From the IMG/VR virus record IMGVR_UViG_3300042558_004148, positions 207,416-271,415 of that record: DNA of 64,000 bases. The stretch is one strand, 5' to 3'. Positions within the stretch are counted from its first letter, which is position 1, and the number at the start of each line of letters is the position of its first letter. The notes beneath the pieces are model-generated. The model worked only from the letters and a program-made list of their open reading frames with translations. It was not told the origin of the DNA and did not search any database. Both the position numbers and the translations under genes were made by a program. Below are positions 1 to 64,000 of the stretch, in pieces. The stretch is from a virus.

Positions 1-1
1 A

Positions 2-298
2 GAAAGTAACCGAAAGGTTAAGGATGCTATACAAAAAATTAAAAGTCCCAAACTATCCAGAGATTTTTTAACCACTGTGGCATATAAGGAATCAAGATTT
101 AATCCAAATCCATCCACAAATAAATCCTATACTGGATTATTTCAAATCGGTGGCCCGGCATGGGCTCAATTAAAAAGAATAAATCCAACCAAATATAAAG
201 GTAAAAATCCACCACTTGATCCCACATTAAATGCACAGGCTGGATATGATTATCTAAATTGGTCTTTCGAACAATTTAAAAAATTAACCGAGAAGTAA
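2..298 (+). CDS. lytic transglycosylase (SLT-domain) protein, 5' end outside window
   Basis: The frame is open from the window edge. The segment ...AYKESRFNPNPSTNKSYTGLFQIGGPAW resembles the SLT catalytic E-S...GL(M/F)QI motif. Confidence 0.5.
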   Translation, partial: ESNRKVKDAIQKIKSPKLSRDFLTTVAYKESRFNPNPSTNKSYTGLFQIGGPAWAQLKRINPTKYKGKNPPLDPTLNAQAGYDYLNWSFEQFKKLTEK

Positions 299-304
299 TA
301 TAAA

Positions 305-904
305 TTAAGCTATAAAACGATCTCCTGATAGATCAGACAGATCTATTTCTTCGTCGTCTATTTTTATTGAGATTAGGTTTACTTTAGCTCCCTTGACTAG
401 CCTTATCTCCTTTTCCTCGTAAGAAACAGGTTCTATATTAAGTCTTATTGTAGGTAACCAATCTACAGCAGTTTCATCAACTTCAGCTTCCATTATTGCG
501 GTAAATGGCATTTCGTTGCTATATCCCCAATGAGGTTCAGCCGATGATTTATCCCAGGACCAATAAATCCCGAGGTGTTTTACCTGCGAGGGTAATCTAG
601 ATTCCCATTCCTTATTAACGGTCATTGCTCTCCAGATCCTAATCTTTCCGTTATTAACAAGTTCTCTTTTTAATCTGTCTATAAAATTTTCAGCAAGAGC
701 CTCAAATTCATATTCCACCCAATTTCTAAAATCATCCTCGTCGATATCATCATCCGAAATTCCCTCCTCCGCTGAATATTCATATCTTAGAGATTCATCA
801 TTATAAGTATCAGATATTGCGAGATCCACAAATTTCTTATTAACCACTTCACTTACGGAAATGGAGGTAACACTAGATTCATTTATAAATTGATGGAATT
901 TCAT
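305..904 (-). CDS. hypothetical acidic protein
   Basis: ORF track 305..958. The internal Met at 904 abuts the stop of the upstream minus-strand gene (906), so it is the preferred start. No recognisable domain. Confidence 0.45.
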   Translation of the reverse strand: MKFHQFINESSVTSISVSEVVNKKFVDLAISDTYNDESLRYEYSAEEGISDDDIDEDDFRNWVEYEFEALAENFIDRLKRELVNNGKIRIWRAMTVNKEWESRLPSQVKHLGIYWSWDKSSAEPHWGYSNEMPFTAIMEAEVDETAVDWLPTIRLNIEPVSYEEKEIRLVKGAKVNLISIKIDDEEIDLSDLSGDRFIA

Positions 905-905
905 A

Positions 906-1484
906 CTAATCAGTTGACTTCTTCTCCTTTTTTGCTCTCTGATATAGAGCCTTATCACTCATTTCTGTTGTTCTACCACCAGTGAGGAAAGAATTAACTC
1001 TTGCCATGGCCCATTGCTGTGGTGTTGTTCCTGGAATATGGCCGGTTTTCCATGCAGCATATCCTCTAGACCAGACCTCTCTAAGTATACCTAATGGAAA
1101 TCCTGTCTTATCAGATTTCTTTTTCAGAGCTTTATATATCGGACTATTTTTTCCCATGGATTTCTCGAGAAGAACTTCCTCGGTTATATCAGCATTTTCA
1201 ATAACAATATCTTCAAATATATCAGATGGAATTTTAAAGCTGTCGAATTCTATAATATTCTTAGATTCGAATTCCTCGTTCTCACCAAACATTTCTTTAT
1301 ACTTTTTTGTATATTTAGATGCTTTGGTAGGAACAGGTTTACCCTTTCCAGCTTTTCTACTTTTATAGTCAGCATCCCATGGACCATAAGCAGAATCGTC
1401 ATCATCCTTTTTATCGGCATGTTTCTTAATCTCCTTCTTCATGACATTGGGATTTGTTGTCAAATATTTCTTTGGTAATTTCAT
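906..1484 (-). CDS. hypothetical Lys-rich protein
   Basis: ORF track. Co-directional with its neighbours. No motif recognised. Confidence 0.45.
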   Translation of the reverse strand: MKLPKKYLTTNPNVMKKEIKKHADKKDDDDSAYGPWDADYKSRKAGKGKPVPTKASKYTKKYKEMFGENEEFESKNIIEFDSFKIPSDIFEDIVIENADITEEVLLEKSMGKNSPIYKALKKKSDKTGFPLGILREVWSRGYAAWKTGHIPGTTPQQWAMARVNSFLTGGRTTEMSDKALYQRAKKEKKSTD

Positions 1485-1499
1485 ATCTTGCTATTTCTA

Positions 1500-2240
1500 T
1501 TATAATTTTATCCATTCCTTAAATCTCATAATCGACTCATTTAGGGTTTCAACAAAATTAAAATCCCTAAGAAAATCACCAAAGTCTTCCAAGTAACCTT
1601 TCTTTGTTTCGTCATATTTATCAGTTGTCCATTGCCAATTGAATGATAGCACATCTGGTGTTTTAAATCCGAAGAATTCAAGGACCTGTTTTTCAAGTTT
1701 TATGGCTTCCGCTCCATTCCAGTTATGTCCGGTAGCTACAACGCCGGTTTCTTTGTTTTTAATTAAATTAGATTCTCCTAATGTTGAATGTCTGCTTTCA
1801 ATCCATGTTAATCTTTCAATTAATTCAGTGTAAATTGAATTCATTTTTCCCCATCTGATGGATCCAAAGAAAATAATTATATCTGCCTCAAAAATAGCAT
1901 TTGCTACTTTATATAGTTCATCCGATTTGTTATTTAAGGAAGCCCAACATCTAATATTACCTGTTGGATTCTTAGATTTATCCTTTAGCATAGCTTCCTT
2001 CAAACCACAGGTATTTCCTCTTTTAGTGGATACGTTTCCTTCACAAGGAAATATTTTTAACTTTGCAACATTAATCAATTCAGTATTATTAGGGCCTAGT
2101 TTTTTTAAAAGCTCCTGTGCTATTATGGAAGATTTGGGTAATTCATCGTCACCTTCCCATCGATTGGAGGTTGTTAGAAAGAGTATTTTTTTCTTTCTGT
2201 CCTTCTTTAAATAGTTATAAAGTTTTTTTAATTTATCCAT
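1500..2240 (-). CDS. flavodoxin-like NAD(P)H-dependent FMN reductase family protein
   Basis: N-terminal KKILFLTTSNR and ADIIIFFGSIRWGKMNS resemble a flavodoxin-fold FMN reductase (Rossmann-like beta-alpha core). It sits divergent from the + strand array. Confidence 0.4.
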   Translation of the reverse strand: MDKLKKLYNYLKKDRKKKILFLTTSNRWEGDDELPKSSIIAQELLKKLGPNNTELINVAKLKIFPCEGNVSTKRGNTCGLKEAMLKDKSKNPTGNIRCWASLNNKSDELYKVANAIFEADIIIFFGSIRWGKMNSIYTELIERLTWIESRHSTLGESNLIKNKETGVVATGHNWNGAEAIKLEKQVLEFFGFKTPDVLSFNWQWTTDKYDETKKGYLEDFGDFLRDFNFVETLNESIMRFKEWIKL

Positions 2241-2306
2241 GAATTATATATCATAATATTTTTTCTTCCCGAAAGATTAACCTATATTTGTTAAAAATAT
2301 TAATAT

Positions 2307-2669
2307 ATGAAGAGTTACTATAGAGTGTGTCATCATGAGACATTACAAGGACTTTGGTATGCATTTAATGGTGATTTCACCGGATTAATCCACGACAAGT
2401 TCAAATTCTGTCTAAACAATGGTCTGGAAATGGAATTTGATGAATCCCTGGTTGGGTGGTTATCTGCCGTTGAATCGCAGGAAGACCTATATGCATGGTT
2501 TACAGAGCATGATATAATGGAATTACAAAAGCATGGGTGGTTCATCCATGAATTTGAATGTGAGGATGTCAGATTCTATGAAAGATTCCAGCATCTTGTT
2601 ATAAAGCAGGAGACAGCAAAAGTAAAAAGATTAATAGAACTTAATTTTGAATATGATGAAAGTAGATGA
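2307..2669 (+). CDS. hypothetical protein
   Basis: ORF track; downstream of a TAnnTTTG promoter at ~2283. Confidence 0.45.
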   Translation: MKSYYRVCHHETLQGLWYAFNGDFTGLIHDKFKFCLNNGLEMEFDESLVGWLSAVESQEDLYAWFTEHDIMELQKHGWFIHEFECEDVRFYERFQHLVIKQETAKVKRLIELNFEYDESR

Positions 2670-2940
2670 GAGCAAACTGACATTTGAGGGAAGTATGAAT
2701 TATATCCTGCAGATAATGCCGGATGACGAAGATCCCGATGAGATATACGTCAATCAATATCAACCAAGGAGAAACAAAGTATGGGTTGGTGCTATGAATA
2801 AAGAAGAACTGATACCTCAGGTGGAGGAAACGATTGAGAGAATGAAAATTGCAATCTCGCATTTACAGGAATACCTGGACGGTAAGAGAGACTATGTCTA
2901 CTATTGGGAAAACGAAAAAGAACCTTGGAAAAGTAAATAG
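2647..2940 (+). CDS. hypothetical protein
   Basis: ORF track; short overlap with the upstream gene. Confidence 0.4.
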   Translation: MNMMKVDESKLTFEGSMNYILQIMPDDEDPDEIYVNQYQPRRNKVWVGAMNKEELIPQVEETIERMKIAISHLQEYLDGKRDYVYYWENEKEPWKSK

Positions 2941-2943
2941 AAT

Positions 2944-4083
2944 ATGGAAAGAAAATTAGCATCAGTACAGAAAGTTAGAGAAATACTCCCAATAGAGGGA
3001 GCGGATGCAATAGAAATTGCAGTTATTAATTCATGGAAGGTTATCACAAAAAAAGGTGAATATCAGCCGGGAGATCTTTGCATTTATTGCGAGATTGATT
3101 CATTTCTCCCAATTAAAGAAGAATTTGAATTTCTCAGAAAGAGCTCGTTTAAAAAGATGGATGGTCAAGAAGGATTCCGCCTTAAAACAATTAGATTGAG
3201 AGGTCAAGTTAGTCAGGGTCTTATATTGCCATTATCAGTTTTAAATGGCGAGGAGGAAATGACTGTTGGTATCAGCCAGCAACCATGGGGAGATCAATTA
3301 CAACTTGGACCTTATGACGATGCACTTGTTATAGAAGAGGGAGCTGATGTTACTGAGATTTTAGGGATAGTCAAGTACGATCCACCAATCCCAGCTCAGC
3401 TTGCAGGTAAGGTTAAAGGTTACTTCCCATCATTCATTCGTAAGACCGACGAGGAAAGGGTTCAAAATCTAACTAATGAATATTTTGGGTGGAAAATACA
3501 ATCAGCTACTCAATTCTACGTTACTGAGAAATTGGACGGAAGCTCTGCAACATTCTATTTCAAGGATGGCGTATTTGGTGTGTGTTCTAGAAATCTAGAA
3601 TTGGCTGAGCCTGAAGCATTCGTTGAAGGTGAAATGGTAATGTGTCAGGATGGTGTTGAACGACCTAAGCAGGAAAATTCCTTCTGGAAAGTTGCTCAGC
3701 ATCTACAACTTGGAGATTGGATGGCAAAACAAGATGCCAACTATGCTATCCAAGGGGAGTTGATTGGCGAAGGAATTCAGGGAAATCCATATAAAATAAA
3801 AGGTCACACCGTTAGATTCTTTAATGCATTCAATATCGATACACAGGAATATCTAGGACTGGATGAATTTGAGGGCTTAATAAAATCAATGGGATTGGAA
3901 ACTGTGCCTATCTTAGATCGTAATTTTCTTCTTCCTAATACAGTTGATGATCTATTGGAATATGCTGACGCAAAATCAGTTTTAAATCCGGATTTCGATA
4001 GAGAGGGAGTCGTTATCAGAAGTCTTGATAGAAAGATTAGCTTCAAAGCTATCTCCAATAAATTCCTATTAAAAGAGAAATAA
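2944..4083 (+). CDS. ATP-dependent RNA ligase (nucleotidyltransferase superfamily)
   Basis: Ligase motif I KxDG (TEKLDGSS), a motif IV-like segment (IQGELIGEG) and a motif V-like segment (YKIKGHTVRF). The N-terminal VQKV..IEGAD...GDLCIYCEIDS stretch is typical of phage Rnl-type ligases. Confidence 0.65.
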   Translation: MERKLASVQKVREILPIEGADAIEIAVINSWKVITKKGEYQPGDLCIYCEIDSFLPIKEEFEFLRKSSFKKMDGQEGFRLKTIRLRGQVSQGLILPLSVLNGEEEMTVGISQQPWGDQLQLGPYDDALVIEEGADVTEILGIVKYDPPIPAQLAGKVKGYFPSFIRKTDEERVQNLTNEYFGWKIQSATQFYVTEKLDGSSATFYFKDGVFGVCSRNLELAEPEAFVEGEMVMCQDGVERPKQENSFWKVAQHLQLGDWMAKQDANYAIQGELIGEGIQGNPYKIKGHTVRFFNAFNIDTQEYLGLDEFEGLIKSMGLETVPILDRNFLLPNTVDDLLEYADAKSVLNPDFDREGVVIRSLDRKISFKAISNKFLLKEK

Positions 4084-4544
4084 TGGGGAGAAATAAAATA
4101 AAGGAGCCATTAGTTAACGAGAGGATAGGAATTCTTCTTAAAGCTAATGGCTTTAATAGAAGTGTTGCTAATTATAATTGGGAATCAGATTCAGAAGGCG
4201 ATATGGTTTTTGAATCGGAGCTTCAGTATCCGAATAATTCCGAATTTACACATAATCCTGAGATTGATCCAGCTATAATTGAATTTGAAAAATGGCAGGA
4301 TTCCCTTATTCCTAGACCTTCACAGGAGGTTGTTAGATACTGGTTATCATCGTATAAATCAATTGAAATTGAAATTGAAATTGATAAAACAGCGGAACCA
4401 AAATATTGTTTCTCCGTTTGGTCTTATTCTGATTTCGGTAACTGGGAAGAAATAAAACAGGATGAGTGGTATTTATACCGGACTCGTCAAGAGGCTATCG
4501 ACGAAGCTATTGAATTAGCTTTAAAAAGCTTACAATACAAATAA
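4083..4544 (+). CDS. hypothetical protein
   Basis: ORF track; contains an in-frame (gaaatt)3 repeat encoding IEIEIEID. Confidence 0.45.
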   Translation: MGRNKIKEPLVNERIGILLKANGFNRSVANYNWESDSEGDMVFESELQYPNNSEFTHNPEIDPAIIEFEKWQDSLIPRPSQEVVRYWLSSYKSIEIEIEIDKTAEPKYCFSVWSYSDFGNWEEIKQDEWYLYRTRQEAIDEAIELALKSLQYK

Positions 4545-4545
4545 A

Positions 4546-5010
4546 TTATCTATTGCCTATTCTTTTCTCTATTTGGGTTTTTGCGTGTTTTATTAGATAT
4601 TCATCAACGTTAGGTATTTTATAAAGGAATTCAAGCTCATATTTATAACAGAGTATTTCCTCTATATTTACATCCATTTTTACGCCGAGCATCTTAATTT
4701 TTAAATGCATGGATTCATGGACCAGAACGGAGCATATGTTATTAATATCACCTATCTTCATATCGGAAGCTGATATAAATATTACTCCTTTACCGTTAGT
4801 TTCTACTAAATTAGTTGAATAACCACCATTCCAAAAGGAAATCTTATAGCAGCTTTTGTCTATAAGGTTATAATATGATGTATCTATGGTATTTATTTTA
4901 TCTAATGCTTTACGAACGTCCTTATCCCAGAAATCACCAGCTTGATCTATTTGTATCTGTGCTGATAAATATACGGGAATAAAAAAGAGAATATAAATTA
5001 TGGATTTCAT
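4546..5010 (-). CDS. secreted HExxH zinc-metallopeptidase-like protein
   Basis: N-terminal signal peptide (MKSIIYILFFIPVYLSAQ) and HExxH (VLVHESMHL). Confidence 0.4.
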   Translation of the reverse strand: MKSIIYILFFIPVYLSAQIQIDQAGDFWDKDVRKALDKINTIDTSYYNLIDKSCYKISFWNGGYSTNLVETNGKGVIFISASDMKIGDINNICSVLVHESMHLKIKMLGVKMDVNIEEILCYKYELEFLYKIPNVDEYLIKHAKTQIEKRIGNR

Positions 5011-5043
5011 GATTTATATATTAAAAAATTAAAATTTAAAAAT

Positions 5044-5589
5044 ATGTCTTTAGAGAAAGAACCTGCTAAAAACAGAAAACCAGTACAGAATAACAGAAAA
5101 CCAAAAAAACCAGTGGCTATCAAAAATATCGCGGATGATATAAGCGATCTTGAGGTTGCTAGAAAAATGATTAAAATATACCAAAGTGCACAGGACAGAA
5201 AACTTGAATTCAATTTAAGCTTTGAATCTGTTAAAAAACTTTTGTCATATCATACATGTTATTATACAAATAGGATATTTGATGAGGATGGTCCATTTTC
5301 AAGAAGTTTTGATCGAATCGATTCAGCAAAAGGATATATCGAAAATAATGTGGTTGCATGTACAGTGGATATAAATGGGAAGAAGAGCAACTTGTCAATG
5401 GAGGAAATAGAATGTCTATATACTAAATTGATAAAATATCACACCAAGAAATCCGATCAGACAATAAAATCTGAAATTTCAAATCCAGTAACTTCCATAG
5501 TATCTGAAATCGTTATATCGAACGAGGAACCAGAAGAAATTCGTGATGGTGAAACATCAGAAGGTACCGCTGAAGTGGAAGATATATAG
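5044..5589 (+). CDS. HNH-family nuclease-like protein (possibly inactive, H->R)
   Basis: CYYTNRIF....SFDRIDSAKGYIENNVVACTVDINGKKSN matches the HNH_3 layout (C..C ... D[H]ID ... N ... N..K), but with DRID in place of DHID. Confidence 0.35.
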   Translation: MSLEKEPAKNRKPVQNNRKPKKPVAIKNIADDISDLEVARKMIKIYQSAQDRKLEFNLSFESVKKLLSYHTCYYTNRIFDEDGPFSRSFDRIDSAKGYIENNVVACTVDINGKKSNLSMEEIECLYTKLIKYHTKKSDQTIKSEISNPVTSIVSEIVISNEEPEEIRDGETSEGTAEVEDI

Positions 5590-5592
5590 TGA

Positions 5593-6444
5593 ATGACTAC
5601 TAAAAAATTTAACAGCTGGCTTACCGAGAATTCCTCGGGTGATACCATGATTGAAATCACTCCGGATATCATTACCAAACTTGAGACCGATACTGGACTT
5701 TCAGAATGGAACAAGAATAAATATTTTAGTAGTGGTCAACCCGCATACAATAGTCAAAATTCATATTCCTCTAGAGGAGCAATTTTATATCAGCAGCCGG
5801 ATAAAAAATTAAGGATCATTATACCATTAATGAAGCCAAGTAATATAAAAAACAATTTTACATCACTTGAGGATTTACTGGAGGTTAATTTGATTCCCGA
5901 TTATATGGCAGGATCTTTTTATATAACAATAGAATTTAGTGAGAATCCCGACATTAAACCAGGATCACTAATAATGGAGGAGGTTAAGAATTGGAACAAC
6001 AGACACAGAATATCTTTCCAGTATAATGCAAAAGATTATAGTGATCTACTTGCTGTCGTAAATAAGGGTCTGGATGAGGCATTCGAATTTCTAAAAGATA
6101 TCAGAATAGTAATACCATCGGATATAAAGAAGATACCCGGGGTTAAAGCATACATGGAGGATAAGGTTAGAGAAATCTATAATAAAATGCTGGAAGAGAT
6201 AAGGGAAACAGGTGATGCTGTGGAAGATATCGACGATAATATATTTGCTCAGCTTATAATAACTATTCTGGAAGAACATCCAAATCTAATGGACGATTTC
6301 AACAACCTACCAGAGAAAGCCAAAGATAAATGGCTTCATGGGGTTAAGGAGATATTTCCTGACGGTAAAATAGAAATAAACAAGAAGTCGATAGACTCAA
6401 TAAAAGCTTTTCTTAACGTTAAAAATTCTTTCTATCTCATATAA
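5593..6444 (+). CDS. hypothetical protein
   Basis: ORF track. Confidence 0.45.
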   Translation: MTTKKFNSWLTENSSGDTMIEITPDIITKLETDTGLSEWNKNKYFSSGQPAYNSQNSYSSRGAILYQQPDKKLRIIIPLMKPSNIKNNFTSLEDLLEVNLIPDYMAGSFYITIEFSENPDIKPGSLIMEEVKNWNNRHRISFQYNAKDYSDLLAVVNKGLDEAFEFLKDIRIVIPSDIKKIPGVKAYMEDKVREIYNKMLEEIRETGDAVEDIDDNIFAQLIITILEEHPNLMDDFNNLPEKAKDKWLHGVKEIFPDGKIEINKKSIDSIKAFLNVKNSFYLI

Positions 6445-6842
6445 TGAAAAATATCAAGGATTATAAAGTTTTTGAATCAACAGAGGAAGAGGAAGGTACT
6501 GAAAGATTAGCTCTCCTTATTGATTATAATAGATCCAGGATACTGAAATTCTTTTCGGATAAAGGCATGGATTCAGACTTCGTTGCTATAGAAGATCCAG
6601 AAGAATTTATAATGGAATACTGGCCGAGATCTCTTGATGGTTCAATATCAAATAGGATATCATATTACATTGACGAATTTAGATCAATTATATCCAAGGA
6701 ACTAAAAACTGGCATAGAATGGAGATTCGGACCGAACGGAAACGTACAGAGACTAATATTTACTCTGGATAGCCCGATATCTCAGGAATACTACGATGGG
6801 ATATTAAAATACATCGAGACCAAAGAAAAATTAAAATATTAG
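6444..6842 (+). CDS. hypothetical protein
   Basis: ORF track; ATGA overlap with the upstream gene. Confidence 0.45.
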   Translation: MKNIKDYKVFESTEEEEGTERLALLIDYNRSRILKFFSDKGMDSDFVAIEDPEEFIMEYWPRSLDGSISNRISYYIDEFRSIISKELKTGIEWRFGPNGNVQRLIFTLDSPISQEYYDGILKYIETKEKLKY

Positions 6843-6843
6843 A

Positions 6844-6873
6844 ATCCGAGAATCCTCTCGGATTTATTTTTTA
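6844..6873 (+). terminator. rho-independent terminator
   Basis: Hairpin ATCCGAGA-atcc-TCTCGGAT followed by TTATTTTTTAT. Confidence 0.55.
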
Positions 6874-6914
6874 TACTGTAACAATTTATCATATTTGCCA
6901 TATAAGATTCAATA
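6862..6914 (+). repeat. direct repeat copy 1 (promoter-containing), upstream of galE
   Basis: ATTTATTTTTTATACTGTAACAATTTATCATATTTGCCATATAAGATTCAATA; about 48/54 identical to copy 2 at 7990..8043. Confidence 0.7.
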
Positions 6915-6944
6915 TATTCCTCGGTAAATAATAAATAAAATAAT

Positions 6945-7967
6945 ATGAAAATACTTGTAACAGGCGGTTTGGGATTTATAGGTTCACATACCGTTGTAGC
7001 TTTACAAAATGAAGGATTTGAAGTTATCGCTGTTGATAATTTATCCAATTCTTCACTTGAAGTTTTAAATGGAATTGAACGAATCACCGGAACAAAACCA
7101 GTATTTGAAAACATCGATTTGCGAGATAAAAGTTCGGTTCAAAATCTCTTCAAAAAATACGAAGAAATCTCCGGTGTTATTCATTTTGCCGCTTCAAAAG
7201 CAGTGGGCGAAAGTGTAGAAAATCCGTTGTTGTATTACGAAAACAACATCAACCCATTGATCTACTTGTTGCAAGAATTACAGAAAAAACCTGCTGCACA
7301 TTTTATTTTTAGTTCGTCTTGCACGGTATACGGTCAATCTGAAAAAATGCCTATTACTGAAGATGCACCAACACAGGTAGCTTTATCACCCTATGGAAAC
7401 ACCAAGCAAATTGGGGAAGAAATCATAACCGATGTGGCAAAAGTTGGTGCTATCAATGCTATATTGTTGCGTTATTTCAATCCGATTGGCGCTCATGAAT
7501 CAGCAGAAATTGGAGAATTGCCACTGGGGGTTCCTCAAAATTTAGTACCATTTATTACACAAACAGCCATTGGAATTCGTGAAAGGTTATCAGTATTTGG
7601 AAACGACTATCCCACAACAGACGGAACCGCGGTTAGAGATTATATTCATGTAGTCGATTTAGCCAAAGCACATGTTGTGGCACTTCAACGATTGTTGCAT
7701 CATCAAAATATTGAAAATGTAGAGATTTTTAATTTAGGTACTGGAAAAGGAAGTTCGGTATTGGAAGTGATCCAGGCGTTTGAAAAAGTGACTGAGCAAA
7801 AATTAAATTACCAAATTGTAGGACGCCGTGAGGGTGATATCACAGAAGCTTACGCAGATACAGGGAAAGCCAACACAGTTTTGGGATGGAAAACCGAATT
7901 ATCACTAGAAGATGCATTAGCCTCAGCTTGGAAATGGGAAAAAAAGATTAGCGAAAATCCTTTATAA
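6945..7967 (+). CDS. galE: UDP-glucose 4-epimerase
   Basis: MKILVTGGLGFIGSH (Rossmann GxxGxxG) and the SDR YxxxK region. Full-length GalE-like at 340 aa. Composition and codon usage are visibly less AT-rich than the surrounding phage genes. Confidence 0.85.
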   Translation: MKILVTGGLGFIGSHTVVALQNEGFEVIAVDNLSNSSLEVLNGIERITGTKPVFENIDLRDKSSVQNLFKKYEEISGVIHFAASKAVGESVENPLLYYENNINPLIYLLQELQKKPAAHFIFSSSCTVYGQSEKMPITEDAPTQVALSPYGNTKQIGEEIITDVAKVGAINAILLRYFNPIGAHESAEIGELPLGVPQNLVPFITQTAIGIRERLSVFGNDYPTTDGTAVRDYIHVVDLAKAHVVALQRLLHHQNIENVEIFNLGTGKGSSVLEVIQAFEKVTEQKLNYQIVGRREGDITEAYADTGKANTVLGWKTELSLEDALASAWKWEKKISENPL

Positions 7968-7989
7968 AAATAAATCTGAACCCCACTGA

Positions 7990-8043
7990 ATTTATTTTTT
8001 TATATCGTAACCATTTATTATATTTGCCATATAAGATTAAATA
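7990..8043 (+). repeat. direct repeat copy 2 (promoter-containing), upstream of smpB
   Basis: ATTTATTTTTTTATATCGTAACCATTTATTATATTTGCCATATAAGATTAAATA; near-identical to copy 1. Confidence 0.7.
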
Positions 8044-8064
8044 CTATATCTTATCAAAGTTAAA

Positions 8065-8508
8065 ATGGCAAAAAAACACGTAAATATTGTAAACCGAAAA
8101 GCTAAATTCGAATATGAATTTATAAGAACCTTAGTTGCAGGTATTCAATTGATGGGATCCGAGGTTAAGTCTATAAGGGACTCAAGAGTTGATTTTTCGG
8201 ATTCGTACTGTTATTTTAATAATGGAGAGTTATACATCAAGAATCTAAGCATCACGCAAATGGATTCGCATTATTCACACGAAGCAAAAAGAGATCGAAA
8301 ACTTCTACTGAAGAAAAGAGAACTAACCAAATTTGAAAAAGATCTGGTTAAGAACATGTCAATAGTTCCGTACAGAATCTTCGAAACTGATAAGGCTATG
8401 CTTAAAATGGAAATAGCTCTAGGAAGGGGTAAAAAACTTTACGATAAGAGGGAGACTATAAAAAATAGGGACATAGAAAGAGACACTCAGAAACAACTTA
8501 AAGGATAA
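8065..8508 (+). CDS. smpB: SsrA-binding protein SmpB
   Basis: NRKAKFEYEF..GIQLMGSEVKSIRDSRVDFSDSYCYF, RDRKLLLKKREL and GRGKKLYDKRETIK align position-by-position with bacterial SmpB. Confidence 0.85.
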   Translation: MAKKHVNIVNRKAKFEYEFIRTLVAGIQLMGSEVKSIRDSRVDFSDSYCYFNNGELYIKNLSITQMDSHYSHEAKRDRKLLLKKRELTKFEKDLVKNMSIVPYRIFETDKAMLKMEIALGRGKKLYDKRETIKNRDIERDTQKQLKG

Positions 8509-8512
8509 GGTC

Positions 8513-9046
8513 ATGGAAAAAATTGAATGGTGCATAGAACAGCACAGAAAAACCAATCACTGGTATGATGAGTATTTGCCGTATGAATTTCATCTAAGAA
8601 TGGTAGCACAAGCGGCTAAAGATTTTATTCATTTGGTACCTGATTCAAATGATGGTGAAACATCATTCCGGGATGATATTATCCTGGCTGCACATGGCCA
8701 CGATTTAATAGAAGATACGAGGGTTTCATATAATGACGTAAGAGAGGTTCTTGGTCACACTCCAGCTGATATCATCTATGCAGTATCTAACGAAAAAGGA
8801 AAGAATCGTAAGGAACGAGCAAACGACAAATATTACGGGGGTATCAGAAATACGCCAGGTGCAGTCTTTGTTAAACTTGCAGATCGAATTGCCAATGTTC
8901 AATATTCTAAGATGACTAAATCAAGAATGTTTGAAATGTACAAAAAGGAAAATGATAATTTCTTAACAAGTCTTGGTTTTGTTGAAGGCCAAGCACATCC
9001 ACTTGGTGAGATGTGTCACTATTTGGAAAATCTATTCATTGATTAA
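8513..9046 (+). CDS. HD-domain (p)ppGpp hydrolase-like protein (small alarmone hydrolase / Mesh1-SpoT type)
   Basis: AAHGHDLIEDT, EVLGHTPADIIYAVS and VKLADRIANV match the SpoT/Mesh1 hydrolase HD motifs (HDxxED ... KLADRLhN). Confidence 0.7.
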   Translation: MEKIEWCIEQHRKTNHWYDEYLPYEFHLRMVAQAAKDFIHLVPDSNDGETSFRDDIILAAHGHDLIEDTRVSYNDVREVLGHTPADIIYAVSNEKGKNRKERANDKYYGGIRNTPGAVFVKLADRIANVQYSKMTKSRMFEMYKKENDNFLTSLGFVEGQAHPLGEMCHYLENLFID

Positions 9047-9068
9047 TAATAAATATTAAAATTAAATT

Positions 9069-9401
9069 ATGAAAAAAGCATTTGTATTTTTATTGGGCTT
9101 ATCTTTAAGCTTATTAATTTCCTGCGAAAAAGAGGGAGTTACACGAAACAAAATAGAAGGAAATGAATCAGGTTTACCACCGGAACTTAAAGGTCTAAAA
9201 ATCTACGACGTATCTATTGGTGGTGGTTCATATGTTAAAGTTGGTGTTTTGGATAATGAGGTGAAAGGACTAACATATAGAGAAGGTAAGCATACCGGAG
9301 CTATTGTTATGGTTCACAAAAATCAAAACCGAGTAATTGAGATCGAAACGATTATTTCAGAAAATGATTCCATCATGGTTATTAAAAAAGCTATCAAGTA
9401 A
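9069..9401 (+). CDS. lipoprotein
   Basis: Signal peptide with lipobox LLISC. Confidence 0.5.
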   Translation: MKKAFVFLLGLSLSLLISCEKEGVTRNKIEGNESGLPPELKGLKIYDVSIGGGSYVKVGVLDNEVKGLTYREGKHTGAIVMVHKNQNRVIEIETIISENDSIMVIKKAIK

Positions 9402-9610
9402 TGGTATCTGCTGATTTCGTAAGAATGATGAGAGAAAGTGATGGTACCCCGAGAAATAAGGAGTATGTTGAACAGCTAGCGAGACAACATCAATATATTC
9501 TTGAATGGGATAAAGGTATTGCATATGCTGAGACCAGATGTGGTTGGAGAGAAGAAATGCAAAGGGACAGAGAAGCGGTAAGAAGAGCAAGAGCTAGAGG
9601 ATGTTGGTAA
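9401..9610 (+). CDS. hypothetical protein
   Basis: ORF track; ATGG overlap. Confidence 0.4.
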   Translation: MVSADFVRMMRESDGTPRNKEYVEQLARQHQYILEWDKGIAYAETRCGWREEMQRDREAVRRARARGCW

Positions 9611-9770
9611 TAGTTGGTAGTTATGAATAGTCAAGAAAAAGATCAAATTTCAATAATCATTATGGTTGCCTTATATGCATTTGCATTAGGGTTTCTTACA
9701 GCATCAGTATTATTGGACGATAGAGAAGTTACCGAGGAGGATATGATAGAATTAAATCAACCACAATATT

Positions 9771-10253
9771 ATGAATAATAATCAACCATGGTTAAGAGCC
9801 AGTATAAAAATAACTAAGCCAATCCTATTAATAGATATGGACGGGGTTATTTGTGATTTTGACAAGAGAGCAAAAGAATTAGAGCAGCAAGGTGTTAAAG
9901 GTCATAGTCTTTTTAGACATCCTGATGCATACAGGGCTTTGGAACCTATAGAAGGTGCTATAGATGCATGGCATGAACTACAGGAAAAATACGAGACGTA
10001 TATCTTAAGCACTCCACCATGGAGCAATCCTGATGCTTGGTCGGAAAAAAGAATCTGGGTTCAACAACATCTAGGAGATTCGGCTAAGAAAAAATTAATC
10101 CTATGTCATAATAAGGGATTAGTTAAGGGTGATTTTCTAATCGACGATAGAATAGCCAACGGTGTTGCAGACTTTGAAGGTGAGCATATTCATTTTGCAA
10201 CCGAGAAATTTCCAGGATGGGAAACAGTATTAGAATATCTTAAATCTAAGTAA
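9771..10253 (+). CDS. HAD-family 5'(3')-deoxyribonucleotidase-like protein
   Basis: Motif I LLIDMDGVICDF and a C-terminal FLIDDR (Asp pair) are typical of NT5C-type HAD nucleotidases. Confidence 0.55.
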   Translation: MNNNQPWLRASIKITKPILLIDMDGVICDFDKRAKELEQQGVKGHSLFRHPDAYRALEPIEGAIDAWHELQEKYETYILSTPPWSNPDAWSEKRIWVQQHLGDSAKKKLILCHNKGLVKGDFLIDDRIANGVADFEGEHIHFATEKFPGWETVLEYLKSK

Positions 10254-10254
10254 C

Positions 10255-10623
10255 ATGAATAAATTATTCATTCTTGCAGGTTCTTCTGGTAGTTATGACG
10301 ATTACGCAAGGATCAACATTGGAGTTTATGACTCCGAGGATGCAGCTAAGGAAGCTGGTGATAAATTTCTAAAGAGAAGAAATGATATCCTAAATAACGT
10401 CAACAATAAATGCCCATTAACACCGGATCAATTGAGAATCGTGGAGGAAACTTACGAAACTGATGGACTTACCGAATCTGAGATTGATTCATATTATTCA
10501 TGGTGGAATATCAAGAATATGCTGGAAGAAATAAATAATACCTATTATATCGAGGAGTTCATGCTAAACGTTGACACTTCAGAAAACATAATGGACTTTG
10601 AGGTAGGTGAGGAATATATTTAA
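10255..10623 (+). CDS. hypothetical protein
   Basis: ORF track. Confidence 0.45.
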   Translation: MNKLFILAGSSGSYDDYARINIGVYDSEDAAKEAGDKFLKRRNDILNNVNNKCPLTPDQLRIVEETYETDGLTESEIDSYYSWWNIKNMLEEINNTYYIEEFMLNVDTSENIMDFEVGEEYI

Positions 10624-10849
10624 AAGCTTAAGAGATCAATATTATGATGTTATATTAAGTAAGATCATGATACCTAGGGAAGAACTTAATGAGGTTGAAA
10701 TGGAGATTATAGATGCTGGATTTGAGTTAATGAAGGAGAAACTCGAGGACATTAAAATTCTAAACGATGACATAAAGAGACTCTCGATAGAGAATGCTAA
10801 TCTAAAGGCATATAACGACGATAAAGACTACGGAGATGAAGAAGAATAA
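10607..10849 (+). CDS. hypothetical protein
   Basis: ORF track. Confidence 0.4.
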   Translation: MRNIFKSLRDQYYDVILSKIMIPREELNEVEMEIIDAGFELMKEKLEDIKILNDDIKRLSIENANLKAYNDDKDYGDEEE

Positions 10850-10882
10850 TTTTTTATCTCCGTCTTTTTTTGTTATATTTGC
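10850..10882 (+). promoter_or_regulatory. phage promoter: upstream element TTTTTTATCTCCGTC plus -7 TATATTTG
   Basis: Matches the recurring element + N9 + TAnnTTTG architecture; about 15 nt before ATG 10897. Confidence 0.55.
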
Positions 10883-10896
10883 TAAAAAATAAAGAT

Positions 10897-11628
10897 ATGT
10901 TTAAATTTTACGAGGTTGGTGGAAAGGTTAGAGACGAGATTTTAGGATTACAGTCTAAAGACGTTGATTATGTTGCAGTTCCGAATGATGCTTTATTAAG
11001 CAAATATAAGGAGGCATATGAAATGTTTCTGTCTCTCGAGAATTATCTTACAACAAATGGATTTGAAATATTCCTATCTACTCCTGATTGCTATACAATT
11101 AGAGCGAAGTTTCCGAAAGACCATGTATATTCAGGCGTAGCGGACTTCGTAATGGCACGAAAAGAAGTTGGTTATGTTACAGGCACAAGAACTCCAATAG
11201 TTAAGCCAGGCACTCTATATGACGATCTAGAGCGAAGAGATTTTACCCTCAATGCTCTTGCTAAGGATGACGATGGAACCATCATAGACTTTTTTAATGG
11301 GATAGACGATCTTAAAGCTGGTGTATTGAAAACACCTCTTGATTGCAAGGTGACATTTGACGACGATCCGCTAAGAATTCTGAGAGCTATTAGATTTTCT
11401 ATAACCAAGGGATTTACCATGACACCACATATGGCCATCGTTATTGATTCCTACAATTATGACGAAAAAATGTCAGTGGTTTCAACCGAGAGAATCAGGG
11501 AGGAATTATATAAATGTTTCAAAGAGAATACATTAGGAACGCTAAGAATTCTTAATGAATTTCCAACTCTAAGAAATTACATTTTTGAAAAAACTGATCT
11601 TTGGTTAAAGCCAACTAACGAAAAATAG
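10897..11628 (+). CDS. tRNA nucleotidyltransferase (CCA-adding enzyme, head domain only)
   Basis: MFKFYEVGGKVRDEILGLQSKDVDYVAV matches the GGxVRD...DxD head motif and RRDFTLNALA matches RRDFTINA. The track start at 10870 is a TTG lying inside the -7 box, so the ATG at 10897 is preferred. Confidence 0.8.
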   Translation: MFKFYEVGGKVRDEILGLQSKDVDYVAVPNDALLSKYKEAYEMFLSLENYLTTNGFEIFLSTPDCYTIRAKFPKDHVYSGVADFVMARKEVGYVTGTRTPIVKPGTLYDDLERRDFTLNALAKDDDGTIIDFFNGIDDLKAGVLKTPLDCKVTFDDDPLRILRAIRFSITKGFTMTPHMAIVIDSYNYDEKMSVVSTERIREELYKCFKENTLGTLRILNEFPTLRNYIFEKTDLWLKPTNEK

Positions 11629-11633
11629 ATAAT

Positions 11634-12371
11634 ATGGCTGATAATATATTCTGTCCGGTGTGCAAGTGTCAATTACACGTAACACATAGTGCAAGGTATG
11701 AATCTAGAGAAGAGCACATCTCAAATCCGAATGGTCCATTTTCTATGAAGGATGGATATCAATGTACCAATGTTAGTTGGTGTGAAGCTTCATATCTAAA
11801 TTATACGTGGATACATGATGGTGATTATTATTCAAATCCACCAGAAGGTATCAGCTACTCTGAGGCTTCCAAGAGATTGAAAGCAGCTAGTGTATCTGGA
11901 ATGGGTTATGCACTTAATTCATGGGAACATTATTACGAATTAGGAAAACTTAATGTCGACAAAAGAAAAAAGACTGTCTATATCGGAAAATACATGATTA
12001 AGATAGAGCCTAAAACTTACGGCTATGATTACCCAATCGAAAAACAATATATGCCAAGAAGATTTGGGTGGAAATTTGAATTTTTCCAGAGGACCAGTGA
12101 TGGATGCTACACAAACATAATACCAACATACAGAATGGTTAGGTATTGTTTGAGACAGTTCAATATGAATTATCGCAACATAAAACAAAACAGCTCTTCC
12201 AGCAATGGATCAATTAAGGAGGCTTTATCGATGATAAATTGTACCAATTGGGGTAGAACCCCTGATGATAGACTTTATGCTAAAATATCATCATTCCTCG
12301 TTAGACTATTCTACCCAAAGAAGGTTAAATACGTAAGGGAAATAGCTGAATCAAATCAAATCAAATATTAA
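11634..12371 (+). CDS. hypothetical Cys-rich protein
   Basis: ORF track; N-terminal CPVCKC...H. Confidence 0.45.
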   Translation: MADNIFCPVCKCQLHVTHSARYESREEHISNPNGPFSMKDGYQCTNVSWCEASYLNYTWIHDGDYYSNPPEGISYSEASKRLKAASVSGMGYALNSWEHYYELGKLNVDKRKKTVYIGKYMIKIEPKTYGYDYPIEKQYMPRRFGWKFEFFQRTSDGCYTNIIPTYRMVRYCLRQFNMNYRNIKQNSSSSNGSIKEALSMINCTNWGRTPDDRLYAKISSFLVRLFYPKKVKYVREIAESNQIKY

Positions 12372-12404
12372 TTTTTTATCTCCGTATAAATTGAATATAT
12401 TTGC
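12372..12404 (+). promoter_or_regulatory. phage promoter: TTTTTTATCTCCGTA - N9 - TATATTTG
   Basis: -7 box at 12396..12403; ATG at 12425. Confidence 0.55.
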
Positions 12405-12424
12405 TAATAATTAAAAATAAAATT

Positions 12425-12844
12425 ATGGCGGTAATATCAATTAGTTATGATGGTGGTGGTAAAGAATATGATGATGACGATAACATCATCTCAGAAACTC
12501 CAATAGTATACCAATTCGTAGAATTATCTAATCAGAAGGAGGGAAGAATCAAATTCAATAGTGGTAACTTCGTCAAGGATTGGTATGACGCAAAGAAAAA
12601 ATATTTGGAAACCGAGGAAGAGGATCCAGTATTTTGTCATTCATCATCAGTTGATCACTTTCTTATGGATGGAGCTAAGTATGACAGCGCTTATCTTCAT
12701 GTAGTGGACGGTAAACCTGTTCTTAAATACTTAGACCGAACCAAAGATGATTGGTACATCGATCCGATTGGGGATGGCTGGGAATTTTTTGTCAATGAAG
12801 GTGAAACTCCAACATTCGATGAACTTAAGGAATCTTGCAAATAA
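12425..12844 (+). CDS. hypothetical protein
   Basis: The track start 12401 is a TTG inside the -7 box, so the ATG at 12425 is preferred. Confidence 0.45.
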   Translation: MAVISISYDGGGKEYDDDDNIISETPIVYQFVELSNQKEGRIKFNSGNFVKDWYDAKKKYLETEEEDPVFCHSSSVDHFLMDGAKYDSAYLHVVDGKPVLKYLDRTKDDWYIDPIGDGWEFFVNEGETPTFDELKESCK

Positions 12845-13479
12845 TTATGAAAACAACTATCAAATATAAGGTCTTATATTACCACGGAGGAATGGGCGAA
12901 ATCAAGGTTGATTACGATTGTCCGGATTTTAGTGATATTGAGGTTGAACCATTAGTTCTAAATGGCAAGCAGGTAACCGATGGACATATTCACACAATAG
13001 AATCCCAGATTGATGAGTGGGTAGGTGAATTTGACAAGAAGGAGTGGATGAATTCCAATGACATCATGACCATATTTGATTGGCAAGTGGTGAGTGCAAA
13101 ATCTAAGGAATCTCCAAACATAAACTTGGTGGTCAAAGAAAAAAAATTAACTCAATCGGAGATGGTTGGTCTATTCGTTCAAATGTCTTCAATGTCAGAC
13201 GATTTAAAGCTGGAATTTATTGCTGTCTATAAGGAACTAAAACCCACAATCAAAAATTTAAAATTCGATAAGCAAATTGATATCACATTCAAGGGATTAA
13301 ATATTGGTATGAAAGCTGCAAGTCAGGCATATAAGTACATCAGTGAGTTTTCAAAGACCATGAGTGGCATGAAAACAGATGACTATAAATCAATATCTTG
13401 GGGTGAAACCATCTTTGATAAGGACAAGATGCTTGATGATGCGAAAGATACAACGATTAAAAAATTAGCTAATGACTAG
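12835..13479 (+). CDS. hypothetical protein
   Basis: ORF track. Confidence 0.45.
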   Translation: MQIIMKTTIKYKVLYYHGGMGEIKVDYDCPDFSDIEVEPLVLNGKQVTDGHIHTIESQIDEWVGEFDKKEWMNSNDIMTIFDWQVVSAKSKESPNINLVVKEKKLTQSEMVGLFVQMSSMSDDLKLEFIAVYKELKPTIKNLKFDKQIDITFKGLNIGMKAASQAYKYISEFSKTMSGMKTDDYKSISWGETIFDKDKMLDDAKDTTIKKLAND

Positions 13480-13822
13480 AAGTCTAAAATTCTATAGAGA
13501 TCCAGATGGATGGTTTGTTGATCTACCTGAATGGGAAGGTTCTAAAGCTGATCTACAGATGGTTGCAGGAGCTGACGTATTTCTGGATATAATGTCACAG
13601 GGAGAAAATGAGGTTTATTTAACATTATCAGATACTCCAATGGATAACTGCAGCCAATTAACATTCAAAGAAATTGGGAGGTTGGAAGGATTTGAATTAG
13701 GAGAGGGAGCATGGTACGTTCTTAATGAGTATATTGGGATAGAATATAATCATGATATGTGGCTATGTGATGTCACTAAATTTGTATTTGGCGAATTTCC
13801 TAAAATAATATACTTTATATGA
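13472..13822 (+). CDS. hypothetical protein
   Basis: ORF track. Confidence 0.45.
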   Translation: MTRSLKFYRDPDGWFVDLPEWEGSKADLQMVAGADVFLDIMSQGENEVYLTLSDTPMDNCSQLTFKEIGRLEGFELGEGAWYVLNEYIGIEYNHDMWLCDVTKFVFGEFPKIIYFI

Positions 13823-14679
13823 ATAAGCTAGAATACGTAACGAGACAATTAGCGAGAGCTGAAAGAAAAAGATACGAACATTATGTTGTTAGTAGGGTAT
13901 TTCATTTGTTGAATGATCTGTCCATTAAATTCATAACCCAGCAGTATGTAAATCGTCCTAGCGGTAGAGCTTTAACCGACATGTACTTTCCTCAATTTGG
14001 TGTTCATATAGAAGTGGACGAGCCACACCACAACAATCAAATTCAGGAAGATAAGCTAAGAGAACTCGATATAGTAAATGCAACTGGTCACGACATCATA
14101 AGGATAACAGTTTCTAATCAAACGATCGAAGATGTTAATGCGCAGATAGATTATGTTGTTAACCTAATAAAATCTAGGAAGTTAAATGATCCAGATTTTA
14201 AAGAATGGGATCCTGAACTGGAGCATAACACCGAAACATATTTAGCAAAAGGGAATATAGATCTTTCGGATAATTGCTCCTTCATGACCATGGTCGATGG
14301 AGCTAATTGTTTTGGTAATAGTTATAAACCTGGTGGAATTTGGAAGGGCGGAGCCAAGCACCAACACGAGGATAAGATCATATGGTTCCCGAAGTTATAT
14401 CCAAATAAAAAATGGATTAATACTATATCGGATGACGAGGAGATGATTACCGAAAAATCGGTTGATTCGGACATCACTGAAAAGTATGTTGATAAAATGA
14501 AATCAAAAGATCAGCCAAATCGTATAGTCTTTGCAAGAGTAAAGAGTCCGCTTGGTGAAGTTATGTACAGGTTTAGAGGAGAATATAAATTTGATACTGG
14601 TGCATCCAATTACGATGACGGTCTAATATTCAGAAGAATAGCAACTTCAGTAAAAACTTATAGAGACAATAGAATATAA
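13819..14679 (+). CDS. hypothetical protein with N-terminal DUF559/endonuclease-like domain
   Basis: LTDMYFPQFGVHIEVDEPHH...DKLRELDIVNATGHDIIRI resembles the DUF559 / Vsr-like nuclease fold (…iEvDG.H……D..Rd..L…G..vlR). Confidence 0.35.
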   Translation: MNKLEYVTRQLARAERKRYEHYVVSRVFHLLNDLSIKFITQQYVNRPSGRALTDMYFPQFGVHIEVDEPHHNNQIQEDKLRELDIVNATGHDIIRITVSNQTIEDVNAQIDYVVNLIKSRKLNDPDFKEWDPELEHNTETYLAKGNIDLSDNCSFMTMVDGANCFGNSYKPGGIWKGGAKHQHEDKIIWFPKLYPNKKWINTISDDEEMITEKSVDSDITEKYVDKMKSKDQPNRIVFARVKSPLGEVMYRFRGEYKFDTGASNYDDGLIFRRIATSVKTYRDNRI

Positions 14680-14807
14680 ATTAAACAACTAATATATGAC
14701 AGCAAAAGATTTAATTTCGGAATTATCTAAAATGGATCCTGATAAGATTGTAATACTGACAGATCCTGATGGAATTGGATGGTCAAATATAGGCAAAGTT
14801 ACCGAAG

Positions 14808-15056
14808 GTGTCTCTGATATTAAGATATCTGAGGACGATAACGCATTTGATAATTAATATGGCAGCAATTCAGATAGTTAAGATGGATCATTCAATCATA
14901 GATTGGTTTTACATGATGATGGATCTTGGTAACGAATCTCTAGAATATAGAGAAGTAACGATAAAAGAATTTAAAGAGAATCTACTAAGATCTTTACAAA
15001 CAGGTCCGGAGAAAAAAGAAATCGTATGGATAAAAGAAGGGGAGGAGATAAAATAA
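14808..15056 (+). CDS. hypothetical protein
   Basis: ORF track; start uncertain. Confidence 0.3.
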   Translation: MSLILRYLRTITHLIINMAAIQIVKMDHSIIDWFYMMMDLGNESLEYREVTIKEFKENLLRSLQTGPEKKEIVWIKEGEEIK

Positions 15057-15418
15057 TGAAAAAGTTAGACTTTATAAACCTAATAACAACCTATGCATCA
15101 CACTTCAGAGATCTAAACGAATCTACGGAAGCTGATGAGATATTAGCAGAATTCATAAATTATATTGCTGGTAACCAGGGTGTTGATTATGGAATATATG
15201 CGAGTGATCTGGAAAAACACAAGAGGCGAGTCTATAACCCGCAGGATTCCGATGTTATAATAAACATGTCCAAGCAAATCGGTGAACTAAATACCGCATT
15301 ATCAACTATATACATGAATTCAAGAACCCCGCAGGTAAGAACCTTGATAGAGCATCTGGGGGAAAAATTCGGAGGGGATTTAGAAAGATCAGTGGCGTTA
15401 CATAAAGAGGAAATATAA
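15026..15418 (+). CDS. hypothetical protein
   Basis: ORF track. Confidence 0.45.
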   Translation: MDKRRGGDKIMKKLDFINLITTYASHFRDLNESTEADEILAEFINYIAGNQGVDYGIYASDLEKHKRRVYNPQDSDVIINMSKQIGELNTALSTIYMNSRTPQVRTLIEHLGEKFGGDLERSVALHKEEI

Positions 15419-15642
15419 TGAATAAATTCAGAGCAATTCTTACAGTATTTTTTATGGTCATCATACCGATGGCTATTCTAAATTGCATTTTATATTTAAT
15501 TGGAAGCTTTATTGCTTGGGATTGGAACCCACTTAATTGGCTTTTATTAAGTGAATCGGTAGGTAGGGTAATTTTGGTTATTCTTGAAATAGTATTTCTT
15601 GTAAATTCTCCTAATTTTTTTGACGAAGATTTCGAGCTATAA
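15418..15642 (+). CDS. small membrane protein
   Basis: Two hydrophobic helices. Confidence 0.4.
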   Translation: MNKFRAILTVFFMVIIPMAILNCILYLIGSFIAWDWNPLNWLLLSESVGRVILVILEIVFLVNSPNFFDEDFEL

Positions 15643-16154
15643 TGAGAGTTATATTTCTTGACATAGACGGTGTTTTAAATACATGGGATTATATAGGTTC
15701 ATTATATCTTCTAGCAAGTAAACATAAGGTGGGTTCGAGTATCGATGAATATGGACAGCTATTTGATCCAAGGTGTGTCAATTATCTGGATTACATAATT
15801 AGAGAGACAGATGCTAAGATAGTCATAAGCTCAACATGGAGAAATAAAGGTATAAGCAATCTGCAGGAAATGTGGGAAATGAGGGATTTACCTGGAGAAA
15901 TAATAGACATAACCCCGCTTACCTTGGATGGAGAAATTGTTGAGAGATACTATCACGTCGATGCTGATAGGGGATACGAGATACAGGAATGGTTGGATAA
16001 CCACGACGATATAGAGTCATATGTCATCCTTGATGACATGTCGGATATGCTCCCATCGCAAAATTTCGTAAAATGTGACGGTAAATTTGGAATAACCAGA
16101 GAGGTTGCTAACATGGCAATACACCACTTAATAAAGGAAAAATATTCGGAATAA
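15642..16154 (+). CDS. HAD-superfamily phosphatase
   Basis: Motif I VIFLDIDGVLN, a Ser/Thr motif (ISSTWR) and a later ILDDMSD. Confidence 0.5.
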   Translation: MRVIFLDIDGVLNTWDYIGSLYLLASKHKVGSSIDEYGQLFDPRCVNYLDYIIRETDAKIVISSTWRNKGISNLQEMWEMRDLPGEIIDITPLTLDGEIVERYYHVDADRGYEIQEWLDNHDDIESYVILDDMSDMLPSQNFVKCDGKFGITREVANMAIHHLIKEKYSE

Positions 16155-16206
16155 AATTATTATTTACCGTAATGCTGATCTATATTTGTAAAAAATAATA
16201 AGTATT

Positions 16207-16911
16207 ATGAGTTTATTAGATAAATGGATATTATCAAGAGCTAAAAAAATAGAGGCTAAAAAGAAGGCTCTATATGAATCAGAAACCAAGAAGAGAAAAA
16301 CCATTTCAGATTCGATGAAATTGGTAAAGGAAATACTAATCCGCAGAATAAATAAGGAAGCTAAAGAATTAGCTGATACCGAAACCCACATAAGCATCGG
16401 AGACAAAGCCATATTAAATGTATATTCATTGGGCGGCAAGAATGGATCTAATGGATGGGACGGTGGAACTTCATCTCTCATTAAGAACATACCAAAGGAA
16501 GAATTAAACGAACCAGTAATTGTTGAGATCTCCGAAATTTATATAGACACCTCACTTGCTGAGGAAAGAGTTGGTAGATTCGTGGATAACCTAGATAATG
16601 ATTTACTACTATTAATAATGAACGATGAGAAATTAGTATTTGAAGAATACACCTACTGGTTAATCAATAGAACAGGATCGGGTGATTATGGTTTATATAA
16701 AACCGCATATTTCAAATATGATGGTACATTCCAGCCAAAATGGGGTCTTAATATAGATTCATTTCTAAAGGAGGGAACACCAGAATATAAAAAGACTTAT
16801 TCTCTATGGAAAAGAGAATTGGTATTAAATTCAAAGATCGAAAAACTAAAAACTCAGCTTAAAAAGCTTGACGCGGAGAGGGAGAAGATAATGAATGAAT
16901 TGGTAAATTAA
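16207..16911 (+). CDS. hypothetical protein (coiled-coil C-terminus)
   Basis: ORF track. Confidence 0.45.
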   Translation: MSLLDKWILSRAKKIEAKKKALYESETKKRKTISDSMKLVKEILIRRINKEAKELADTETHISIGDKAILNVYSLGGKNGSNGWDGGTSSLIKNIPKEELNEPVIVEISEIYIDTSLAEERVGRFVDNLDNDLLLLIMNDEKLVFEEYTYWLINRTGSGDYGLYKTAYFKYDGTFQPKWGLNIDSFLKEGTPEYKKTYSLWKRELVLNSKIEKLKTQLKKLDAEREKIMNELVN

Positions 16912-17217
16912 TTGTTGAATATGAATAAGGAAAGAAACGAATTCTTAGAAATGGACGGTCTATATTGGGAATCTGAAACCCATGAGTGGTTTCATGATAA
17001 AACTAGTACTCAGTATGCTCAAAGCGATAATGGTCTTAACAAAGATGCCTTAAAAAATATCTTCTGTTTTGTTACAAGAAACAAGGAGACTGGGGAATAT
17101 GACAGGGTAATGATGGACTCTAAAACAAACGAGGTCATTTACGACACCAAAGTTCTTGAAGAGATGGCATTCGAAATTGATAGAATGAAAGTTTTAAAAA
17201 GATTCAATGTTAGCTGA
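16912..17217 (+). CDS. hypothetical protein
   Basis: ORF track. Confidence 0.4.
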   Translation: MLNMNKERNEFLEMDGLYWESETHEWFHDKTSTQYAQSDNGLNKDALKNIFCFVTRNKETGEYDRVMMDSKTNEVIYDTKVLEEMAFEIDRMKVLKRFNVS

Positions 17218-17419
17218 AAATTATAAATTAGGATATAAGGTAACTACCGAATACTACTACCATGGAGAAGTTTTTACGGTAGTTGGAATTCGAGAAGATG
17301 AATTAGAACTTCGTGGGGATTGGTCAGGGGGAACTCATAACGTAGATCAAACAGATTGGTACCCGATAGAAAAATGTAAACCAGTGCTTCCCAATATTGA
17401 ATGGGATAATATTAAATAA
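17207..17419 (+). CDS. hypothetical protein
   Basis: ORF track. Confidence 0.4.
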   Translation: MLAENYKLGYKVTTEYYYHGEVFTVVGIREDELELRGDWSGGTHNVDQTDWYPIEKCKPVLPNIEWDNIK

Positions 17420-17427
17420 TAATACTA

Positions 17428-17877
17428 ATGGAAACGATATACAGTAAAATAATTTGGGGAGAACTTGGATTAAAAGATTATAAGATTCATCTGGAGGAAT
17501 CAGAAAAAACCAGAGATCTTATTTTGGGATGGGTACGTGATACTGATCTACCTAAGGTGGAGGAAGTTCTTTCCGAACTAAGCTGGATCAGAAAAACAAC
17601 ATACGAAACATATTACGACGGACCATTCTATGGATTCTCCCAGCACGATGATGCTATACTGGATAATCTGGAGGGACATAAGTGCGACCTATTAATTCAC
17701 GATTCCGCCCTGTTTACCACCATTCTAGAAATGGCAATTAGAACTAGAATGACCCCATCAGATTTTGTTTTCATGTCACAGATTTTGGAGGAATTCTGGA
17801 AAAAAGTTCCGGTTGATGGATCATGCTCCTCAGATGGACACAACTGGGGATATAAAGTAGAGGATAACGAAAAATAA
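17428..17877 (+). CDS. hypothetical protein
   Basis: ORF track. Confidence 0.45.
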   Translation: METIYSKIIWGELGLKDYKIHLEESEKTRDLILGWVRDTDLPKVEEVLSELSWIRKTTYETYYDGPFYGFSQHDDAILDNLEGHKCDLLIHDSALFTTILEMAIRTRMTPSDFVFMSQILEEFWKKVPVDGSCSSDGHNWGYKVEDNEK

Positions 17878-17887
17878 TAATAAAAAT

Positions 17888-18487
17888 ATGAGCTACACAG
17901 AATTTCACACAGGTAAATTATATCGCGTAAAAATCGAACACGATATAGAGGACACTTGCAGAACAATTGCAAAAAGATTTGATATTGATTTAGGTGAAGA
18001 TTGGAAAGAGGAATTCCGGGATAATTTTAACGAATATGCAAATAAAAGAGGGGATGCTAAGGAAGAATATTTCATTCACGGCGAGGATCTTTATAGAGTT
18101 ATAGATCACGAGGAAAGAGAGGATGAAGAATATTTCATGAAGCTGGATAGAAACCCGGACGGGAGCATCTCATTCATTGGACAATTCTATAATGGCGGAA
18201 CATGCTTCTCGGAGATGCTGGAGGATGCGCTAGGTGGATTGAAACCATCTTATCAAAAACAGATCAAGGAAACAATCGAGGAAATCTGTGCAACCCACGT
18301 AGTTGATAGTCCAACATCAATTCCGGGTGCAGCTAAGATGATAGCTACCTATAAAGGTCTAGAAAAAGCTATTGAGCTTTATGAGGGTGCTGCTAAAGAA
18401 ATGAAGCATGATATATTCAAATCATCAGCATATGAGGCAACATTGGAAACCATATTAAAGAATTTTAAACCAGACCAGAATGGATAA
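17888..18487 (+). CDS. hypothetical protein
   Basis: ORF track. Confidence 0.45.
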   Translation: MSYTEFHTGKLYRVKIEHDIEDTCRTIAKRFDIDLGEDWKEEFRDNFNEYANKRGDAKEEYFIHGEDLYRVIDHEEREDEEYFMKLDRNPDGSISFIGQFYNGGTCFSEMLEDALGGLKPSYQKQIKETIEEICATHVVDSPTSIPGAAKMIATYKGLEKAIELYEGAAKEMKHDIFKSSAYEATLETILKNFKPDQNG

Positions 18488-18728
18488 CGGAAGTAAATAT
18501 GTGTCGGAATTTCTTCTCAGAAATTCTTTCATGGAGCTGGAGGGAAATACATTTAGCAATGCTCTAAGTACCGTAGTGATACACGATGATCACTACCAAG
18601 TAATCTTCATGTATCCTGATTACAATCTGGGCGATAATGTGGAAATGTTCACTGAATCATTAAATATTTTCCAGTTGGTCGGGATACTGACTTGGTTTGG
18701 TTTAATCGATAGAAACTACTCTAAATAA
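18480..18728 (+). CDS. hypothetical protein
   Basis: ORF track. Confidence 0.4.
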   Translation: MDNGSKYVSEFLLRNSFMELEGNTFSNALSTVVIHDDHYQVIFMYPDYNLGDNVEMFTESLNIFQLVGILTWFGLIDRNYSK

Positions 18729-18931
18729 TGAGACAATTAATTTTAATAGCAATAGCTATACTCTCGATTTCATGTAATGTTGAAATGAGAATAAAAGATC
18801 ACAGTTATACCGATAAATGGCACTATGAGAATGGTAATAGATATCAGGTTTACCAAACTAAAAAAGGTACAAAATACATAATCATTTTAAATAAAAGAGA
18901 AACAAAAATGATTAGAAAGTATATAGATTAA
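18728..18931 (+). CDS. small secreted/lipoprotein-like protein
   Basis: Signal-peptide-like N-terminus ILSISC. Confidence 0.4.
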   Translation: MRQLILIAIAILSISCNVEMRIKDHSYTDKWHYENGNRYQVYQTKKGTKYIIILNKRETKMIRKYID

Positions 18932-19016
18932 TATTTTTAACCCGCATCCGCTAAAATAAATTTATCGGAATTGATGGAAAAGCATTAATGATTTGGATAT
19001 ATAAAATAAAAAAACT

Positions 19017-20054
19017 ATGGATTCAAAATCAGTAATACGATCAATCATAGAAGGAAAGAGCGGGTTACATTTTTCTAAAGGTTGTAAAAAAATGTATAAA
19101 GAACTATATGATGAGATTTGCGAAAATACAAAATTCTTAGATGAGACAAATCCAAGAATAATTGATCGAGCATATCACTACATAAATGGGATAACCGAAT
19201 CTAAAAAATGTATCGAATGTTCAAATCCTATGTCTAGGATTGATTCTACCTTTTGTTCTAAAAAATGCATGGATTCTAGTGAATTCTTAAAAAAGAAAAA
19301 GGAGGAAACAAACTTAAAGAAATTTGGTTCTACAAATGTTTCTAAAACTGATTATTTTAAGGAAAAGTATAAAAATACAATGAATAAAAAATATGGTGTA
19401 GATCATTATTCTAAAACTAAAAGCTATTTAGAAAAGTATAGGGAAACTTCTCTTGAACGATACGGAGAATCGAATCCAGCAAAAAGTGATTTGATAAAAA
19501 AGAAGACTGAAGATACCAATATTGAAAGATATGGAAGTAAAAGTCCTTTGCAAAACCCCGCAATTAAACAAAAAACCATAGAAACTTTGACCTCTAAATA
19601 CAACATCGATCATAATTCTAAAATAGAAGGAAGATATGAAAAAATGAAAGAGAATTCAAATAATAATTTTGGTACCGACCATCCGATGCAAAATGAGGAA
19701 GTTTTTGATAAATGCATGAAAAACTCTTATCGTTTCAAAGAATATAAATTACCCAGTGGTAAAATTGTTAAGGTTCAAGGATATGAGAATTTTGCTTTAG
19801 ATAAATTACTGGAGTCCTATAATGAAAATGATTTGATTATAGGGACTAAAGAGATAAAAACTATTATAGGTAGAATCGAATACTTTTTCGAAGGTGGAAA
19901 AAAAGTATATCATCCTGATATTTACATAGTATCAGAAAATAAAATTGTTGAAGTTAAGTCAGCCTACACGATTAAGCTTGATTTAGAAAAAAACGAAGCT
20001 AAAAGAAAAGCTGTTTTAGATAAAGGAATTAATTTTGAATTTATGATTTTTTAA
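19017..20054 (+). CDS. putative nuclease: Zn-ribbon + six ~23-aa tandem repeats + C-terminal PD-(D/E)xK domain
   Basis: CIECSN...CSKKC zinc ribbon. Repeats of the form K.K.E....K(Y/F)G..(H/N).... x6. C-terminal YHPDIYIV...IVEVKSAY gives D...E.K (restriction-endonuclease-like). Confidence 0.45.
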   Translation: MDSKSVIRSIIEGKSGLHFSKGCKKMYKELYDEICENTKFLDETNPRIIDRAYHYINGITESKKCIECSNPMSRIDSTFCSKKCMDSSEFLKKKKEETNLKKFGSTNVSKTDYFKEKYKNTMNKKYGVDHYSKTKSYLEKYRETSLERYGESNPAKSDLIKKKTEDTNIERYGSKSPLQNPAIKQKTIETLTSKYNIDHNSKIEGRYEKMKENSNNNFGTDHPMQNEEVFDKCMKNSYRFKEYKLPSGKIVKVQGYENFALDKLLESYNENDLIIGTKEIKTIIGRIEYFFEGGKKVYHPDIYIVSENKIVEVKSAYTIKLDLEKNEAKRKAVLDKGINFEFMIF

Positions 20055-20064
20055 TTTTACAAAT

Positions 20065-20922
20065 ATGAAAGACCCAATCGGAGATCGTATGAAATCTTTT
20101 TATGAAGATAGAACTCGATACAAGTTAACAAGAAGAACTTACACAATCATAAGAATTGACGGCAAGTCATTTAGTAATTACACAAAGGGATTAGAAAGAC
20201 CTTTCGACGAAGGACTAATCAATGACATGAATGCTACCACTGCATACCTTTGCAAAAACATTCAAGGAGCTAAATTAGGTTATGTACAATCAGACGAGAT
20301 TAGTTTAGTTCTAACTGACTTCGATGATCTAGGAACACATGCTTGGTTTGATAACAACCTACAGAAAATGGCGTCTGTAGCTGCTTCTATGGCAACAGCT
20401 AAATTTAATGAATTAAGGATTGCTAGAGCTTTTAGACAATATGAATGTCTATTCGATACGCCATTACAGATGAATGCCGATGAGATATTAGAATTTCTAT
20501 CTAAAATCAAGAAAGCTGAGTTTGACGCTAGGGTATTCCAAATCCCTTTTATCGACGAGGTTTGCAACTATTTTATTTGGAGACAACAAGATGCAGTAAG
20601 AAACTCAATTTCTTCGGTTGCACAAAGCCTTTATAGTACAAAAGAACTACATGGGGTTAAGACTGATGGAATGCAAGACCTAATCTTTCAGAAAGGAATC
20701 AATTGGAATGACTATGATTTTCGTAAGAAAAGAGGAGCAGTAATTGGCAAAGTAGAAAAGTTATTTACAAAGACCTCAAATTATTATGATCCTAATACAT
20801 CTTACATCCCGTCTGAACACATTTTTACTAGAAATGTATGGGAAGTTATTGAAACCCCAACGTTCACTCAAGACAAAGATTTTCTTAGAGATATTCTAAA
20901 CAAAGAAATAAAATCAGTTTAA
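20065..20922 (+). CDS. Thg1-like protein (tRNA-His guanylyltransferase family, 3'-5' polymerase)
   Basis: IIRIDGKSFSNYTKGLERPFDE, GYVQSDEISLVL and NNLQKMASVAASMATAKF align with the Thg1/TLP palm-domain motifs (RiDG..F, QSDE). Confidence 0.8.
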   Translation: MKDPIGDRMKSFYEDRTRYKLTRRTYTIIRIDGKSFSNYTKGLERPFDEGLINDMNATTAYLCKNIQGAKLGYVQSDEISLVLTDFDDLGTHAWFDNNLQKMASVAASMATAKFNELRIARAFRQYECLFDTPLQMNADEILEFLSKIKKAEFDARVFQIPFIDEVCNYFIWRQQDAVRNSISSVAQSLYSTKELHGVKTDGMQDLIFQKGINWNDYDFRKKRGAVIGKVEKLFTKTSNYYDPNTSYIPSEHIFTRNVWEVIETPTFTQDKDFLRDILNKEIKSV

Positions 20923-21174
20923 ATGTACAGAGCAAAATATGTAATAATCGGAGGAAGCGCAATAGTTTTCTCCGCTGCTATTAAGCACAGCGAAATGGTT
21001 GGGTATAATAAAAAGGCTGAGGGAGCTGGTTTCGTTGCCTTTGCAACCGAGGTTGATAGTTACGGCGACACGATAATAGTAGCAAAAGCTTACGGAAAAT
21101 CAGATTCACTGGGGATAGAATCCAGAGAGGAAGATTCGGCTATTATAACAAGGCAAATAACAAATGTTTTCTAA
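20923..21174 (+). CDS. hypothetical protein
   Basis: ORF track. Confidence 0.4.
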   Translation: MYRAKYVIIGGSAIVFSAAIKHSEMVGYNKKAEGAGFVAFATEVDSYGDTIIVAKAYGKSDSLGIESREEDSAIITRQITNVF

Positions 21175-21176
21175 TA

Positions 21177-21653
21177 ATGGACCACAGTCAAATATTAGAA
21201 ATCCCTATTATTGAGATAGGTAAAAAAACAGCCAGAGGTAATATCTACACACAATATTCAGTAAATCTGATACTTGATCTATATTATAAGGAGTATGGTG
21301 ATAGGTATGGAAGAAAAATGTGGGGAGAGATAGCAGACTCAGAATCCAAAGATGGAGAATATAGAACTGCAATGGTTCAAGTGGTTGGGAATGGATTATC
21401 ACATTCAATAGATCATATGTACATAAAAGATGGATTTCTTATTGGAATTTTCAAATTCTCCAATAACAAATGGGGTAAGAAGGCAGTTTCCATGCTAAAA
21501 TCCGGCGAAGGTAAATTAATACCAACAATTAGCGGTCGTGTAAATCCGGATACCGGAGAAATTATCGTGGAAAACCTAATATCAGTTGATGTAATTCCTG
21601 CAGTTAATTTAGAATTGGAAAAATTAGAAATGTCATGGATTGAAATTGCATAG
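21177..21653 (+). CDS. hypothetical protein
   Basis: ORF track. Confidence 0.45.
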   Translation: MDHSQILEIPIIEIGKKTARGNIYTQYSVNLILDLYYKEYGDRYGRKMWGEIADSESKDGEYRTAMVQVVGNGLSHSIDHMYIKDGFLIGIFKFSNNKWGKKAVSMLKSGEGKLIPTISGRVNPDTGEIIVENLISVDVIPAVNLELEKLEMSWIEIA

Positions 21654-21657
21654 GAAT

Positions 21658-21692
21658 TAATTTTTAATCCCGTAAATTATCATTACATTTAC
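21658..21692 (+). promoter_or_regulatory. phage promoter: TTTTTAATCCCGTAA - N9 - TACATTTA
   Basis: Variant of the recurring element upstream of ATG 21707. Confidence 0.45.
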
Positions 21693-21706
21693 CAAAATTA
21701 ATAACT

Positions 21707-22483
21707 ATGACGGAGTCAGATTTACTAAATATAGTACTTATCAAATGGCCAGCTTTGGTCGTTAAGGGAGAACCAGTAACCAAGGATCAAGCCAAGGAGA
21801 TACTAATCAGAACAGATTCTCTTTATTTAAGTTGCAATGATCGGGAATGGGAAGAATTTATTCAGACCAAATTTTACGATATAGATTCCAGCATATCAAA
21901 GGGAAATGGTAGGAGACGTTATGATCAAATCGATGAAGAACTTAGAGAAAAACACGGGATTTCTGAGAATGACCATACCAGATTATGGGAGATAAAGGGT
22001 GAATACGAGGATTCAGTTGGATCCATAGAGGGTTTAGAATATCTACGAAACTCCAGAATAGCTTCATCGTGGGTAGGTGGTGCACATGGATGGTGCAACT
22101 GGGACGGGACAATAGGAACTTCAGAATACAATATAGGAAAATATCCTAGTGTTAGCGAAGTCTATGAAGAATGGAAAATAATTGCCAGAGAGTTTCCCTT
22201 TCTAGATCTAAGATGTCAAATAATGAACGAAGAATCCTGTAGTGATGACGAAGACAATACCACAATAAAACCCGTAGTTGAATTTGTAGTTAAAGCAGGC
22301 AAGGTTAAATTAATCGAACCAGTAGAAACTATAACAATACCAATATTCGGCTGGAAGGGTGAAAGAAACGAAAGAGGATGCACGGAGGAGGTATTTTCTG
22401 ATGCTCTTAATTACGCTAAGAATAAAGTTAAAATAGAAAAAATGCTATCATCTGATGATGCATGGGTAGGAGTAAGTAAATAA
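21707..22483 (+). CDS. hypothetical protein
   Basis: ORF track. Confidence 0.45.
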   Translation: MTESDLLNIVLIKWPALVVKGEPVTKDQAKEILIRTDSLYLSCNDREWEEFIQTKFYDIDSSISKGNGRRRYDQIDEELREKHGISENDHTRLWEIKGEYEDSVGSIEGLEYLRNSRIASSWVGGAHGWCNWDGTIGTSEYNIGKYPSVSEVYEEWKIIAREFPFLDLRCQIMNEESCSDDEDNTTIKPVVEFVVKAGKVKLIEPVETITIPIFGWKGERNERGCTEEVFSDALNYAKNKVKIEKMLSSDDAWVGVSK

Positions 22484-22501
22484 TAAAATAAATTGTAAAA
22501 A

Positions 22502-23086
22502 ATGAAATTAAATCAAAATTCAATCAGTGTTAAGTTGTACAGATGGTTCTATGGTCTTGAAGATTATAAGGATCTTCCAGGAAATCTTTGTCCATATTTT
22601 TGGAAACTCGTGTTAGCATATTTGCTTCTTATCCCTTATGCAGCATTTTGCATACCAAACATATTGATCATGGAGGTCTTTAACAAGAATTACTCCAATG
22701 GTGATCATTCAACTGGTGCTAGAATGGGGATAAGCTTTGGCTTCTATCTGGCTGGATTTATTGTTCTTTGTATGGGAACAGCAGTTGGGGCTCTATTTGT
22801 TGACTATGGTGAAACCGGATTTTTTTATGCCATCCTGCCAGGCGGGATTATTTTCTGGATAGGAGCTATCTTAGTAGGTGGATATCATGGAATTAAATAT
22901 CTGATTGAAAGATATAAGGAAAAGAGGGATTACTATATAGACGAGAATGGTAGAAGATGGTATAAGTCAAAAGAAAAAACCGATAACATCATCGTAGCTT
23001 TCGCCAAGGCAAAATATAATAAATACTGTCCTAAGATCGAATGGGTTAATTCCAAAAACAATCCACAGGATGAGCAAGGTAAATAA
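22502..23086 (+). CDS. integral membrane protein
   Basis: Several hydrophobic helices. Confidence 0.45.
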   Translation: MKLNQNSISVKLYRWFYGLEDYKDLPGNLCPYFWKLVLAYLLLIPYAAFCIPNILIMEVFNKNYSNGDHSTGARMGISFGFYLAGFIVLCMGTAVGALFVDYGETGFFYAILPGGIIFWIGAILVGGYHGIKYLIERYKEKRDYYIDENGRRWYKSKEKTDNIIVAFAKAKYNKYCPKIEWVNSKNNPQDEQGK

Positions 23087-23684
23087 GGAAAAGCTAGAAG
23101 CTCAACTATCATTTTTAGTTGAGCTTCTTTCACCGAGGGGTGTTGGTCATACCAGATTGATGACGGAGGGAATTATGAACTATGAGGGAAGATATGCTAT
23201 AGTTGGTAAAACTCACAGTGAAGCAAGGGAGCTATTGAATTCTATTGGTGCAGATCAGAACAATTCAGTCATATATTCTCTAAATAGCTCTAAGAAATTA
23301 TTTGGCACAGCAACACTAAAACTTCCAGTTGCAATTGATAATTGGGTATTAAAAGATTTACTACAATCTGTTTTAATACAGTTAACTAGAAGCACCGATG
23401 ACAAGGAAGTCAATGATATAATAGCCGAAAGAATAGCTAACGTCAAACCAGTTGAGAAAATAGTCGTTAAATATGACGAAAGCATATTATCGGATGTAAT
23501 GTGTATCGCTGAGATTTATCAAGAAAGAACACACGTTATTGAATCATTACTCCTGGAATATCTAAGATGTAATTGGTGGCAGATAACTAAAAAGCTAGAT
23601 CTAAAATCTCAGATACTGGAGCAGTCAATAAAAAATTATAGCGACGAAAAATTAGATTCAATTCTTAAAAAATATAAAAAATAA
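23070..23684 (+). CDS. hypothetical protein
   Basis: ORF track. Confidence 0.45.
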   Translation: MSKVNKEKLEAQLSFLVELLSPRGVGHTRLMTEGIMNYEGRYAIVGKTHSEARELLNSIGADQNNSVIYSLNSSKKLFGTATLKLPVAIDNWVLKDLLQSVLIQLTRSTDDKEVNDIIAERIANVKPVEKIVVKYDESILSDVMCIAEIYQERTHVIESLLLEYLRCNWWQITKKLDLKSQILEQSIKNYSDEKLDSILKKYKK

Positions 23685-23686
23685 AT

Positions 23687-24574
23687 ATGTACATCTTAAA
23701 TCTCACGGACAATGAAAAGTCCGACATTAAATTTCAAATCTCAAAATTCCCTGATGGACAGCAATCAGTAACAATCACTGATTGTACAAATGCATCTGAT
23801 ATATCTCATCCCGTAAAAATTAAGTCCCGTCTAAATTCTTTTAAGGATTTAGAACTTATCGTTTGTGCAACACAAGCTTTACGAGATCTTGGTACTAAAG
23901 AAATTCATTTGTATTCTCCTTATTTTGTAGGTGCTCGTTCAGATCGTAAATTCGTTCAAGGATCCACGAACTATCTAAAAAATGTAATCTGTCCTATTAT
24001 CAATTCACAAAATTTCGAATCGGTAAATGTACTTGATCCTCACTCGGACGTACTCGAAGCTTGCTTAAATAATTACGTTAAGGAAGATAATCATCGACTT
24101 GTAAAATTTGCACTACCTCCAATCGATAATAAAGATGGTGCTCAAAGAAGAGTGGTTCTTGTTTCACCTGATGCTGGGGCTTACAAAAAAATCTTTGATG
24201 TTGCTCAGAAATTCGCCATCGAAAATGTGGTTACTGCTATGAAGCATAGGGACATCGAAACTGGGAAAATCACACATACAGAAATTCCTAATATCGATCA
24301 ATATGGTGAAGATCATAAATTTGTAATTGTCGACGATATCTGTGACGGTGGAAGAACCTTCATCGAATTGGCAAAGGAGATCCGTAAACATAACGCGATT
24401 TCTGACATCTATTTAATTGTTACCCATGGAATCTTCTCAGCAGGATTAAAACCACTGAATGATGCATTCACAGGAATATTCTGCACTAATTCATATTCAG
24501 ATGTGAACGATCCTGAATTTAGCCTACGTAACGATAATGAATTACATAGACTAAAGCAACTTAACGTTTTCTAA
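23687..24574 (+). CDS. ribose-phosphate pyrophosphokinase family protein (Prs-like; candidate ADP-ribose pyrophosphokinase)
   Basis: KFPDGQQSV, YSPYFVGARSDRK (cf. PYfgYARQDRK), VLDPHSD, VVLVSPDAGAYKK and FVIVDDICDGGRTF (PRTase loop) track Prs along its whole length. Confidence 0.75.
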   Translation: MYILNLTDNEKSDIKFQISKFPDGQQSVTITDCTNASDISHPVKIKSRLNSFKDLELIVCATQALRDLGTKEIHLYSPYFVGARSDRKFVQGSTNYLKNVICPIINSQNFESVNVLDPHSDVLEACLNNYVKEDNHRLVKFALPPIDNKDGAQRRVVLVSPDAGAYKKIFDVAQKFAIENVVTAMKHRDIETGKITHTEIPNIDQYGEDHKFVIVDDICDGGRTFIELAKEIRKHNAISDIYLIVTHGIFSAGLKPLNDAFTGIFCTNSYSDVNDPEFSLRNDNELHRLKQLNVF

Positions 24575-24580
24575 AACACT

Positions 24581-25096
24581 ATGGAATACAAAGAAATAAA
24601 AGGAGATCTGATAAAACTAGCTCAGGGAGCCAGTTTTGATGTCATTGCACATGGATGTAATTGTTTTTGCCAAATGGGTGCAGGAATTGCTCCACAGATG
24701 GCAAAGGCTTTTTCTTGTAACGATCCCGAAAAATATCACGGTGAATCAACATCATTCCCGGATAAAAGAGGTGATATGTCTAAGCTAGGAAATATTGAAT
24801 CATACGCTTGGTTCGTATTTGATGAAGAAGGTAACCGCAAGAGATTAGAAGTAGTCAATGCATACACACAATACAAATATGGTAGGAATCATAAGGACGG
24901 AGATAAAAATCCGGTTGATTATGCTGCAATTGAAATGTGTATAAAAAAGATGAATTATCGATTTAAGGGTAAGCATATAGGTCTTCCTAAGATAGGTGCT
25001 GGTCTTGCTGGCGGTGATTGGGAAAGAATCAAGGGTATTATACAAAAAGAATTAAAAGATTGCAGCGTAACTGTTGTAATTTACGAACCCTCTTAA
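24581..25096 (+). CDS. Macro-domain protein (ADP-ribose binding/processing)
   Basis: GDLIKLAQGASFDVIAHGCNC...MGAGIAP and IGLPKIGAGLAGGDWERI match the macro-domain motifs. Confidence 0.7.
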   Translation: MEYKEIKGDLIKLAQGASFDVIAHGCNCFCQMGAGIAPQMAKAFSCNDPEKYHGESTSFPDKRGDMSKLGNIESYAWFVFDEEGNRKRLEVVNAYTQYKYGRNHKDGDKNPVDYAAIEMCIKKMNYRFKGKHIGLPKIGAGLAGGDWERIKGIIQKELKDCSVTVVIYEPS

Positions 25097-25106
25097 AAAC
25101 AAAAAC

Positions 25107-25295
25107 ATGGAGAGATATAAAATAACGTGCAGGATCGAAACCGAATCTTGGAGAAAAACTATCGAATGCAGAGAAATGACAATTAAGGATGGTGCATATT
25201 GTTTTTGGACAGGTGAATATGGAAACACAAATAGATTAATATGGTCATTTCCGGTGATGTTCACGATAATTGAGGCTATAGAAGAAGAAAATTAA
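25107..25295 (+). CDS. hypothetical protein
   Basis: ORF track. Confidence 0.35.
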   Translation: MERYKITCRIETESWRKTIECREMTIKDGAYCFWTGEYGNTNRLIWSFPVMFTIIEAIEEEN

Positions 25296-25303
25296 CTCTA
25301 AAA

Positions 25304-25337
25304 TTTTTTTAATACCGAATTTTTAGCCTATATTTGC
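25304..25337 (+). promoter_or_regulatory. phage promoter: TTTTTTTAATACCGAA - N9 - TATATTTG
   Basis: -7 box at ~25329..25336. Confidence 0.5.
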
Positions 25338-25374
25338 AAAACAATAATTAAAATTGATAAAATAAAGAGAAATT

Positions 25375-25719
25375 ATGGCAGCAAAATCAAAATCAGTAAA
25401 AGCATTAGATTTATTAAAATCTAACAAATCAGTTTCTGAAAGAGCAGAAAACTACATCGTATCAGTAAAACGTAACATTCAACGTGATGTTATCGATGCA
25501 TTAACTGCTAAGAAAGAATCAATGGAGGATGAGTTATTCGAATTAACTAACTTCAACTTGGAAACCGATGTTAATAAAGGTTACCAACAAATGACTAAAG
25601 AATCGGTTGAACAAAGATTCAAAAAAGTTATCGACATCGAGTATAAGTTGAAATTGACAAGTTTAGAATTAGCTTCTAAGCAAGAGTCTTTTGACAAATA
25701 CTTCGCAGATGCTGAATAA
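25375..25719 (+). CDS. hypothetical protein
   Basis: ORF track. Confidence 0.45.
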   Translation: MAAKSKSVKALDLLKSNKSVSERAENYIVSVKRNIQRDVIDALTAKKESMEDELFELTNFNLETDVNKGYQQMTKESVEQRFKKVIDIEYKLKLTSLELASKQESFDKYFADAE

Positions 25720-26257
25720 GATATCTAAAGTATTTATCAGTGCTCCGATCTCTGTTGATTGGAGCACTGTTATGGAATTTGCTTCGGTTGTTAAAGAAGC
25801 TGGTGGTAATCCACAATACTGGTATCGCGATACGGTATACAATCAAAGGTCATTCGATGCATCAAATTCAGTCATATTCATTCTTCCGGGAAATGCATGG
25901 GAAAAATCCCAGCACGGTTTACCTAAGGGTTTGAAATCCGAATTATCCCGTGCATATGCATCAGGTAAAAATATCTACATTGGTTACATTACATCAAGAG
26001 GTGAACACAACATATATTGTGCTGATAGTAATGGAATGGACATCAAAGGTATACAGGGATCATCATCAGCATTTGAAGAACAAATGACAGCAAATAAATA
26101 CGCTGAAAGAGTTATGATGAATAGCACCTATGGTGCAAATATTTGTAGCGAAATTGAATTACCATTACCTAAAGGACCTACTGGGTTTTCAGGTAGACCC
26201 GGGATCGCAGGGGTTGATGGAATTGAATTTGATGAAAGATTATTATTGATGATGTAA
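25709..26257 (+). CDS. hypothetical protein with short collagen-like GXY run and C-terminal RLLLMM motif
   Basis: The track start 25691 is TTG, so the ATG at 25709 is preferred. C-terminus ...KGPTGFSGRPGIAGVDGIEFDERLLLMM. Confidence 0.45.
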   Translation: MLNKISKVFISAPISVDWSTVMEFASVVKEAGGNPQYWYRDTVYNQRSFDASNSVIFILPGNAWEKSQHGLPKGLKSELSRAYASGKNIYIGYITSRGEHNIYCADSNGMDIKGIQGSSSAFEEQMTANKYAERVMMNSTYGANICSEIELPLPKGPTGFSGRPGIAGVDGIEFDERLLLMM

Positions 26258-26429
26258 TCATGGGGAAAGAAAAATACCATTCGTTTGATATCGAAACATA
26301 CCATGCTATGAAATATGCTGATATCGATACATATGCACTGATGTCAGAAATAATTAATGCCGCATCTCGTCCGTGTAATACAGATCCTATCGAAGAAGAA
26401 TTGGATAACAGAATCTTATTAGCTTAACC

Positions 26430-26780
26430 ATGATAACATTCAAAGTAAAAAGAACTGAAGGGGTTGGGGTTAAACCAGGATGTGGATGGATTAAATATGT
26501 AGGAAAATCTAGACTAGACGGATTTCCAATTTTTTCTACTGATTATATAGGGCGTATTACTACTGATATCATAAAAGATCACTTAATCGTTAATACTAAA
26601 CCAGGATATATTCTAGAAAATCACGAGATAGAAGGAATAGGAAGTTTAGATGGTGGAATGATCAGGTCTTTCTCCGATGATTTGGTTCCAGTTAAGCCTA
26701 TGGATTCTCCTAGCGGAACCCTATTCTATATTGATCATGTTTATGAAGATTTAGATCCACGATTGCTATTAATGATGTAA
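26430..26780 (+). CDS. hypothetical protein with C-terminal RLLLMM motif
   Basis: Ends ...DLDPRLLLMM, the same six C-terminal residues as the upstream gene. Confidence 0.45.
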   Translation: MITFKVKRTEGVGVKPGCGWIKYVGKSRLDGFPIFSTDYIGRITTDIIKDHLIVNTKPGYILENHEIEGIGSLDGGMIRSFSDDLVPVKPMDSPSGTLFYIDHVYEDLDPRLLLMM

Positions 26781-26807
26781 ATTATTGATAACTTTTGTAA
26801 ATAATTG

Positions 26808-26840
26808 TCCCGAGATTTTTTAATCTCGGGATTTTGTTTT
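26808..26840 (+). terminator. rho-independent terminator followed directly by a -7 box
   Basis: TCCCGAGAttttttaaTCTCGGGA + TTTTGTTTT; TATATTTG at ~26840..26847. Confidence 0.55.
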
Positions 26841-26864
26841 ATATTTGCTCGTAATTAAAAAAAT

Positions 26865-27512
26865 ATGAAAAATAAAAAAGAACACCTAGACATCGAGAAT
26901 CCAATGGAAATGCTTGCTGCATTTACCCAAATGATGGGTTCCGGAGGGGTCCATAGTTTTTTTGGAGGATTACCTTTCGAAGAGAAAGAGAAATATCCAC
27001 ATGATCGATTAGGTGATGGATACGAACTTCGAAAAATCGAAATGAAAGATTTAAAAGGAAATCCAGTTGATAATCGAGATAATTACTCTCATTTATATCA
27101 TAACGATCTTAAGGTTTCTAGTGAAGTATTTCGTAGAGGTGGAACTGGTGGTAAATTTAAAGATGGTTATTGTTCACTGATACATTACGTAGAAGACAAA
27201 AAGAATTCTAAAGGATTTGATTTTGGAACACATGTTATCATTAACAATTTAGGTGAAATTGTTATGGGTAGAAAGGGATTGGATTATCCTAGTCATATTG
27301 GTGGTCATCTTGGTTCGATTAATAATTACATATATGATTTGAGAAGTGGTGCTGCAATTGCTCCAAAGTCTTCAACTACAATTACAGGAACAAACTGTAT
27401 TATTGTTGAACATAGATACGATTGGTATGATAAGGAGGTTAAGTTACCATTAGGAATCTACCGCATAGATTTTCAAACGGCAGAACTTTTATTAATAGAC
27501 AGCATAAAATAA
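26865..27512 (+). CDS. hypothetical protein
   Basis: ORF track. Confidence 0.45.
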   Translation: MKNKKEHLDIENPMEMLAAFTQMMGSGGVHSFFGGLPFEEKEKYPHDRLGDGYELRKIEMKDLKGNPVDNRDNYSHLYHNDLKVSSEVFRRGGTGGKFKDGYCSLIHYVEDKKNSKGFDFGTHVIINNLGEIVMGRKGLDYPSHIGGHLGSINNYIYDLRSGAAIAPKSSTTITGTNCIIVEHRYDWYDKEVKLPLGIYRIDFQTAELLLIDSIK

Positions 27513-27525
27513 TAAATACGTAATT

Positions 27526-27936
27526 ATGAAAAAACATTATTTTGAATTAGACAAAGTAGATTCTATTACTCTAACGGGAGAAAAAGAAACAGAATATGGA
27601 TGGTTCCAAGAGATTCCATCTAGACCTAAAACATTCCTAGGAATTAAATATGGTATGCATGAAGCAATTCCAGCAGGTTGGAATGATTATATTGATAAGG
27701 ACGGAAACGAATACAATACGCATTGGAGAAAACCAGTATCGTATTTTGCAGATTATTCTTCGTACAAAGTATGCGATATCACAGAAAGAATTTATAACAA
27801 AGCACATGTAGAAATTCGTTTTGGTTATAAACAATCTTTTGGAGTTAACTTCAATGATAACACAGAGGCTCAAAAATATGTTGATGATTTAATTAACTCA
27901 TCAGAAAAACAATTTCACGTAATAGTTAATATCTAA
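27526..27936 (+). CDS. hypothetical protein
   Basis: ORF track. Confidence 0.45.
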   Translation: MKKHYFELDKVDSITLTGEKETEYGWFQEIPSRPKTFLGIKYGMHEAIPAGWNDYIDKDGNEYNTHWRKPVSYFADYSSYKVCDITERIYNKAHVEIRFGYKQSFGVNFNDNTEAQKYVDDLINSSEKQFHVIVNI

Positions 27937-27940
27937 TCAA

Positions 27941-28432
27941 ATGAAAACATACACTAAATACACATTCTTCTATAAAACACGTCACCCGTTCTCCAATTGG
28001 CATCCATGTTCATTTGAGGACGAGGAGGGAAACGAATATAATTGCTCAGAGCAATGGATGATGGCGGAAAAGGCTAAGCTATTTGGCGACGAAGAAACCA
28101 GAGAGGAAATTTTATTCTCAAAGGATCCTGGTAAACAAAAGGAGCTAGGGAGAAAGGTTAAGAATTTCAATTCTGATGTCTGGACAGAAAATGCTAAAAA
28201 AATTGTTTACAATGGATGTCATTTGAAATTCACTCAGAATCCAAAATTACTAAAAACATTATTGGACACCGAAGGAACCTTACTTGTTGAAGCTTCACCC
28301 TACGATAAAATCTGGGGTATAGGTCTTGGCGAGGATGACCCTAAAATACACGATCCTAAAAATTGGAGAGGTACAAATTGGCTAGGCGAAGTTCTAACTG
28401 ATCTTAGAGATAATCTATTAAAATCTAAATAA
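27941..28432 (+). CDS. NADAR (YbiA/DUF1768) domain protein
   Basis: FSNWHPCSF.....YNCSEQWMMAEKAKLF....W......KF.QNP.L...LL.T....LVEASPYDKIWGIG is the NADAR signature. Confidence 0.7.
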   Translation: MKTYTKYTFFYKTRHPFSNWHPCSFEDEEGNEYNCSEQWMMAEKAKLFGDEETREEILFSKDPGKQKELGRKVKNFNSDVWTENAKKIVYNGCHLKFTQNPKLLKTLLDTEGTLLVEASPYDKIWGIGLGEDDPKIHDPKNWRGTNWLGEVLTDLRDNLLKSK

Positions 28433-28433
28433 A

Positions 28434-28682
28434 ATGGCAACATCACCAGAATACTTAAACAAAGCTTTCCAGAGGGAAGTTGATGAATTTGAACTTAAAT
28501 TGGATTCTCAACTGGAGAAAAAAACCGTAGTAAAAGGAGGTTCGGTTTCTATAGACATTCCAAATGGAATGTCACAAAGACATTTCGGACTACTTGAATC
28601 CAAATATATTTCCGCTGGATGGAGTTCAGTTAAATGGAATAGTGATCAGAGAGAAGGTATGTGGTTAACTTTCACCTACTAG
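28434..28682 (+). CDS. hypothetical protein
   Basis: ORF track. Confidence 0.4.
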   Translation: MATSPEYLNKAFQREVDEFELKLDSQLEKKTVVKGGSVSIDIPNGMSQRHFGLLESKYISAGWSSVKWNSDQREGMWLTFTY

Positions 28683-28686
28683 GTCA

Positions 28687-29196
28687 ATGAGCAAATTAGT
28701 CTATATAGGATCGCCATATTCAAATCAGGATCCAGCTGTTAGAGAGGAAAACTTTAATATAGTTTCCAGACTAGCTGCAAGAGAATGCTCAAATGGAAAA
28801 GTTGCTTTCTCGCCAATAACATATGGGCATACTCTTATTGAGTTTAAACATATGCCAACCAATTGGGAATTCTGGAAATCATTTTGTCTTGCATTTCTAG
28901 AACATGCTGATGAGCTACTGGTTTATAAAATGCCAGGATGGGAGAATTCAAGGGGTCTTGCCGAAGAGATACTATTTGCAACCGAGAGGAATATAAAAAT
29001 CACTTGGTTGGAATATGATCAATACGAAAACGTTCCCGTAGATGAAAAGAGAGAATTCATATCAGCGAATGGAGAATGGGAGAATTCATGGTCCGATGAT
29101 AACTGGGTACGTAAGGACTCAGATAACAAAGAAGCAAATACTGGAATAGATACCGACCATCTATATAGATCACTTAAATTAAAAAGTGAGTTGTAA
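28687..29196 (+). CDS. DUF1937-like protein (nucleoside 2-deoxyribosyltransferase-like fold)
   Basis: VYIGSPYS...SPI.YGH...PGWENSRGLAEEILFA resembles the DUF1937 / N-deoxyribosyltransferase-like pattern. Confidence 0.4.
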   Translation: MSKLVYIGSPYSNQDPAVREENFNIVSRLAARECSNGKVAFSPITYGHTLIEFKHMPTNWEFWKSFCLAFLEHADELLVYKMPGWENSRGLAEEILFATERNIKITWLEYDQYENVPVDEKREFISANGEWENSWSDDNWVRKDSDNKEANTGIDTDHLYRSLKLKSEL

Positions 29197-29230
29197 TTTT
29201 TTTATCCCGTATAAATTTAATATCTTTACA
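29196..29230 (+). promoter_or_regulatory. phage promoter: TTTTTTTATCCCGTA - N9 - TATCTTTA
   Basis: Canonical copy of the recurring upstream element; ATG at 29248. Confidence 0.5.
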
Positions 29231-29247
29231 AAACTAAAAATATAAAT

Positions 29248-30765
29248 ATGTTTAAACCCACAAGTTTATTTTACACTGATGGCTATAAAATTGGCCACAA
29301 GAAAATGTTAGCTCCCGGAACAACCCGTTTGTACGGTACTTGGATTCCACGAAGCACAAAGCATGCTCCTGAGGGAGTAGATAAAATAGTATCATTCGGT
29401 CAACAATTGGTAGTGAAATGGTTACATGATGAATTCGAAGAGAATTTTTTCAAACAACCAATTAGCGTTGCTACTAAATTTTCCGATGATATGTCAAAGT
29501 ATTTAGGACTTCCGTTCGATGGTTCACACTTCTCGGAATTACATCATCTGGGTTACTTGCCTATTAGAATTAAAGCTTTACCTGAAGGTATCGAAACAAA
29601 CCCTAACATCCCTCACATGACATTTGTGAATACTGTGGATGGATTCGGATGGTTAACATTATATTTGGAGACCATCATATCTTCATTGGCATGGAAACCA
29701 GCAACCTCTGCTACACTTGCACTAAGATACCGAAGAAATTTGGTTGAATGGGTTACGAAAACTGATCCGGCTAACGCTTGGTTAATTCCTTTCCTATGTC
29801 ACGACTTCTCTGCTAGAGGTTTATCTCCATGGGATATGTTATCTAGTGGTTTAGGACACGCTACGTCATTCAGAGGATCTGACACTATTGTTTGTATTCC
29901 TGCAGCACGATACTTCTATAACGAGCCAGAAAACGATGTCTGCATCAATTCTGTTAACGCTTCTGAACACTCAGTATCAACAACAAAGATATTTACTGTA
30001 GGAGAACAACAAATGATCTCCGATTGGTTAACTGAATTCCCTACAGGAATCCTATCAATTGTATCTGACACTTTTGATTTATGGAAACTTATCACGGAAT
30101 ATCTTCCTGCAAATAAAGAGCAAATCATGTCACGTGATGGAAAACTTGTTATCCGTCCTGACTCTGGTGATCCAGTAGATATTATCTGTGGTTCAGTGGA
30201 TGTGTTTAAGCACAATGATCCTAATTCACCACAAAGAAAAGGTGTAGTTGAATTACTTTGGGATATCTTCGGTGGAACAATCAACGAACAAGGATACAAA
30301 GTTCTTGATCCACATATTGGTGCGATCTACGGGGATTCAATCACAGTTGGTCGTCAGATTCAAATCTATGAAAGATTAGAAGAAAAAGGTTTTGCTTCAA
30401 CAAACATCGTGTTGGGAATCGGATCATTCACTTATCAAATGAATACTAGAGATACTTTGGGATTCGCTGCTAAAGGAGCTTGGTTCGAAGTAGAAGAACC
30501 TATATTTGGTGAATTTTTAGACCAAAATCTAAATACTGAAAAGGTTGCTTATGACATCTATAAAGATCCAATCACTGACGACGGAACTAAAAAATCATTG
30601 AAGGGATTAGTTCAAGTTGTAATGGAAGGCGATGAATATCATGTTAATACTCAATGTACTTGGGAACAGGAGGAGCAGGGCTTTTTACAAACAATCTATG
30701 AAGAGGGAAGATTCGTTAACGAAACAACTCTTGAGGAAGTACGTAACAAATTAAATTCTTTATAA
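29248..30765 (+). CDS. nadV: nicotinamide phosphoribosyltransferase family protein (Nampt/NadV-like; candidate nicotinamide ADP-ribose transferase)
   Basis: LFYTDGYKIGHKKMLAPGTTRLYGTWIPRS matches the Nampt N-terminus (tDsYK.tH..yP..t..yS....R). NASEHSVSTT matches AAEHST. Length 505 aa. Confidence 0.75.
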   Translation: MFKPTSLFYTDGYKIGHKKMLAPGTTRLYGTWIPRSTKHAPEGVDKIVSFGQQLVVKWLHDEFEENFFKQPISVATKFSDDMSKYLGLPFDGSHFSELHHLGYLPIRIKALPEGIETNPNIPHMTFVNTVDGFGWLTLYLETIISSLAWKPATSATLALRYRRNLVEWVTKTDPANAWLIPFLCHDFSARGLSPWDMLSSGLGHATSFRGSDTIVCIPAARYFYNEPENDVCINSVNASEHSVSTTKIFTVGEQQMISDWLTEFPTGILSIVSDTFDLWKLITEYLPANKEQIMSRDGKLVIRPDSGDPVDIICGSVDVFKHNDPNSPQRKGVVELLWDIFGGTINEQGYKVLDPHIGAIYGDSITVGRQIQIYERLEEKGFASTNIVLGIGSFTYQMNTRDTLGFAAKGAWFEVEEPIFGEFLDQNLNTEKVAYDIYKDPITDDGTKKSLKGLVQVVMEGDEYHVNTQCTWEQEEQGFLQTIYEEGRFVNETTLEEVRNKLNSL

Positions 30766-30767
30766 TT

Positions 30768-31031
30768 ATGGCAATGGAAAAAGTATGGCAATGGCTTGCA
30801 ATCCTGGTAATTGCAACATTAACTGGGACATTAGTTCATCATGTAGTATCACCAAAACACGTGGTTAGATATGAACTAGGGATTGGGTATGATGGAATTC
30901 CAGCGATTACCGCAGATATCGAGAACTCGGCAGATGATCGCATTCATCTATCAAAAGAAGTGAGCTGGAGCGATGCAGTTCATATGGTTGATTCATTAAA
31001 TATGAATTTACGTAAACATCGTATAAAATAA
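30768..31031 (+). CDS. small membrane protein (NfeD-like position upstream of flotillin)
   Basis: N-terminal TM helix WLAILVIATLTGTL; immediately precedes the SPFH/flotillin gene. Confidence 0.35.
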   Translation: MAMEKVWQWLAILVIATLTGTLVHHVVSPKHVVRYELGIGYDGIPAITADIENSADDRIHLSKEVSWSDAVHMVDSLNMNLRKHRIK

Positions 31032-31055
31032 ATTTTATTAAAAATCAAAAATTAA

Positions 31056-32948
31056 ATGGAAATTCTATTATCTTATGCCTGGGTATTAATCCCAATTTTA
31101 GCTCTCTTGTTTTACAAGTTCACGCTACGTTTCTTCTTCGGTATGGTTATTATACCAGAAGACAAAATCGGTTTAGTTACCAAAAAATTCGTTTTGTTCG
31201 GTGCAAACAAATCTCTTCCTGATGGGAAAATTATTGCACTAAATGGAGAACCTGGTTACCAGGCGGATCCACTAGCTCCTGGACTTTATTGGGGTTATTG
31301 GGTGTGGCAATATTCAATTGATCAATCTCCATTGACTGTAATTCCGAAAGGTAAGATTGGTTTGCTATCTGCTAAAGACGGTGCACAATTACCTACTGGA
31401 TCTATTCTTGCCCGAAATATTGAATGTGATAATTATCAAGACACTAGGGCATTCCTATTAAATGGCGGACAGCGAGGTAAACAGGTTGGTTACTTAAACA
31501 ATGGGGTTTATCGTATCAATCCATATTTATTTGAAATATTCTTAGCTGATATCACAAGCATCGAAGATGGGATGGTCGGTGTAGTAACGGCATTAGACGG
31601 AACTCCTCTAGAACTAGCTTCCATTGCAGGATCAGTAATTGAAGGTCATAATAATTTCCAAGATTTTGATAAGTTTTTATCAAAGGGAGGTCAAAGAGGT
31701 ATGCAAATCCAGGTTATTCAAGCTGGTTCTTATTCTCTTAACCCTTGGGCAGTTGAGGTAGAGAAAAAAGAAATGACTTCTATTCCAATCGGTCATGTCG
31801 GTGTGGTAATATCATATGTTGGAGATGAAGGTGAGGACACTACTGGTGACGGATTCAAACACGGTAATATTGTTAAGAAGGGGCAAAAAGGAGTTTGGGC
31901 TTCGGTATTAGACCCTGGTAAATATGCAATTAATCCTTACACACAAAAAATTGAAATCGTACCTACAACCAATCTAGTTCTTAACTGGGCAACTGCTAGA
32001 AACGAATCACATAATTTGGATCAGAACTTAAGTACAATTACAGTTCGATCTCAAGATGGATTCCCATTCAACTTGGACGTATCACAAATCATTCACGTAC
32101 CTTCAACTGAAGCTCCTAAGGTAATTGCTCGATTTGGTTCAATGTCAAACCTAGTATCTCAGGTATTAGAACCTACAATTGGTAACTACTTCAGAAACTC
32201 AGCTCAGGATTCGGATGTTATTTCTTTCCTATCAACTAGACAGCAAAGACAAACTGCTGCTAAGGAAAAGATCAGTCAGGTACTGGAGGAATATAATGTT
32301 CATGCTGTTGATACTCTTATCGGAGATATCGTTCCACCAGCAGAGTTAATGAAAACCCTAACAGATCGTAAGATTGCATCGGAGGAGGAAGTAACTTTTG
32401 ATACTCAACGTAAAGCACAGGATAAACGTAAAACTTTAGAATCTGCTAAAGCACTTGCTGATATGCAGGGACAAATGGTTCAGGCACAACAATCTGTAGA
32501 AATCTCCGAAAGAGAAGCTCAAGCAGCGGTTAAAAAATCTGAAGGTGAAGCTAAGGCGATAGAATTAAAAGCTGGTGCAAACGCAAAAGCCAAAATCTTA
32601 AATGCTGAAGCTGAAGCGAAACAAATTCAATTAACAGGTACAGCGGAAGCTACTAAGATTGAAGCGATCGGTAAAGCAACAGCGGAAGCTTACGATTTAC
32701 AGGTTAAAGCAATGGGTGAAGCCAATTTCGGTCAATTAAAAGTAGTTGAATCGATTGGGGTGAACAATATCAAGATTATCCCTGAAATTCTTATCACAGG
32801 TGGAGAAAGCGGATCTAATGGTCCAATCTCGGGATTACTTGGGATGGAATTATTAAGTCAGGTTACTGCTAGAAAAAATGCAAATGCATCTACTACAGAA
32901 ACACCATTGAGCTCAATAACTCAGGAAAGTCCGAAAAAAGATAAATAA
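31056..32948 (+). CDS. flotillin-like SPFH-domain membrane protein
   Basis: N-terminal TM helix, a central SPFH-like region and a C-terminal Ala/Glu-rich coiled coil (AEAEAKQIQLTGTAEATKIEAIGKATAEA) typical of flotillin/YqiK. Confidence 0.6.
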   Translation: MEILLSYAWVLIPILALLFYKFTLRFFFGMVIIPEDKIGLVTKKFVLFGANKSLPDGKIIALNGEPGYQADPLAPGLYWGYWVWQYSIDQSPLTVIPKGKIGLLSAKDGAQLPTGSILARNIECDNYQDTRAFLLNGGQRGKQVGYLNNGVYRINPYLFEIFLADITSIEDGMVGVVTALDGTPLELASIAGSVIEGHNNFQDFDKFLSKGGQRGMQIQVIQAGSYSLNPWAVEVEKKEMTSIPIGHVGVVISYVGDEGEDTTGDGFKHGNIVKKGQKGVWASVLDPGKYAINPYTQKIEIVPTTNLVLNWATARNESHNLDQNLSTITVRSQDGFPFNLDVSQIIHVPSTEAPKVIARFGSMSNLVSQVLEPTIGNYFRNSAQDSDVISFLSTRQQRQTAAKEKISQVLEEYNVHAVDTLIGDIVPPAELMKTLTDRKIASEEEVTFDTQRKAQDKRKTLESAKALADMQGQMVQAQQSVEISEREAQAAVKKSEGEAKAIELKAGANAKAKILNAEAEAKQIQLTGTAEATKIEAIGKATAEAYDLQVKAMGEANFGQLKVVESIGVNNIKIIPEILITGGESGSNGPISGLLGMELLSQVTARKNANASTTETPLSSITQESPKKDK

Positions 32949-32966
32949 TCTAAATCTGGATATATT

Positions 32967-32994
32967 AAACCCCATGAGAAATCATGGGGTTTTT
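32967..32994 (+). terminator. rho-independent terminator
   Basis: AAACCCCATGAgaaaTCATGGGGTTTTT. Confidence 0.65.
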
Positions 32995-33042
32995 CGTGGA
33001 ACAAAACCCTTCTATTTTCTATAAATAATAAAAGATTACCCG

Positions 33043-33663
33043 ATGAACATAAATGTATTTTTTGATAAAATTTTTTATATTAATTTGGATAAGGACACCG
33101 ACAGGGATTCCAAAATGATTGAGCAATTCAAACGATATAACATAACTAACTACGAGCGTGTTTCGGGTACAGTTTGGGAATTGGTTCCTGACATTTCATT
33201 TTGGAGAAATTTCAACCAGGATCAAACAACTGAAAAATACGTTTTGGGCAGTCTCGGATGCAGAAATTCACATTGGAGAATTACTAAAATGGCAATGGAG
33301 AGAGGATATAACAAAATATTAATTTTGGAAGACGATGTTATCTTTACCGAGGACCCACATGAAATTTTAGAGAATAATAAAAATAAATTGGATAATTGGG
33401 ACATGCTTTATTTCGGTGGAGCGGAGGAGGATAATTTCGATGGGCAGATCGTTGGCGCATATGCATATTGTTTAAATAGGAAGTTAATAGAGGAAATATA
33501 TTATATGCTACCAACTTCCGGTATGGAAGTAGATAACTTTTATGCAAAGGTGCTGTTTCATATGAGCTACAATTACAGTAAATCAGGTAGGTATGATATA
33601 AAGAAGATCGAACCTTTTAATACAATCAAAGTCGATTTCGAATTTATCTCAAATATTAGATAA
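33043..33663 (+). CDS. glycosyltransferase family 25 (LPS/LOS-type) protein
   Basis: N-terminal FDKIFYINLDKDTDR matches the GT25 signature (…YvINL……R). Confidence 0.6.
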   Translation: MNINVFFDKIFYINLDKDTDRDSKMIEQFKRYNITNYERVSGTVWELVPDISFWRNFNQDQTTEKYVLGSLGCRNSHWRITKMAMERGYNKILILEDDVIFTEDPHEILENNKNKLDNWDMLYFGGAEEDNFDGQIVGAYAYCLNRKLIEEIYYMLPTSGMEVDNFYAKVLFHMSYNYSKSGRYDIKKIEPFNTIKVDFEFISNIR

Positions 33664-33666
33664 AAT

Positions 33667-34356
33667 ATGGAAACAAACCCTTTTAATTTTTTCGATAAGA
33701 TCTTTTATATCAACCTAGATGATAGGCCTGAAAGAAAGTTACATATTGAAAATGAATTGGAAAAATATGGAATCGTTGCTGAGAGATTTCCAGCAATACA
33801 ATTAACGCAGGAGCAAAACGAGATTTTAAAAAGTGAGGGCTGCATGTTTAAAAAAGATGAAAGACCCGAATACTCAAGATTTGCAAAATCCTGTGCGTTA
33901 TCGCACCTTCATATTATACTAAGATCCAAATTAATGGGATACAAGAACGTTTTAATTCTTGAGGATGATGTTATATTCAGGGAAGATATTTTGGAGGAAT
34001 TAAAAAAATCACTTGATGATTTAGAAAAAGAATCCAGATGGGACATGTTTTATATCGGATGCAATCCATTCCTATATGAGAAGGTAACCGACAATTTATC
34101 AATTTCATTAGGAGCATATGCAGCACACGCATATGCTGTGAATAGTCATTTCTATGATACCATATTAAATATACCATTCAGGATTCTTCCAATTATAGAT
34201 GTGTATTATTATAATCTATCTACGAACCCATTATATAAATTATATATGTCGCCACATAATTTAGCTTGGCAGATACCTAGTTATTCGACTCTGGAGGAGA
34301 TGGACGTTGACTATTATCCAATTATAGAGGAGAGATATAATCTGAATGGAATCTAA
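33667..34356 (+). CDS. glycosyltransferase family 25 protein (tandem paralogue)
   Basis: FFDKIFYINLDDRPERK; LILEDDV shared with the upstream paralogue. Confidence 0.6.
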   Translation: METNPFNFFDKIFYINLDDRPERKLHIENELEKYGIVAERFPAIQLTQEQNEILKSEGCMFKKDERPEYSRFAKSCALSHLHIILRSKLMGYKNVLILEDDVIFREDILEELKKSLDDLEKESRWDMFYIGCNPFLYEKVTDNLSISLGAYAAHAYAVNSHFYDTILNIPFRILPIIDVYYYNLSTNPLYKLYMSPHNLAWQIPSYSTLEEMDVDYYPIIEERYNLNGI

Positions 34357-34381
34357 AAATTAAAAAACTAAAAGTATAATA

Positions 34382-34891
34382 ATGATAACATTAAATAAAC
34401 CAGATGACCAATTTATAACGGAATCCGATTCAATAAAGATATTTCTAGCGGGATCTATCGATATGGGATCTTCAGAAGATTGGCAAACAGAAATATACAA
34501 CCGATTAGTAACAATCGAAGCTGATAATGCAGCAAATATCGAAGTTTATAATCCCAGAAGAGATTCATGGGATAGTACCTGGACACAGGAACAATCAAAT
34601 TCTGAGTTCAATTATCAGGTTAATTGGGAGCTTAATAACATAGAAGACTCAGATATAGTTTTCTTTAATATATTACCAGATTCAAAAAGTCCAATCACAT
34701 TAATGGAACTTGGCCTATGTGCGGGTAAGGAGAAAAAAGCTATAGTTTGCTGTCCTGATGGATTCTACAGAAAGGGAAATGTTGATGTTGTTTGTACAAG
34801 ATATGGTATACAACAATACACAGATATAGATTCGGCATTTGGTGCATTATTAACGGAATTGAATAAAATCGAAAGAAGTAAAATTAAATAA
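34382..34891 (+). CDS. nucleoside 2-deoxyribosyltransferase-like / DNPH1-like protein
   Basis: IKIFLAGSID and SDIVFFNILPDSKSPITLMELGLCAGKEKKAIV match the Nuc_deoxyrib_tr pattern (kiYlAG ... D.GT.fElG.a...gKpv). Confidence 0.45.
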   Translation: MITLNKPDDQFITESDSIKIFLAGSIDMGSSEDWQTEIYNRLVTIEADNAANIEVYNPRRDSWDSTWTQEQSNSEFNYQVNWELNNIEDSDIVFFNILPDSKSPITLMELGLCAGKEKKAIVCCPDGFYRKGNVDVVCTRYGIQQYTDIDSAFGALLTELNKIERSKIK

Positions 34892-34898
34892 AATTAAA

Positions 34899-35804
34899 GT
34901 GATGAAAGCAATAAAAGAAATCGTACAGTATATAGAAACTGATAATCCAACCGGGACATTAAGTATACTGGAGCCAAATTACTCATCCGTAAGTGAGGAA
35001 GGCATATTACCAATACAATTAAACACCAAGAATTTCCATTTGGAAGACCATAGGATCAAATCAGTAATGAACAAAGAAACTATTGCTGATATCATGGCTA
35101 TGCACGGTATAGATTCAAGAGCGATGACAAAAAATACAATCGATAATGAAGCTGAAGTTAACCTAGAGAAAAAAATCTATGGGATGCTAGAAGAATCAGG
35201 AAGAAATAACTACCGAAGTGAATGGAGCAAAACTAGATGGTTCATTTATAATTGGTTGGGTTATTATCCTAAGGTTAGAATATTAGCAACAGAGTCTTCA
35301 CCTGGGAGTCTTTTAAAGCATATACATATAGCAGGAAGTAAAATAGCAAACAAGTCAAGAGGTGGAGGTGCTGATTTTATTATAGTTAGCCAATCAATAG
35401 GATCACTGCTATCGGATCTTAGCCAATTCTCTTTCAATATGGAAGAAGCAACAAATTTCATAGAGAACGGATCATCAATCAGACAAATAGGTGTTCTTGC
35501 TGGAAGATATAGGGTACTTATAAATCCTTTACTTAGTAATGATATAGATCAAACCAGTATTGTAATCGGAGCATCCACAAAAGAAGGACAGGAAGGTGTC
35601 TATCATATTGCTATGCTTCCTACCTATGATGAAATCGAGAACGAAAACTACGCAACTCTAAGAACTGAAATCATCACGGTGAGGTCACAAAGAATGGCAA
35701 CAATAAAAACCAACAACTCTGATTTCAAATACATAACAATTCCGCTTACTAAATCTAGACACAATATAATAACTCACCTATATAAAAAAATATTTAAAAA
35801 ATAA
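34899..35804 (+). CDS. hypothetical protein
   Basis: ORF track. Confidence 0.45.
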   Translation: MMKAIKEIVQYIETDNPTGTLSILEPNYSSVSEEGILPIQLNTKNFHLEDHRIKSVMNKETIADIMAMHGIDSRAMTKNTIDNEAEVNLEKKIYGMLEESGRNNYRSEWSKTRWFIYNWLGYYPKVRILATESSPGSLLKHIHIAGSKIANKSRGGGADFIIVSQSIGSLLSDLSQFSFNMEEATNFIENGSSIRQIGVLAGRYRVLINPLLSNDIDQTSIVIGASTKEGQEGVYHIAMLPTYDEIENENYATLRTEIITVRSQRMATIKTNNSDFKYITIPLTKSRHNIITHLYKKIFKK

Positions 35805-35807
35805 GAG

Positions 35808-36929
35808 ATGATTATAAATAAAAAAAGCCAAAATAACCTATCAGGATTTTATATAGTCTATGAGGGATCAACGAATCTAGAAAAATCAGGATGGTACGGA
35901 ATATCGCATCTGATGGAGCATTTAGTATGTAAGTCATTTGATCATTTTCAGGAAGATCTTGATCGTGATGGTATTGAATGGAATGCTTACACAAGCGGCA
36001 ATGAAATAGTTTTCTATCTTACTGGTCTTGACGAGAGAGTAAATAAGTGGAAATATAAATTTGTGGAGTTGTTAAGCAAATTTAAAGTTACCGAGGAAGA
36101 ATTTGAAAATGAAAGAAATATAGTTCTTGAGGAATATATGGACTGCTTCAATGATCAAACTCAGGCTCACTTCCTTAATCTATCAAGAAAACTTTTTAAA
36201 GATTATGATCCTATTGGGCTAAGATCGGATTTAGAGGCTCTTAAGTTTAGTGATTGTTTAGAATACTTTGAATTACAATATTCAAAACCTAGCAAAATTA
36301 TAAACATCTCAAAAAACCACGATTACATCAACGATGAGCTGGTATTTGCTGATACGGAGATTAAGAACGATAAAGAATATGGGAATCATGAGGTTGAATT
36401 GGAATTAAATAATGAATTCAAGGACAAGACATCAATCATATTATTGAGTCCGATGATCAGAGAAGACTTTGCTTATGTTTCTTTCATAAATTCCATGTTG
36501 GGATTAGGTTTAAAATCTCCATTATACCAGGAAATCAGAGAAAAAAGAGGTCTTGCTTATTATGTTCATTGCTATCAGCCAAGAATATATGATAAAGGAA
36601 TGGTTGTTATCTCAACACAGGTATCAAACAAGAACGTAGAGGCGGTTATTAATGCAGTTAAGGAGGTTATAGCAAATCCAGATACCTATTTAACTCAGGA
36701 AAGATTTGATGTCGTTAAGGACTACTTTACTGTCAGAAAAGAAAAGAACGAAATCTTATCTTACGAGAAAGCCATCGGAACAATATTACAACCAGAGGGA
36801 TGGTCAATGTATGACATATTAGAAACTGCCACCATGGATAAAATCAAAGAGGTGTATGAGAAATATTACAATTTTGAAAACTTCTATATTTCAAACGATA
36901 AGGAGGAATTTGTAAAAGAATCAAATTAA
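35808..36929 (+). CDS. M16 (insulinase/pitrilysin) family peptidase-like protein
   Basis: Inverted zinc motif HxxEH (GISHLMEHLVCKS) near the N-terminus. Confidence 0.5.
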   Translation: MIINKKSQNNLSGFYIVYEGSTNLEKSGWYGISHLMEHLVCKSFDHFQEDLDRDGIEWNAYTSGNEIVFYLTGLDERVNKWKYKFVELLSKFKVTEEEFENERNIVLEEYMDCFNDQTQAHFLNLSRKLFKDYDPIGLRSDLEALKFSDCLEYFELQYSKPSKIINISKNHDYINDELVFADTEIKNDKEYGNHEVELELNNEFKDKTSIILLSPMIREDFAYVSFINSMLGLGLKSPLYQEIREKRGLAYYVHCYQPRIYDKGMVVISTQVSNKNVEAVINAVKEVIANPDTYLTQERFDVVKDYFTVRKEKNEILSYEKAIGTILQPEGWSMYDILETATMDKIKEVYEKYYNFENFYISNDKEEFVKESN

Positions 36930-36938
36930 TATAGACAC

Positions 36939-37286
36939 ATGAAAGTTATCATTGCTGGTGGTAGGGGTTTTTCAGATTTTCAATTATTATATGCTAAGTG
37001 TGAAGAAATTTTAGCTAATCAAACGGAAGTAGAGATTGTTAGCGGTACTGCAAAGGGAGCAGACAAAATGGGAGAACACTATGCTAAATTAAAAGGATTT
37101 ACGGTTAAGCAATTCCCTGCGGAATGGGACAAATATGGAAAATCAGCAGGATATATTAGAAATAAGGATATGGCGGATTACGCTGATATCCTTATTTCAT
37201 TCTGGGATGGAGAATCAAAAGGAACAAAGCATATGATAGATCTTGCAACGGAGAGAAATCTATCAATTCACATAATAAATTATTAA
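36939..37286 (+). CDS. SLOG/LOG-like Rossmann-fold protein (DUF2493-like)
   Basis: MKVIIAGGRGF....VEIVSGTAKGADKMGEHYA......FPAEWDKYGKSAGYIRNKDM......ISFWDGESKGT. Confidence 0.4.
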   Translation: MKVIIAGGRGFSDFQLLYAKCEEILANQTEVEIVSGTAKGADKMGEHYAKLKGFTVKQFPAEWDKYGKSAGYIRNKDMADYADILISFWDGESKGTKHMIDLATERNLSIHIINY

Positions 37287-37289
37287 AAA

Positions 37290-37511
37290 ATGGACAATTT
37301 TATTAAATTAAATATCGTAAAGGAACCGGATGGTTCGATACTAGAGATAAATCCAGCATTCATAGAAAGCATGGAGAGCGATAATAGCACAACAAAAATA
37401 GTGACCTTTAGCGGTAGATTATACGAGGTTAAGGAAAGCATCGGAGAAATCAGAAAGCTGTCTTCAATAAAGAAAAAATTCAATTATCAATATCCTACGA
37501 TGAATAGTTAA
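37290..37511 (+). CDS. hypothetical protein
   Basis: ORF track. Confidence 0.4.
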   Translation: MDNFIKLNIVKEPDGSILEINPAFIESMESDNSTTKIVTFSGRLYEVKESIGEIRKLSSIKKKFNYQYPTMNS

Positions 37512-38052
37512 TTCTACCAGCAACTTTGGACGCTAGTTCAGAGATCACACCAGAAGAAAGAGATGATAAATCAGCGGAAGATATAGATACAGTGTCAGGA
37601 TCAACAGAAGCTTTTATCTTTACCTCCAAATCATCCACTAAATTTATATCATAGGAGATATCAGCACCATAAGTATCAATGCCTATATAATCGGAAGGAT
37701 TCTTTTCGAAAACTGAGTAGATGACACCAGCTATATCATCTCTGGTAAATTTAGGGCCAGTAGCCTCAGGATCAGCAGTAATATTATCTATTACATCATC
37801 CGCTATTCTCTCGCCATCAATGTGGATATCATAGTCATCAACATCCTCGCTTACCTCAGCATTAACTTTAACCTCTCCCTTACTATCATAATAATCAATT
37901 TTAATTGGAATTTTGTTGCTATTTATGACAAAGTAGTCTTCACTATTTGAATGTATTTGGTCAAATCCTTCAATTATCTGGGAAATCGTATATCCATCGT
38001 TCGATGACTCGTTGATTTTATGTTCGTTATTAAAGGGTTTTAGATGTTTCAT
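37495..38052 (-). CDS. hypothetical acidic protein
   Basis: ORF track; D/E-rich. Confidence 0.45.
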   Translation of the reverse strand: MKHLKPFNNEHKINESSNDGYTISQIIEGFDQIHSNSEDYFVINSNKIPIKIDYYDSKGEVKVNAEVSEDVDDYDIHIDGERIADDVIDNITADPEATGPKFTRDDIAGVIYSVFEKNPSDYIGIDTYGADISYDINLVDDLEVKIKASVDPDTVSISSADLSSLSSGVISELASKVAGRINYSS

Positions 38053-38103
38053 TTCAAATACATTTATATTATTCTATATATCGGTGATGATATATAATGT
38101 AAT

Positions 38104-38550
38104 ATGATAAACTTAGTTAAATTCTCAGACTTTTTAAATTCTTCGGATGAAGTAAATGAAGCTTACTCACCAGGATACACACCTGAATGGAAGGACGGCG
38201 GACTAGTTCTAATTAAGGGTATACCTCTTAAAGACGGAAAACCAAGGCTATATGGGGCTAAATTAAAGAGGATCATAAAGGACGATAGAGGAAATTTCTT
38301 CAGAGCTATCCTATATCCCGAATTATACATAATTAGAAAGAATGAGAGCGGGAACTACGTTGCCCCTAGAGTTGACATTAATGATAATACATTAAAGAAG
38401 TCAGTAGGAATTTCTGGATTTAACGTTGCTCTTAATTCTAAAAGCGGTAAAACACCAATGTGGAAAACATCTGTAACCGAAACAAGTTTTCCTAGATTCC
38501 TGAATGACTGGAGATCATCTCTGGATTCCTGGGATGAATTTAATTACTAG
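38104..38550 (+). CDS. hypothetical protein
   Basis: ORF track. Confidence 0.45.
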   Translation: MINLVKFSDFLNSSDEVNEAYSPGYTPEWKDGGLVLIKGIPLKDGKPRLYGAKLKRIIKDDRGNFFRAILYPELYIIRKNESGNYVAPRVDINDNTLKKSVGISGFNVALNSKSGKTPMWKTSVTETSFPRFLNDWRSSLDSWDEFNY

Positions 38551-39116
38551 GATTTACCAAGAATATCATTTATAACCCAATCGTTCCTTTCCGACATTGG
38601 AATATCACTAAGATCAATATATGGGATATTTTCAAGATCCATATAATTTCTTATCACAGAATCTAGTTTTATTATCTCCTCTTTATTATGGAACCTTATA
38701 CCGTCTTGCTCATCATCTTCCAGGAATGGCGGAACGTAATATATTTTATGCCACTGGCCCAAAGATTTAAGGATCTCCTTTTGTATATGATTTATGGTAG
38801 CAATATCCTTAAGAGAAAGAGGATGTTTAAAGGTTGATCTGAAATAGAAGTAATTTAATATACTGCTAGAATCACAGACTATCCAATCCTTAGATCCAAG
38901 ATACATTCTTTCCCTACCTATTTGTTTATAAAATATAACTATCTGATCAGTTGGTGTGTCAGGAATACCCCATTCTGCTATGTAGTCAGTAGCAGCTTCA
39001 CCAACGAAGATAGAATTCTTTTTCCTTATCTTAAGACCATGATGAACTGATGTTGCTAAAGTTGACTTCCCCGATGATGGAGCACCCATAACACAAATAA
39101 GTTTTGATTCCTTCAT
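38547..39116 (-). CDS. P-loop NTPase (AAA_28/NadR-kinase-like; putative nucleoside/nucleotide kinase)
   Basis: Walker A LICVMGAPSSGKSTLA at the N-terminus. Small at 189 aa. Confidence 0.45.
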   Translation of the reverse strand: MKESKLICVMGAPSSGKSTLATSVHHGLKIRKKNSIFVGEAATDYIAEWGIPDTPTDQIVIFYKQIGRERMYLGSKDWIVCDSSSILNYFYFRSTFKHPLSLKDIATINHIQKEILKSLGQWHKIYYVPPFLEDDEQDGIRFHNKEEIIKLDSVIRNYMDLENIPYIDLSDIPMSERNDWVINDILGKS

Positions 39117-39166
39117 ATAAATTACATTTGAATGTTATATTGGAAAATTTATAAAAATTCCATGTT

Positions 39167-39201
39167 TATTTTTTAATACCGAGAAATAAATCTATATTTG
39201 C
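39167..39201 (+). promoter_or_regulatory. phage promoter: TTTTTTAATACCGAG - N9 - TATATTTG
   Basis: -7 box at ~39193..39200. Confidence 0.5.
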
Positions 39202-39234
39202 AATCTAAAAAATAAAAACTAATTTTTAAAATTT

Positions 39235-39792
39235 ATGGAAACATCAAAAATTATTAAGTATTCAATTATTGCACTGGTATCGATATTCCTATTAGGGACA
39301 ATCGGAAGTGTTATCTCGACTTCCAATGATGAGGTTGAATTAAAAAATCGCTTCAAACAAAAAATGGATGAACGTACCGCATTTTATGATAAGATGTGGA
39401 AAACAATCTCTCAGAAATCGCAAATTGCAATTAAAAATGATAGTTCATTCGTTAGAAATGTAAATATCATTATGCAAGGAAGAAAAGATGCACCGCAGGT
39501 ATTTATGAAATGGATCCAGGAATCAAATCCAAATTCAAATTATGAAACTGTATCCTCCTTATATGCTGATTTAAGTAGAACCGTAGAGGGACAGAGAGAT
39601 GGTTTCTTCATGCAGGAAAAAATGATCCAAGACATCGTTCTATCACATGATAATATAATGACTAGATTTCCTTCAGGTTTTATCCTATCAACCTTCATGG
39701 GTAGAACAAGATTAGTATACAAACCTATTACATCGGACCGTACAGATGGCGTTATCAAGTCAGGTAAGGATAACGATGTAAGCGTATTTTAA
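39235..39792 (+). CDS. membrane-anchored protein (weak LemA-like)
   Basis: N-terminal TM helix; weak LemA-like MW..ISQ.SQ segment. Confidence 0.35.
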   Translation: METSKIIKYSIIALVSIFLLGTIGSVISTSNDEVELKNRFKQKMDERTAFYDKMWKTISQKSQIAIKNDSSFVRNVNIIMQGRKDAPQVFMKWIQESNPNSNYETVSSLYADLSRTVEGQRDGFFMQEKMIQDIVLSHDNIMTRFPSGFILSTFMGRTRLVYKPITSDRTDGVIKSGKDNDVSVF

Positions 39793-39805
39793 TAATAACA
39801 TAAGT

Positions 39806-39837
39806 CAAAAAGCCAGTCGTAAAGGCTGGCTTTTTTT
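39806..39837 (+). terminator. rho-independent terminator
   Basis: AGCCAGtcgtaaaGGCTGGC + TTTTTTT. Confidence 0.7.
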
Positions 39838-39860
39838 ATAAACAATTAAAAATAATCATT

Positions 39861-41072
39861 ATGTCTATTTGGCTTTCATTACTTATACCAGTTCTTGCAG
39901 CAGCAGTTATGCTGAAGTGGTTTCCTAAATATTTAGCATGGTGGGAAGGAGCTATTCCTCTAGCTGTTTGCTTTGTATTCATTGGGATTTTTAAATTCAC
40001 GGTCGAAAAAGTACAGGTGAATGACACTGAGTATCACGGTGCTCTTATAGTCGAAGCCAGATACTATGAGTATTGGGAAACTTACGTACATCGAACATGC
40101 ACAAGGACGGTTAGTTGCGGTAAAAATTGCACAACAACTGTTTCTTATGACTGTTCATATTGTGACGAGAATTATGAACGCTGGACAGTTGTAAATTCAC
40201 TGGGTAATGAATTTACAGTATCAAAATCATATTACGATTATCTTGTTAAGAAATGGAAAGACACACCAGAATTTGTAGAGCTAAACAGGGATATTGATCA
40301 TAGCGGTGGATGTGGACAGGATGGGGATATGTACAGGGTTAATTGGAATGCAGATCCACTAACAGCAGAAGCTACGACTACAAGTCATTGGTATGAGAAT
40401 AGAGTACAGGCAGCTCACACAGCTTTCGATTTTGCTGATGTTACCGAGGATGATGTAAAAGCATATAAACTATTTGAATATCCCGATATAGACGGATTCC
40501 AACAGGAGACAGTTCTTGGATTGGATAAAGTTAAATGGGTGAAGAAATGGGAAGTCAATAGGATGAAACAATGGGCAAAATATCTAAATGGACATCTCGG
40601 AACCAAAAAACACGCAAGAATATATTTACTATTCTTCGTTGATCAATCTGCTTTAGCAGCTAATATGCAGGAAGCATACTGGGACGGCGGAAATGATAAT
40701 GAGTTAGTTGTTTGTATAGGTCTTAATAGTAAAACCAGAAAGATCCAATGGACCAGACCATTTACATGGTCACCGGAAAGAAGGATCATACCAGATGTCA
40801 GAGAGGATATAATGTCAAGAGATAATTTCGACGTCGATAATATAGCAAATTCAATATTGGTTAATGTTGGGAAAGAGTACAAAAGAAAGAACTTTGAGGA
40901 ATTCTCATACATCACAGTTGAACCACCTACATGGGCTAAATGGGTAACATTTATAGTAACCTTAATGATAACTGTAGCACTATGCTGGTGGGCAGTTACG
41001 AATCAAATAGATTCAGCATATGATCCTTTAAAGGAATTATTTAATAAAAGAAATAATGGATATAGATATTAA
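39861..41072 (+). CDS. membrane protein with Cys-rich ectodomain
   Basis: N- and C-terminal TM helices; multiple Cys (CTRTVSCGKNCTT...CSYCD). Confidence 0.45.
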   Translation: MSIWLSLLIPVLAAAVMLKWFPKYLAWWEGAIPLAVCFVFIGIFKFTVEKVQVNDTEYHGALIVEARYYEYWETYVHRTCTRTVSCGKNCTTTVSYDCSYCDENYERWTVVNSLGNEFTVSKSYYDYLVKKWKDTPEFVELNRDIDHSGGCGQDGDMYRVNWNADPLTAEATTTSHWYENRVQAAHTAFDFADVTEDDVKAYKLFEYPDIDGFQQETVLGLDKVKWVKKWEVNRMKQWAKYLNGHLGTKKHARIYLLFFVDQSALAANMQEAYWDGGNDNELVVCIGLNSKTRKIQWTRPFTWSPERRIIPDVREDIMSRDNFDVDNIANSILVNVGKEYKRKNFEEFSYITVEPPTWAKWVTFIVTLMITVALCWWAVTNQIDSAYDPLKELFNKRNNGYRY

Positions 41073-41388
41073 TAAGGTTGTTGAATTCACGAACAGATAT
41101 GGAACTGTTCTTGAATTCAAAAGAACTTCAATCTCTGAATTTTTGGTGTCTAATATACCAAATTTTTTCGCCAGAAGATCCATGACTGAATCGGGTGAAA
41201 CGGTAATGTATGATCCATCAGGTGGTCCTTATATAGGAGCTGAGATAGATGGGCATCCTGGTACAGATATGGGATATTATGACAAAGCATGGAAGGGGCT
41301 GATAGTTAATAATATAGAAATCCTGGAAGGTGATCAAATAATACTAAGATGCCACGGAGGTCCGGTGGAATGGGATCAGATTAAATAA
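41056..41388 (+). CDS. hypothetical protein
   Basis: ORF track. Confidence 0.4.
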   Translation: MDIDINKVVEFTNRYGTVLEFKRTSISEFLVSNIPNFFARRSMTESGETVMYDPSGGPYIGAEIDGHPGTDMGYYDKAWKGLIVNNIEILEGDQIILRCHGGPVEWDQIK

Positions 41389-41989
41389 GAGGTAACTTGT
41401 TTTTGAATGATTTATATCTGTCAATAATTTTATCAAATTCATCAGATTCTAGATTGATGGAGGAAAGGAATAATTCTTTCTCTTCCTTCTTCAATATAGG
41501 ATAGATCATAAGGAAATTATCAATATCACCTTTATAAGCTGATACTAGGTATTCGCCAAGTTTATCCTTGGGTACTCTGTCGAAATGACCAAGATCTATG
41601 CTTTTATACCTCTTATATCTCTTCTTAGCCCATGATAGAATGTAGAGAAATCTTGAATTCCAATCATTTAGATTTTGTATTGGTGCATCGAATTCTTTTA
41701 ATATATGAGGATTACCCTTATTGATTCCCCTCACGTTTCTATAAAAACTTGCGGTAGACTTTCTTATTGGTCCATTCTGATATATCGTGATAGCTGTGTC
41801 CGGTGCATCCATATCAAGCTCGTTGTTATATAATCTCATGTTACCATGACTCCATATTGCATTGGTAGTGGAATCAGTAAACCCTAATGTTTCCAATACC
41901 TTAAAAGTAGGAAGAGCCTTAACATCATCAATTGTATATGAATAATTAGCAGATTCAAATAGATCGGAGAATTTTAGAAGATTTATCAC
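41381..41989 (-). CDS. hypothetical protein
   Basis: ORF track. Confidence 0.45.
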   Translation of the reverse strand: MINLLKFSDLFESANYSYTIDDVKALPTFKVLETLGFTDSTTNAIWSHGNMRLYNNELDMDAPDTAITIYQNGPIRKSTASFYRNVRGINKGNPHILKEFDAPIQNLNDWNSRFLYILSWAKKRYKRYKSIDLGHFDRVPKDKLGEYLVSAYKGDIDNFLMIYPILKKEEKELFLSSINLESDEFDKIIDRYKSFKNKLPLI

Positions 41990-42023
41990 TATTAGCTTAT
42001 ATTTAATTTAATCTATATATCAT

Positions 42024-42055
42024 TTTTTATACCCGTAACATTTTAATACATTTAC
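42024..42055 (+). promoter_or_regulatory. phage promoter: TTTTTTATACCCGTAA - N9 - TACATTTA
   Basis: Recurring element upstream of ATG 42068. Confidence 0.45.
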
Positions 42056-42067
42056 AAAAAATCAAAT

Positions 42068-42817
42068 ATGAATAAGATATTAGAATCTTTAAGACCTTTC
42101 TGCTCTGTTAAAAATGCAGGACCAGCATACCTAAATGGAGCTGAGCCAACACCAAGAGTTAGATTTATCATTGATCTTTTAGATGAGATGAAAATACCTT
42201 ATGAAATTGACAGCTTCCTGTTCAATGATATAAATCTATATAATGTGATATTGAGAGGAACCAGCAAAAGAATGGTGGTAGCACATCATGATATAGTTAA
42301 TCCAGATTCTGAGAATGCGAATGACAATTCAGCATCAGTCCTTAATGCGATATATTTAAAATCGATACTTCCTGAGATCAATGTAGTTCTGACAGATGCC
42401 GAGGAGGTTGGTCTTAGAGGTGCATCACATTTGGCAGAACAAATATTGGCTGGAGAATTTGGAGAAATTGAATGGGTATTAAATTTGGAATTAAGTGGAG
42501 CTGGCGGTAAGAATTTTATGATAGGATCACATAAGGGTAAACTTACAGACAGGATTGTCGAGATGTTTAATGCACCAGTAGTTCAAACTCCTCCTAGCGA
42601 TTCTTATGCATTTGAAAGATATGGCATAGATACCAATGTAATAAACCCATTATCGCTATTGAATGAAGGAGAATCTAGTATATTGAGTGAGTCAGGATAT
42701 TTAGATAACTCATCATGGTGGTTGTGTCATACCATGGAGGACACTGCGGATAAGTTATCAACAAAAGATATGTATGATTTTGTCAACGAGGTTCTTGTAC
42801 CCATAGTTTCGGAATAA
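42068..42817 (+). CDS. M28/M20-type zinc exopeptidase-like protein
   Basis: VVAHHDIV....DNSASVLNAIYL and VVLTDAEEVGLRGASH match the metal-ligand layout of M28/M42 peptidases (H.D ... D ... EE ... H). Confidence 0.5.
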   Translation: MNKILESLRPFCSVKNAGPAYLNGAEPTPRVRFIIDLLDEMKIPYEIDSFLFNDINLYNVILRGTSKRMVVAHHDIVNPDSENANDNSASVLNAIYLKSILPEINVVLTDAEEVGLRGASHLAEQILAGEFGEIEWVLNLELSGAGGKNFMIGSHKGKLTDRIVEMFNAPVVQTPPSDSYAFERYGIDTNVINPLSLLNEGESSILSESGYLDNSSWWLCHTMEDTADKLSTKDMYDFVNEVLVPIVSE

Positions 42818-43032
42818 TGAATTATTTGATATATAAATCTATGTTTGGTGCCATTATAATAAAATCTAGGGATGTTCAGGAAGCTAAAGAAAAATGGGGC
42901 TCAGAAATGGTCGACTCATTATTTAAGTTGTTAAATGGAAATCATCCGGATCACATTATAAAAAACCTAGAATCAGAGGATAAATTTGAAGAAGCTAAAT
43001 GCTTGATGTTTATACTTAGAAATAGAAAATAA
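42817..43032 (+). CDS. hypothetical protein
   Basis: ORF track. Confidence 0.4.
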   Translation: MNYLIYKSMFGAIIIKSRDVQEAKEKWGSEMVDSLFKLLNGNHPDHIIKNLESEDKFEEAKCLMFILRNRK

Positions 43033-43118
43033 TTTTGAAACATAACATCAAATAGGTGATATAAAAATAGAACACTAAGAGGTTTAGTAATAGACAATCA
43101 TAGATGTTTGTTTTGGTT

Positions 43119-43148
43119 CACCAGAGTCTTTTTAAGACTCTGGTTTTT
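43119..43148 (+). terminator. rho-independent terminator
   Basis: ACCAGAGTCTttttaAGACTCTGGT + TTTTTATT. Confidence 0.65.
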
Positions 43149-43173
43149 TATTAAAAATAATTTTAAATAACTA

Positions 43174-43353
43174 TGACAAATTCAGAGCAAATTGAAGAGA
43201 TTATGTACGAGGCATATAATCTTAAAATACACAGAAAGGTGTTCGATCTTGCAAAAAAACATATAGACGAAGGTTCACTTGCTGTTGATGCTTATGAGAA
43301 AGCATTAAGAACAGTGAAAGAGAATAGAAGAAGAGAGATCGCTGCTAGATAGT
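43174..43353 (+). CDS. small hypothetical protein (59 aa)
   Basis: ATG directly after the terminator. Below the ORF-track size cutoff. Coordinates approximate. Confidence 0.3.
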
Positions 43354-43653
43354 GATCTCTTTTTCATTTAAGTCGACTTTATTTTCTGGCTTCAATAAAT
43401 AATACAATCCAAAAAACAATGCCGATATGGAATAGAAAATTATATCGGTTACCCAATATGATCCAGTCCACTTCATCACAAGAGCGAATAGTGCGTCGAA
43501 TCCCAATGGATTGAAGAAAGTTGCTAGGATAAGAATTAGTGTTCTTATTTTTTTCTTTTTGTTCACGTTTAAAACTATCGGGGTCCATAGAGGAATTAAT
43601 TTTCTAAACATATGATATACAATATAATATGTTACGGGATTCAAGTTATCCAT
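43345..43653 (-). CDS. small membrane protein
   Basis: Three hydrophobic helices. Confidence 0.4.
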   Translation of the reverse strand: MDNLNPVTYYIVYHMFRKLIPLWTPIVLNVNKKKKIRTLILILATFFNPLGFDALFALVMKWTGSYWVTDIIFYSISALFFGLYYLLKPENKVDLNEKEITI

Positions 43654-43878
43654 CTCTATATATTTATTTCCGAAATTTTTTTATATTCCCGCATATAATA
43701 CTTATATTTACAAATTATTAACTAGTTTAAATTAATATGTCGGTAATTTCAAACAATAAGTATGACATGTTTAATTGGGTTGAGAAAATAATTGGCTCTT
43801 ATAAAACTTTAGATCATACTAATGGTTCTGATAGATTATAAGAGAGGTTTAAGATTAAATCAATGAAAAAAAGAAAAT

Positions 43879-44598
43879 ATGAACTTTGATATAAATAATT
43901 TCAACAAACTAGGTTATGTAATAGTAAAAGATTTTTTATCTGAAGATGAACTAAAAACTTTATTAGAAACATCACAAAAGCATTATGAGTATTCTCTTAA
44001 CTTAAGGGAACATGAAGGCAACTACAGACTAAACAGTCCAACTAATTTAAACAAAATAGAGGGTGCCTGCGATTACGAACCTGAGTTTTTGAAGATAGCA
44101 AAAAATAAAATTTTAGTAGATACTGCCAAGAAATTAATTAATACCGAGGAAACATTGGATGTTTATATATCTAAATTTTTCCCTATGAAACCTAAAGTGG
44201 GAATATCAACATTTTTCCACCAAGACAATTTCTATTTTGGAGGCGATCCCAATACCATAATTAGTTGTGCTCTATATTTTCAAGATACGAATAAAGAAAA
44301 TGGTTGCTTAAGAATCATTCCGGGGTCCCATAATATAGGAATAATAAGACATGATATATCTTCTCATATAGGAGGTATAAGGTGGATAGATGAAAAAATA
44401 CTAAATCCTAATGCGATATTAGATTTAGAACTGGATGCTCCATATGCTGTGTTTTTTAATATTAATATGATACATGGGTGTTATCCAAACACATCAAACG
44501 GGACTCGATTTAGCTTAGCATGGGAATACATAGAATCTAGTAATAGTAAAGTAGCACACTCACCAGATAATTGGTGTGATAGAAACTTAGTAGGATAA
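43879..44598 (+). CDS. phytanoyl-CoA dioxygenase (PhyH) family 2OG-Fe(II) oxygenase
   Basis: FHQDNFYF...CALYFQDTNKENGCLRIIPGSH matches the PhyH H.D ... eNG.l.viPGSH pattern. Confidence 0.6.
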   Translation: MNFDINNFNKLGYVIVKDFLSEDELKTLLETSQKHYEYSLNLREHEGNYRLNSPTNLNKIEGACDYEPEFLKIAKNKILVDTAKKLINTEETLDVYISKFFPMKPKVGISTFFHQDNFYFGGDPNTIISCALYFQDTNKENGCLRIIPGSHNIGIIRHDISSHIGGIRWIDEKILNPNAILDLELDAPYAVFFNINMIHGCYPNTSNGTRFSLAWEYIESSNSKVAHSPDNWCDRNLVG

Positions 44599-44599
44599 T

Positions 44600-45169
44600 A
44601 TGAGTTCTCTAAGATTTAATCCTCCGAAACAATGGAATAATAATTTTGGTAATAGATACTTTTTGGGACTTACTGACTTGATGTATGACTTATACGGTAC
44701 CTTATTAAACCGACCTAATTTAAAGATGCTGGAAATTGGGTCTTATAAAGGAGAATCAGCTTTTATGTTTGCTTCTCTAGGTATATTTACAGAGATACAT
44801 TGCATTGATCCCTTAGAAGGTGTGGAAGAGTCAAATGATATTTTTACTGAGAATTGGGACAATGTTAAGAATGAATTTAAACTAAATACTCGTTACTTCG
44901 ATAATGTAACCCTGCATCAAGGATTTAGTTATAATTTGGTTAATAATTTTGAAGACAATTATTTTGACTTTATATACATTGATGGTAATCACTCATACGA
45001 GGATGCAAAAAAAGACATTGAATTATACCTTCCAAAAACTAAACATTTAATGGGTGGACATGATTATCAAAAAGAATGGCCTGGAGTAATCAAGGCAGTA
45101 GATGAAATCTTTGGTAAACCTCATAAAACATATTCCGACGGAAGTTGGATAAAATCAATTAAGTCATGA
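44600..45169 (+). CDS. class I SAM-dependent methyltransferase (Methyltransf_24-like)
   Basis: MLEIGSYKGESAFMFAS (motif I) ... IDGNHSYEDAKKD ... GGHDY; tight ATGA coupling to the dioxygenase gene. Confidence 0.5.
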   Translation: MSSLRFNPPKQWNNNFGNRYFLGLTDLMYDLYGTLLNRPNLKMLEIGSYKGESAFMFASLGIFTEIHCIDPLEGVEESNDIFTENWDNVKNEFKLNTRYFDNVTLHQGFSYNLVNNFEDNYFDFIYIDGNHSYEDAKKDIELYLPKTKHLMGGHDYQKEWPGVIKAVDEIFGKPHKTYSDGSWIKSIKS

Positions 45170-45495
45170 AAGACCCTAAAATAAAAATAAATAAAATAGT
45201 TAAAGAATATAAAGATGCCACTGCTAAAGAAATCTGGGAGGGAGTTAGAGATAACTTTACCTTTGGGTTTCTTGGGGCTGTATTAGTTGTATTCATATCA
45301 ACAAAACTTGATACTGCCGTATTCCTAGGATATTTAGTATACTATTTCTATATGGGTAGAATAGTGAATAGACCAAAGTATGTTACATCATTAGGAAAAC
45401 TAATAGTATTTCCGATACCATCCGCTCTAGGAGCATTTAGCGGATATAAATTAGCTTATTTACTATCAAATTTAATTAACAATATAAACTTTTAA
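45166..45495 (+). CDS. small membrane protein
   Basis: Two TM helices. Confidence 0.4.
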   Translation: MKDPKIKINKIVKEYKDATAKEIWEGVRDNFTFGFLGAVLVVFISTKLDTAVFLGYLVYYFYMGRIVNRPKYVTSLGKLIVFPIPSALGAFSGYKLAYLLSNLINNINF

Positions 45496-45497
45496 TT

Positions 45498-45812
45498 ATG
45501 CCAAATTTCGAAACGTACGTCGACGTTGATGCTGATGATTTCTATAAGGAATGTAACAGGAGAGAGAAAAAAGAATTAATAGATCTAATATCAAGCGAAT
45601 GTGAAGACGATCCAGATCTAAAAGAATATCTTATCGAATCAATCGAATATGAATCAGATAACGGGATGGGATCGATCTCATCGAATGGTAGAGAAACATT
45701 CGATCAGCTACTTTTCAAAAAATCATTGCTTGCATTAGATAAGCAATATCATTGTCTTCCTAATGAATTAGTTGAGCAGGTTAATAAACTTGCAGAAAAA
45801 TTTAGAATTTAA
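45498..45812 (+). CDS. hypothetical acidic protein
   Basis: ORF track. Confidence 0.4.
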   Translation: MPNFETYVDVDADDFYKECNRREKKELIDLISSECEDDPDLKEYLIESIEYESDNGMGSISSNGRETFDQLLFKKSLLALDKQYHCLPNELVEQVNKLAEKFRI

Positions 45813-45833
45813 AAAAAATCTAAAATAATACCC

Positions 45834-46091
45834 ATGGGCAATAAATGTATATGCGGAAAGAAAGCTGATAGAAGGATTTCTATCGAGACCGGTGAGGTTT
45901 TTATAGAATGCTGTTCTAAATGTTCAAACAAGATAAAAGCGGAAATGCTGGAAGTGAAGGAGAATCAAATTTACAGACAGGGTAAAAGCAGAAGACAATA
46001 TAAGACATCACTAATGATAGCTATGTGGGCATTATTATCCATTTTAGCAATTGGAGTATTATTTTTAATAAAAAGTATATGGAATTATTAA
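45834..46091 (+). CDS. zinc-ribbon membrane protein
   Basis: CICGKK...ECCSKCSNK plus a C-terminal TM helix. Confidence 0.4.
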   Translation: MGNKCICGKKADRRISIETGEVFIECCSKCSNKIKAEMLEVKENQIYRQGKSRRQYKTSLMIAMWALLSILAIGVLFLIKSIWNY

Positions 46092-46495
46092 ACACCCATC
46101 CTATCAAAAAATCTGATTTGGGATTTCATGGTAACCTATTTGGTGGGAAATTATTAGCATGGATAGATGCTGCAGCTGCTGGATATTCTATGCAGCTTTG
46201 TGATACACCAAGAATGGTAACAGTATCCATCGATAAGTGTTATTTTGAAAAACCAGCTAGAGAGGGTCAGCTTCTTAAGATATATGGTACACCTAGTAAA
46301 TTGGGAACTACCTCAGTTACTCTTTATATGGAAGCTAGAGCTCATAATGTATATACCGGTAATCAGGTGATAGTTCTAAGAACAAACATAAGATTTGTTT
46401 CTATAGACGAAGGAGGTAACCCTATACCAATCGGGGATAAAGGAAGAAACAGAATAAGCTCCATGATAGAAGATAACAAGGAATCGAATATCTGA
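46079..46495 (+). CDS. hotdog-fold acyl-CoA thioesterase-like protein
   Basis: LGFHGNLFGGKLLAWIDAAAAGYSM matches the 4HBT/YciA motif. The start at 46079 (ATG) is preferred over the track start. Confidence 0.55.
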   Translation: MELLNTHPIKKSDLGFHGNLFGGKLLAWIDAAAAGYSMQLCDTPRMVTVSIDKCYFEKPAREGQLLKIYGTPSKLGTTSVTLYMEARAHNVYTGNQVIVLRTNIRFVSIDEGGNPIPIGDKGRNRISSMIEDNKESNI

Positions 46496-46517
46496 AGCCC
46501 AAAATAAATCAAAAAAT

Positions 46518-46553
46518 AAAGCCTGGAATTTTTTTATTCCGGGCTTTATTTTT
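46518..46553 (+). terminator. rho-independent terminator overlapping the next promoter
   Basis: AAAGCCTGGAAtttttttaTTCCGGGCTTT + ATTTTTAT; TATATTTG at 46553..46560. Confidence 0.6.
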
Positions 46554-46585
46554 ATATTTGCATTATAAAATTAATAAGATCCGAT

Positions 46586-46798
46586 ATGGAGAAAGATACA
46601 AATAAAAATCCATTAATATTTCCACTGATAGGTGCTTCGATGTCATTTATAATGTACATGTTTGCATTTCATGCAGAAAGAAACGAAAACAAGGAGCTGA
46701 AAATCCAAATTGAATCTTATAAACATCAGATAGATTCACTGAAAATTATAAATAACATTAATCCAAAATCAAATATAAATGATAACAATAAACAATAA
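46586..46798 (+). CDS. small membrane protein
   Basis: ORF track; TM helix. Confidence 0.4.
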   Translation: MEKDTNKNPLIFPLIGASMSFIMYMFAFHAERNENKELKIQIESYKHQIDSLKIINNINPKSNINDNNKQ

Positions 46799-47165
46799 CA
46801 GTTACTCAGGTAGAAGCATAGTGATCAAAGATGGTAAAGTTATCGTAGACGGTAAGGATGTCACACCTGATTCCAAGGAAGTAAACATCTCTGTTATCGG
46901 AGATCTGGAAAATCTTGAAGTTGATTATGCTAAAAGTATAGAGATAACAGGAAATGTCAATAAGGTCAGATCCGGAAGCGGCGATGTTAATTGTGAGAGA
47001 GTTGGCGGTGATGTCCAGACAGGTTCTGGTGATGTTGAATGTTCATATATCAATGGTGACGTTAATACCGGTTCCGGTGATGTTAAATCGAATACCATTA
47101 TGGGATCGGTAAAAACTGGATCAGGTGATATCAAATATAAAAAACAAGATGGAAACAGTATTTAA
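46779..47165 (+). CDS. repeat protein (five GSGDV-type ~11-aa repeats; DUF4097/adhesin-head-like)
   Basis: RSGSGDVNCERVGGDVQTGSGDVECSYINGDVNTGSGDVKSNTIMGSVKTGSGDIKY. Confidence 0.4.
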   Translation: MITINNNSYSGRSIVIKDGKVIVDGKDVTPDSKEVNISVIGDLENLEVDYAKSIEITGNVNKVRSGSGDVNCERVGGDVQTGSGDVECSYINGDVNTGSGDVKSNTIMGSVKTGSGDIKYKKQDGNSI

Positions 47166-47532
47166 AGTTGCTAAGTACGAAAAGACCGATGTTGGGTTTA
47201 ATCATCTTGGATATGATGAGTATCTAATCACATACATCAAAGGTAAGAAACCCCACCAAATCAGAATTGTTGTTAACGGAATATTATCAACTAAGGTTAT
47301 TAATTTGGTAGACGGAAAATCCGGATATAAGAATCAAATACTAGCTGCAATTAGTGAAATTAAAAACGGTAAGATTAGCATGAATAATATCGTTTCTGCA
47401 AAGAAAAAAGTAACACTAGCATATATTGATACTTTCTACAGTAAGTTAATAGTTCGCAACGTTAAGAACTATTTAATAGGAATTAATAAGGAGGAAGGAA
47501 GAGACTCGTTAACCAAATTTGAATTAATTTAA
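47125..47532 (+). CDS. hypothetical protein
   Basis: ORF track. Confidence 0.4.
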   Translation: MISNIKNKMETVFKVAKYEKTDVGFNHLGYDEYLITYIKGKKPHQIRIVVNGILSTKVINLVDGKSGYKNQILAAISEIKNGKISMNNIVSAKKKVTLAYIDTFYSKLIVRNVKNYLIGINKEEGRDSLTKFELI

Positions 47533-47545
47533 TCACAATTTAAAG

Positions 47546-48364
47546 ATGCCAGAATTACCAGAAGTAGCTAGAGCAGCACTATCATTAAATACTGCAATAC
47601 AGGGTAAAACATTAAGTGATGTTATCGTACACTCGGGAAGATATTCCAGACATGGGGATCCAGTCGGGTTAGCTAATTTTAGTGAGGAACTTCCTGCACA
47701 TGTTGATAATGTTACCTTCTGTGGAAAACTTATCTTATTTGAATTTACCGGTAAGAGCGGGAAAAAATGGTGGCTTTGGAATACACTCGGCATGGGAGGT
47801 GGATGGAGACATGAGAGAACAAAACACGGACATGTTGAGTTTGTAACAAATGACGGTTCAGTTTTCTTCACAGATATACGTAATTTCGGTACATTGAAAT
47901 TTGTAGATAGCGAGAATGAAACAAATAAGAAAAAATCATCCATTGGACCTAATCATTTAGCAGATACAATTTCCGACGAGTTATTCAAGACCCGATTACT
48001 TAAAAGACCGAACCGTACTATGCCAGAGGTCTTAATGGACCAATCACTAATAGGTGGGATAGGCAATTACATTAAAGCTGAGATCCTTTATATTGCAGGG
48101 ATTTCACCGCACCGAATTGTAAATACACTATCCGACGAGGAATTTGCAAAACTTAATGCAGCAACCAAGGATGTGGTTAATAAATCATTCGCCAGTCAGG
48201 GAGCATCCATAAGTACATATAAGGGAATGGATGGCGAAGAAGGAGACTTTGTATTTTATTTCAAAGTATACGGTAGAAAAGAATGCGAGAGTGGATTCAC
48301 GGTAATAAGAGAAACTACGAAGGAAGGAAGAACAACTCATTGGGTTCCACAAATACAAAAATAA
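47546..48364 (+). CDS. Fpg/Nei-family DNA glycosylase (formamidopyrimidine/endonuclease VIII-like)
   Basis: N-terminal MPELPEVARAAL (catalytic Pro2/Glu3). Central H2TH-like region LMDQSLIGGIGNYIKAEILYIAGISP. C-terminal finger-like segment. Confidence 0.75.
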   Translation: MPELPEVARAALSLNTAIQGKTLSDVIVHSGRYSRHGDPVGLANFSEELPAHVDNVTFCGKLILFEFTGKSGKKWWLWNTLGMGGGWRHERTKHGHVEFVTNDGSVFFTDIRNFGTLKFVDSENETNKKKSSIGPNHLADTISDELFKTRLLKRPNRTMPEVLMDQSLIGGIGNYIKAEILYIAGISPHRIVNTLSDEEFAKLNAATKDVVNKSFASQGASISTYKGMDGEEGDFVFYFKVYGRKECESGFTVIRETTKEGRTTHWVPQIQK

Positions 48365-48762
48365 TGAAAGATAAAAAACCTGATCTGGTTGTTTGGAGTG
48401 AGGATGAAGGGTATGATGCTAAATCTAAAGCATATCCAACAACTGTTTCCGGACAAGGTTTTGATTTACCTAACGTTCCCCTATTTAGGGAATTATCATC
48501 GAAAAAAATGATGGACGTTTTTAATAGAGAGAAAGAAGAAATTAGAGAACGAATAGAAAAGCTTTACGAAGAATATAACACTTCAATTATGGTTTGGGAA
48601 TCTAAAATTTCATTTGAACCAATCATAGGAAAAATCTATCACTTATACAATTTCAACGGACAGAGAACTCTATCTTTAATCAGTCCTCAAGAATGGAATA
48701 AAGAAACCGATTTTATCGGATCATATATGTTAAATTCAGAAAACAAATGGATAAAAAAATAG
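48364..48762 (+). CDS. hypothetical protein
   Basis: The internal ATG at 48364 (MKDKKPDL) is preferred over the track start, which lies inside the upstream gene. Confidence 0.4.
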   Translation: MKDKKPDLVVWSEDEGYDAKSKAYPTTVSGQGFDLPNVPLFRELSSKKMMDVFNREKEEIRERIEKLYEEYNTSIMVWESKISFEPIIGKIYHLYNFNGQRTLSLISPQEWNKETDFIGSYMLNSENKWIKK

Positions 48763-48971
48763 GTATAAAAGATAGGATTAAGGCATTTTTTGATGCAGCC
48801 GGAGCATTTTTTCGATGGATGTGGATGTATCCAACAACTCCAATTGAGAATTTTCAGGATGCAAGGTTTCGCTACAGTTCTCAATTGGATCCGGAGATTA
48901 TAAAAGCATTTGATGACATACAAAAATCAATAGAAGAGCATCAGCGTGGTAATAAAAAAATTAATTCATGA
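48747..48971 (+). CDS. hypothetical protein
   Basis: ORF track. Confidence 0.35.
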   Translation: MDKKIGIKDRIKAFFDAAGAFFRWMWMYPTTPIENFQDARFRYSSQLDPEIIKAFDDIQKSIEEHQRGNKKINS

Positions 48972-49177
48972 GAAGTTTTAATAATCTCTTTGATGTAATC
49001 GATATGAAAGCATCTATTAAACAACCAGATACTTACCACCGTATAGAAGAGGAAATAGCATCATTACACAGGCTCCTAGATAAATTAGCACCTAATACAA
49101 TGGGTGAGGGTGATCTTATAGGTAATAGGATAGAGAAATTATTATCATCAGATGCAGATTGGGATAAAATAAAATAG
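48968..49177 (+). CDS. hypothetical protein
   Basis: ORF track. Confidence 0.35.
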   Translation: MRSFNNLFDVIDMKASIKQPDTYHRIEEEIASLHRLLDKLAPNTMGEGDLIGNRIEKLLSSDADWDKIK

Positions 49178-49183
49178 CAAATT

Positions 49184-49217
49184 ATTTTTTTATCTCGTAT
49201 AAATTGATTAAATTTGT
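49184..49217 (+). promoter_or_regulatory. phage promoter driving tRNA-like gene A: TTTTTTTATCTCGTA - N9 - TAAATTTG
   Basis: The -7 box lies about 15 nt upstream of the predicted 5' end of the tRNA-like RNA at 49232. Confidence 0.5.
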
Positions 49218-49231
49218 ATAACAATTAAAAA

Positions 49232-49311
49232 GGTCCTGGAGCTTAATCTGACGTGGAAGTCAGGTCTGCCTCTAAAACAGATAGCATCGGGTTCGAATCC
49301 TGCTAGGATCA
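49232..49311 (+). tRNA. tRNA-like gene A (80 nt, non-canonical D region), anticodon loop C-U-CUA-A-A (amber-suppressor-like CUA)
   Basis: Acceptor GGTCCTG pairs with TAGGATC (two G.U pairs). T arm CGGG-TTCGAAT-CCTG. Anticodon stem TCTG/CAGA closes the loop CTCTAAA. Discriminator A. No encoded CCA. Confidence 0.45.
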
Positions 49312-49317
49312 CAAAAG

Positions 49318-49330
49318 AGTTCTTTGAAAT
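49318..49330 (+). repeat. 13-bp direct repeat AGTTCTTTGAAAT (copy 1)
   Basis: Identical 13-mer recurs at 50148..50160, bracketing about 820 bp. Confidence 0.5.
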
Positions 49331-49597
49331 AGTAAGATAGCAGATAGACCTATATCAGCAGAATCCCACAGGGAGTCAGAAATGACGAGCAAGACGGAGC
49401 TCCTATCAGATTAACGCGTTGAGGAGGCACTCAAAGTTTTCCGAGAGGTTAACAGGTGTATAAACGATGGTTTGGGTAGAACGGATGTTAAAGGCGAGAT
49501 ATAGGTAGAAAGGATGGGGTAACCCACGAATGTGTAAATCTTAAGGTCTTACTATTTTAATTATTCTTGATTGATAATTAACACTTAAAAAATATTT

Positions 49598-50143
49598 ATG
49601 GCAACATTATTTGCATTTGGAACAATTTGGTTTTGGTTCCTAATTACGGCGGTTCTAGTAACCATTATTTCCATCACTGAATTGGAGGAGTCGTCATCCT
49701 GGCATTGGCCAATATTACTAGGAATCCCAACACTGCTATACTTTACTGGATGTGCAGATGAGATCAATTCCATTATAAACTATGCTAAGGATAATCCATT
49801 AGCAATAATTCTGATCTTAGGTGGATATTTATTAGTAGGTACCCTCTGGTCTTTCATTAAATGGTTTCTATATCTTACAAATTTAACGGAATATTACAGA
49901 AAATATCCATATAATTTCAGTTCAGCTAAGGATAAATTTAATGCTAGGGAAAATAAGGAGAGAATCATTAATTGGATGATGTATTGGCCGTTGTCAGGAA
50001 TTTGGACATTGATCGACGATCCAGTTAAGAAAGCATTCCAAAAGATATTCTCCGGATTAGAAAACAGATTCCAAAAGATATCAGATAATTTAACAGAGGA
50101 ATTTACCGAAAAGGAATCTGAAGAATTTGACAAGAGAGGTTAA
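49598..50143 (+). CDS. integral membrane protein
   Basis: Several TM helices. Confidence 0.45.
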   Translation: MATLFAFGTIWFWFLITAVLVTIISITELEESSSWHWPILLGIPTLLYFTGCADEINSIINYAKDNPLAIILILGGYLLVGTLWSFIKWFLYLTNLTEYYRKYPYNFSSAKDKFNARENKERIINWMMYWPLSGIWTLIDDPVKKAFQKIFSGLENRFQKISDNLTEEFTEKESEEFDKRG

Positions 50144-50147
50144 AAAT

Positions 50148-50160
50148 AGTTCTTTGAAAT
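50148..50160 (+). repeat. 13-bp direct repeat AGTTCTTTGAAAT (copy 2)
   Basis: See copy 1. Confidence 0.5.
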
Positions 50161-50164
50161 TATA

Positions 50165-50840
50165 AAAAATATCATAAAAACGGCCTGGTTGGTAGACAGG
50201 GAGGAGTATTTAATGTAATCTGCTCAATGTGAGGAAATAACTGTCTGTAGGCATACAACAGTCCAAACGATAAACCATTATGATACAATTAGCAATGGAG
50301 GTAAACGCGAGATGAAGCGTTGGAGAATAGGGGCTCATGGATTTGAGATTCCCGCCTGGCTACCCATCAGGACTTTATAAGATAATTCCATCCACCTATA
50401 AGAAACCATTGCTTTTTAAAATATATTTAGTTAATAAATATTTTGGGGAAAGGATTAATTAACTAAACAGGTTAAACATTGAATACCTTTGTAAATTATA
50501 GTTGGGCATTTCACAGATGAGTGTTTAGATGAGTTTGAATCTCAGATTGTCCTCAAAGTTAAGAAGTTGAAAGACTCTTTTGCTATAGGTTTACATAAAG
50601 ATACTATCAGTAATGGTAGATGTGTTGTTCCCTTGAGAAAGGAATACGATTTGGCAAGCTTGGTGCAGGAGTTTTGATACTGACAAGACAACACAAATGA
50701 GTTCTCAGCAAGTGCTTCGAAAAGCTATGCAGTTTTAAAACTCCTATGGAGCCTTACAAACTAGAAGTACGTGACCCTACTCTTATACAAGCCCCGTAAC
50801 TGATAACTCGGTAGGCTATAAGAAAGAGGGTGCTAAATAA
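50165..50840. other. about 680-bp ORF-free, GC-richer block; candidate structured ncRNA(s)
   Basis: No ORF of 60 aa or more on either strand. Composition differs from the flanking AT-rich genes. It sits inside the tRNA-like cluster. Confidence 0.3.
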
Positions 50841-50845
50841 AAGTT

Positions 50846-51052
50846 ATGGAAAGAGAAATAAGTAAAGAAACTGATGAGTTTATTGATAAATTAGACCATC
50901 TATGTTGGGAACATCGCTTTGAAATTTGGCCAACTGATACCATTAATAAAAGAAATGAAGATGGATCATATCCAACTTTTACTATTCATAATATGAGCAA
51001 TGGGGAAACAGTAAGATTAATATATGTCGATGGTGACGGAAGAGGTAAATAA
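50846..51052 (+). CDS. hypothetical protein
   Basis: ORF track. Confidence 0.4.
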   Translation: MEREISKETDEFIDKLDHLCWEHRFEIWPTDTINKRNEDGSYPTFTIHNMSNGETVRLIYVDGDGRGK

Positions 51053-51058
51053 TTAAAT

Positions 51059-51228
51059 AGTCAGGTGGCGGAATTGGTAGACGCTATTTTGAAAGCAAAC
51101 AGTTGCAGGATTAGATCGGCACCAGCTAAGTAGTATCAAATGCCATTAAGGTACTGGGTCGTAATAACTGATATTAACCGCTCGCGGTTGGCATGTAATC
51201 CATGCAGGTTCGAGTCCTGCCCTGACTA
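51059..51228 (+). tRNA. tRNA-like gene B (about 170 nt): type-II-like 5' half and T arm/acceptor separated by an insertion of about 100 nt
   Basis: 5' AGTCAGG-TG-GCGGAATTGGTAGACGC (canonical acceptor + D arm). 3' GCAGG-TTCGAGT-CCTGC + CCTGACT + A. The acceptor strands are complementary. About 100 nt too long for a tRNA. Confidence 0.45.
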
Positions 51229-51268
51229 CGAATTCTTATCGACGTTGATAAGAAGAAAAACAAATATA

Positions 51269-51727
51269 ATGAAAAGAACAAAATTAATTTTAATTGCGAT
51301 GTTAAGTGTTTTGTCACTAAGTACATTCGCTCAATCCATTACATCGGTAGTTACCCCGGCAACTAGTGATACTTTATGCAATGGATCAACCACTTTTACC
51401 GGAGCTAATCCATCAGCAGTGTTTATTTGGATGCAACAAGGGACAACACCAATTGCAACGTTTACATCGGATTCAACAACCTATAATCTATGTCCAGGAA
51501 TATATGATGTTCAAATTTGGAACAATATGACGGATACGATGTACTATGATACAGTCATTACCATCCTATCACCATCAACACATTTAGGAATCGATGAATT
51601 GACAAATGAAGCCAAAATTGTAGGAGTATTTGATTTAGTAGGTAAAGAATCTGAATTGGTAACAAATAAACCTCTGGTTTTGGTTTATAGTAACGGAACA
51701 AGAAAACGTAGATATATTACAGAATAA
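51269..51727 (+). CDS. secreted protein
   Basis: The internal ATG at 51269 gives a signal peptide MKRTKLILIAMLSVLSLSTFAQ. The track start 51140 lies inside tRNA-like gene B. Confidence 0.5.
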   Translation: MKRTKLILIAMLSVLSLSTFAQSITSVVTPATSDTLCNGSTTFTGANPSAVFIWMQQGTTPIATFTSDSTTYNLCPGIYDVQIWNNMTDTMYYDTVITILSPSTHLGIDELTNEAKIVGVFDLVGKESELVTNKPLVLVYSNGTRKRRYITE

Positions 51728-51734
51728 TAAAAAA

Positions 51735-51864
51735 AGTCAGGTGGCGGAATTGGTAGACGCTAGACAGGTAACCAACTACAACTGTAATAAACCCGCTGAT
51801 CACGGTTAATAAGAACAGCTCTGTCGCAGAGGTTGGTATACAGGTTCGAATCCTGTCCTGGCTA
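51735..51864 (+). tRNA. tRNA-like gene C (about 130 nt): first 28 nt identical to gene B; insertion of about 57 nt
   Basis: 5' AGTCAGGTGGCGGAATTGGTAGACGCTA is identical to B. 3' ACAGG-TTCGAAT-CCTGT + CCTGGCT + A. The acceptor pairs with one G.U pair. Confidence 0.45.
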
Positions 51865-52009
51865 CTTAGCAAGGCATAAACGATAAGGAAAATCTGTCAC
51901 AAGTTTATGTTAAGTTGCAGACAGACCGAAATGCTTACGGTTAACAGGGCTTACCCATAAAGTCCAGAGAGCATAATCTAACGGGTGACTGATGGAAAGA
52001 CATCAAAAT

Positions 52010-52096
52010 AGTCAGGTGGTGTAATAGGCAACACCCTTCATTATCAGGCCCCGTAAGGCTGGAAGGACGACGCAGGTTCGAATCCTGTCCTGACCA
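52010..52096 (+). tRNA. tRNA-like gene D (87 nt) with an extended (about 32-nt) anticodon-arm-like hairpin
   Basis: Acceptor AGTCAGG/CCTGACC (A1.C72). D arm GTGT-AATAGGCA-ACAC. Long hairpin CCTTC...CAG(G)CC-CCGTAA-GGCTG...GAAGG. T arm GCAGG-TTCGAAT-CCTGT. Confidence 0.45.
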
Positions 52097-52217
52097 CTAA
52101 AACAACTAGCGGAGTAGGCACAAATCTTCGTTAACAGTGGTATTTAAGTAGGTTTGGGGATGCTGTGTAGTCCATTGAAAACTAAACCGAAGATTGCTTA
52201 TGTAGTTGTTTTTATAC

Positions 52218-52283
52218 AGTCAGATGAAAGTAGGCTAAGACGAATTAAGTTTCGCGTTGCAGGTTCGATTCCTGCTCTGACTA
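52218..52283 (+). tRNA. tRNA-like gene E (66 nt, degenerate; possibly a pseudo-tRNA)
   Basis: Acceptor AGTCAGA/TCTGACT and T arm GCAGG-TTCGATT-CCTGC. The internal region is too short for both a D arm and an anticodon arm. Confidence 0.35.
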
Positions 52284-52309
52284 CTAATATTAAATTAAAA
52301 AAATTCCAT

Positions 52310-52636
52310 GTGAATGTAGACTTATTTAGACATTGGCTTCCGGACTTAAGACAAACTCAAAACAAGAGTGCTTATGTAGCAAAGCAATGCCCGATTTGTC
52401 CAAGAACCCCGAATAGCAAATCGTTTCGTATAAACACGAAACTAAAAGTTTTTAAGTGCTATCAATGCGGAAGAGGTGGAAAGAACTTTAATAAGATGGT
52501 CCATTATTTAAAGAAACGTGATACTAGTGTACATAGTAATAAATATCTGAAGAAAATAGGTCGTCGTCCAGTGTGTGTTCCTATTGAGGTTCATTACGGT
52601 TGTGAAACTTTCTATGAAAGTCAGCTCCCATTTTGA
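52310..52636 (+). CDS. CHC2 (primase-type) zinc-finger protein, start uncertain (GTG)
   Basis: CPICPRTPNSKSF....KVFKCYQCGRGGKNFNKMVHYL matches the DnaG CHC2 finger. The frame is open back through tRNA-like gene E with no ATG, so GTG 52310 is the first plausible start. Confidence 0.4.
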   Translation: MNVDLFRHWLPDLRQTQNKSAYVAKQCPICPRTPNSKSFRINTKLKVFKCYQCGRGGKNFNKMVHYLKKRDTSVHSNKYLKKIGRRPVCVPIEVHYGCETFYESQLPF

Positions 52637-52641
52637 CATAT

Positions 52642-52676
52642 AACCCGTGAGGACGTAAAGACGAATAAGCGGGTTT
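52642..52676 (+). terminator. possible terminator (long-loop hairpin)
   Basis: AACCCG...CGGGTT stem followed by TATTAAAAATAAATTT; weak. Confidence 0.3.
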
Positions 52677-52742
52677 ATTAAAAATAAATTTAATAAAAAA
52701 AGAAACTTTTTTAAAAACAAATATATAATAGGTATGAATTAG

Positions 52743-53084
52743 ATTAAATTACAAACTCCGAAACTTGTCATCATAACCAGACAAGACATCAACCCAGGTT
52801 ATCAAGTTGTTCAATCAACACATTCAATAGCTGACTTTGCTTATGAACATCCTGAAAAGTTCAAAGAATGGAAAGAGACATCAAATTCTATAATTTGTCT
52901 CTCCGCAAGATCAGAAGAGCACCTAATTAAACTTTACGAGAAATACAGAACCGTCACAGAGGCATCATTGTTTTTTGAGCCTGATGTTGACGCATATACT
53001 TCTGCGTGTTTTTTTGGAACTCCACAAGTCAGAAAAGCATTCTCGCATCTACCGCTATCATTAAAAACACAACCAACATCATGA
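52743..53084 (+). CDS. PTH2-like peptidyl-tRNA hydrolase; no canonical start codon in the open frame
   Basis: KLVIITRQDINPGYQVVQSTHSIADFAY and WKETSNSIICLSARSEEHLIKLYEKY align with PTH2 ([29 protein letters not shown] / [27 protein letters not shown]). The frame opens at ATT directly after ATG-AAT-TAG. Stop overlaps the next gene (ATGA). Start coordinate approximate. Confidence 0.55.
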   Translation: MKLQTPKLVIITRQDINPGYQVVQSTHSIADFAYEHPEKFKEWKETSNSIICLSARSEEHLIKLYEKYRTVTEASLFFEPDVDAYTSACFFGTPQVRKAFSHLPLSLKTQPTS

Positions 53085-53494
53085 AAGGAATTCTAAAAGT
53101 TAGAAACATAGATTCAATTAAGAGATTGAGTCTTAAGAGGGCTATCGGCAAGCAGAAAGGTCTGAGATCGAGAATGTCAAAAATTCGAACATCAATATTA
53201 TTTCTAGAGGAACATAATATGCTCACCGAGGATCAGCTATGGGATATAATGGTGATTTATTTAAAATATCATGCTGAATATTCCAAATTACAATATCTGA
53301 TCTATGTTAGGAAAAGAAGCTCCTGGCTCAATTATACCACGCTATCCCAGGAAACAATGGATGAATATATCAACAAAATCTCAGTTAATTCACACAATAT
53401 TACTAGCAATCTACCATACGAGATCTATTATAAATATAGGGATGCTATGACAAGGAGAGAACTAGAATTAAAACAAATAATAAATAATAAATAA
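53081..53494 (+). CDS. hypothetical protein
   Basis: The internal ATG at 53081 (MKGILKV) overlaps the PTH2-like stop; preferred over the track GTG at 53006. Confidence 0.4.
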   Translation: MKGILKVRNIDSIKRLSLKRAIGKQKGLRSRMSKIRTSILFLEEHNMLTEDQLWDIMVIYLKYHAEYSKLQYLIYVRKRSSWLNYTTLSQETMDEYINKISVNSHNITSNLPYEIYYKYRDAMTRRELELKQIINNK

Positions 53495-53545
53495 TAAATA
53501 ATTATGTGCAACTAGATTAACAACAAAGAAGAGCTCGTTATTGCA

Positions 53546-54091
53546 ATGAGCCAATGCGAGCAGACTAAAGGACAGTCTGTATTAGATCACGGTAAATCTG
53601 TGGAATCCCATTTATTCGATTTACTTCATCATCTACGCCACGGATCCGATCTGAAATACGAATGGAAAATTCCAGAATTCGTATACGAAAACAAGGATCT
53701 ATTACTTAAGTCATTGCCAGATGACGAGACATTAAGTCTCTATACAATTTACCACGACTGTGGAAAAATTTTATGTATGGAAATAGATGCCGACGGACGT
53801 AAACACTTCCCTAATCACGCAGAAATATCTCATAAGACCTTTACCCGATTTTTTGAAAATAGTGTTGCAGCGGAGCTAATTCGATGTGATATGGACATTC
53901 ATTGTCTTAAGTCCGAAGGTGTAGAGGAATTTGCAAAAAATCCACACTGTTTAACCTTATTATTAGCTGGATTAGCAGAAATCCATTCAAACTCTCAGAT
54001 GTTTGGTGGGATGGATAGTACAAGTTTTAAAATCAAATGGAAAGCCATCACCCAACGAGGCAAACAAATATTAAAAATAAAAACAATTTAA
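53546..54091 (+). CDS. HD-domain phosphohydrolase-like protein
   Basis: VLDHGKSVESH ... LYTIYHDCGK ... FPNHAEISH gives the H..H ... HD.GK ... H..H layout. Confidence 0.45.
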   Translation: MSQCEQTKGQSVLDHGKSVESHLFDLLHHLRHGSDLKYEWKIPEFVYENKDLLLKSLPDDETLSLYTIYHDCGKILCMEIDADGRKHFPNHAEISHKTFTRFFENSVAAELIRCDMDIHCLKSEGVEEFAKNPHCLTLLLAGLAEIHSNSQMFGGMDSTSFKIKWKAITQRGKQILKIKTI

Positions 54092-54093
54092 TT

Positions 54094-54447
54094 ATGAAAA
54101 CAACGGAACATCACAAGAAAGAGGTTTTAAACTACCTAAGAAAAACAACAGAGCATAGATTCATTATAAAGGATGAGCTTATGCACGTCGAAGAAACAGA
54201 GGACGGAGTATTCTACCTAGTTAAAAACGGTAAGCATGGGACTAGTCCAATATTCTCAGATTGCTCAATAGAGGATTTTATGAAAAGAAATACCCCTCCG
54301 TTGGGGAACACTAAGAATATAATTAAGCATAGAATATTTGGATCTGCAACATGTTACTGTCACGACTACCATGGACATACATATACATCCATAAAGAGAA
54401 AGTATTACGATAAGCTTATGGCAGAAATAAAAAAAGGTGAGATTTAA
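54094..54447 (+). CDS. hypothetical protein
   Basis: The internal ATG at 54094 is preferred over the track start inside the upstream gene. Confidence 0.4.
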   Translation: MKTTEHHKKEVLNYLRKTTEHRFIIKDELMHVEETEDGVFYLVKNGKHGTSPIFSDCSIEDFMKRNTPPLGNTKNIIKHRIFGSATCYCHDYHGHTYTSIKRKYYDKLMAEIKKGEI

Positions 54448-54463
54448 TCTCACCTTTTTTATA
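54430..54463. terminator. bidirectional rho-independent terminator between convergent genes
   Basis: AAAAAAGGTGAGATttaATCTCACCTTTTTTAT; A-run and T-run flank the hairpin. Confidence 0.65.
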
Positions 54464-55178
54464 TTGAATTGTAGCCATTCTTTATGGAATCGTGGTGGTT
54501 TATCCAGAATCTTTCTCTCTCGAAAATGAATTTATCAGCTTCTGAATATTCCTTTGTATCATCCGGGATCTTAACAACCTCTATCACTTCAAATGTCCAA
54601 TCACTAATCTCGGTTGTCTTTATCTCATTGTGGAATTTAGTGCTACCGAGTTGGAAAAAGTGTTGATACCATCGGAAAGTAAATGCTTGTGTTGTCTTTC
54701 CTATATAGGATAGACCAGTTTTCTTATTGGTTATCTTGTATATGACAGGAATGTGTTTACCGTTCATTACGTTATCCTCATTCCACTTTACGGTCTCAAT
54801 AAGCTTTGCTTCGTGTTTACATTCATCGGAGCAATATTCAGATCCCTTATTTAAACAATTAGCATCATTGTACTTATCAATTATTCTGAATTCAGATCCA
54901 CAAGTGGAACACTCCCTTGATGAAAATAACCTAGAATGCCCAGAGTTTTCCGTTATTTCAGTTATTGCTAGAAGATATTCATTAGCATCTATATCCTTAT
55001 CAAGAACTCTTAGTGGAAATTTTCTACCGTATTCCTCGTCTATAATTAGTTTAGCTTCCTTTCTATCAGTAGCTGAAACCTTACCACTGAATATGGGAGG
55101 GAAAGCCCATTTCCCATATGAATATGGGTCACTCGGATTATTCTTACCCTTTATCTGATAATAGAATTCCTTCATCAA
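54459..55178 (-). CDS. GIY-YIG nuclease-domain protein with N-terminal Cys cluster (homing-endonuclease-like)
   Basis: IPVIYKITNKKTGLSYIGKTTQAFTFRWYQH...E...NGYN gives GIY ... YIG ... R ... H ... E ... N. N-terminal CSTCGSE...CSDEC. Confidence 0.6.
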   Translation of the reverse strand: MMKEFYYQIKGKNNPSDPYSYGKWAFPPIFSGKVSATDRKEAKLIIDEEYGRKFPLRVLDKDIDANEYLLAITEITENSGHSRLFSSRECSTCGSEFRIIDKYNDANCLNKGSEYCSDECKHEAKLIETVKWNEDNVMNGKHIPVIYKITNKKTGLSYIGKTTQAFTFRWYQHFFQLGSTKFHNEIKTTEISDWTFEVIEVVKIPDDTKEYSEADKFIFERERFWINHHDSIKNGYNSI

Positions 55179-55195
55179 CCGAAAATAATAGGGAG

Positions 55196-55381
55196 TTAAA
55201 GAATTTCACCATCTGCAAGGTCTTCTCCTGCATCTGCAAGGTCTTCACCTGCTGATTGTATTAATTTTTTGGTTGCATCCGCTTCCTCTCCGGTTACTAC
55301 ATTTACAGTGTCCTTTAAGATCGCTACTGGAGTAAGTGCTGTTTTAATAGTTGCACCAACTAAGTTAGATAAAAATCCCAT
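55196..55381 (-). CDS. small hypothetical protein
   Basis: ORF track. Confidence 0.3.
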   Translation of the reverse strand: MGFLSNLVGATIKTALTPVAILKDTVNVVTGEEADATKKLIQSAGEDLADAGEDLADGEIL

Positions 55382-55442
55382 AATTAAATTTATTTTCTTA
55401 TTTATATTAAATGAAATTAATTTAGTTCCCTTGGATATTGGT

Positions 55443-55799
55443 TTAATCCTTCTCGTATCTGATTATCAATTCACCAACAACCTCTATTCTTCCAACAAGC
55501 TCCTGAAATTCCACCGGAGTAATATCCATTTTCTTATAAGTTGATGAATAAAGTTTATCCATCAGATCCTTATACTCATCCTTAGCTTTATCAAGATCGA
55601 ATTTACCATCACCAGCTTTTCTATATGTTGGCAGCTTAACTACAAAGTGATGATAAGTGAGCATGGCATCACCACCTTTTTCCTTTGCTGAATCAGCTAT
55701 CTTTGTAGCACCAGCTAATCTCACATTAGAAAATTCCTCAAAAGATTCGCTTTTGGCCTCATTAATATTTAAACTCGGATAATCTTTAATATATTGCAT
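55443..55799 (-). CDS. hypothetical protein
   Basis: ORF track. Confidence 0.45.
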   Translation of the reverse strand: MQYIKDYPSLNINEAKSESFEEFSNVRLAGATKIADSAKEKGGDAMLTYHHFVVKLPTYRKAGDGKFDLDKAKDEYKDLMDKLYSSTYKKMDITPVEFQELVGRIEVVGELIIRYEKD

Positions 55800-55843
55800 A
55801 TGATTTATAATTTATGTATATATTCAAAAAAATTGATTAAATA

Positions 55844-55876
55844 TTTTTTTATCCCGTAATTATGCATTACTTTTAC
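55844..55876 (+). promoter_or_regulatory. phage promoter: TTTTTTTATCCCGTAA - N9 - TACTTTTA
   Basis: Recurring element upstream of ATG 55902. Confidence 0.45.
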
Positions 55877-55901
55877 CTCATAAATCTTAAAATATAAAAA
55901 T

Positions 55902-56360
55902 ATGACTTACGTTAAGAAAGCAAAAAATGCACAAGCTCCTTCAAACAACAAAGTTTGGACTTCTAAGGACGACAAAACTTTAATCGGAATGGCAAAAGAT
56001 GGTGCTTCCACTGCAGAGATTGCCAAGGAGTTGGGAAGAACTAAAGCTGCTATCTGGGGCAGAAAATATGGCCTAGGTGTTACAGGAAGATTAACATCAT
56101 CTAAAGGACAAGGAATCATGGTACCGGTTTCAATTTCTACGAAAGTTAGAAAGAATGCAGGTAAAAATTCTAAAGTAACAACATCAGCTAAGGGAAGTGT
56201 TGCACGTTCAACTAAACCTGAAGTTATGGTAAATGTTGAGACAGGCTCGGTTAAAGTTTCAAAACCTAGCAAAGGTGCTAAGACAGAAACTATCGGTTTA
56301 GCTATGATCAAAAAGTTTGCTAAAGCAAACGGTGCGAAAGTAACGATCACTTTTGAGTAA
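55902..56360 (+). CDS. Lys-rich HTH DNA-binding protein (histone-like tail)
   Basis: WTSKDDKTLIGMAKDGASTAEIAKELGRTKAAIWGRK is helix-turn-helix-like. The C-terminus is K/T/S-rich. Confidence 0.4.
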   Translation: MTYVKKAKNAQAPSNNKVWTSKDDKTLIGMAKDGASTAEIAKELGRTKAAIWGRKYGLGVTGRLTSSKGQGIMVPVSISTKVRKNAGKNSKVTTSAKGSVARSTKPEVMVNVETGSVKVSKPSKGAKTETIGLAMIKKFAKANGAKVTITFE

Positions 56361-56384
56361 GTAAAAATAGAAATAAATAAATAT

Positions 56385-56418
56385 AAAAAAGGTCCGGCAA
56401 AAGTCGGACCTTTTTATT
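56385..56418 (+). terminator. rho-independent terminator
   Basis: AAAAAAGGTCCGGCaaaaGTCGGACC + TTTTTATT. Confidence 0.7.
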
Positions 56419-56444
56419 GAGGTAATTTTAATGATATATACTGA

Positions 56445-56918
56445 ATGAAACATCTAACAGTATACGAATCATATACAGCAGCAAACGCAGACTATCTACC
56501 GGTTGTAACCAGCGTACCTAATTTTAAGGAGGATTACAAGAGTCTGGCTGAACAATTTTTAGGTGTGGTTAGAAAAGATTATATTACGGGAAAGGATAAG
56601 CCATACAACGTTAAATACGGCGATGACTCATGGTACACACAGGAGTTTTTTAGATGGTGTGAGCTACTTGGTATACCAGTAAAGGTGATATATTTCCAGG
56701 GAAATGGCGATATTAAAGATCATGTAGCTATATTTCTTAATGGATATATTATAGACTTTACCTACAAAAAAATATCAGGTAATCCCAAGGATAATTATTA
56801 TGTAGGTAATGCTAAAGGGTATCTGAAGTATGGTTATAGTGATTCGAAAACTGATATATTGGAAGAATTCCCATCATGGGTAGAAAGATATCAATCTCCT
56901 ATAAAGAAGACCAATTAA
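56445..56918 (+). CDS. hypothetical protein
   Basis: ORF track. Confidence 0.45.
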   Translation: MKHLTVYESYTAANADYLPVVTSVPNFKEDYKSLAEQFLGVVRKDYITGKDKPYNVKYGDDSWYTQEFFRWCELLGIPVKVIYFQGNGDIKDHVAIFLNGYIIDFTYKKISGNPKDNYYVGNAKGYLKYGYSDSKTDILEEFPSWVERYQSPIKKTN

Positions 56919-56966
56919 TCGATCTTAGTTAAAATCTCCCAATAATACCATTCCCAACAGTTTCGT

Positions 56967-57326
56967 TTAATATCTTGTCGGAATTCTTCCAGCTGGTCTA
57001 TCACCCATATTGGGATTACCTCCGCTCATCTTAGCCATGACTAATCCAAATAGAAAAGCATTGAAAGCTTCATAGTGGTCTGAAGCATATATTACATTGT
57101 CATTAATAGCTACACCTGATTGTCCATCTGGGGTGTGTCTGATTGATAAATGTGGGTACATTCTTTTAACATCAGCTTCCAATTTAGCTCTCATAGCTTC
57201 CTGCTCTCTTGTAACAACCTCAGTCTCGCTTCTTAAAGCAGGAGTTGAATCGGTATCATTAGATGCTAATTGCGGAACGTTGCTATTCTCATTAACAAAA
57301 TCAGAATATATTTTTATGTTTTCCAT
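56967..57326 (-). CDS. hypothetical protein
   Basis: ORF track. Confidence 0.4.
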   Translation of the reverse strand: MENIKIYSDFVNENSNVPQLASNDTDSTPALRSETEVVTREQEAMRAKLEADVKRMYPHLSIRHTPDGQSGVAINDNVIYASDHYEAFNAFLFGLVMAKMSGGNPNMGDRPAGRIPTRY

Positions 57327-57353
57327 AATAAATTTTTATTTCATCTATATATC

Positions 57354-57391
57354 AAAAAAGAAGGATGAAAGTAGCGAACCTTTCATCCTTC
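57354..57391 (-). terminator. rho-independent terminator (minus strand)
   Basis: 12-bp stem GAAGGATGAAAG/CTTTCATCCTTC with the T-run on the minus strand; downstream of the minus-strand gene 57456..58514. Confidence 0.6.
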
Positions 57392-57455
57392 AGTGATCGT
57401 AACCACTCCGGTCCTAAAATGGGGCACTAAGCCCGCCGGATAAAATATATATCAT

Positions 57456-58514
57456 TTAGATTATACCTATATCAAGTCCTGATGCGATCTTGCTATAATC
57501 TCTTATTCCAGTTCTTTTAAGAACCTCCGCTTTCATTTCAGGATTACCATTTAGCTTAATTATATCCAGCGGATTCTTTTTAATGTACTCATCCAGGATT
57601 TCCTGCCATGAACCATCATTATCAGATAAAGCGATATCGTGATATAGGTTAGTAAGTATATCCGATTTTTTTGATCCATTTTTATCAGTTATAAATATTT
57701 CAACCTTCTTAATGTATTTAGTTAAAATTTCATCAATCTTCTGTATCATCGGATAACTATTCTGATAGCCGAGCTTCATTTTAATTCTTATATAACGATC
57801 TCTATATTTGGATGTTTTCACTTCGCTTCCTGGTTTACCAGGAGAAATGTTGACAGTGTCAATACCATTCTTAAAGACAACCATTCCGCTACCTTTAAGG
57901 AGGGAAGCTATAATATGGAATGGCCACGATTTATTATGCTCTCCGTATACTTGATGAGAAAAATTCATGGTGATAGAATCATCCTTATTAACACTAGATG
58001 TACTTAATCCATTAAGAAGAAGTCTGTCCATTAAAGGGGTTCTTATTTTACTAAAGTCATTTAGAACACCAGGATTAAAGCTTTCCCTATATTTCTTATA
58101 AATATCACCTCCAGAAAGAGAATCCATACTGGCATTAGCCAATATCCATTTCTTATCCGAAACCATCTTATCAACTTCGTTTCTAGTAAAACCGCTTGGA
58201 GCCACCTTCTTAATACAGTCAATAACCATTTCTTCGAACAGTTTAGAAAGATCGGATGATGTTTGTTTTCCGTAATCTCTTCCCGATGAGCTGTAGGTAT
58301 AATTCCAATTGGATCCTGTTTTCCAGAAGTAGGTCATAACAGGAAGGAATCGGCTGGTTACATATACTCTTCCAGTCTTTACTGGTTTGGTTTTAATAAG
58401 TGATTCTAGTTTTTTACCCCACTCCGTAGAATTTAATGCTTTCATAAACTCCTCAGCTTCTGGATGTAAAGCTTTTTCAGCCTCAAATAATCTGAATGTT
58501 CTTAGGTTTTTCAT
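57456..58514 (-). CDS. hypothetical protein
   Basis: ORF track; 352 aa. Confidence 0.45.
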   Translation of the reverse strand: MKNLRTFRLFEAEKALHPEAEEFMKALNSTEWGKKLESLIKTKPVKTGRVYVTSRFLPVMTYFWKTGSNWNYTYSSSGRDYGKQTSSDLSKLFEEMVIDCIKKVAPSGFTRNEVDKMVSDKKWILANASMDSLSGGDIYKKYRESFNPGVLNDFSKIRTPLMDRLLLNGLSTSSVNKDDSITMNFSHQVYGEHNKSWPFHIIASLLKGSGMVVFKNGIDTVNISPGKPGSEVKTSKYRDRYIRIKMKLGYQNSYPMIQKIDEILTKYIKKVEIFITDKNGSKKSDILTNLYHDIALSDNDGSWQEILDEYIKKNPLDIIKLNGNPEMKAEVLKRTGIRDYSKIASGLDIGII

Positions 58515-58528
58515 GATGTATATATCCG

Positions 58529-59521
58529 CTATATTACATCCTTTATCGACATAAAGTTTCTGAATGCCTCATACTTTCTAACATCCTCTTCCGTTACTGT
58601 CGGAAGGTCATTGTACATGTGGATCTGATCTTCTAATGGTATTTTCTTCCATATCTTAAGCAAACCTTTACTGTAGTCACCACCAGCAGCCTTCATAGCA
58701 TTAAAAGCCAGCTTAAGAGATTTGCTACTAACCACGTTACCCTCCAGATCTATATCTCTAAGAGTTAGATTAATAGGTGCACCTTTCATAGAAACAAGTT
58801 CATTATGGGACACTACCAGCCTTCTTCGTATTTCCGGACATCCTACAAGGTCACGCAATTTATTATCGGCGCAATTTAATGTAGCCAGCGATAGATTTTT
58901 TAACGGTTCCAATGATGTTATTTCATTATATGAGCATTTTAGATCTCCGTCTATATATTTGGAAATGTATTTTAGAGAGGTCAATTTATTATTGGAACAG
59001 TCGTATTCGCTCACCCAATCCGGTCCATTCTTAAGGGATGTCAGTTCATTATGAGAGCAATCAAAATGGTAGGAAACCTTTCTTGGTAGGGCTGACCAAA
59101 GCTGCTTGAGCCCGGAATGTCTAATGCTAAAATATCTACAATTACCAAACTTTACGTCCTTCATCGTTTTAAATATTGCCAGCCTTAATTTTTTATCTTT
59201 TTTCGATTCTTCTCTATACCATCTACTCTTGGATTCAAGACCAAGATCAACTGATGCTAAAGTTCCATCAATATTAACAGATTCTGTAGAATAGTCAAAA
59301 TTCCACGAGCTACTAAACCCATTTAGTATTTTTTTGACATCTTCACTAAGATGTGGAGGATCATTGTACTTTTTTAATAACCTATGAGATGCATCAAATA
59401 TTGCTCTGAATTCCTCCGAATCGGTTTCATTAAGACCCTCGATGGCTCCGATCACTTTCTTATGTAATTCAGCATTCCATGATGGTTTTTTCACTACTCT
59501 TTTTGCCATAATATTATCCAA
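58529..59521 (-). CDS. leucine-rich-repeat (LRR) protein
   Basis: Tandem ~22-aa LRR-like units: CSHNELTSLKNGP, CSNNKLTSLKYIS, CSYNEITSLEPLK, CADNKLRDLVGCP, SHNELVSMKGAP. Confidence 0.5.
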   Translation of the reverse strand: MDNIMAKRVVKKPSWNAELHKKVIGAIEGLNETDSEEFRAIFDASHRLLKKYNDPPHLSEDVKKILNGFSSSWNFDYSTESVNIDGTLASVDLGLESKSRWYREESKKDKKLRLAIFKTMKDVKFGNCRYFSIRHSGLKQLWSALPRKVSYHFDCSHNELTSLKNGPDWVSEYDCSNNKLTSLKYISKYIDGDLKCSYNEITSLEPLKNLSLATLNCADNKLRDLVGCPEIRRRLVVSHNELVSMKGAPINLTLRDIDLEGNVVSSKSLKLAFNAMKAAGGDYSKGLLKIWKKIPLEDQIHMYNDLPTVTEEDVRKYEAFRNFMSIKDVI

Positions 59522-59584
59522 GATATCGATATTATATGTGATGATCGATATTAGGTTCCAAAATGGTGATGACTAAATACCACA

Positions 59585-59624
59585 AAAAAGGCTCAGTATT
59601 TTAATTTCTGAGCCTTTTTTATTA
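59585..59624 (-). terminator. rho-independent terminator (bidirectional-capable)
   Basis: AAAAAAGGCTCAGtattttaatttCTGAGCCTTTTTTATT. Confidence 0.65.
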
Positions 59625-60164
59625 TTCTAATGCGTGATTTTCCCAATGTCCTTCCGGATAACTAGGATTTATATAACATGTAAACTTTGTCCAGTCCTTT
59701 CTTTTATCTTCGTTCCAATGATTCCATCTAGCATCCTCGTCCATAAATGGTTGATAACCTGATTTCTTTATTAGCTCAACAAGCCAATTAAGTAATTCTT
59801 TAATTAATGAATCATCCTTCTCACCCTCAATCTCAATGGAACATGCAATCCATGGTGTTCTTTGGACTTTACCTGATCTATCAGAGCTACCATATGTTAA
59901 AAGCTCGGGATAAAAAACCATACCAGTTTTGTTTATCCATTCCTTATTAGGAACATCCGGATTTAATTCAAACGGGGTTTCTATTTCAATATACCCGGTA
60001 TCTACTTGATTACATTCTTTGTTTTTAAGAATGGCCGCAATAGCATCCTCTATCTCAGTATCAAGTTCTGGAGAAATGTCTATGAGTGATTCATTTATAT
60101 GCGAGCTGAAAGATTTTATATACTTCATCTTATTATGCATTTTCGTTCGCCCAATCCTGTGCAA
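59622..60164 (-). CDS. hypothetical protein
   Basis: ORF track. Confidence 0.45.
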   Translation of the reverse strand: MHRIGRTKMHNKMKYIKSFSSHINESLIDISPELDTEIEDAIAAILKNKECNQVDTGYIEIETPFELNPDVPNKEWINKTGMVFYPELLTYGSSDRSGKVQRTPWIACSIEIEGEKDDSLIKELLNWLVELIKKSGYQPFMDEDARWNHWNEDKRKDWTKFTCYINPSYPEGHWENHALE

Positions 60165-60384
60165 TCTCTGGATGCATCGAATTAAGTTCGTCTAGTTCAA
60201 CTTCAGTAAGTGGTGTTCCGTCCGTGTATTCAGCATAGGAAACGTATGAGTCAACGAAGTCTGGTCTATCATTAGTATCTATACCATCAACCTCAATTGT
60301 GCTAAGGTCCAAACCTTTATCCTTGAATAGGAATATAAATTCAGGCTTCCCTGCAAAATCCTCAAATAATCTAATATGTTTCAT
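60133..60384 (-). CDS. hypothetical acidic protein
   Basis: ORF track. Confidence 0.4.
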   Translation of the reverse strand: MKHIRLFEDFAGKPEFIFLFKDKGLDLSTIEVDGIDTNDRPDFVDSYVSYAEYTDGTPLTEVELDELNSMHPEIAQDWANENA

Positions 60385-60464
60385 AATTTATTTATTATAT
60401 TAATCTATATATCAATTTAAAATAGTTATAAATTCTTCATAACTAAAAACATAAAATACAAATT

Positions 60465-60499
60465 TATTTTTTTATACCGGGGAATTCTCAGATATTTGC
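60465..60499 (+). promoter_or_regulatory. phage promoter: TTTTTTTATACCGGG - N9 - GATATTTG
   Basis: Recurring element upstream of ATG 60543. Confidence 0.45.
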
Positions 60500-60542
60500 A
60501 TAATAAATCGATGAAATCAATTAATTCAAAATAAAAAAACAT

Positions 60543-61577
60543 ATGGGAAGTTGGTCAGTAAGCTGTGGAATTAGCAATATCGCAATCACATCAGGAAATG
60601 AATGTTGCATCATTCCGCTAAATGAATCAGGTCAAGACTATGGTGGGTATTTACCTACTACATTACCAATTTTTGGTAAGTATGATGACTATGGCGGTAT
60701 GGAAGACATAGTTGAGGATGAGAACACTAAACTCATAGAGGACTTTTTCGGTATCACAATTGCTGAATTTATTGAATTTTTGGTTGATGGAGAATATACT
60801 TTCGATAGACGTGAGGTTAAACCAATCAGACAAAAGCTAGAAGACAATGGAAAACTAGAGCACATCGAGAAATGGCGTTTTATGTGGGTGGATAAACAGG
60901 TTTATGATGTTATGGCACAATCATATGACGAACATGAGAAGGGACATCATGACTTTGGTACACCAGAAATGTTATCATTGTTAGGCTTCACACTTATTGA
61001 TGGTGAAATCACAAACTACGATCCAAAACGTTTCAATAAGAAATATAAAAAAGGTGATTTGATTGTATATTCTGATGATAGAACAATGTTATCAGAAGCT
61101 AATCGATACATTTTTTATACCGATAAAGGTTGCGAGAGTAGTCTTACCACATACACAGAATTACCAGAAGAATTAGCGTACATTAAGGATAAAACCAGTA
61201 GTGAAATTTGGCGATTAATGTCCAAAGTAAAGCAGAAGGAAAAGCTGGGTTATATCTTTGGGAATCGTTATGATCTGGATATCGACGAGGGACTATTAGC
61301 TAACTTAAAAGATGCAATAGAAAAAACAGGTGATGTACTTGGTATTAAAATCAACAAAAAATCAATCTATAAACAATACTTCGACAATATGGAGGAATTT
61401 GGTGATAAAATCGTTGGATTACTTAATGTTCGTGGTAATATGCATCCTATGTCCAGCAGATTTTTTCCACACGTATTGTATCTAACCCCACAATGTGGTG
61501 AACATGAACAACACCAAATATTGCTTGAAGCATTTGCAAAGATTAATAAATCATACATCGAAGAATATGAAGACTAA
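60543..61577 (+). CDS. hypothetical protein
   Basis: ORF track. Confidence 0.45.
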   Translation: MGSWSVSCGISNIAITSGNECCIIPLNESGQDYGGYLPTTLPIFGKYDDYGGMEDIVEDENTKLIEDFFGITIAEFIEFLVDGEYTFDRREVKPIRQKLEDNGKLEHIEKWRFMWVDKQVYDVMAQSYDEHEKGHHDFGTPEMLSLLGFTLIDGEITNYDPKRFNKKYKKGDLIVYSDDRTMLSEANRYIFYTDKGCESSLTTYTELPEELAYIKDKTSSEIWRLMSKVKQKEKLGYIFGNRYDLDIDEGLLANLKDAIEKTGDVLGIKINKKSIYKQYFDNMEEFGDKIVGLLNVRGNMHPMSSRFFPHVLYLTPQCGEHEQHQILLEAFAKINKSYIEEYED

Positions 61578-62151
61578 TAACGAAACGACGCTTAAAGCAT
61601 CAAAAAAAGGAAATTATTTCCAGATCGATTATGTTAATGGGCTGGACCATGTTCCATCACACTACAATAAATACGTATGGGCTTTGAGCAAGAAGCATGC
61701 TAGAGAATTTATCAAACGTGTAGCTGAGATTGAAACCAGCATCAAGGAAATTCTTATCAGAGACGGTTTACCTTATGATTACCGTTTGATTGTTTATTTG
61801 TATTTGAATGCGATTGATAATATATCATCTGGGTTAGATATTAGAAGCAATATGAGTAGTTCAGAATTGGCTGATCGTTTTGTATATGGTTATGACCACA
61901 AATACAAAGAAGCGTATACGTTTTGTAAAGATACGCTAGATCATGTTGAAACTACTGGCAAGTTCGATAGCTACATGAAAGATTGGAGAAGACACGATAA
62001 ACACAATGAACTTGTTCGTGAATTTAACCTACCATTAAAACGACTGGAACTGGAAGACTTCCATGTTGATGAATTAAAGAATATGAGTGAAGCATTGGAT
62101 ATGCTGCACAAATTGATTGACGAACAAAAAGAGTTAGTAGATGGGAAATAA
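61567..62151 (+). CDS. hypothetical protein
   Basis: The internal ATG at 61567 is preferred over the track start inside the upstream gene. Confidence 0.4.
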   Translation: MKTNNETTLKASKKGNYFQIDYVNGLDHVPSHYNKYVWALSKKHAREFIKRVAEIETSIKEILIRDGLPYDYRLIVYLYLNAIDNISSGLDIRSNMSSSELADRFVYGYDHKYKEAYTFCKDTLDHVETTGKFDSYMKDWRRHDKHNELVREFNLPLKRLELEDFHVDELKNMSEALDMLHKLIDEQKELVDGK

Positions 62152-62401
62152 TGAAGCAGATCAAATCAAGTGCTATTGCGGACATACAGATTACTGTGAT
62201 TGCGGTCCAGATGTTGTTGGTGATGCCAATGAAATTGAGAAGCTGGTGGAGTCATGGAGACAAAGACAGCTGAAATATGAGGACCTTGCTCAAAAGCACT
62301 CGGATAACGAGCACAATTTTAAAAAATTTACATATAAAGCAATGGCTACTAGAGATTGCTGGAAGGAACTATTAGAATTAGTAAACAAATCAAAAAATTA
62401 A
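62141..62401 (+). CDS. hypothetical Cys/His-containing protein
   Basis: ORF track; CYCGHTDYCDC. Confidence 0.4.
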   Translation: MGNNEADQIKCYCGHTDYCDCGPDVVGDANEIEKLVESWRQRQLKYEDLAQKHSDNEHNFKKFTYKAMATRDCWKELLELVNKSKN

Positions 62402-62407
62402 ATTAAA

Positions 62408-62731
62408 ATGACTCAAGAAGAATTAAAGCAAAAGTTTGCACAGAAAATGTTGGATGAGAATCTAGATTTCTTACCATTGGAAGAATCCCTACAATTAGTG
62501 GATTGCGATATTAACCTAGACACCCGATTTTCATGGGTTATAAATGTGGAGGAACTTGGTACCGAGGATAGAGATTATGACGAAATGACCACGGAGGAAC
62601 TTCTGGGAAATTACAGAGAAGTTTTTGGTGATTCTGATTGTGGCTTAAAAGTTGGTAATAGTGATCAAGAATTTTCTGAATTCACTATGGAATTAGCTCC
62701 GGCACCAACTTATATCGATTTAATCAAATAA
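62408..62731 (+). CDS. hypothetical acidic protein
   Basis: ORF track. Confidence 0.4.
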   Translation: MTQEELKQKFAQKMLDENLDFLPLEESLQLVDCDINLDTRFSWVINVEELGTEDRDYDEMTTEELLGNYREVFGDSDCGLKVGNSDQEFSEFTMELAPAPTYIDLIK

Positions 62732-62734
62732 GTT

Positions 62735-62932
62735 ATGTCGAATCGGGTAAGATCTGGATGGAAAGACTTTTTAAATTGGCTGATAGGCTTACCCAAATGT
62801 AAAAAAGGTGGTCGATGCAATATGGATTCTGAAATTGAATATACCATGAAATCTGGAAAATTCTTTCGAAAAAGTAACAGATGGGCATGTTCTAAATGTC
62901 ATACAGAGACAACCAAATATGGAGAAATTTAA
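62735..62932 (+). CDS. zinc-ribbon protein
   Basis: CKKGGRC...CSKCH. Confidence 0.4.
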   Translation: MSNRVRSGWKDFLNWLIGLPKCKKGGRCNMDSEIEYTMKSGKFFRKSNRWACSKCHTETTKYGEI

Positions 62933-62975
62933 AACCTCGCTTGGGTAGGTAAAAGCTAATTAATAATATGAAAAA
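62931..62975 (+). repeat. intergenic direct repeat copy 1 (AAACCTCGCTTGGGTAGGTAAAAGCTAA...AATATGAAAA)
   Basis: About 36/40 identical to copy 2 at 63195..63240; each spans a stop codon and the next start. Confidence 0.55.
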
Positions 62976-63207
62976 TTTAATCATCACCGTGTCTGGTGAA
63001 ACTAACTCAGGAAAGTCTCGTATAATGCTATTACTAAAGGATTTTCTAAGAGAAAATGATTTTATAGTCGAATTTGACGGTGGAATCGATTATGAAAACG
63101 AGAATCAATTCAACGAACACGTGAGCAAAAATTTCGATCATGTAATTGAGCATGTGAAAAATACAAAAACTATAACGTTGAAAGAAGAACAACTAAACCT
63201 CGCTTGA
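62968..63207 (+). CDS. small P-loop-like protein
   Basis: SGETNSGKS (GxxxxGKS). Confidence 0.35.
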   Translation: MKNLIITVSGETNSGKSRIMLLLKDFLRENDFIVEFDGGIDYENENQFNEHVSKNFDHVIEHVKNTKTITLKEEQLNLA

Positions 63208-63240
63208 ATAGGTAAAAGCTAACACGTAATATGAAAATAT
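63195..63240 (+). repeat. intergenic direct repeat copy 2
   Basis: AAACCTCGCTTGAATAGGTAAAAGCTAACACGTAATATGAAAAT. Confidence 0.55.
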
Positions 63241-63821
63241 CAGTAAATCAAGATGACTCATTCCAATTAGAGGAAGTTTATCTGCCGATAGTTCTAGTAT
63301 CCGACGATAAGGAGGAAATGTCTATCGTAATGAGAGACAGCGGATTTGAGTTCAAGTATCAAGGGGATTGGTACATTGCAAAGAATGGAGTAGTTGAGCT
63401 TCTAAGAAAACAGGATCTGTCCGGTGCATTAAAAGAAGCACCAGATACGGCAACAGCACAGTACGAAACACCAAATGCCGTTGATTTTATGGATCTAGCT
63501 CCACAAACAACATTACAAACAACAAGAGGTGATGTAGTACCAGATGTGGATACGACGGGGAATGGAAAGCTGGTTGAAGCCATATTGAGAGAATATATTT
63601 CTGAAAATCTATTTAATGGTTCAGAAGGATTAAAGGAATTACTTCAGAAAGAAATGGATAATCGTTTAGAATTCACTGTGATAGTATTTGACGTGGAGAG
63701 TGGTGATGGATTCATTCACGGATCTGCTGGTTATCACTCGGATGGAAAGATGAGAATAGCTAACTTTACGGTGACGTCATACTTAGGTGATGTTATTTCT
63801 TCCGAAAATAAAGCGGATTAG
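63231..63821 (+). CDS. hypothetical protein
   Basis: ORF track. Confidence 0.45.
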   Translation: MKISVNQDDSFQLEEVYLPIVLVSDDKEEMSIVMRDSGFEFKYQGDWYIAKNGVVELLRKQDLSGALKEAPDTATAQYETPNAVDFMDLAPQTTLQTTRGDVVPDVDTTGNGKLVEAILREYISENLFNGSEGLKELLQKEMDNRLEFTVIVFDVESGDGFIHGSAGYHSDGKMRIANFTVTSYLGDVISSENKAD

Positions 63822-63857
63822 TCAGCCTAATAGGCTACTCAAAAATATAATATGGAT

Positions 63858-63893
63858 AGGAATGTCTTAATTAAGGCATTCCTATTTTTTTTA
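63858..63893 (+). terminator. rho-independent terminator followed by a phage promoter
   Basis: AGGAATGtcttaattaaggCATTCCT + ATTTTTTTT, then TTACCCGCAA ... TACATTTA (63908..63915). Confidence 0.55.
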
Positions 63894-64000
63894 CCCGCAA
63901 TGTGGTATTACATTTACACCATTAATAGATTCTTAATTTTAGGAAGAACATGAAGAAAAATCTATACCTATTACCAACTGATAAACCAAGCAGATTAATA

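Follow-up and report, generated by a model that had tools for sequence, protein, structure and literature searches.

A jumbo-phage tRNA-repair and ribosome-rescue gene kit with a putatively amber-gated PTH2-like gene linked to a phage tRNA(CUA)

RNA-repair and rescue genes of the window

The 64-kb stretch of DNA analysed here (the window) comes from the genome of a jumbo or huge phage, and contigs related to it measure 250-430 kb. To judge from the relatives, the host is probably a member of the Bacteroidota. An earlier note had grouped an RNA ligase, SmpB, a CCA-adding enzyme, a Thg1-like polymerase and a PTH2-like peptidyl-tRNA hydrolase as a phage toolkit directed at tRNA ends or at stalled ribosomes. 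The first four were placed in their families above the Pfam gathering scores, and catalytic motifs are present in all four (RNA ligase, SmpB, PolyA_pol and Thg1 group). The PTH2 frame falls just below the cutoff (PF01981, 22.7 against 23 bits, E=1.2e-4, N-terminal two thirds only), but its predicted structure resembles Pth2 only. All features are listed in Table 1.

Table 1. Positions and characteristics of the genes and tRNA-like elements
Feature	Position	Strand	Characteristics
RNA ligase, Rnl5 (Naegleria NgrRnl / Deinococcus DraRnl) type	2944..4083	+	N-terminal OB domain and nucleotidyltransferase domain
SmpB, full length	8065..8508	+	includes C-terminal tail (GRGKKLYDKRE...); PF01668 1e-44
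HD-domain metal-dependent phosphohydrolase	8513..9046	+	directly 3' of SmpB; phrog_990 5e-22; weak Pfam HD match
Class II CCA-adding-type nucleotidyltransferase	10870/10897..11628	+	PF01743 5e-17; 243-252 aa; gene stop TAG
HAD phosphatase, 'Swiss-army-knife' RNA-repair family	15642..16154	+	PF18143 HAD_SAK_2 7e-29
Thg1-like protein (TLP), 3'-5' nucleotidyltransferase	20065..20922	+	PF04446 4e-28
Non-canonical 8/4 tRNA, anticodon CUA, amber suppressor candidate	49233..49313	+	discriminator A73; no encoded CCA
tRNA-Leu-shaped scaffold RNA (acceptor, D and T arms)	51059..51228	+	119-nt insert at anticodon-arm site
Second tRNA-Leu-shaped scaffold RNA	51735..51864	+	79-nt insert; Rfam tRNA 33.1 bits with 72-nt insertion
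tRNA-like element with A1-C72 mismatch and 22-nt loop on anticodon stem	52010..52096	+	Rfam tRNA 37.8 bits; fold
Degenerate tRNA-like element with acceptor and T arm but without a D stem	52218..52283	+	Rfam tRNA 27.5 bits, below threshold; fold
PTH2-fold hydrolase gene	52734..53084	+	frame ATG AAT TAG ATT...; in-frame amber codon 52740-52742

The ligase matches Pfam PF21189 (OB domain, 1e-40) and PF09414 (8e-26) and retains the motif I lysine in KLDGSS. It had been likened to T4 Rnl1; its PDB match is instead to the nick-sealing NgrRnl/DraRnl type (5cot, NgrRnl, E=2.6e-67). Rnl5 ligases prefer nicked duplexes over broken anticodon loops, a point against the repair of cut tRNAs by this kit. SmpB (PDB 7ljp, E=3e-35) was said to be rarely phage-borne, yet relatives occur in at least 89 IMG/VR contigs and at least 58 GenBank phage records, and the SmpB of the 735-kb phage LR756501 is 50% identical. 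Thg1 is likewise not rare in phages. The Thg1-like protein matches the Bacillus thuringiensis TLP (PDB 4kgk, E=2.7e-55), and its catalytic carboxylates are intact in the motifs IDG and SDE. The HD phosphohydrolase is a candidate RNA 3'-end healing enzyme. The CCA-type enzyme, with at least 317 relatives in IMG/VR, contains the motifs GG..DvD, RRDFTlNA and DDPLRiLRAiRF but consists of head and neck only; its PDB matches are enzymes of 390-580 residues, aligned over the head and neck region only. The absent body and tail domains are the tRNA-binding ones, and this weighs against reading the gene as part of a tRNA-repair kit. A scan of ~60 window ORFs turned up no polynucleotide kinase, so the healing-and-sealing pathway looks incomplete. 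Searches of the 64-kb window that included ARAGORN and Rfam found no tmRNA, which likewise counts against the kit.

The RNA-repair genes are scattered across 50 kb among genes for NAD salvage, glycosyltransferases, Fpg and nucleotide metabolism, and their order varies between relatives. Both features would be expected if the five were unrelated accessory genes gathered in a variable region, with the toolkit being the reader's grouping and no functional coupling. This is very improbable given that the genes adjoin one another repeatedly and in different combinations, in related and in more distant contigs, in agreement with published neighbourhood analyses. The order is Rnl5-SmpB-HD-Thg1-NT5C-CCA in L027 and CCA-HD-Rnl5 in L355, and the HD gene is syntenic with SmpB, CCA and Rnl5 in both of these contigs and in L212, L214 and L228. 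SmpB adjoins the PTH2-like gene in L224/L226. The HAD phosphatase lies next to Thg1 in L019/L020/L024, and in L205/L295 it stands between CCA and the PTH2-like gene inside 2.2 kb. These recurrent neighbourhoods, the HD phosphohydrolase and the RNA-repair HAD phosphatase included, argue that the module is real; gene context of this kind is sound evidence that the genes form a functional module, which would act at tRNA ends and on stalled ribosomes. The toolkit reading stands insofar as its genes are genuine family members or relatives and recurrent neighbours. Several of its gene details were wrong, and the concept of RNA-repair and ribosome-rescue genes in jumbo phages is already published (Al-Shayeb et al., 2020; Iyer et al., 2021).

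tRNA-like elements and the tRNA(CUA)

ARAGORN detected no tRNA in the window. In Rfam, the tRNA matches at 51735-51864 and 52010-52096 exceeded the threshold, and those at 49239-49311 (25.4 bits) and 52218-52283 fell short of it; the element at 51059-51228 was recognised by eye and with a purpose-made detector. The five tRNA-like genes described earlier are present, but none is an ordinary tRNA: they are the candidate suppressor tRNA(CUA) and tRNA-Leu-shaped RNAs in which variable inserts replace the anticodon arm. Direct reading bears out that none of the five encodes a 3' CCA, as the acceptor-A-C is followed by a non-C base. A 26-mer of the scaffold is found in more than 118 IMG/VR contigs. 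Among 98 distinct scaffold inserts, no anticodon-stem signal rose above that of shuffled sequence; the orthologue of the second scaffold in L121 shows compensatory changes in the insert stem.

The structure of the tRNA(CUA) is conserved, and its covariation is strong. In a five-sequence alignment 98% of cells are paired and 8 pairs show compensatory changes; with ten sequences 96.8% are paired, compared with 32-47% in slid controls, and 19 of 22 pairs are compensatory. The CUA anticodon is invariant inside a 9-nt loop, N-YUCUAAM-N. The 8/4 shape is the usual, though not universal, form of the tRNA(CUA) near PTH2-like genes. A tRNA(CUA) lies near 18 of 23 PTH2-like loci and 9 of 352 other loci (Fisher p=6e-20, which overstates the evidence because the loci are not phylogenetically independent), and in several loci it is directly upstream of the PTH2-like gene. 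In the other five PTH2-like loci the available sequence shows none: it extends 6 kb to either side in L370, L372 and L373, and L368 and L369 are contigs of only 1.3-1.4 kb; the start of the L369 contig resembles a truncated tRNA 3' end.

The PTH2-like gene and its proposed amber gate

The frame at 52743-53084 is real but has no ATG, GTG or TTG start; the upstream ATG (52734) is separated from it by AAT and TAG (52740). The AF2 model of the protein (pLDDT 82) had Pth2 structures as all of its top 11 Foldseek matches in the PDB (probability 1.0, TM-score 0.54-0.69), and the Pth2 fold is thereby confirmed at the level of the predicted structure. A Tyr aligns with the catalytic Lys of Pth2, and the substitution counts against a hydrolase role.

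About 20 PTH2-like relatives from Bacteroidota-type phages (34-87% identity) begin with ATG, 1-4 codons and then TAG. This holds for all PTH2-like genes of the clade whose DNA was read, including that of the cultured Tenacibaculum phage pT24, which has both the amber gate and an annotated tRNA-Sup. The early stop, at codons 3-6, is TAG, never TAA or TGA. Amber-gated PTH2-like genes are also present in LR745206, LR756502 and LR756504, and some database gene callers render the TAG as Q. The earlier note overlooked both the conserved in-frame TAG and the partner tRNA(CUA). Their partnership is apparently new, as no description of it was found in the literature.

General recoding of TAG, whether genome-wide or in late genes, was not found. 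TAG ends 15 of the 105 predicted window genes (14%) and backup stops are not enriched. Were suppression efficient, many proteins of the phage would be lengthened, and this favours read-through that is weak or transient. Alternatively, there may be no read-through at all: ATG-NNN-TAG would be a mini-ORF of two to five codons, and ribosomes that terminate on it would re-initiate at a non-canonical start to make the PTH2-like protein. The ATT or ATA directly after TAG in nearly all gates of the clade is compatible with this, and in the mycobacteriophages Myrna and Breeniome the sequence is NTG TAG GTG, where a Shine-Dalgarno sequence stands at a suitable distance from the GTG that follows TAG. 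Two-codon minigenes are classically tied to Pth, as with lambda bar. By extension, the mini-ORF could resemble the bar minigene, in which drop-off of a very short peptidyl-tRNA makes Pth necessary, and would then sense peptidyl-tRNA or RF1 load. Such a mini-ORF is nevertheless unlikely, since the early stop is invariably TAG in a phage where 81 of the 105 window genes (77%) terminate in TAA, and since a mini-ORF gives no account of the tight linkage to tRNA(CUA). Moreover, in L369 the codon following TAG is ACA, and no canonical start stands ahead of the conserved first strand.

A probable joint explanation for the kit and the proposed gate

The best joint explanation, and on balance a probable one, is a jumbo-phage kit for tRNA repair and ribosome rescue that includes a UAG-gated PTH2-like hydrolase coupled to a phage tRNA(CUA). 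The substrates and the counter-defence role are suggested by knowledge of the families. On this basis, healing of damaged 3' ends of RNA would fall to the HD and SAK-HAD phosphoesterases, and sealing of nicks in paired stretches of RNA to the Rnl5-type ligase. The short CCA-type enzyme would restore or add the 3' CCA, and the Thg1-like enzyme would rebuild 5' ends by templated 3'-5' addition. SmpB would free stalled ribosomes with a tmRNA from the host or encoded elsewhere, and the PTH2-fold protein would release tRNA from peptidyl- or N-blocked aminoacyl-tRNA. The tie to specific defences (PrrC, RloC, PARIS, GNAT toxins) is purely conjectural.

The kit probably works on host tRNAs that defence nucleases have damaged and also on the CCA-less tRNA-like RNAs of the phage itself. 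It is possible, if rather doubtful, that it mainly matures or maintains the latter (the 8/4 tRNA(CUA) and the anticodon-less tRNA-Leu-shaped scaffolds) and is not primarily directed at damaged host tRNAs. The lack of an encoded CCA in all five elements would suit such a role, as would a short CCA enzyme without the domains that grip the standard tRNA elbow. So would gene order: CCA, HAD, tRNA(CUA) and PTH2-like are contiguous in L205/L295, and in L023 an 8/4 tRNA(CUA) and a PTH2-like gene lie ~3.5 kb from Thg1. However, host enzymes could mature these RNAs, tRNA genes of many bacteria have no encoded CCA, and phages that lack such RNAs, Bacillus phages for example, also carry Thg1, CCA enzymes and RNA ligases. 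The two roles are not mutually exclusive.

For the gated gene, the preferred reading is that its mRNA carries an obligatory UAG 2-5 codons past the AUG, with the 8/4 tRNA(CUA) encoded nearby, so that synthesis of the hydrolase would require read-through of the UAG and scale with it. Peptidyl-tRNA recycling or rescue would thereby be coupled to the level of amber suppression imposed by the phage. A UAG in this gene and a phage tRNA that would read it suggest a self-sensing read-through circuit; we infer that read-through takes place and in which direction the regulation would run.

Comparison with known systems

Jumbo phages were previously found to carry RNA ligases, SAK-HAD and HD phosphatases, a CCA-adding enzyme, Thg1, PTH2, NADAR/Macro and NAD salvage genes (Iyer, Anantharaman, Krishnan, Burroughs and Aravind, 2021, Viruses 13:63, PMC7824862). 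The RNA-repair components of this complement (see also Burroughs and Aravind, 2016), an ATP-dependent RNA ligase among them, are shared with the window, and the rationale, countering host attacks on tRNA and translation, is alike. The ligase of the window is of Rnl5 type and its CCA enzyme is truncated; SmpB, present in the window, is unmentioned in that survey. Nor does the survey describe an amber codon in PTH2 or a tRNA(CUA) partner, and neither 'suppressor' nor 'tmRNA' occurs in its text. SmpB, tmRNA and a CCA-adding enzyme were reported in phages above 200 kb (Al-Shayeb et al., 2020, Nature 578:425, PMC7162821), unlike the window, where tmRNA was not found; the available part of that paper mentions neither an amber gate nor peptidyl-tRNA hydrolase ('peptidyl' does not occur).

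Allo-tRNAs of 8/4 form, with a 12-bp acceptor/T branch, occur in phages, some of them as suppressors, and a role as regulatory RNAs was suggested for polycistrons of irregular tRNAs (Mukai et al., 2017, NAR 45:2776). No linkage of allo-tRNAs to a PTH2-like gene was reported in that study. The tRNA(CUA) shares the 12-bp branch split 8/4 but differs in its short variable loop in place of a long V-arm, the linker of 8 nt that precedes the D hairpin, A73 and the CUA anticodon. In the 'code-change module', a phage suppressor tRNA is combined with in-frame stop codons as a post-transcriptional gate (Borges et al., 2021/2022). The window phage likewise has a suppressor tRNA candidate and an in-frame stop gate; here, in contrast, there is neither genome-wide nor late-gene recoding, TAG remains a normal stop, and one gene family carries one TAG at a fixed position near its start, with a usually non-canonical tRNA.

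T4 Pnkp and Rnl1 counter the PrrC anticodon nuclease by a similar logic, in which the phage heals and seals broken tRNA. The window differs in its nick-sealing Rnl5/NgrRnl ligase with an N-terminal OB domain and in that no polynucleotide kinase turned up among the scanned ORFs. Another parallel is prfB, the RF2 gene, which is autoregulated through an in-frame UGA by +1 frameshifting rather than suppression. By analogy only, the mRNA of a termination or rescue factor carries in both cases an early in-frame stop of a type relevant to its function. The PTH2-like gate would use suppression instead, and the relation of its product to UAG decoding is putative; with that difference, the analogy suggests that the PTH2-like gene may likewise form part of a sensing loop.

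The tRNA-directed genes of the window

At about 34-35% GC the window is AT-rich; coding sequence fills it densely and lies mostly on the plus strand. The earlier note had named five genes acting on tRNA ends or stalled ribosomes (an RNA ligase, SmpB, a CCA-adding enzyme, a Thg1-like polymerase and a PTH2-like peptidyl-tRNA hydrolase), and this observation was largely right: profile searches placed four of the five ORFs in the claimed families, above the curated Pfam cutoffs. SmpB scored 152.3 bits against PF01668 (cutoff 27), with residues 8-146 matching profile positions 2-142 of 143. It is full length and its C-terminal tail is present, the basic sequence of which (GRGKKLYDKRETIKNRDIERD) aligns with the tails of solved SmpB structures in a PDB comparison. 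The basic C-terminal tail of SmpB is needed for ribosome entry. The Thg1-like protein scored 98.2 bits against PF04446 (cutoff 29.2), and the palm carboxylates were found in place, the motifs IDG and SDE (riDGk, qSDEis) being kept in the alignment to 4kgk. This Bacillus thuringiensis Thg1-like protein was also the closest match (E=2.7e-55), with eukaryotic and archaeal Thg1 structures reaching E=1e-7 to 1e-8 only. By these similarities the protein is predicted to be a bacterial-type TLP, of the templated 5' repair type, and not a eukaryotic G-1-adding Thg1.

The proposed likeness of the ligase to T4 Rnl1 did not hold, as all nine PDB matches at E<=0.001 were to the Naegleria gruberi RNA ligase NgrRnl or its variants and Rnl1 was absent. 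This protein, closely homologous to NgrRnl (5cot, E=2.6e-67), has an OB domain at its N-terminus and then a nucleotidyltransferase domain, and KLDGSS preserves the lysine of motif I; these features make it an Rnl5-type (NgrRnl/DraRnl) ligase. No polynucleotide kinase domain was found in the ~60 window ORFs scanned. The CCA-type enzyme scored 62.9 bits against PF01743 (cutoff 23), and head motifs A, B and D (vGGkvRDeilglqskDvD, RRDFTlNAl and DDPLRiLRAiRF) mark it as a putative class II CCA-adding-type nucleotidyltransferase. Its size is 243-252 aa, compared with 390-580 residues for the matched solved enzymes; it consists of head and neck, and the tRNA-binding body and tail domains are absent. 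ORF 11634-12371, which had no Pfam or PHROG match, was rejected as a split body/tail partner, as it adjoins the CCA gene in only 5/95 loci. The stop codon of the CCA-type gene is itself a TAG (11626-11628), read-through of which would add 17 residues.

Coordinates of features in the window and in two mycobacteriophages
Feature	Position	Basis or remark
RNA ligase	2944-4083	PF21189 OB domain and PF09414 RNA_ligase
SmpB	8065-8508	PF01668
HD phosphohydrolase	8513-9046	profile search
PolyA_pol head domain (CCA-type enzyme)	10870/10897-11628	PF01743
'Swiss-army-knife' RNA-repair HAD phosphatase (SAK-HAD)	15642-16154	profile search
Thg1	20065-20922	PF04446
PRPP synthetase	23687-24574	
NADAR domain protein	27941-28432	
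NAMPT	29248-30765	
Leu-like scaffold	51059-51228	insert 119 nt
Leu-like scaffold	51735-51864	insert 79 nt
Degenerate scaffold variants	52010-52096, 52218-52283	
Peptidyl-tRNA hydrolase gene and downstream tRNA(CUA), Myrna	L374 1470-2034	
Peptidyl-tRNA hydrolase gene and downstream tRNA(CUA), Breeniome	L375 2483-3241	

Relatives of these genes were common in IMG/VR (at least 138 for Thg1-like, 89 for SmpB and 317 for CCA-type, all lower bounds) and in GenBank phages, where 161 records held Thg1 and 58 held SmpB, among them Lak megaphages and phages >600 kb. Megablast of window positions 1-25000 against GenBank phages gave no match. Two module members absent from the earlier note, the HD phosphohydrolase and the SAK-HAD phosphatase, were added by profile search. 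The genes recur as neighbours in varied combinations in related viral loci (designated L and a number), which supports a functional module. Rnl5, SmpB, HD, Thg1, NT5C and CCA lie within 15 kb on a 270-kb contig (L027), and Rnl5, SmpB, Thg1, NT5C and CCA are together in L015. CCA, SAK-HAD and PTH2-like genes fall inside 2.2 kb in L205 and L295, and CCA, HD and Rnl5 inside 2 kb in L355. In L224 and L226 the PTH2-like gene directly follows SmpB, and the two are adjacent in phage LR745206 as well.

The proposal that these genes form a countermeasure against tRNA-targeting host defences or toxins is reasonable but already published, and several of its details were imprecise. The same gene complement with the same rationale was reported in jumbo phages (Iyer et al., 2021; PMC7824862), Thg1 was linked to RNA ligase and RNA repair, also in a phage (Anantharaman, Iyer and Aravind, 2010), and passages of Al-Shayeb et al. 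(2020; PMC7162821) describe SmpB, tmRNA and CCA-adding enzyme in huge phages. The toolkit itself is one more example of this pattern. NAMPT, PRPP synthetase and NADAR are further known jumbo-phage counter-defence genes; together they form a set for NAD salvage and ADP-ribose processing, and in L024, L025 and L049 this set is syntenic with Thg1 and SAK-HAD. Directly upstream of the Thg1-like gene, positions 19017-20054 encode a DUF7487 protein with a TnsA-like endonuclease C-terminus, which may be a homing-type endonuclease. No tmRNA was found in the window by ARAGORN or by Rfam at E up to 1 (tRNA hits only), and one hidden in the RNA island was rejected, there being no BLAST match to the tmRNAs of L216 or L260. 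In L216 a bona fide tmRNA (4450-4844, minus strand; G3:U70, encoded CCA) adjoins the phage SmpB; the RNA island of this contig is 96% identical to window positions 51920-52025, and its tmRNA has no homologue in the window. The chief interest lies elsewhere: in a PTH2-like gene with an apparent amber gate, in the mostly non-canonical tRNA(CUA) linked to it, and in anticodon-less tRNA-shaped RNAs.

The PTH2-like gene and its leader

For the fifth gene the claimed Pth2 fold was borne out, although the Pfam score fell just below threshold (22.7 bits against PF01981, cutoff 23, E=1.2e-4) and the Pth2 catalytic lysine is absent. An AlphaFold (AF2) model built from 39 sequences reached a pLDDT of 81.6, its top 11 Foldseek matches were all Pth2/Bit1 (probability 1.0, TM-score 0.54-0.69), and a precomputed PF01981 match is attached to many of the close homologues in the protein collection; the fold assignment is therefore sound. 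The lysine of the Pth2 GKGK motif, which we take to be catalytic in S. solfataricus Pth2 together with an aspartate, aligns to a near-invariant Tyr20 in this family. Manual comparison suggests that the aspartate corresponds to the invariant D81, the HMMER alignment ending short of this residue. Given the change from Lys to Tyr, the chemistry or the substrate may differ from that of Pth2.

No canonical start codon opens the frame 52743-53084. From position 52734 the sequence reads ATG AAT TAG ATT AAA, so that an in-frame amber codon stands between a potential start and the domain. All eight IMG/VR relatives with 62-85% identity start ATG-NNN-TAG-ATT-AA (8/8), and the spacing varies in more distant loci: ATG TTG TAG ATT in L367, ATG AAA AAC TAG ATT in L368 and ATG AAA ATG AAT CAC TAG ACA in L369. 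The same layout was found in L224 and L226 (about 44% identity), in L023, in L178 (39%) and in the 630-640-kb phages LR745206, LR756502 and LR756504. The cultured Tenacibaculum phage pT24 (L371; LC168164 194.1 kb; 34% identity) has ATG AAA TAG ATA; its PTH2-like domain starts ~100 nt upstream of the annotated CDS BPT24_235, which GenBank begins at an internal ATG. Gated PTH2-like genes thus appear to be systematically mis-annotated, being started downstream or missed.

A sequencing error or pseudogene was rejected as the cause of the TAG, which is conserved in about 20 relatives. The leader stop is always TAG, while TAA ends 81/105 predicted window genes. Re-initiation after the stop would also yield the protein, yet in its simple form this cannot be general, since L369 has ACA after the TAG and lacks a start codon ahead of the conserved first strand. 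When 366 loci were scanned for an ATG, at most 7 codons, a stop and a long ORF lacking a start, real-looking proteins were obtained almost only for TAG, and nearly all belonged to the PTH2-like family. A general promoter or start motif, TAGATTAA, was dismissed for want of enrichment (8 observed, 8.3 expected). Two further candidate cases of gating or read-through were rejected: in Xanthomonas phage Xoo-sp13 a normal CDS of 280 aa has the PTH2-like domain as its C-terminal part, and the stop upstream that would join ORF 2647-2940 to the RNA ligase is TAA in relatives. Separately, ORF 53546-54091 (region 53504-54091) is preceded in frame by ATG TGC AAC TAG ATT AAC, sharing the TAG-ATT-AAC context of the PTH2-like leaders, and it matches only positions 90-265 of 270 of phrog_14850; this may be another gated gene, or a split one.

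Global recoding of TAG was considered for the window and 13 related loci and rejected, the gain in ORF coverage with TAG as sense being no larger than that with TGA as sense. TAG interrupts no other gene of the window, and neither the many TAG-interrupted genes nor the low standard-code coding density of an alternative code (code 15) was seen. TAG is the normal stop of 15/105 window genes (14%) with no excess of backup stops, which argues against strong suppression.

The linked tRNA(CUA) and the tRNA-Leu-shaped RNAs

A candidate amber-suppressor tRNA lies at 49233-49313. It was missed by ARAGORN, which called 0 genes in the window, and is below the Rfam threshold; orthologues occur near the PTH2-like gene in relatives. 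In an alignment of ten sequences (five in an earlier version) the acceptor stem has 8 bp; after it come a linker of 8 nt, a D hairpin of 5 bp with a GG loop, an anticodon stem whose loop is N-YUCUAAM-N (invariant CUA, U33, A37), a variable loop of 5 nt, a 4-bp T stem and discriminator A73. Paired cells make up 96.8%, against 32-47% in slid controls, and compensatory changes occur in 19/22 pairs. The element is thus of the 8/4 type, departing from the canonical bacterial 7/5 cloverleaf with its 2-nt connector; such non-canonical tRNAs have precedent, phages included (Mukai et al., 2017).

A tRNA with a CUA anticodon, 8/4 or canonical, accompanies 18/23 PTH2-like loci and 9/352 others (Fisher p=6e-20, on loci that are not all independent). 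In L204, L205/206/295/296, L367 and L023 no more than about 120 nt separate it from the PTH2-like gene downstream. In pT24 an annotated tRNA-Sup is found 2.6 kb upstream; this phage also has two nearby 'tRNA-Undet' genes whose anticodon arms are likewise irregular. The cluster C (Bxz1-like) mycobacteriophages Myrna and Breeniome carry tRNA(cta), with anticodon CUA, as the next gene after the PTH2-like gene. Here GTG/ATG-TAG immediately precedes the annotated GTG start, and since the GTG that follows the TAG has a fitting Shine-Dalgarno sequence, this case is ambiguous.

The same region holds tRNA-Leu-shaped scaffolds, seldom called by ARAGORN. The elements at 51059-51228 and 51735-51864 share a constant 5' part, AGTCAGGTGGCGGAATTGGTAGACGC, comprising the acceptor and a Leu-type D arm, and the constant 3' part provides the T arm, acceptor and A73. 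Between them a hypervariable insert of 20-119 nt (98 distinct inserts) takes the place of the anticodon arm. The scaffold 26-mer was found in >118 IMG/VR contigs, often several times per contig (loci L081-L198); blastn with one element against GenBank phages gave no match. An explanation as intron-containing or class II tRNAs was rejected, as the 98 inserts gave no anticodon stem-loop signal above shuffled controls. Certain families of inserts are found in more than one contig and show compensatory changes. It is speculation that RNase P, RNase Z and the CCA enzyme might process the scaffolds as natural tRNA-scaffolded RNAs. With their diverse, structured inserts these elements would make up a new class of non-coding RNA built naturally on a tRNA scaffold, and anticodon-less tRNA-shaped RNAs may be widespread as an unrecognised class of phage RNA.

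Conserved non-coding stretches separate the tRNA-like elements. Directly after tRNA(CUA), ~250 nt at 49313-49597 hold no ORF >=60 aa and no Rfam match at E up to 1, and are 87% identical to stretches of L153 and L187. A 700-nt gap at 50144-50845, also free of ORFs >=60 aa and of Rfam matches, has a fold z-score of -2.65 at 50175-50375 and a 24-27-nt motif around 50620-50646 (GTTCCCTTGAGAAAGGAATA...) that matches at 96-100% in about 15 scaffold-bearing loci. Between two tRNA-like elements, a ~145-nt spacer RNA at 51865-52009 is 90-99% identical to L197 1126-1271 and L216 1-89, the latter being the contig that bears SmpB and tmRNA.

A possible read-through gate

On the most economical view, the phage suppressor has to read through the UAG for any PTH2-like protein to be made. 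This would couple an activity in peptidyl-tRNA recycling or rescue to the extent of amber suppression. A joint reading, which we hold tentatively and judge somewhat short of probable, is that jumbo and huge phages of Bacteroidota, and possibly cluster C mycobacteriophages, carry a conserved two-part loop of suppressor tRNA and UAG-gated hydrolase, with the anticodon-less tRNA-Leu-shaped RNAs as a new class of non-coding RNA. The first part of the device would be an amber-suppressor tRNA, often of non-canonical 8/4 form, and the second a PTH2-fold hydrolase whose own mRNA would have to be read through a UAG at codons 3-6. Together they could act as a sensing or autoregulatory loop that sets or buffers UAG read-through in a standard-code phage.

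A literature search of incomplete coverage yielded no prior description of the gate or of the scaffolds. For XacN1, a standard-code jumbo phage with CUA suppressor tRNAs, the authors of the study were unable to say what these tRNAs target. If correct, the gate would be the first identified target for such unexplained tRNAs, the single conserved UAG at the start of the PTH2-like gene and the linked suppressor supplying both a concrete target and a regulatory logic. It would also suggest that dosed, single-gene stop-codon read-through exists besides whole-genome code change. The gate is amenable to direct test in cultured systems, namely with pT24 in Tenacibaculum and, perhaps, with Bxz1 or Myrna in Mycobacterium smegmatis.

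Two forms of the loop can be envisaged. In a feed-forward form, read-through of natural TAG stops would carry ribosomes into 3' ends and create a need for SmpB and Pth; in a negative-feedback form, a homeostat, the enzyme would act on the suppressor itself. The adjacency of SmpB and the PTH2-like gene in L224, L226 and LR745206 fits both alike. The homeostat would be analogous to prfB, which carries an in-frame UGA in its own mRNA.

Follow-up and report, generated by a model that had tools for sequence, protein, structure and literature searches.

How does a phage come to carry a gene for UDP-glucose 4-epimerase, galE, between two near-identical copies of a promoter element, and what would it gain from the enzyme? 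The question is raised by a locus in a 64-kb stretch of DNA (64,000 nucleotides, hereafter the window) whose source is an uncultured Flavobacterium jumbo phage, apparently a lytic relative of jumbo myoviruses. It has a T4 gp23-like gene. Proteins of GenBank phages are at most 60% identical to those of the window, and a megablast search of positions 5000-10000 against GenBank phages (to August 2025) gave no match. A sequence-only reading had proposed that galE is a moron, a host epimerase acquired by recombination at a duplicated promoter element.

Here, we identify the donor clade of this gene, the corresponding empty site in a related phage, and a second lineage of galE that relatives carry and the window lacks. 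We consider it very likely that a host Flavobacterium galE was captured at a terminator-promoter element that was duplicated in the process, and that it probably replaced a resident epimerase.

Two copies of a terminator-promoter element around galE

The locus runs in the order 6444-6842 gene, element copy 1, galE, element copy 2, smpB, with the following features:

6444..6842, + strand: phage gene of 132 aa, left anchor of the insertion site, kept in all relatives examined
6842..6872, + strand: intrinsic terminator of the upstream operon, hairpin GAATCCGAGAATCCTCTCGGATTT (6842-6865) and then a T-run; left part of copy 1
6862..6914, + strand: repeat copy 1, predicted promoter P1 for galE, with T-run (6867-6872), CTGTA box (6876-6880) and -7 box CATATTTG (6890-6897)
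6915..6936, + strand: 22-nt leader between repeat copy 1 and the start of host homology
6937..7951, + strand: segment homologous to chromosomal Flavobacterium galE, 84.8% nucleotide identity (blastn against L161, L162 and L163)
6945..7967, + strand: galE, UDP-glucose 4-epimerase, 340 aa, intact (TIGR01179 and PDB GalE matches)
7972..7993, + strand: copy 2 hairpin AAATCTGAACCCCACTGAATTT, decayed, whose orthologs in two relatives, L321 and L001, are intact
7990..8043, + strand: repeat copy 2, predicted promoter P2 for smpB, with T-run (7995-8001), TCGTA box (8005-8009) and -7 box TATATTTG (8019-8026)
8065..8508, + strand: smpB (SsrA-binding protein), right anchor of the insertion site

Both a repeat search and blastn recovered the direct repeat where the sequence-only reading had placed its near-identical 54-bp elements. 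The copies are identical at 48 of 54 positions (54 columns, 88.9%, one gap), with an ungapped core of 48 nt at 90% identity (6867-6914 versus 7996-8043). An exact 19-mer, ATATTTGCCATATAAGATT, occurs in both (6891-6909 and 8020-8038) and nowhere else in the 64 kb; 0.08 matches are expected by chance, and none of 100 shuffles reached the observed count. The 20-mer CATATTTGCC... that the earlier reading gave as shared is exact in copy 1, whereas copy 2 begins with T. Its identification of the genes on either side of copy 2 is borne out by profile matches, galE to TIGR01179 and smpB to PF01668 and TIGR00086. Neither ARAGORN nor Rfam detected a tmRNA partner for SmpB in the window. The gene that comes after smpB encodes an HD/SpoT-like hydrolase. 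At the other end, the product of 6444-6842 has no Pfam or NCBIfam match, and a viral-contig scan with its 283-aa neighbour (5593-6444) gave no confirmed relative.

The sigma-A -7 box of Flavobacterium and other Bacteroidota is TAnnTTTG, at -12 to -5 (PMC9723704). Scanning the window with a profile built from both repeat copies revealed a promoter class of 17 members, each on the + strand shortly before an ORF of that strand. With the last base of the -7 box as anchor they align without gaps, and they are made up of a T-run at about -36 to -30, a conserved (A)T(C)CCGTA box around -26 to -22, and TAnnTTTG/A at -12 to -5. The repeat is thus two members of a phage-wide promoter class and not a unique sequence. 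Copy 1 belongs to the class (E = 8e-6) even though its -7 box starts with C, where 15 of the 17 promoters have T. A scan for sigma-70 promoters found no enrichment (46 versus 39.6 +/- 6.4 expected). Transcription is predicted to start near 6902 from P1 and near 8031 from P2; going by promoter consensus and position only, P1 would drive galE and P2 would drive smpB.

Within this class the two copies stand apart. They are the most similar of the 136 pairs that 17 promoters allow (84.5%, z = 4.9), against 63.7 +/- 4.6% for the other 135 pairs and 78% for the next best, and they also agree at all 12 nt that follow the -7 box (CCATATAAGATT), a stretch in which the class shows no conservation. This outlying identity, together with the match outside the conserved parts of the class, establishes the copies as true duplicates.

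Folding analysis revealed that the duplicated unit extends beyond a promoter. The hairpin of copy 1 has a minimum free energy of -13.7 kcal/mol (z = -4.0) and was also called by a terminator scan; since a strong hairpin and a T-run lie directly upstream of copy 1, the element combines a terminator with a promoter. This composite architecture is not general in the genome: a strong hairpin adjoins just 5 of the 17 class members. The hairpin of copy 2 is no longer significant (-3.1 kcal/mol, z = -1.5): both of its CCGG arms are now CTGA, and the T-run alone remains. The orthologous hairpin of L001 folds at -12.8 kcal/mol (z = -4.4).

A Flavobacterium origin for the captured epimerase

GalE matches TIGR01179 over residues 2-336 (404.5 bits, cutoff 262.3), the Pfam families Epimerase and GDP_Man_Dehyd, and the solved GalE structures of E. 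coli and other organisms end to end (E ~1e-98). It contains GGLGFIGS (residues 7-14), SSSCTVYG and YGNTK, each the same as in the aligned host protein, which we take to be the NAD-binding GxxGxxG and catalytic Ser...YxxxK motifs of the SDR family. By these matches the product is a full-length UDP-glucose 4-epimerase, with predicted activity on UDP-Glc and UDP-Gal.

Its nearest relatives are two chromosomal proteins of uncultured Flavobacterium (P0001 and P0002), each 93% identical in amino acids, whose genes lie in a bacterial neighbourhood of purK/purE, peptidase M3, KdtA, a DegT-type aminotransferase, galE, gcvP and fabH. Identity to phage GalE is 75-80% for named Flavobacterium species by tblastn and 83-84% for named Flavobacterium cluster proteins. 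In a neighbor-joining tree, phage GalE is sister to the two chromosomal sequences, which are from metagenome-assembled genomes (100/100), and nests within Flavobacterium (98/100). Among phages, the best match to this type of galE reaches 71% in IMG/VR and 59% in GenBank, and neither collection yielded a phage donor. The gene is host-derived, as had been supposed from the sequence alone, and its donor clade is Flavobacterium.

Homology to the host is limited to 6937-7951, from 8 nt before the ATG to inside codon 336, and the last five codons, SENPL*, stand in place of the host's RNK*. The start of homology 8 nt before the ATG rules out that galE brought its host promoter with it, and downstream host DNA likewise did not accompany the gene. 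The leader at 6915-6936 resembles neither the upstream DNA of the host nor the smpB leader to a significant degree, and both junction fillers (6915-6936 and 7952-7976) are unlike the host flanks, the end of 6444-6842 and the smpB leader (shuffle p > 0.09). We also considered an apparent ATTAGAA microhomology at the junctions and the apparently equal 46-nt leader length of host and phage galE, and judged each of these coincidental.

The sequence-only reading had claimed that galE differs from the phage genes in both composition and codon usage. The claim holds for codons but fails for GC content: galE GC is 0.377 against a mean of 0.353 +/- 0.025 (z = 1.0), and GC3 (z = -0.5) is no outlier either. 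Its fit to phage codon usage is the second-worst of the 95 ORFs in the window (z = -2.4), and by the phage-versus-host log-likelihood ratio it is the most host-like of all 95 (z = -3.1). Examples, with the share in phage genes followed by that in galE, are:

AGA: 66%, 11%
ATA: 42%, 14%
TTG: 12%, 42%

At 90% AAA and 90% GAA, galE is also near host values. The host's own galE scores still further from phage usage than the phage copy does, which tells us that the codons of the phage gene have been partly ameliorated toward phage usage. Compared with the host genes, galE has a dN/dS of 0.036; the enzyme is under purifying selection. Since dS to the nearest sampled host gene is about 1.0, the transfer cannot be recent unless the true donor has yet to be sampled.

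The insertion site in related phages and a probable loss of a resident galE

We compared the locus with L001, a syntenic 270-kb IMG/VR contig, and with L321, which was found by scanning metagenome contigs for the 19-mer. L321 is the closer relative, with SmpB 97% identical in amino acids (78% in L001) and an RNA ligase at 84%. Divergence between the window and L321 is deep, with a dS of 1.4-2.1 for most genes. L321 has a true empty site, in which the ortholog of the 6444-6842 gene is followed by a single hairpin-plus-promoter element and smpB, without galE. The right flank of this element runs into the smpB leader, as it does in copy 2. L001 also has a single element after the 6444 ortholog, then a small ORF (5717-6004) with no Pfam match, then smpB, and no galE there. 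Relatives lacking the insert were one of the checks that the sequence-only reading invited, and the donor clade another; together with the codon usage, they support its proposal that a host epimerase was acquired at a duplicated promoter element.

Orthologs of the 6444-6842 gene occur in L001, L006, L008, L022, L233-L238 and L321 at 33-76% amino acid identity. In L006, L008, L022 and L233-L238, too, the promoter element directly follows this gene and lineage-specific cargo lies behind it. This cargo differs among the window, L321, L001, L233/L234, L237/L238 and L006/L008/L022. Because every relative has the element here with different cargo behind it, the site after 6444-6842 is an insertion hot spot.

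These comparisons also polarize the changes in the two copies. Copy 1 has three derived promoter substitutions, including C for T at the first position of the -7 box, where copy 2, L321 and L001 retain the ancestral base. The promoter of copy 2 is still the ancestral one and shows a single substitution in the box region when compared with L321.

All seven related jumbo-phage contigs (L001/L232 and L233-L238) carry a galE of another lineage at one conserved place, flanked by the RNA ligase gene and the ortholog of 5044-5589, 3 kb upstream of the galE site in the window. These phage-type GalEs are 62-67% identical to the L001 copy used as query and about 45% identical to the window GalE. They pass the TIGR01179 equivalog cutoff (340-355 bits) and form a deep clade of their own in the tree. 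In the window, the corresponding position is occupied by a different ORF:

4083..4544, + strand: 153-aa ORF between the RNA ligase gene and the minus-strand ORF 4546-5010, where relatives have the phage-type galE

This ORF has no Pfam match, and L321 shares it (86% amino acid identity), also without a phage-type galE there. No second galE was found in the 64-kb window, which is part of a genome of at least 200 kb. As relatives carry a phage-type galE nearby that the window lacks, the captured host gene probably replaced the resident one and did not add a new function. The simplest history would have two steps, in which the resident galE was lost before the window phage and L321 diverged and the window lineage then captured the host gene 3 kb downstream.

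Several other accounts of the locus have to be weighed against capture from the host. The similarity of the two elements could reflect shared constraint on one class of strong promoters and no copying; the T-run, CCGTA box and -7 box recur in all 17 promoters of the window, and the element before the HD gene in L006 is also quite similar. Set against this are the standing of the pair as the top outlier of 136, the 12 identical nucleotides where the class is unconserved, a homology that reaches leftward into the hairpin remnant, and the presence of only one element at the site in L321 and L001, which together make this account very improbable. We regard an assembly chimera, in which host galE reads were mis-joined into a phage contig at an AT-rich repeat, as practically negligible. 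Repeats can cause mis-joins in metagenome assemblies; L164, however, which was assembled independently from another run, matches the window at 100% over 1501 nt and through both junctions, and 29 collection blocks, 16 with contigs of 0.2-1 Mb, index the exact GalE protein. A chimeric galE would also hardly be only 85% identical in nucleotides to the nearest host and partly shifted to phage codons.

Two further accounts accept the duplication and the Flavobacterium gene, and differ from direct capture in route or in polarity. The cassette may have come by way of another phage that already had the element-galE-element arrangement, through homologous recombination, either as an exchange of the kind described for PeSL (promoter-early stem-loop) cassettes or as integration of an excised mini-circle. 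A circle with one element integrating at the resident element gives the observed layout (model in PMC2839356), the site swaps cargo in all relatives, and a dS of about 1 from the nearest host would allow for a stay in another phage. Yet this type of galE reaches at most 71% identity in IMG/VR viral contigs and at most 60% in GenBank phages, its codon usage is still host-like, and its nearest relatives are all chromosomal, so that we hold an intermediate phage to be unlikely. Less plausible still, and in our view rather improbable, is the reverse polarity, with the cassette already present in the common ancestor and lost from L321 when the two repeats recombined. For T4-type recombination systems, direct repeats of about 50 nt suffice to bring about a deletion (PMC2839356), and the divergence of window and L321 is similar to or above the distance between galE and the host. 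Loss in L321, however, needs two events and not one, and the more distant L001, L233-L238, L006, L008 and L022 all lack galE at the site. Moreover, the L321 element is closer to copy 2 (about 90% identity) than to copy 1 (85%), and left of the hairpin its alignment fits copy 2 and L001 better, whereas a deletion should keep the left part of copy 1. The host origin of galE stands whether the cassette was gained by the window lineage or lost from L321.

Possible capture mechanisms, known parallels and a possible role of galE

Under direct capture from the host, the ancestral phage would have had one element, a hairpin, T-run and promoter at which one operon stopped and the smpB operon began. A piece of Flavobacterium chromosome of about 1.0 kb, nearly the exact coding sequence of galE, would then have been joined into this element so as to leave a copy of about 70-80 nt on each side, giving the order terminator, P1, galE, (decayed terminator), P2, smpB. 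The copies would since have specialised, copy 1 keeping its hairpin and gaining a non-consensus -7 box, and copy 2 keeping the consensus smpB promoter and losing its hairpin. The upstream operon would still terminate at 6865-6872 and galE would be transcribed from a somewhat weakened P1. Because no effective terminator follows galE, its transcripts probably run on into smpB, with P2 adding separate smpB transcripts; promoter use, start sites and read-through are predicted here from consensus.

We infer the recombination mechanism, as we do the physiological role of the captured galE, and can offer two routes. In one, a host fragment would have been illegitimately joined to two sister phage genomes, to the right of the element in one and to the left of it in the other, which duplicates the target. 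In the other, a circle or fragment with one element would have integrated homologously at the resident element, as proposed for PeSL. The element-gene-element layout, with the gene trimmed to its coding sequence, fits both routes.

The locus invites comparison with morons. A classical moron, a concept of Hendrix and Juhala from lambdoid and other phages, has its own promoter and terminator and is expressed from the prophage. Like a moron, galE lies between two genes that are adjacent in the related phage L321 and has a codon signature unlike its neighbours; upstream it has a candidate promoter, P1, whose -7 box departs from the consensus. Unlike a moron, it has no good terminator of its own, as the hairpin after it has decayed; its GC content is not deviant and the phage looks lytic. 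Under a strict definition by promoter, gene and terminator, the moron label proposed from the sequence alone therefore fits only in part.

A closer parallel may be drawn with the PeSL cassettes of T4-type phages (Arbiol, Comeau & Krisch 2010, PMC2839356; Comeau et al. 2014, PMC4122927). These consist of a small terminator stem-loop directly followed by a promoter, about 50-80 nt in all, and copy 1 and the elements of L321 and L001 are so built. A single accessory ORF flanked by two copies, indels between close relatives that map to the element, a hyperplastic region with lineage-specific cargo, and the T4 gp23-like gene are further points of likeness. There are also clear differences. The PeSL promoter is sigma-70-like, early and strong, whereas the promoter here combines a Bacteroidota -7 box of the TAnnTTTG type with a phage-specific CCGTA box; PeSLs recur in many copies over variable regions of the genome, and the 64 kb here hold 17 promoters of the class, with a strong hairpin at only 5; and the cargo is a recognisable host enzyme where PeSL cargo is ORFan. 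A sequence relationship to the enterobacterial PeSLs is neither expected nor seen. Mini-circles arising by recombination between flanking copies are a further feature of PeSLs (PMC2839356).

Nucleotide-sugar auxiliary metabolic genes, encoding GalE and other epimerases, are known from phages, and GalE-like genes occur in 302 GenBank phage records and many IMG/VR contigs. The seven relatives with their own galE conform to this pattern; the galE of the window differs in being a separate, host-derived lineage that appears to have displaced the resident gene. By gene content only, the window can also be likened to Flavobacterium jumbophages recently isolated from boreal freshwaters, which carry NAD-salvage genes (PMC13573597), as it has NAPRT/NAMPT-like, NADAR and PRPP-synthase-like genes.

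The sequence-only reading had further pointed to two GT25 glycosyltransferase genes downstream, and these are present, in tandem:

33043-33663, + strand: GT25 glycosyltransferase gene (PF01755, 53 bits, cutoff 24)
33667-34356, + strand: GT25 glycosyltransferase gene (PF01755, 60 bits, cutoff 24)

They lie 25 kb from galE and have phage-like codon usage, and in both the PF01755 match covers only the N-terminal two thirds of the model. A single-protein scan found nine viral loci, none syntenic with the window, and the best 80 of 384 relatives from a profile scan include none of eight related contigs. The pair are possible users of UDP-galactose. The captured gene most likely took over from a resident epimerase whose activity, the interconversion of UDP-glucose and UDP-galactose, the phage clade would need, and the clade-wide retention of one galE lineage or the other supports a need for UDP-galactose.

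Acquisition of a host gene in this manner is fairly ordinary for a phage, and the locus is no new kind of system. What is modestly new is the apparent displacement of a resident phage galE by that of the host, and the PeSL-like behaviour of promoter cassettes of the Bacteroidota type. The locus is also an unusually complete record of host-gene capture, in which not only the donor clade and the empty site but also the duplicated target and the divergence of the copies can be seen. It carries over to a Bacteroidota phage with a different promoter grammar the idea, known from T4-type phages of Proteobacteria, that a terminator/promoter cassette can serve as a recombination site. We suggest, tentatively, that such Bacteroidota-type elements may act in a PeSL-like manner across Flavobacterium jumbo phages, as portable recombination sites that promote gene turnover and host-gene capture, and that a supply of UDP-galactose, for example for GT25 galactosylation of a phage or host-surface glycan or of DNA, may be vital enough that a host galE compensated for loss of the resident one. 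The presence of two unrelated galE lineages in one phage clade implies that epimerase activity is selected during infection, and this selection points to an unstudied phage glycosylation pathway.

The galE site and its surroundings

Copy 2 of the duplicated terminator-promoter element, the copy preceding smpB, carries the identical two changes in each arm of its hairpin (7972–7993; CCGG to CTGA), as compared with the syntenic 270-kb contig L001 (5644–5667) and the closest relative, L321 (minus strand, ~2640–2665). Rather than preserving pairing, the change in both arms abolishes it, and such a parallel change is odd.

L001 1821–2855; L233–L238 ~5001–6014: phage-type galE
8513–9046, + strand: HD-domain protein gene, after smpB

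Seven related jumbo-phage contigs share the phage-type galE, whose sequences group as a deep clade lying outside the sampled Bacteroidota GalE sequences. The HD-domain protein weakly resembles the hydrolase region of RelA/SpoT, and its gene is kept beside or near the same cargo hot spot in all relatives.

Nucleases, NAD salvage and genes behind the GT25 pair

13819–14679, + strand: ORF with a PvuRts1I-like N-terminal nuclease domain and an SRA domain
19017–20054, + strand: DUF7487/TnsA-like endonuclease ORF, inside the low-GC island
23687–24574, + strand: PRPP-synthase-like gene
27941–28432, + strand: NADAR gene
29248–30765, + strand: NAPRT/NAMPT-like gene
34382–36929, + strand: three genes right behind the GT25 glycosyltransferase pair

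The layout of the PvuRts1I-like/SRA ORF, which is the architecture of modified-cytosine-dependent (5hmC/glucosyl-5hmC) restriction enzymes, is here phage-borne. Between 18500 and 20054 lies a pronounced low-GC island (0.27–0.29 versus 0.35), which appears to be an insertion in its own right, of a mobile element or a homing endonuclease.

The PRPP-synthase-like, NADAR and NAPRT/NAMPT-like genes form a cluster, similar to the NAD-salvage island described in cultured Flavobacterium jumbophages (PMC13573597). Of the genes behind the GT25 pair, one is nucleoside 2-deoxyribosyltransferase-like, one encodes an M16-family peptidase, and one is a short ORF (300 aa) that aligns with a portion of the model for the T4 major capsid protein gp23.

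tRNA and translation repair

The phage also encodes a four-gene tRNA and translation-repair toolkit:

2944–4083: RNA ligase
8065–8508: SmpB
10870–11628: CCA-adding/poly(A) polymerase head-domain protein
20065–20922: Thg1-like tRNA-His guanylyltransferase

ARAGORN and Rfam found no tmRNA partner for SmpB in the window, and ARAGORN called no tRNA across its whole length. Weak matches to the Rfam tRNA model occur on the + strand at 49239–49311, 51735–51864, 52010–52096 and 52218–52283; two exceed the gathering score, one of these being 130 nt long, and the other two fall below it. All sit in ORF-poor stretches, the one at 49239–49311 directly following a promoter of the CCGTA class.

A predicted promoter class spread throughout the phage

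This class occurs at 17 sites in the window, on the + strand only and with constant spacing.

Positions of the −7 box G, + strand
6897, 8026: the two repeat copies
2290, 10881, 12403, 21691, 25336: other sites
26847, 29228, 39200, 42054, 43710: other sites
46560, 49216, 55875, 60498, 63916: other sites

Each promoter has a T-run at ~−36 to −30 and the Bacteroidota −7 box TAnnTTTG/A; between them, at ~−26 to −22, lies the conserved box (A)T(C)CCGTA. The same class is also present in L001 and the more distant related contigs L006, L008, L022 and L233–L238. To our knowledge the CCGTA box lies outside the known host promoter consensus, and it might be a site for a phage factor.

What the first reader, a model, noticed from the sequence alone, without database searches (positions are those of the whole stretch)
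8065..8508. Full-length SmpB in a phage with no recognisable tmRNA gene nearby
The ORF aligns residue-for-residue with bacterial SmpB, including the C-terminal GKKxxDKR tail. I could not identify a tmRNA in the window. The tRNA-like region at 49.2 kb lacks an acceptor pair or tag reading frame consistent with ssrA. The phage may therefore top up or hijack host trans-translation, or a divergent tmRNA lies elsewhere. The neighbouring gene (8513..9046) is a SpoT/Mesh1-type (p)ppGpp hydrolase-like HD protein. Both are stress/translation control functions, and both sit behind the duplicated promoter element that also drives galE.
Basis: partly seen in the sequence, partly recalled or inferred. Interest (0 to 1): 0.6.

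Follow-up and report, generated by a model that had tools for sequence, protein, structure and literature searches.

The report
Phage SmpB gene, no tmRNA nearby
A large phage of Bacteroidota carries an intact, strongly conserved copy of the ribosome-rescue protein SmpB with no partner tmRNA gene within about 84 kb, but SmpB genes have already been reported in huge phages, so this is a solid yet ordinary new example.

Summary
Window 8065..8508 (+) encodes a full-length 147-aa SmpB, above NCBIfam's equivalog cut-off. Its GKKLYDKRETIKNRDIERD tail matches the Bacteroidota consensus. It is under strong purifying selection: 9 of 9 and 13 of 14 nucleotide differences to two near-identical contigs are synonymous.

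It belongs to an all-viral clade of 44 IMG/VR SmpBs. The nearest cellular SmpBs are Bacteroidota, at 50-54% identity.

I found no tmRNA in the window or in about 18 kb of flanks taken from near-identical contigs. ARAGORN, Rfam and a phage-tmRNA profile HMM were all negative. The only sub-threshold ARAGORN call (51735-52097) joins the ends of two separate tRNA-like elements and was rejected. The rest of the genome, probably at least 270 kb, could not be read.

Related phages (L010/L011, L055) do carry canonical tmRNAs next to SmpB.

The neighbouring gene is a small-alarmone-hydrolase/Mesh1-type HD protein. The duplicated promoter is real and flanks a galE insertion.

Al-Shayeb et al. 2020 already report SmpB and tmRNA in huge phages, so this is a new member of a known kind.

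Most likely function: it sustains trans-translation in infected cells, using host tmRNA or a phage tmRNA encoded elsewhere.

The oddest thing in the window is a family of tRNA-Leu-like scaffold RNAs at 51-52.3 kb.

The parts
8065..8508 (+). smpB: full-length SsrA-binding protein, 147 aa
   Evidence: Purifying selection. Placement in the viral clade.
8513..9046 (+). HD-domain protein of the small alarmone hydrolase (SAH)/Mesh1/SpoT-hydrolase type, 4 nt downstream of smpB
   Evidence: PDB 6yvc/6z3n/6z3o (SAH) at E 4e-7 to 1e-6. Mesh1 3nqw at E 7e-7. TIGR00691 spoT_relA hydrolase region at E 7e-6, below its cut-off. PHROG 990 metal-dependent phosphohydrolase at E 5e-22. The HGHDLIED and KLADRIAN motifs are read directly from the sequence. 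Adjacency to smpB is conserved in L001 and L002, and the gene lies within 3.3-3.5 kb in L007, L009 and L023.
8007..8038 (+). Promoter-like element upstream of smpB, copy 2 of the duplicated roughly 56-nt element. It contains TATATTTG at 8019-8026.
   Evidence: The motif fits the Bacteroidota -7 consensus TAnnTTTG (consensus recalled from memory). Eight or nine elements of the same architecture sit upstream of genes in the window.
6878..6909 (+). Copy 1 of the duplicated element, upstream of galE. Its -7 box reads CATATTTG.
6842..6865 (+). Terminator-like hairpin that ends the upstream operon, just before promoter copy 1
   Evidence: The hairpin is also present in L001, directly upstream of its single promoter copy.
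6945..7967 (+). galE-like NAD-dependent epimerase. It is an insertion relative to the near-identical contig L001.
   Evidence: Pfam Epimerase/GDP_Man_Dehyd. L001 matches window 1-6914 and then 7990-14860, with the overlap being the repeated element. The L001 gene list shows no epimerase between the 132-aa gene and smpB.
10870..11628 (+). tRNA nucleotidyltransferase (CCA-adding enzyme), in the same plus-strand gene block
   Evidence: Pfam PolyA_pol head domain. PHROG 24229 at E 4e-64.
2944..4083 (+). RNA ligase, in the same gene block
   Evidence: Pfam RNA_ligase/PHA02142 on the identical gene in L001.
49232..49311 (+). Degenerate amber-suppressor-like tRNA(CUA). Not a tmRNA.
   Evidence: Rfam tRNA model, 25.4 bits. 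ARAGORN at 85% threshold calls tRNA(cta). Aligns with the tRNA(cta) genes of L019 and L021. A promoter-like TAAATTTG sits at 49209.
51735..52097 (+). Sub-threshold ARAGORN 'tmRNA' call. Rejected: it spans two independent tRNA-like elements (51735-51864 and 52010-52096) plus a conserved spacer.

Best explanation
The gene encodes a working SmpB. An ancestor of a group of huge Bacteroidota phages captured it long ago from a Bacteroidota host, and it has been kept by selection since. It is transcribed from a phage promoter, with a small alarmone hydrolase immediately downstream. The block also holds RNA ligases, a CCA-adding enzyme, a Thg1-like enzyme and NAD-salvage genes, so it reads as a 'keep translation running' island.

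Proposed mechanism (inferred, not shown). During infection, mRNAs are truncated by phage or host nucleases and by RNase-type defence toxins. Ribosomes stall at their ends. The phage SmpB binds the tRNA-like domain of alanyl-tmRNA and delivers it with EF-Tu to the empty A site. Its C-terminal tail occupies the empty mRNA channel, and the ribosome is released.

No tmRNA gene lies in the roughly 84 kb examined, and the phage protein keeps the Bacteroidota tail and core motifs almost unchanged. In this lineage the partner is therefore most likely the host's own tmRNA, with the phage supplying the protein subunit.
For: - Shown: profile membership above curated cut-offs and homology to solved SmpB structures over the whole length.
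- Shown: the core and tail motifs are conserved in 44 phage SmpBs and are nearly identical to the consensus of 80 Bacteroidota SmpBs.
- Shown: dN/dS is about 0 to 0.02 against near-identical contigs.
- Shown: the gene falls in an all-viral clade of 44 sequences next to Bacteroidota. The best cellular hits are all Bacteroidota at 50-54% identity.
- Shown: it has its own promoter of a class that recurs in the window.
- Shown: no tmRNA in the window or flanks by ARAGORN, Rfam or a phage-tmRNA HMM with working positive controls.
- Shown: none of the closest relatives' 20-kb loci contains one (L001, L002, L007, L009, L023, L078).
- Shown: the context consists of RNA-repair and translation genes.
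- Literature: huge phages carry SmpB and tmRNA among their translation genes (PMC7162821).
Against: - Only about 84 kb of a genome that is probably at least 270 kb was examined. Contigs of 0.2-1 Mb carry the identical protein, and the closest IMG/VR relative is a 270,629-bp contig.
- Phage tmRNAs are common in IMG/VR.
- Two related lineages have a canonical tmRNA within 1 kb of smpB (L010/L011 and L055).
- A phage tmRNA elsewhere in this genome is therefore a real possibility.
- Nothing here measures binding, expression or activity.
Confidence: 0.5

Rival explanations
1. Same biochemical role, but the partner is a phage-encoded tmRNA lying outside the roughly 84 kb examined. The phage would then bring a complete SmpB-tmRNA pair, possibly with its own tag sequence.
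For: - Related phage lineages carry canonical tmRNAs (84-85 bits on RF00023) within 1 kb of smpB: L010/L011 and L055.
- Further phage tmRNAs occur in tRNA arrays of contigs that share this phage's tRNA-like scaffold motif: L096, L148, L163.
- Al-Shayeb et al. report both genes in huge phages.
Against: - None was found in the window, the flanks, or the homologous 8-20-kb loci of the five closest relatives, including their tRNA-like regions.
- Among phage-clade smpB loci with 47% identity or more, only the 2 lineages above show a tmRNA within 10 kb.
Confidence: 0.35
2. The phage SmpB is an antagonist. It sequesters host tmRNA or blocks the ribosomal A site. This would stop the host from tagging phage proteins for degradation, or stop tmRNA-linked sensing.
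For: There is no partner RNA nearby. Phage development is known to interact with trans-translation (recalled: lambda-immP22 and Mu depend on ssrA; see also the remark in PMC7162821).
Against: A decoy would be expected to lose or alter the tail that drives accommodation. Here the GKKLYDKRE.IK.RDI.R tail and core motifs match the functional Bacteroidota consensus almost position for position, and they are conserved across 44 phage sequences. dN/dS of about 0 is compatible with either reading.
Confidence: 0.07
3. The SmpB works with one of the phage's own non-canonical tRNA-like RNAs (the tRNA-Leu-like scaffold elements at 51.06-52.28 kb) instead of an alanine-charged tmRNA.
For: - Four paralogous elements keep an acceptor stem, a T arm and, in the first two, a tRNA-Leu-type D arm, while the anticodon region is replaced by variable inserts.
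- ARAGORN at 90% threshold reports a tmRNA-like call here.
- LeuRS, like AlaRS, does not read the anticodon (recalled from memory).
Against: - There is no G3:U70 pair.
- The predicted tag ends ...NAYG and has no hydrophobic or Ala-Ala end.
- Each element closes its own acceptor stem locally.
- The conserved spacer is flanked by an unrelated tRNA in L387.
- L011 has a scaffold element and also a canonical tmRNA and SmpB on one contig, so the scaffold does not replace tmRNA.
- The folding z-scores are unremarkable.
Confidence: 0.03
4. The gene is a recently captured host passenger with no role for the phage, or the window is bacterial rather than viral.
For: SmpB is a universal bacterial gene, and smpB-ssrA junctions often flank prophages. 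Loci L070-L081 look like this, with tmRNA directly after an smpB of 33-43% identity.
Against: - The nearest cellular homologues are only 50-54% identical, whereas dozens of viral contigs carry 55-97% identical copies.
- The clade is all-viral.
- Synteny is conserved across phages of 270-430 kb.
- Purifying selection is strong.
- The window is made of small phage-type ORFs with PHROG hits.
Confidence: 0.02

Closest known systems
SmpB genes of huge phages (Al-Shayeb et al. 2020, Nature 578:425; PMC7162821) and Lak megaphages
   Same: These are phage-borne full-length SmpBs in genomes above 200 kb, set among other translation genes. The paper's supplementary GenBank files annotate 'SsrA-binding protein' genes whose best hits are Bacteroidota. 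One has an N-terminus (VNINNRKARFDYEFIRTLTAGMQLMGSEVKAIRD) that matches locus L007, which is 61% identical to this protein and syntenic with it. GenBank huge phages LR756501/LR756503, LR745206 and the Lak phages give 39-50% tblastn identity.
   Different: No GenBank phage is closer than 50% identity. This lineage pairs smpB directly with a small alarmone hydrolase and shows no tmRNA within about 84 kb. The paper mentions SmpB in one sentence and reports no functional or partner analysis.
Bacterial SmpB (TIGR00086; structures 7ljp, 1j1h/4v8q, 7acj and others)
   Same: Same length, same profile match above the equivalog cut-off, and the same conserved EVKS(I/L)R, RKLLL and GKK..DKR motifs.
   Different: It is encoded by a virus and diverges 46-50% from any cellular copy. 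No adjacent or nearby ssrA gene was seen.
Phage-encoded tmRNA genes (for example in L010/L011 and L055, and many IMG/VR contigs)
   Same: They are the other half of the same rescue system, carried by related phages, sometimes next to smpB.
   Different: Absent from this window and its flanks.
Small alarmone hydrolases / Mesh1 (PDB 6yvc, 6z3n, 6z3o, 3nqw, 5vxa), for the neighbouring gene
   Same: A single-domain HD hydrolase of about 180 aa with HDxxED and KLADRxxN motifs.
   Different: It scores below the Pfam HD_4 and NCBIfam cut-offs. Its substrate is untested.

Membership tests
SmpB (SsrA-binding protein; PF01668 / TIGR00086) | Whole-protein profile score above the curated cut-off | tested here: met
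   TIGR00086: 157.3 bits against 119.1. PRK05422: 155.1 against 130. PF01668: 152.3 against 27.
SmpB (SsrA-binding protein; PF01668 / TIGR00086) | Full-length core plus a basic C-terminal tail with the GKKxxDKR motif | tested here: met
   The alignment with E. coli and T. thermophilus SmpB keeps G122 K123 K124 ... K128 R129 K133 invariant. The tail matches the Bacteroidota consensus.
SmpB (SsrA-binding protein; PF01668 / TIGR00086) | Gene maintained by selection, not a pseudogene | tested here: met
   0 of 9 and 1 of 14 nucleotide differences are non-synonymous against L001 and L523.
SmpB (SsrA-binding protein; PF01668 / TIGR00086) | A tmRNA partner encoded in the same genome | tested here: inconclusive
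   None was found in 64 kb plus about 18 kb of flanks.
SmpB (SsrA-binding protein; PF01668 / TIGR00086) | Binds the tmRNA tRNA-like domain and supports trans-translation | not testable with these tools
   This needs binding and complementation assays.
tmRNA (RF00023), for the candidate at 51735-52097 | Covariance-model score at or above the gathering threshold of 47 bits | tested here: not met
   No tmRNA-family hit at gathering threshold or listed at E<=10. The phage-tmRNA HMM gives 6.4 bits on the T arm only.
tmRNA (RF00023), for the candidate at 51735-52097 | Acceptor stem with a G3:U70 pair for alanylation | tested here: not met
   The 5' strand AGUCAGG against the 3' strand CCUGACC gives A1/C72, G2-C71 and U3-A70, read.
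tmRNA (RF00023), for the candidate at 51735-52097 | Tag reading frame that ends in a hydrophobic or Ala-rich degradation signal, conserved as one unit with both ends | tested here: not met
   The predicted tag is DKENLSQVYVKLQTDRNAYG. In L387 the same spacer follows an unrelated tRNA.
Small alarmone hydrolase / Mesh1 (RelA-SpoT hydrolase HD domain, PF13328), for 8513..9046 | Profile match above the curated cut-off | tested here: not met
   HD_4: 17.2 bits against 27.2. HD: 17 against 22. TIGR00691: 24.6 against 499, though that is a full-length model.
Small alarmone hydrolase / Mesh1 (RelA-SpoT hydrolase HD domain, PF13328), for 8513..9046 | Significant similarity to solved SAH/Mesh1 structures, with the HD...ED and KLADR motifs | tested here: met
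   6yvc at E 3.6e-7 over residues 19-159. 6z3n/6z3o 'Small Alarmone Hydrolase'. Mesh1 3nqw at E 7e-7. The aligned HD(L/T)(I/L)ED and KL(A/C)DRI(A/T)N motifs appear.
Small alarmone hydrolase / Mesh1 (RelA-SpoT hydrolase HD domain, PF13328), for 8513..9046 | Hydrolysis of (p)ppGpp or (p)ppApp | not testable with these tools
   This needs an enzyme assay.

The most novel reading that the evidence does not exclude
This phage lineage has no tmRNA of its own. Its SmpB is charged with a different RNA partner: one of the phage's tRNA-Leu-like scaffold RNAs, which keep an acceptor stem, D arm and T arm while the anticodon region is replaced by a variable insert. That would be a tmRNA-independent or non-alanine form of ribosome rescue. 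A weaker form of the same reading is that the phage supplies only the protein half in order to take over the host's tmRNA, as part of a counter-defence island.
Probability: 0.04. Interest if true: 0.85.

Novelty: new member of a known kind. Interest (0 to 1): 0.27.

Why it matters
Phage-encoded SmpB has been listed in huge-phage genomes but never studied.

This example shows four things:
- The gene is old in phages, forming a monophyletic viral clade.
- It is under strong purifying selection.
- In one lineage it is coupled to an alarmone hydrolase and to RNA-repair genes rather than to a tmRNA.
- It keeps the host-type tail.

If the complete genome really lacks a tmRNA, this would be a clean case of a virus supplying only the protein half of a two-part host machine. 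It would also give a handle on how much ribosome stalling limits phage yield, or how far RNase-type defences act through stalling.

As it stands, it adds detail to a known category and does not open a new one.

Tried and rejected
1. Finding the rest of the genome. The look-up of encoding contigs returns only +/-10 kb. I gained about 10 kb downstream (L522) and about 8.5 kb upstream (L523, L001). Two look-ups found no record.

2. Looking for tmRNA genes on the relatives' large contigs with exact-pattern scans of IMG/VR. Three patterns were used (GCAACAGAAGTCTC, the phage-type 5' end, the phage-type 3' end). The first two patterns were too unspecific.

3. The ARAGORN sub-threshold tmRNA at 51735-52097. 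Rejected, as set out in the membership test.

4. Short reading frames with double UAAUAA stops inside the 130-nt element 51735-51864, considered as a mini-tag. They were read. I found no comparative support, because the central inserts differ in every copy in every phage. Dropped.

5. TAG or TGA recoding in the window, prompted by the suppressor-like tRNA. TAG ends 14 of 80 long ORFs, and no meaningful ORF fusions appear. There is no evidence of recoding in this region.

6. A close cultured or GenBank relative. Megablast found none, and the best tblastn hit was 50%.

7. Literature on the tRNA-like scaffold elements. Nothing relevant was found.

Full report
**The observation**

Window 8065..8508 (+) is an ATG-initiated ORF of 147 codons.
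- It matches Pfam SmpB over essentially the whole profile: 152 bits, positions 2-142 of 143.
- It exceeds the curated equivalog cut-offs of NCBIfam: TIGR00086 at 157.3 bits against 119.1, and PRK05422 at 155.1 against 130.
- It aligns end to end with solved SmpB structures: 7ljp at E 2.7e-35, and the T. thermophilus and E. coli ribosome-bound chains at E 1e-17 to 1e-26.
- Aligned with E. coli and T. thermophilus SmpB and four phage homologues, the invariant positions include the EVK..R and R.RKLLL core motifs and G122-K123-K124 ... K128-R129 ... K133 of the C-terminal tail.

**Is the gene alive, and whose is it?**

Two near-identical metagenomic contigs carry the gene.
- Against L001 there are 9 nucleotide differences, none of which changes an amino acid.
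- Against L523 there are 14 differences and one conservative E-to-D change. That gives dN/dS of about 0 to 0.02.

A scan of IMG/VR found 89 viral stretches encoding relatives. Many lie on contigs of 100-600 kb, and the closest (78%) is on a 270,629-bp contig. The 5.8-billion-protein collection holds dozens of clusters at 58-97% identity.

The closest cellular SmpBs among the species-representative genomes scanned (the best 80 of about 590 confirmed matches) are all Bacteroidota and reach only 50-54% identity. They include Sphingobacteriales, Cytophagales, Flavobacteriales and Chitinophagaceae.

A rough neighbour-joining tree of 142 distinct sequences puts the window protein in a clade of 44 sequences that are all viral. 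This clade is adjacent to the Bacteroidota sequences.

The consensus of those 44 phage proteins carries the same conserved positions as the consensus of 80 Bacteroidota proteins. The tails compare as follows:
- phage: GKKlYDKRe.iK.rDi.R
- Bacteroidota: GKKLYDKREtiK.rd..R

Taken together, this is an ancient capture from a Bacteroidota host. It has been maintained since in a group of large phages and is still built like a host SmpB.

**Is there a tmRNA?**

*In the window*
- ARAGORN at default settings finds nothing.
- Rfam at gathering thresholds returns only two tRNA-model hits.
- At E<=10, on the whole window and on two sub-regions, no tmRNA family is listed. One caveat applies. Overlapping lower-scoring matches of the tRNA/tmRNA clan are suppressed, so a tmRNA match weaker than the 27-38-bit tRNA hits could be hidden. 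Such a match would still fall below the tmRNA gathering score of 47.

*Phage-tmRNA profile*
- It recovered two phage tmRNAs not used in the model at 140-142 bits.
- In the window it gave only a 29-nt T-arm match of 6.4 bits.
- It gave nothing in L001, L002, L122, L522, L523 and L078, and only 25-nt T-arm matches of 5-6 bits in L007 and L023.

*Flanks*
- The flanks came from contigs carrying identical window proteins: about 10 kb downstream (L522) and about 8.5 kb upstream (L523, L001).
- They are also negative.

*The sub-threshold ARAGORN call*

Lowering ARAGORN's threshold to 90% produces a single candidate, 51735-52097, with the tag DKENLSQVYVKLQTDRNAYG. I reject it for these reasons:
- Its 5' strand belongs to a self-contained tRNA-like element (51735-51864) and its 3' strand to another (52010-52096). 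Each closes its own acceptor stem.
- Position 3:70 would be U-A, not G:U.
- The tag lacks a hydrophobic or Ala-rich end.
- In L387 the same conserved 145-nt spacer follows an unrelated tRNA.
- L011 carries a scaffold element of the same kind together with a canonical tmRNA and SmpB.

**What could not be settled**

The identical SmpB occurs on contigs of 0.2-1 Mb. The roughly 84 kb I could read is therefore perhaps a third of the genome, or less.

Related phages do encode tmRNAs.
- L010/L011 (SmpB 59% identical) has a canonical tmRNA about 500 nt downstream of smpB on the opposite strand: RF00023 at 84.5 bits, tag GNILDKMSAIGLIRAEEVVVA.
- L055 has one about 850 nt upstream, at 85.3 bits.
- More are found in tRNA arrays of contigs that share this phage's tRNA-like motif.

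Against that, the window's closest lineage shows none in any locus I hold. That lineage comprises L001, L002, L007, L009 and L023, which share the order RNA ligase, p181, p283, p132, smpB, SAH.

I therefore give about 0.5 to host tmRNA as the partner and about 0.35 to a phage tmRNA elsewhere in the genome.

**The neighbourhood**

*The HD protein.* The gene 4 nt downstream (8513..9046) is an HD protein.
- Its best solved relatives are small alarmone hydrolases (6yvc, 6z3n, 6z3o, at E 4e-7 to 1e-6) and Mesh1 (3nqw at E 7e-7; 3nr1; 5vxa). The HD..ED and KLADR..N motifs align.
- It stays below the Pfam and NCBIfam cut-offs.
- It should be called SAH/Mesh1-like, with the substrate unknown.
- The pairing with smpB is conserved: adjacent in L001 and L002, and within 3.3-3.5 kb in L007, L009 and L023.

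- A 32-nt core occurs exactly twice in the window, at 6878-6909 and 8007-8038, with none expected by chance.
- L001 has one copy, preceded by the same terminator hairpin, and has no galE. galE is therefore an insertion that brought or duplicated the promoter.
- The element ends in TATATTTG. This fits the Bacteroidota -7 box TAnnTTTG (consensus recalled from memory).
- Eight or nine intergenic sites in the window share the architecture TTTTTT.A...CG-N13-TA.ATTTG, 24-46 nt upstream of gene starts. This agrees with a Bacteroidota host.

*Surrounding genes.*
- An RNA ligase, a 5'-nucleotidase, a CCA-adding enzyme and a Thg1-like enzyme.
- PRPP synthetase and nicotinamide phosphoribosyltransferase.
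- Just upstream of the window: a T4 Rnl1-type ligase, a kinase/phosphoesterase pair and a ClpP-family protease.

This reads as an island for repairing tRNA and keeping translation and NAD supply going. That is the context in which extra ribosome-rescue capacity makes sense.

**Comparison with what is known**

Al-Shayeb et al. [quoted passage not shown]

Their supplementary GenBank files annotate SsrA-binding proteins whose best hits are Bacteroidota. One has an N-terminus that matches L007, a syntenic relative of this window.

GenBank huge phages (LR756501, LR756503, LR745206, the Lak phages) encode SmpBs 39-50% identical to this one.

Full-text searches turned up no functional study of a phage SmpB.

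The finding is therefore a new member of a known kind. The lineage-specific points are the smpB-SAH operon and the absence of a nearby tmRNA.

**Other things seen**

The most unusual feature of the window is not smpB. It is the 49-53 kb region.
- It holds a degenerate amber-suppressor-like tRNA with its own promoter.
- It holds four paralogous tRNA-Leu-like 'scaffold' elements whose anticodon region is replaced by inserts of very different length and sequence. The same scaffold recurs in multiple copies in many IMG/VR contigs.
- It holds non-coding segments that are far better conserved between phages than the proteins are.

I did not resolve what these are.

**Verdict**

Interest is 0.27.

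Noticed in passing
window 51059-51228, 51735-51864, 52010-52096, 52218-52283 (+): Four paralogous tRNA-like elements. Their ends are nearly constant: 5' AGTCAGGTGGCGGAATTGGTAGACGC in the first two (a tRNA-Leu-type acceptor strand plus D arm) and 3' CAGGTTCGAATCCTGTCCTGACTA (T arm plus acceptor strand, with A73). The third has a divergent D arm and the fourth has none. The central region ranges from about 20 to about 125 nt and has no canonical anticodon arm.

One copy shows a compensatory acceptor-stem change (G7-C66 to A7-U66). ARAGORN at default settings calls none of them. The Rfam tRNA model gives 27-38 bits.

The same scaffold occurs in 2-9 copies per locus in many IMG/VR contigs, including the closest relative's contig (L122), and every copy has a different centre. 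Function unknown. I found no literature on it.
   Followed up: partly
window 49209-49311 (+): A promoter-like TAAATTTG sits 16 nt upstream of a tRNA-like element. The element's anticodon loop reads CUCUAAA (CUA, an amber suppressor). It aligns with the tRNA(cta) genes that ARAGORN calls at default settings in related SmpB phages (L019, L021, L057). Here it has an 8-nt expansion of the D arm and a mismatch in the anticodon stem. The window shows no sign of TAG recoding.
   Followed up: partly
window 49324-49558 (+): A non-coding stretch directly after the suppressor-like tRNA. It is 88.5% identical over 235 nt to L045 16645-16878 and to L095, although the SmpBs of those phages are only about 52% identical to this one. 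It is probably a conserved structured RNA. There is no Rfam match.
   Followed up: partly
window 51865-52009 (+): A 145-nt spacer between two tRNA-like elements. It is 90% identical to L387 1885-2031, where it follows an ordinary tRNA, and 99% identical over 89 nt to the start of L011. It looks like an independent small RNA carried in phage tRNA arrays.
   Followed up: partly
window 50144-50845: About 700 nt without a convincing ORF. Some segments are conserved in relatives: 84% over 195 nt with L122, and shorter 86-100% matches in L166, L189, L181 and others. This is possibly a large non-coding RNA. There is no Rfam hit.
   Followed up: no
window 6915-7989 compared with L001 9925-9979: galE (a nucleotide-sugar epimerase) is present in the window but absent from a contig that is 95-98% identical on both sides. 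The insertion is bounded by two copies of the roughly 56-nt promoter element, which makes it a population-level gene-cassette polymorphism. The galE copy of the -7 box carries a T-to-C change, giving CATATTTG.
   Followed up: yes
window 2283, 8019, 16181, 25329, 26840, 39193, 46553, 49209 (+): A recurring intergenic promoter-like architecture, TTTTTT.A...CG-N13-TA(T/A)ATTTG, lying 24-46 nt before gene starts. It fits a Bacteroidota-type -7 box, and the motif is about three-fold enriched in non-coding DNA.
   Followed up: partly
L010 8458-8883 (+): A GOLLD RNA (RF02032, 305 bits) lies about 1.1 kb upstream of smpB. It sits near a 92-nt tRNA-Pro call and a canonical tmRNA, in a phage whose SmpB is 59% identical to this one.
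   Followed up: no
L523 13603-18434; L001 1022-1693 (just upstream of the window start): Immediately upstream of the window the phage encodes a ClpP-family protease, an AAA_33 kinase plus a metallophosphoesterase (a Pnkp-like pair) and a T4 Rnl1-type RNA ligase. Inside the window it encodes a second RNA ligase, a CCA-adding enzyme, a Thg1-like enzyme, PRPP synthetase and NAMPT. Together these look like a tRNA-repair, NAD-salvage and counter-defence island.
   Followed up: partly
L010, L323, L364, L148, L353, L163 (IMG/VR loci): Phage tmRNAs with unusually long tags that do not end in the usual ALAA. Examples are GNILDKMSAIGLIRAEEVVVA, AKLQAVGLIRTEEVTVA, GNTFAKLEAFGLMSAERVAVA and GNTSTFTYEDALAFVGADFAVAA. 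Their 5' end reads GG..TTGATTGG where E. coli (recalled from memory) has GGAUUCGAC.
   Followed up: no
window 52310-52636 (+): A small ORF directly after the last tRNA-like element has two Cys-x2-Cys pairs (CPICP...CYQCG), which suggests a zinc finger. This was read from the sequence only.
   Followed up: no
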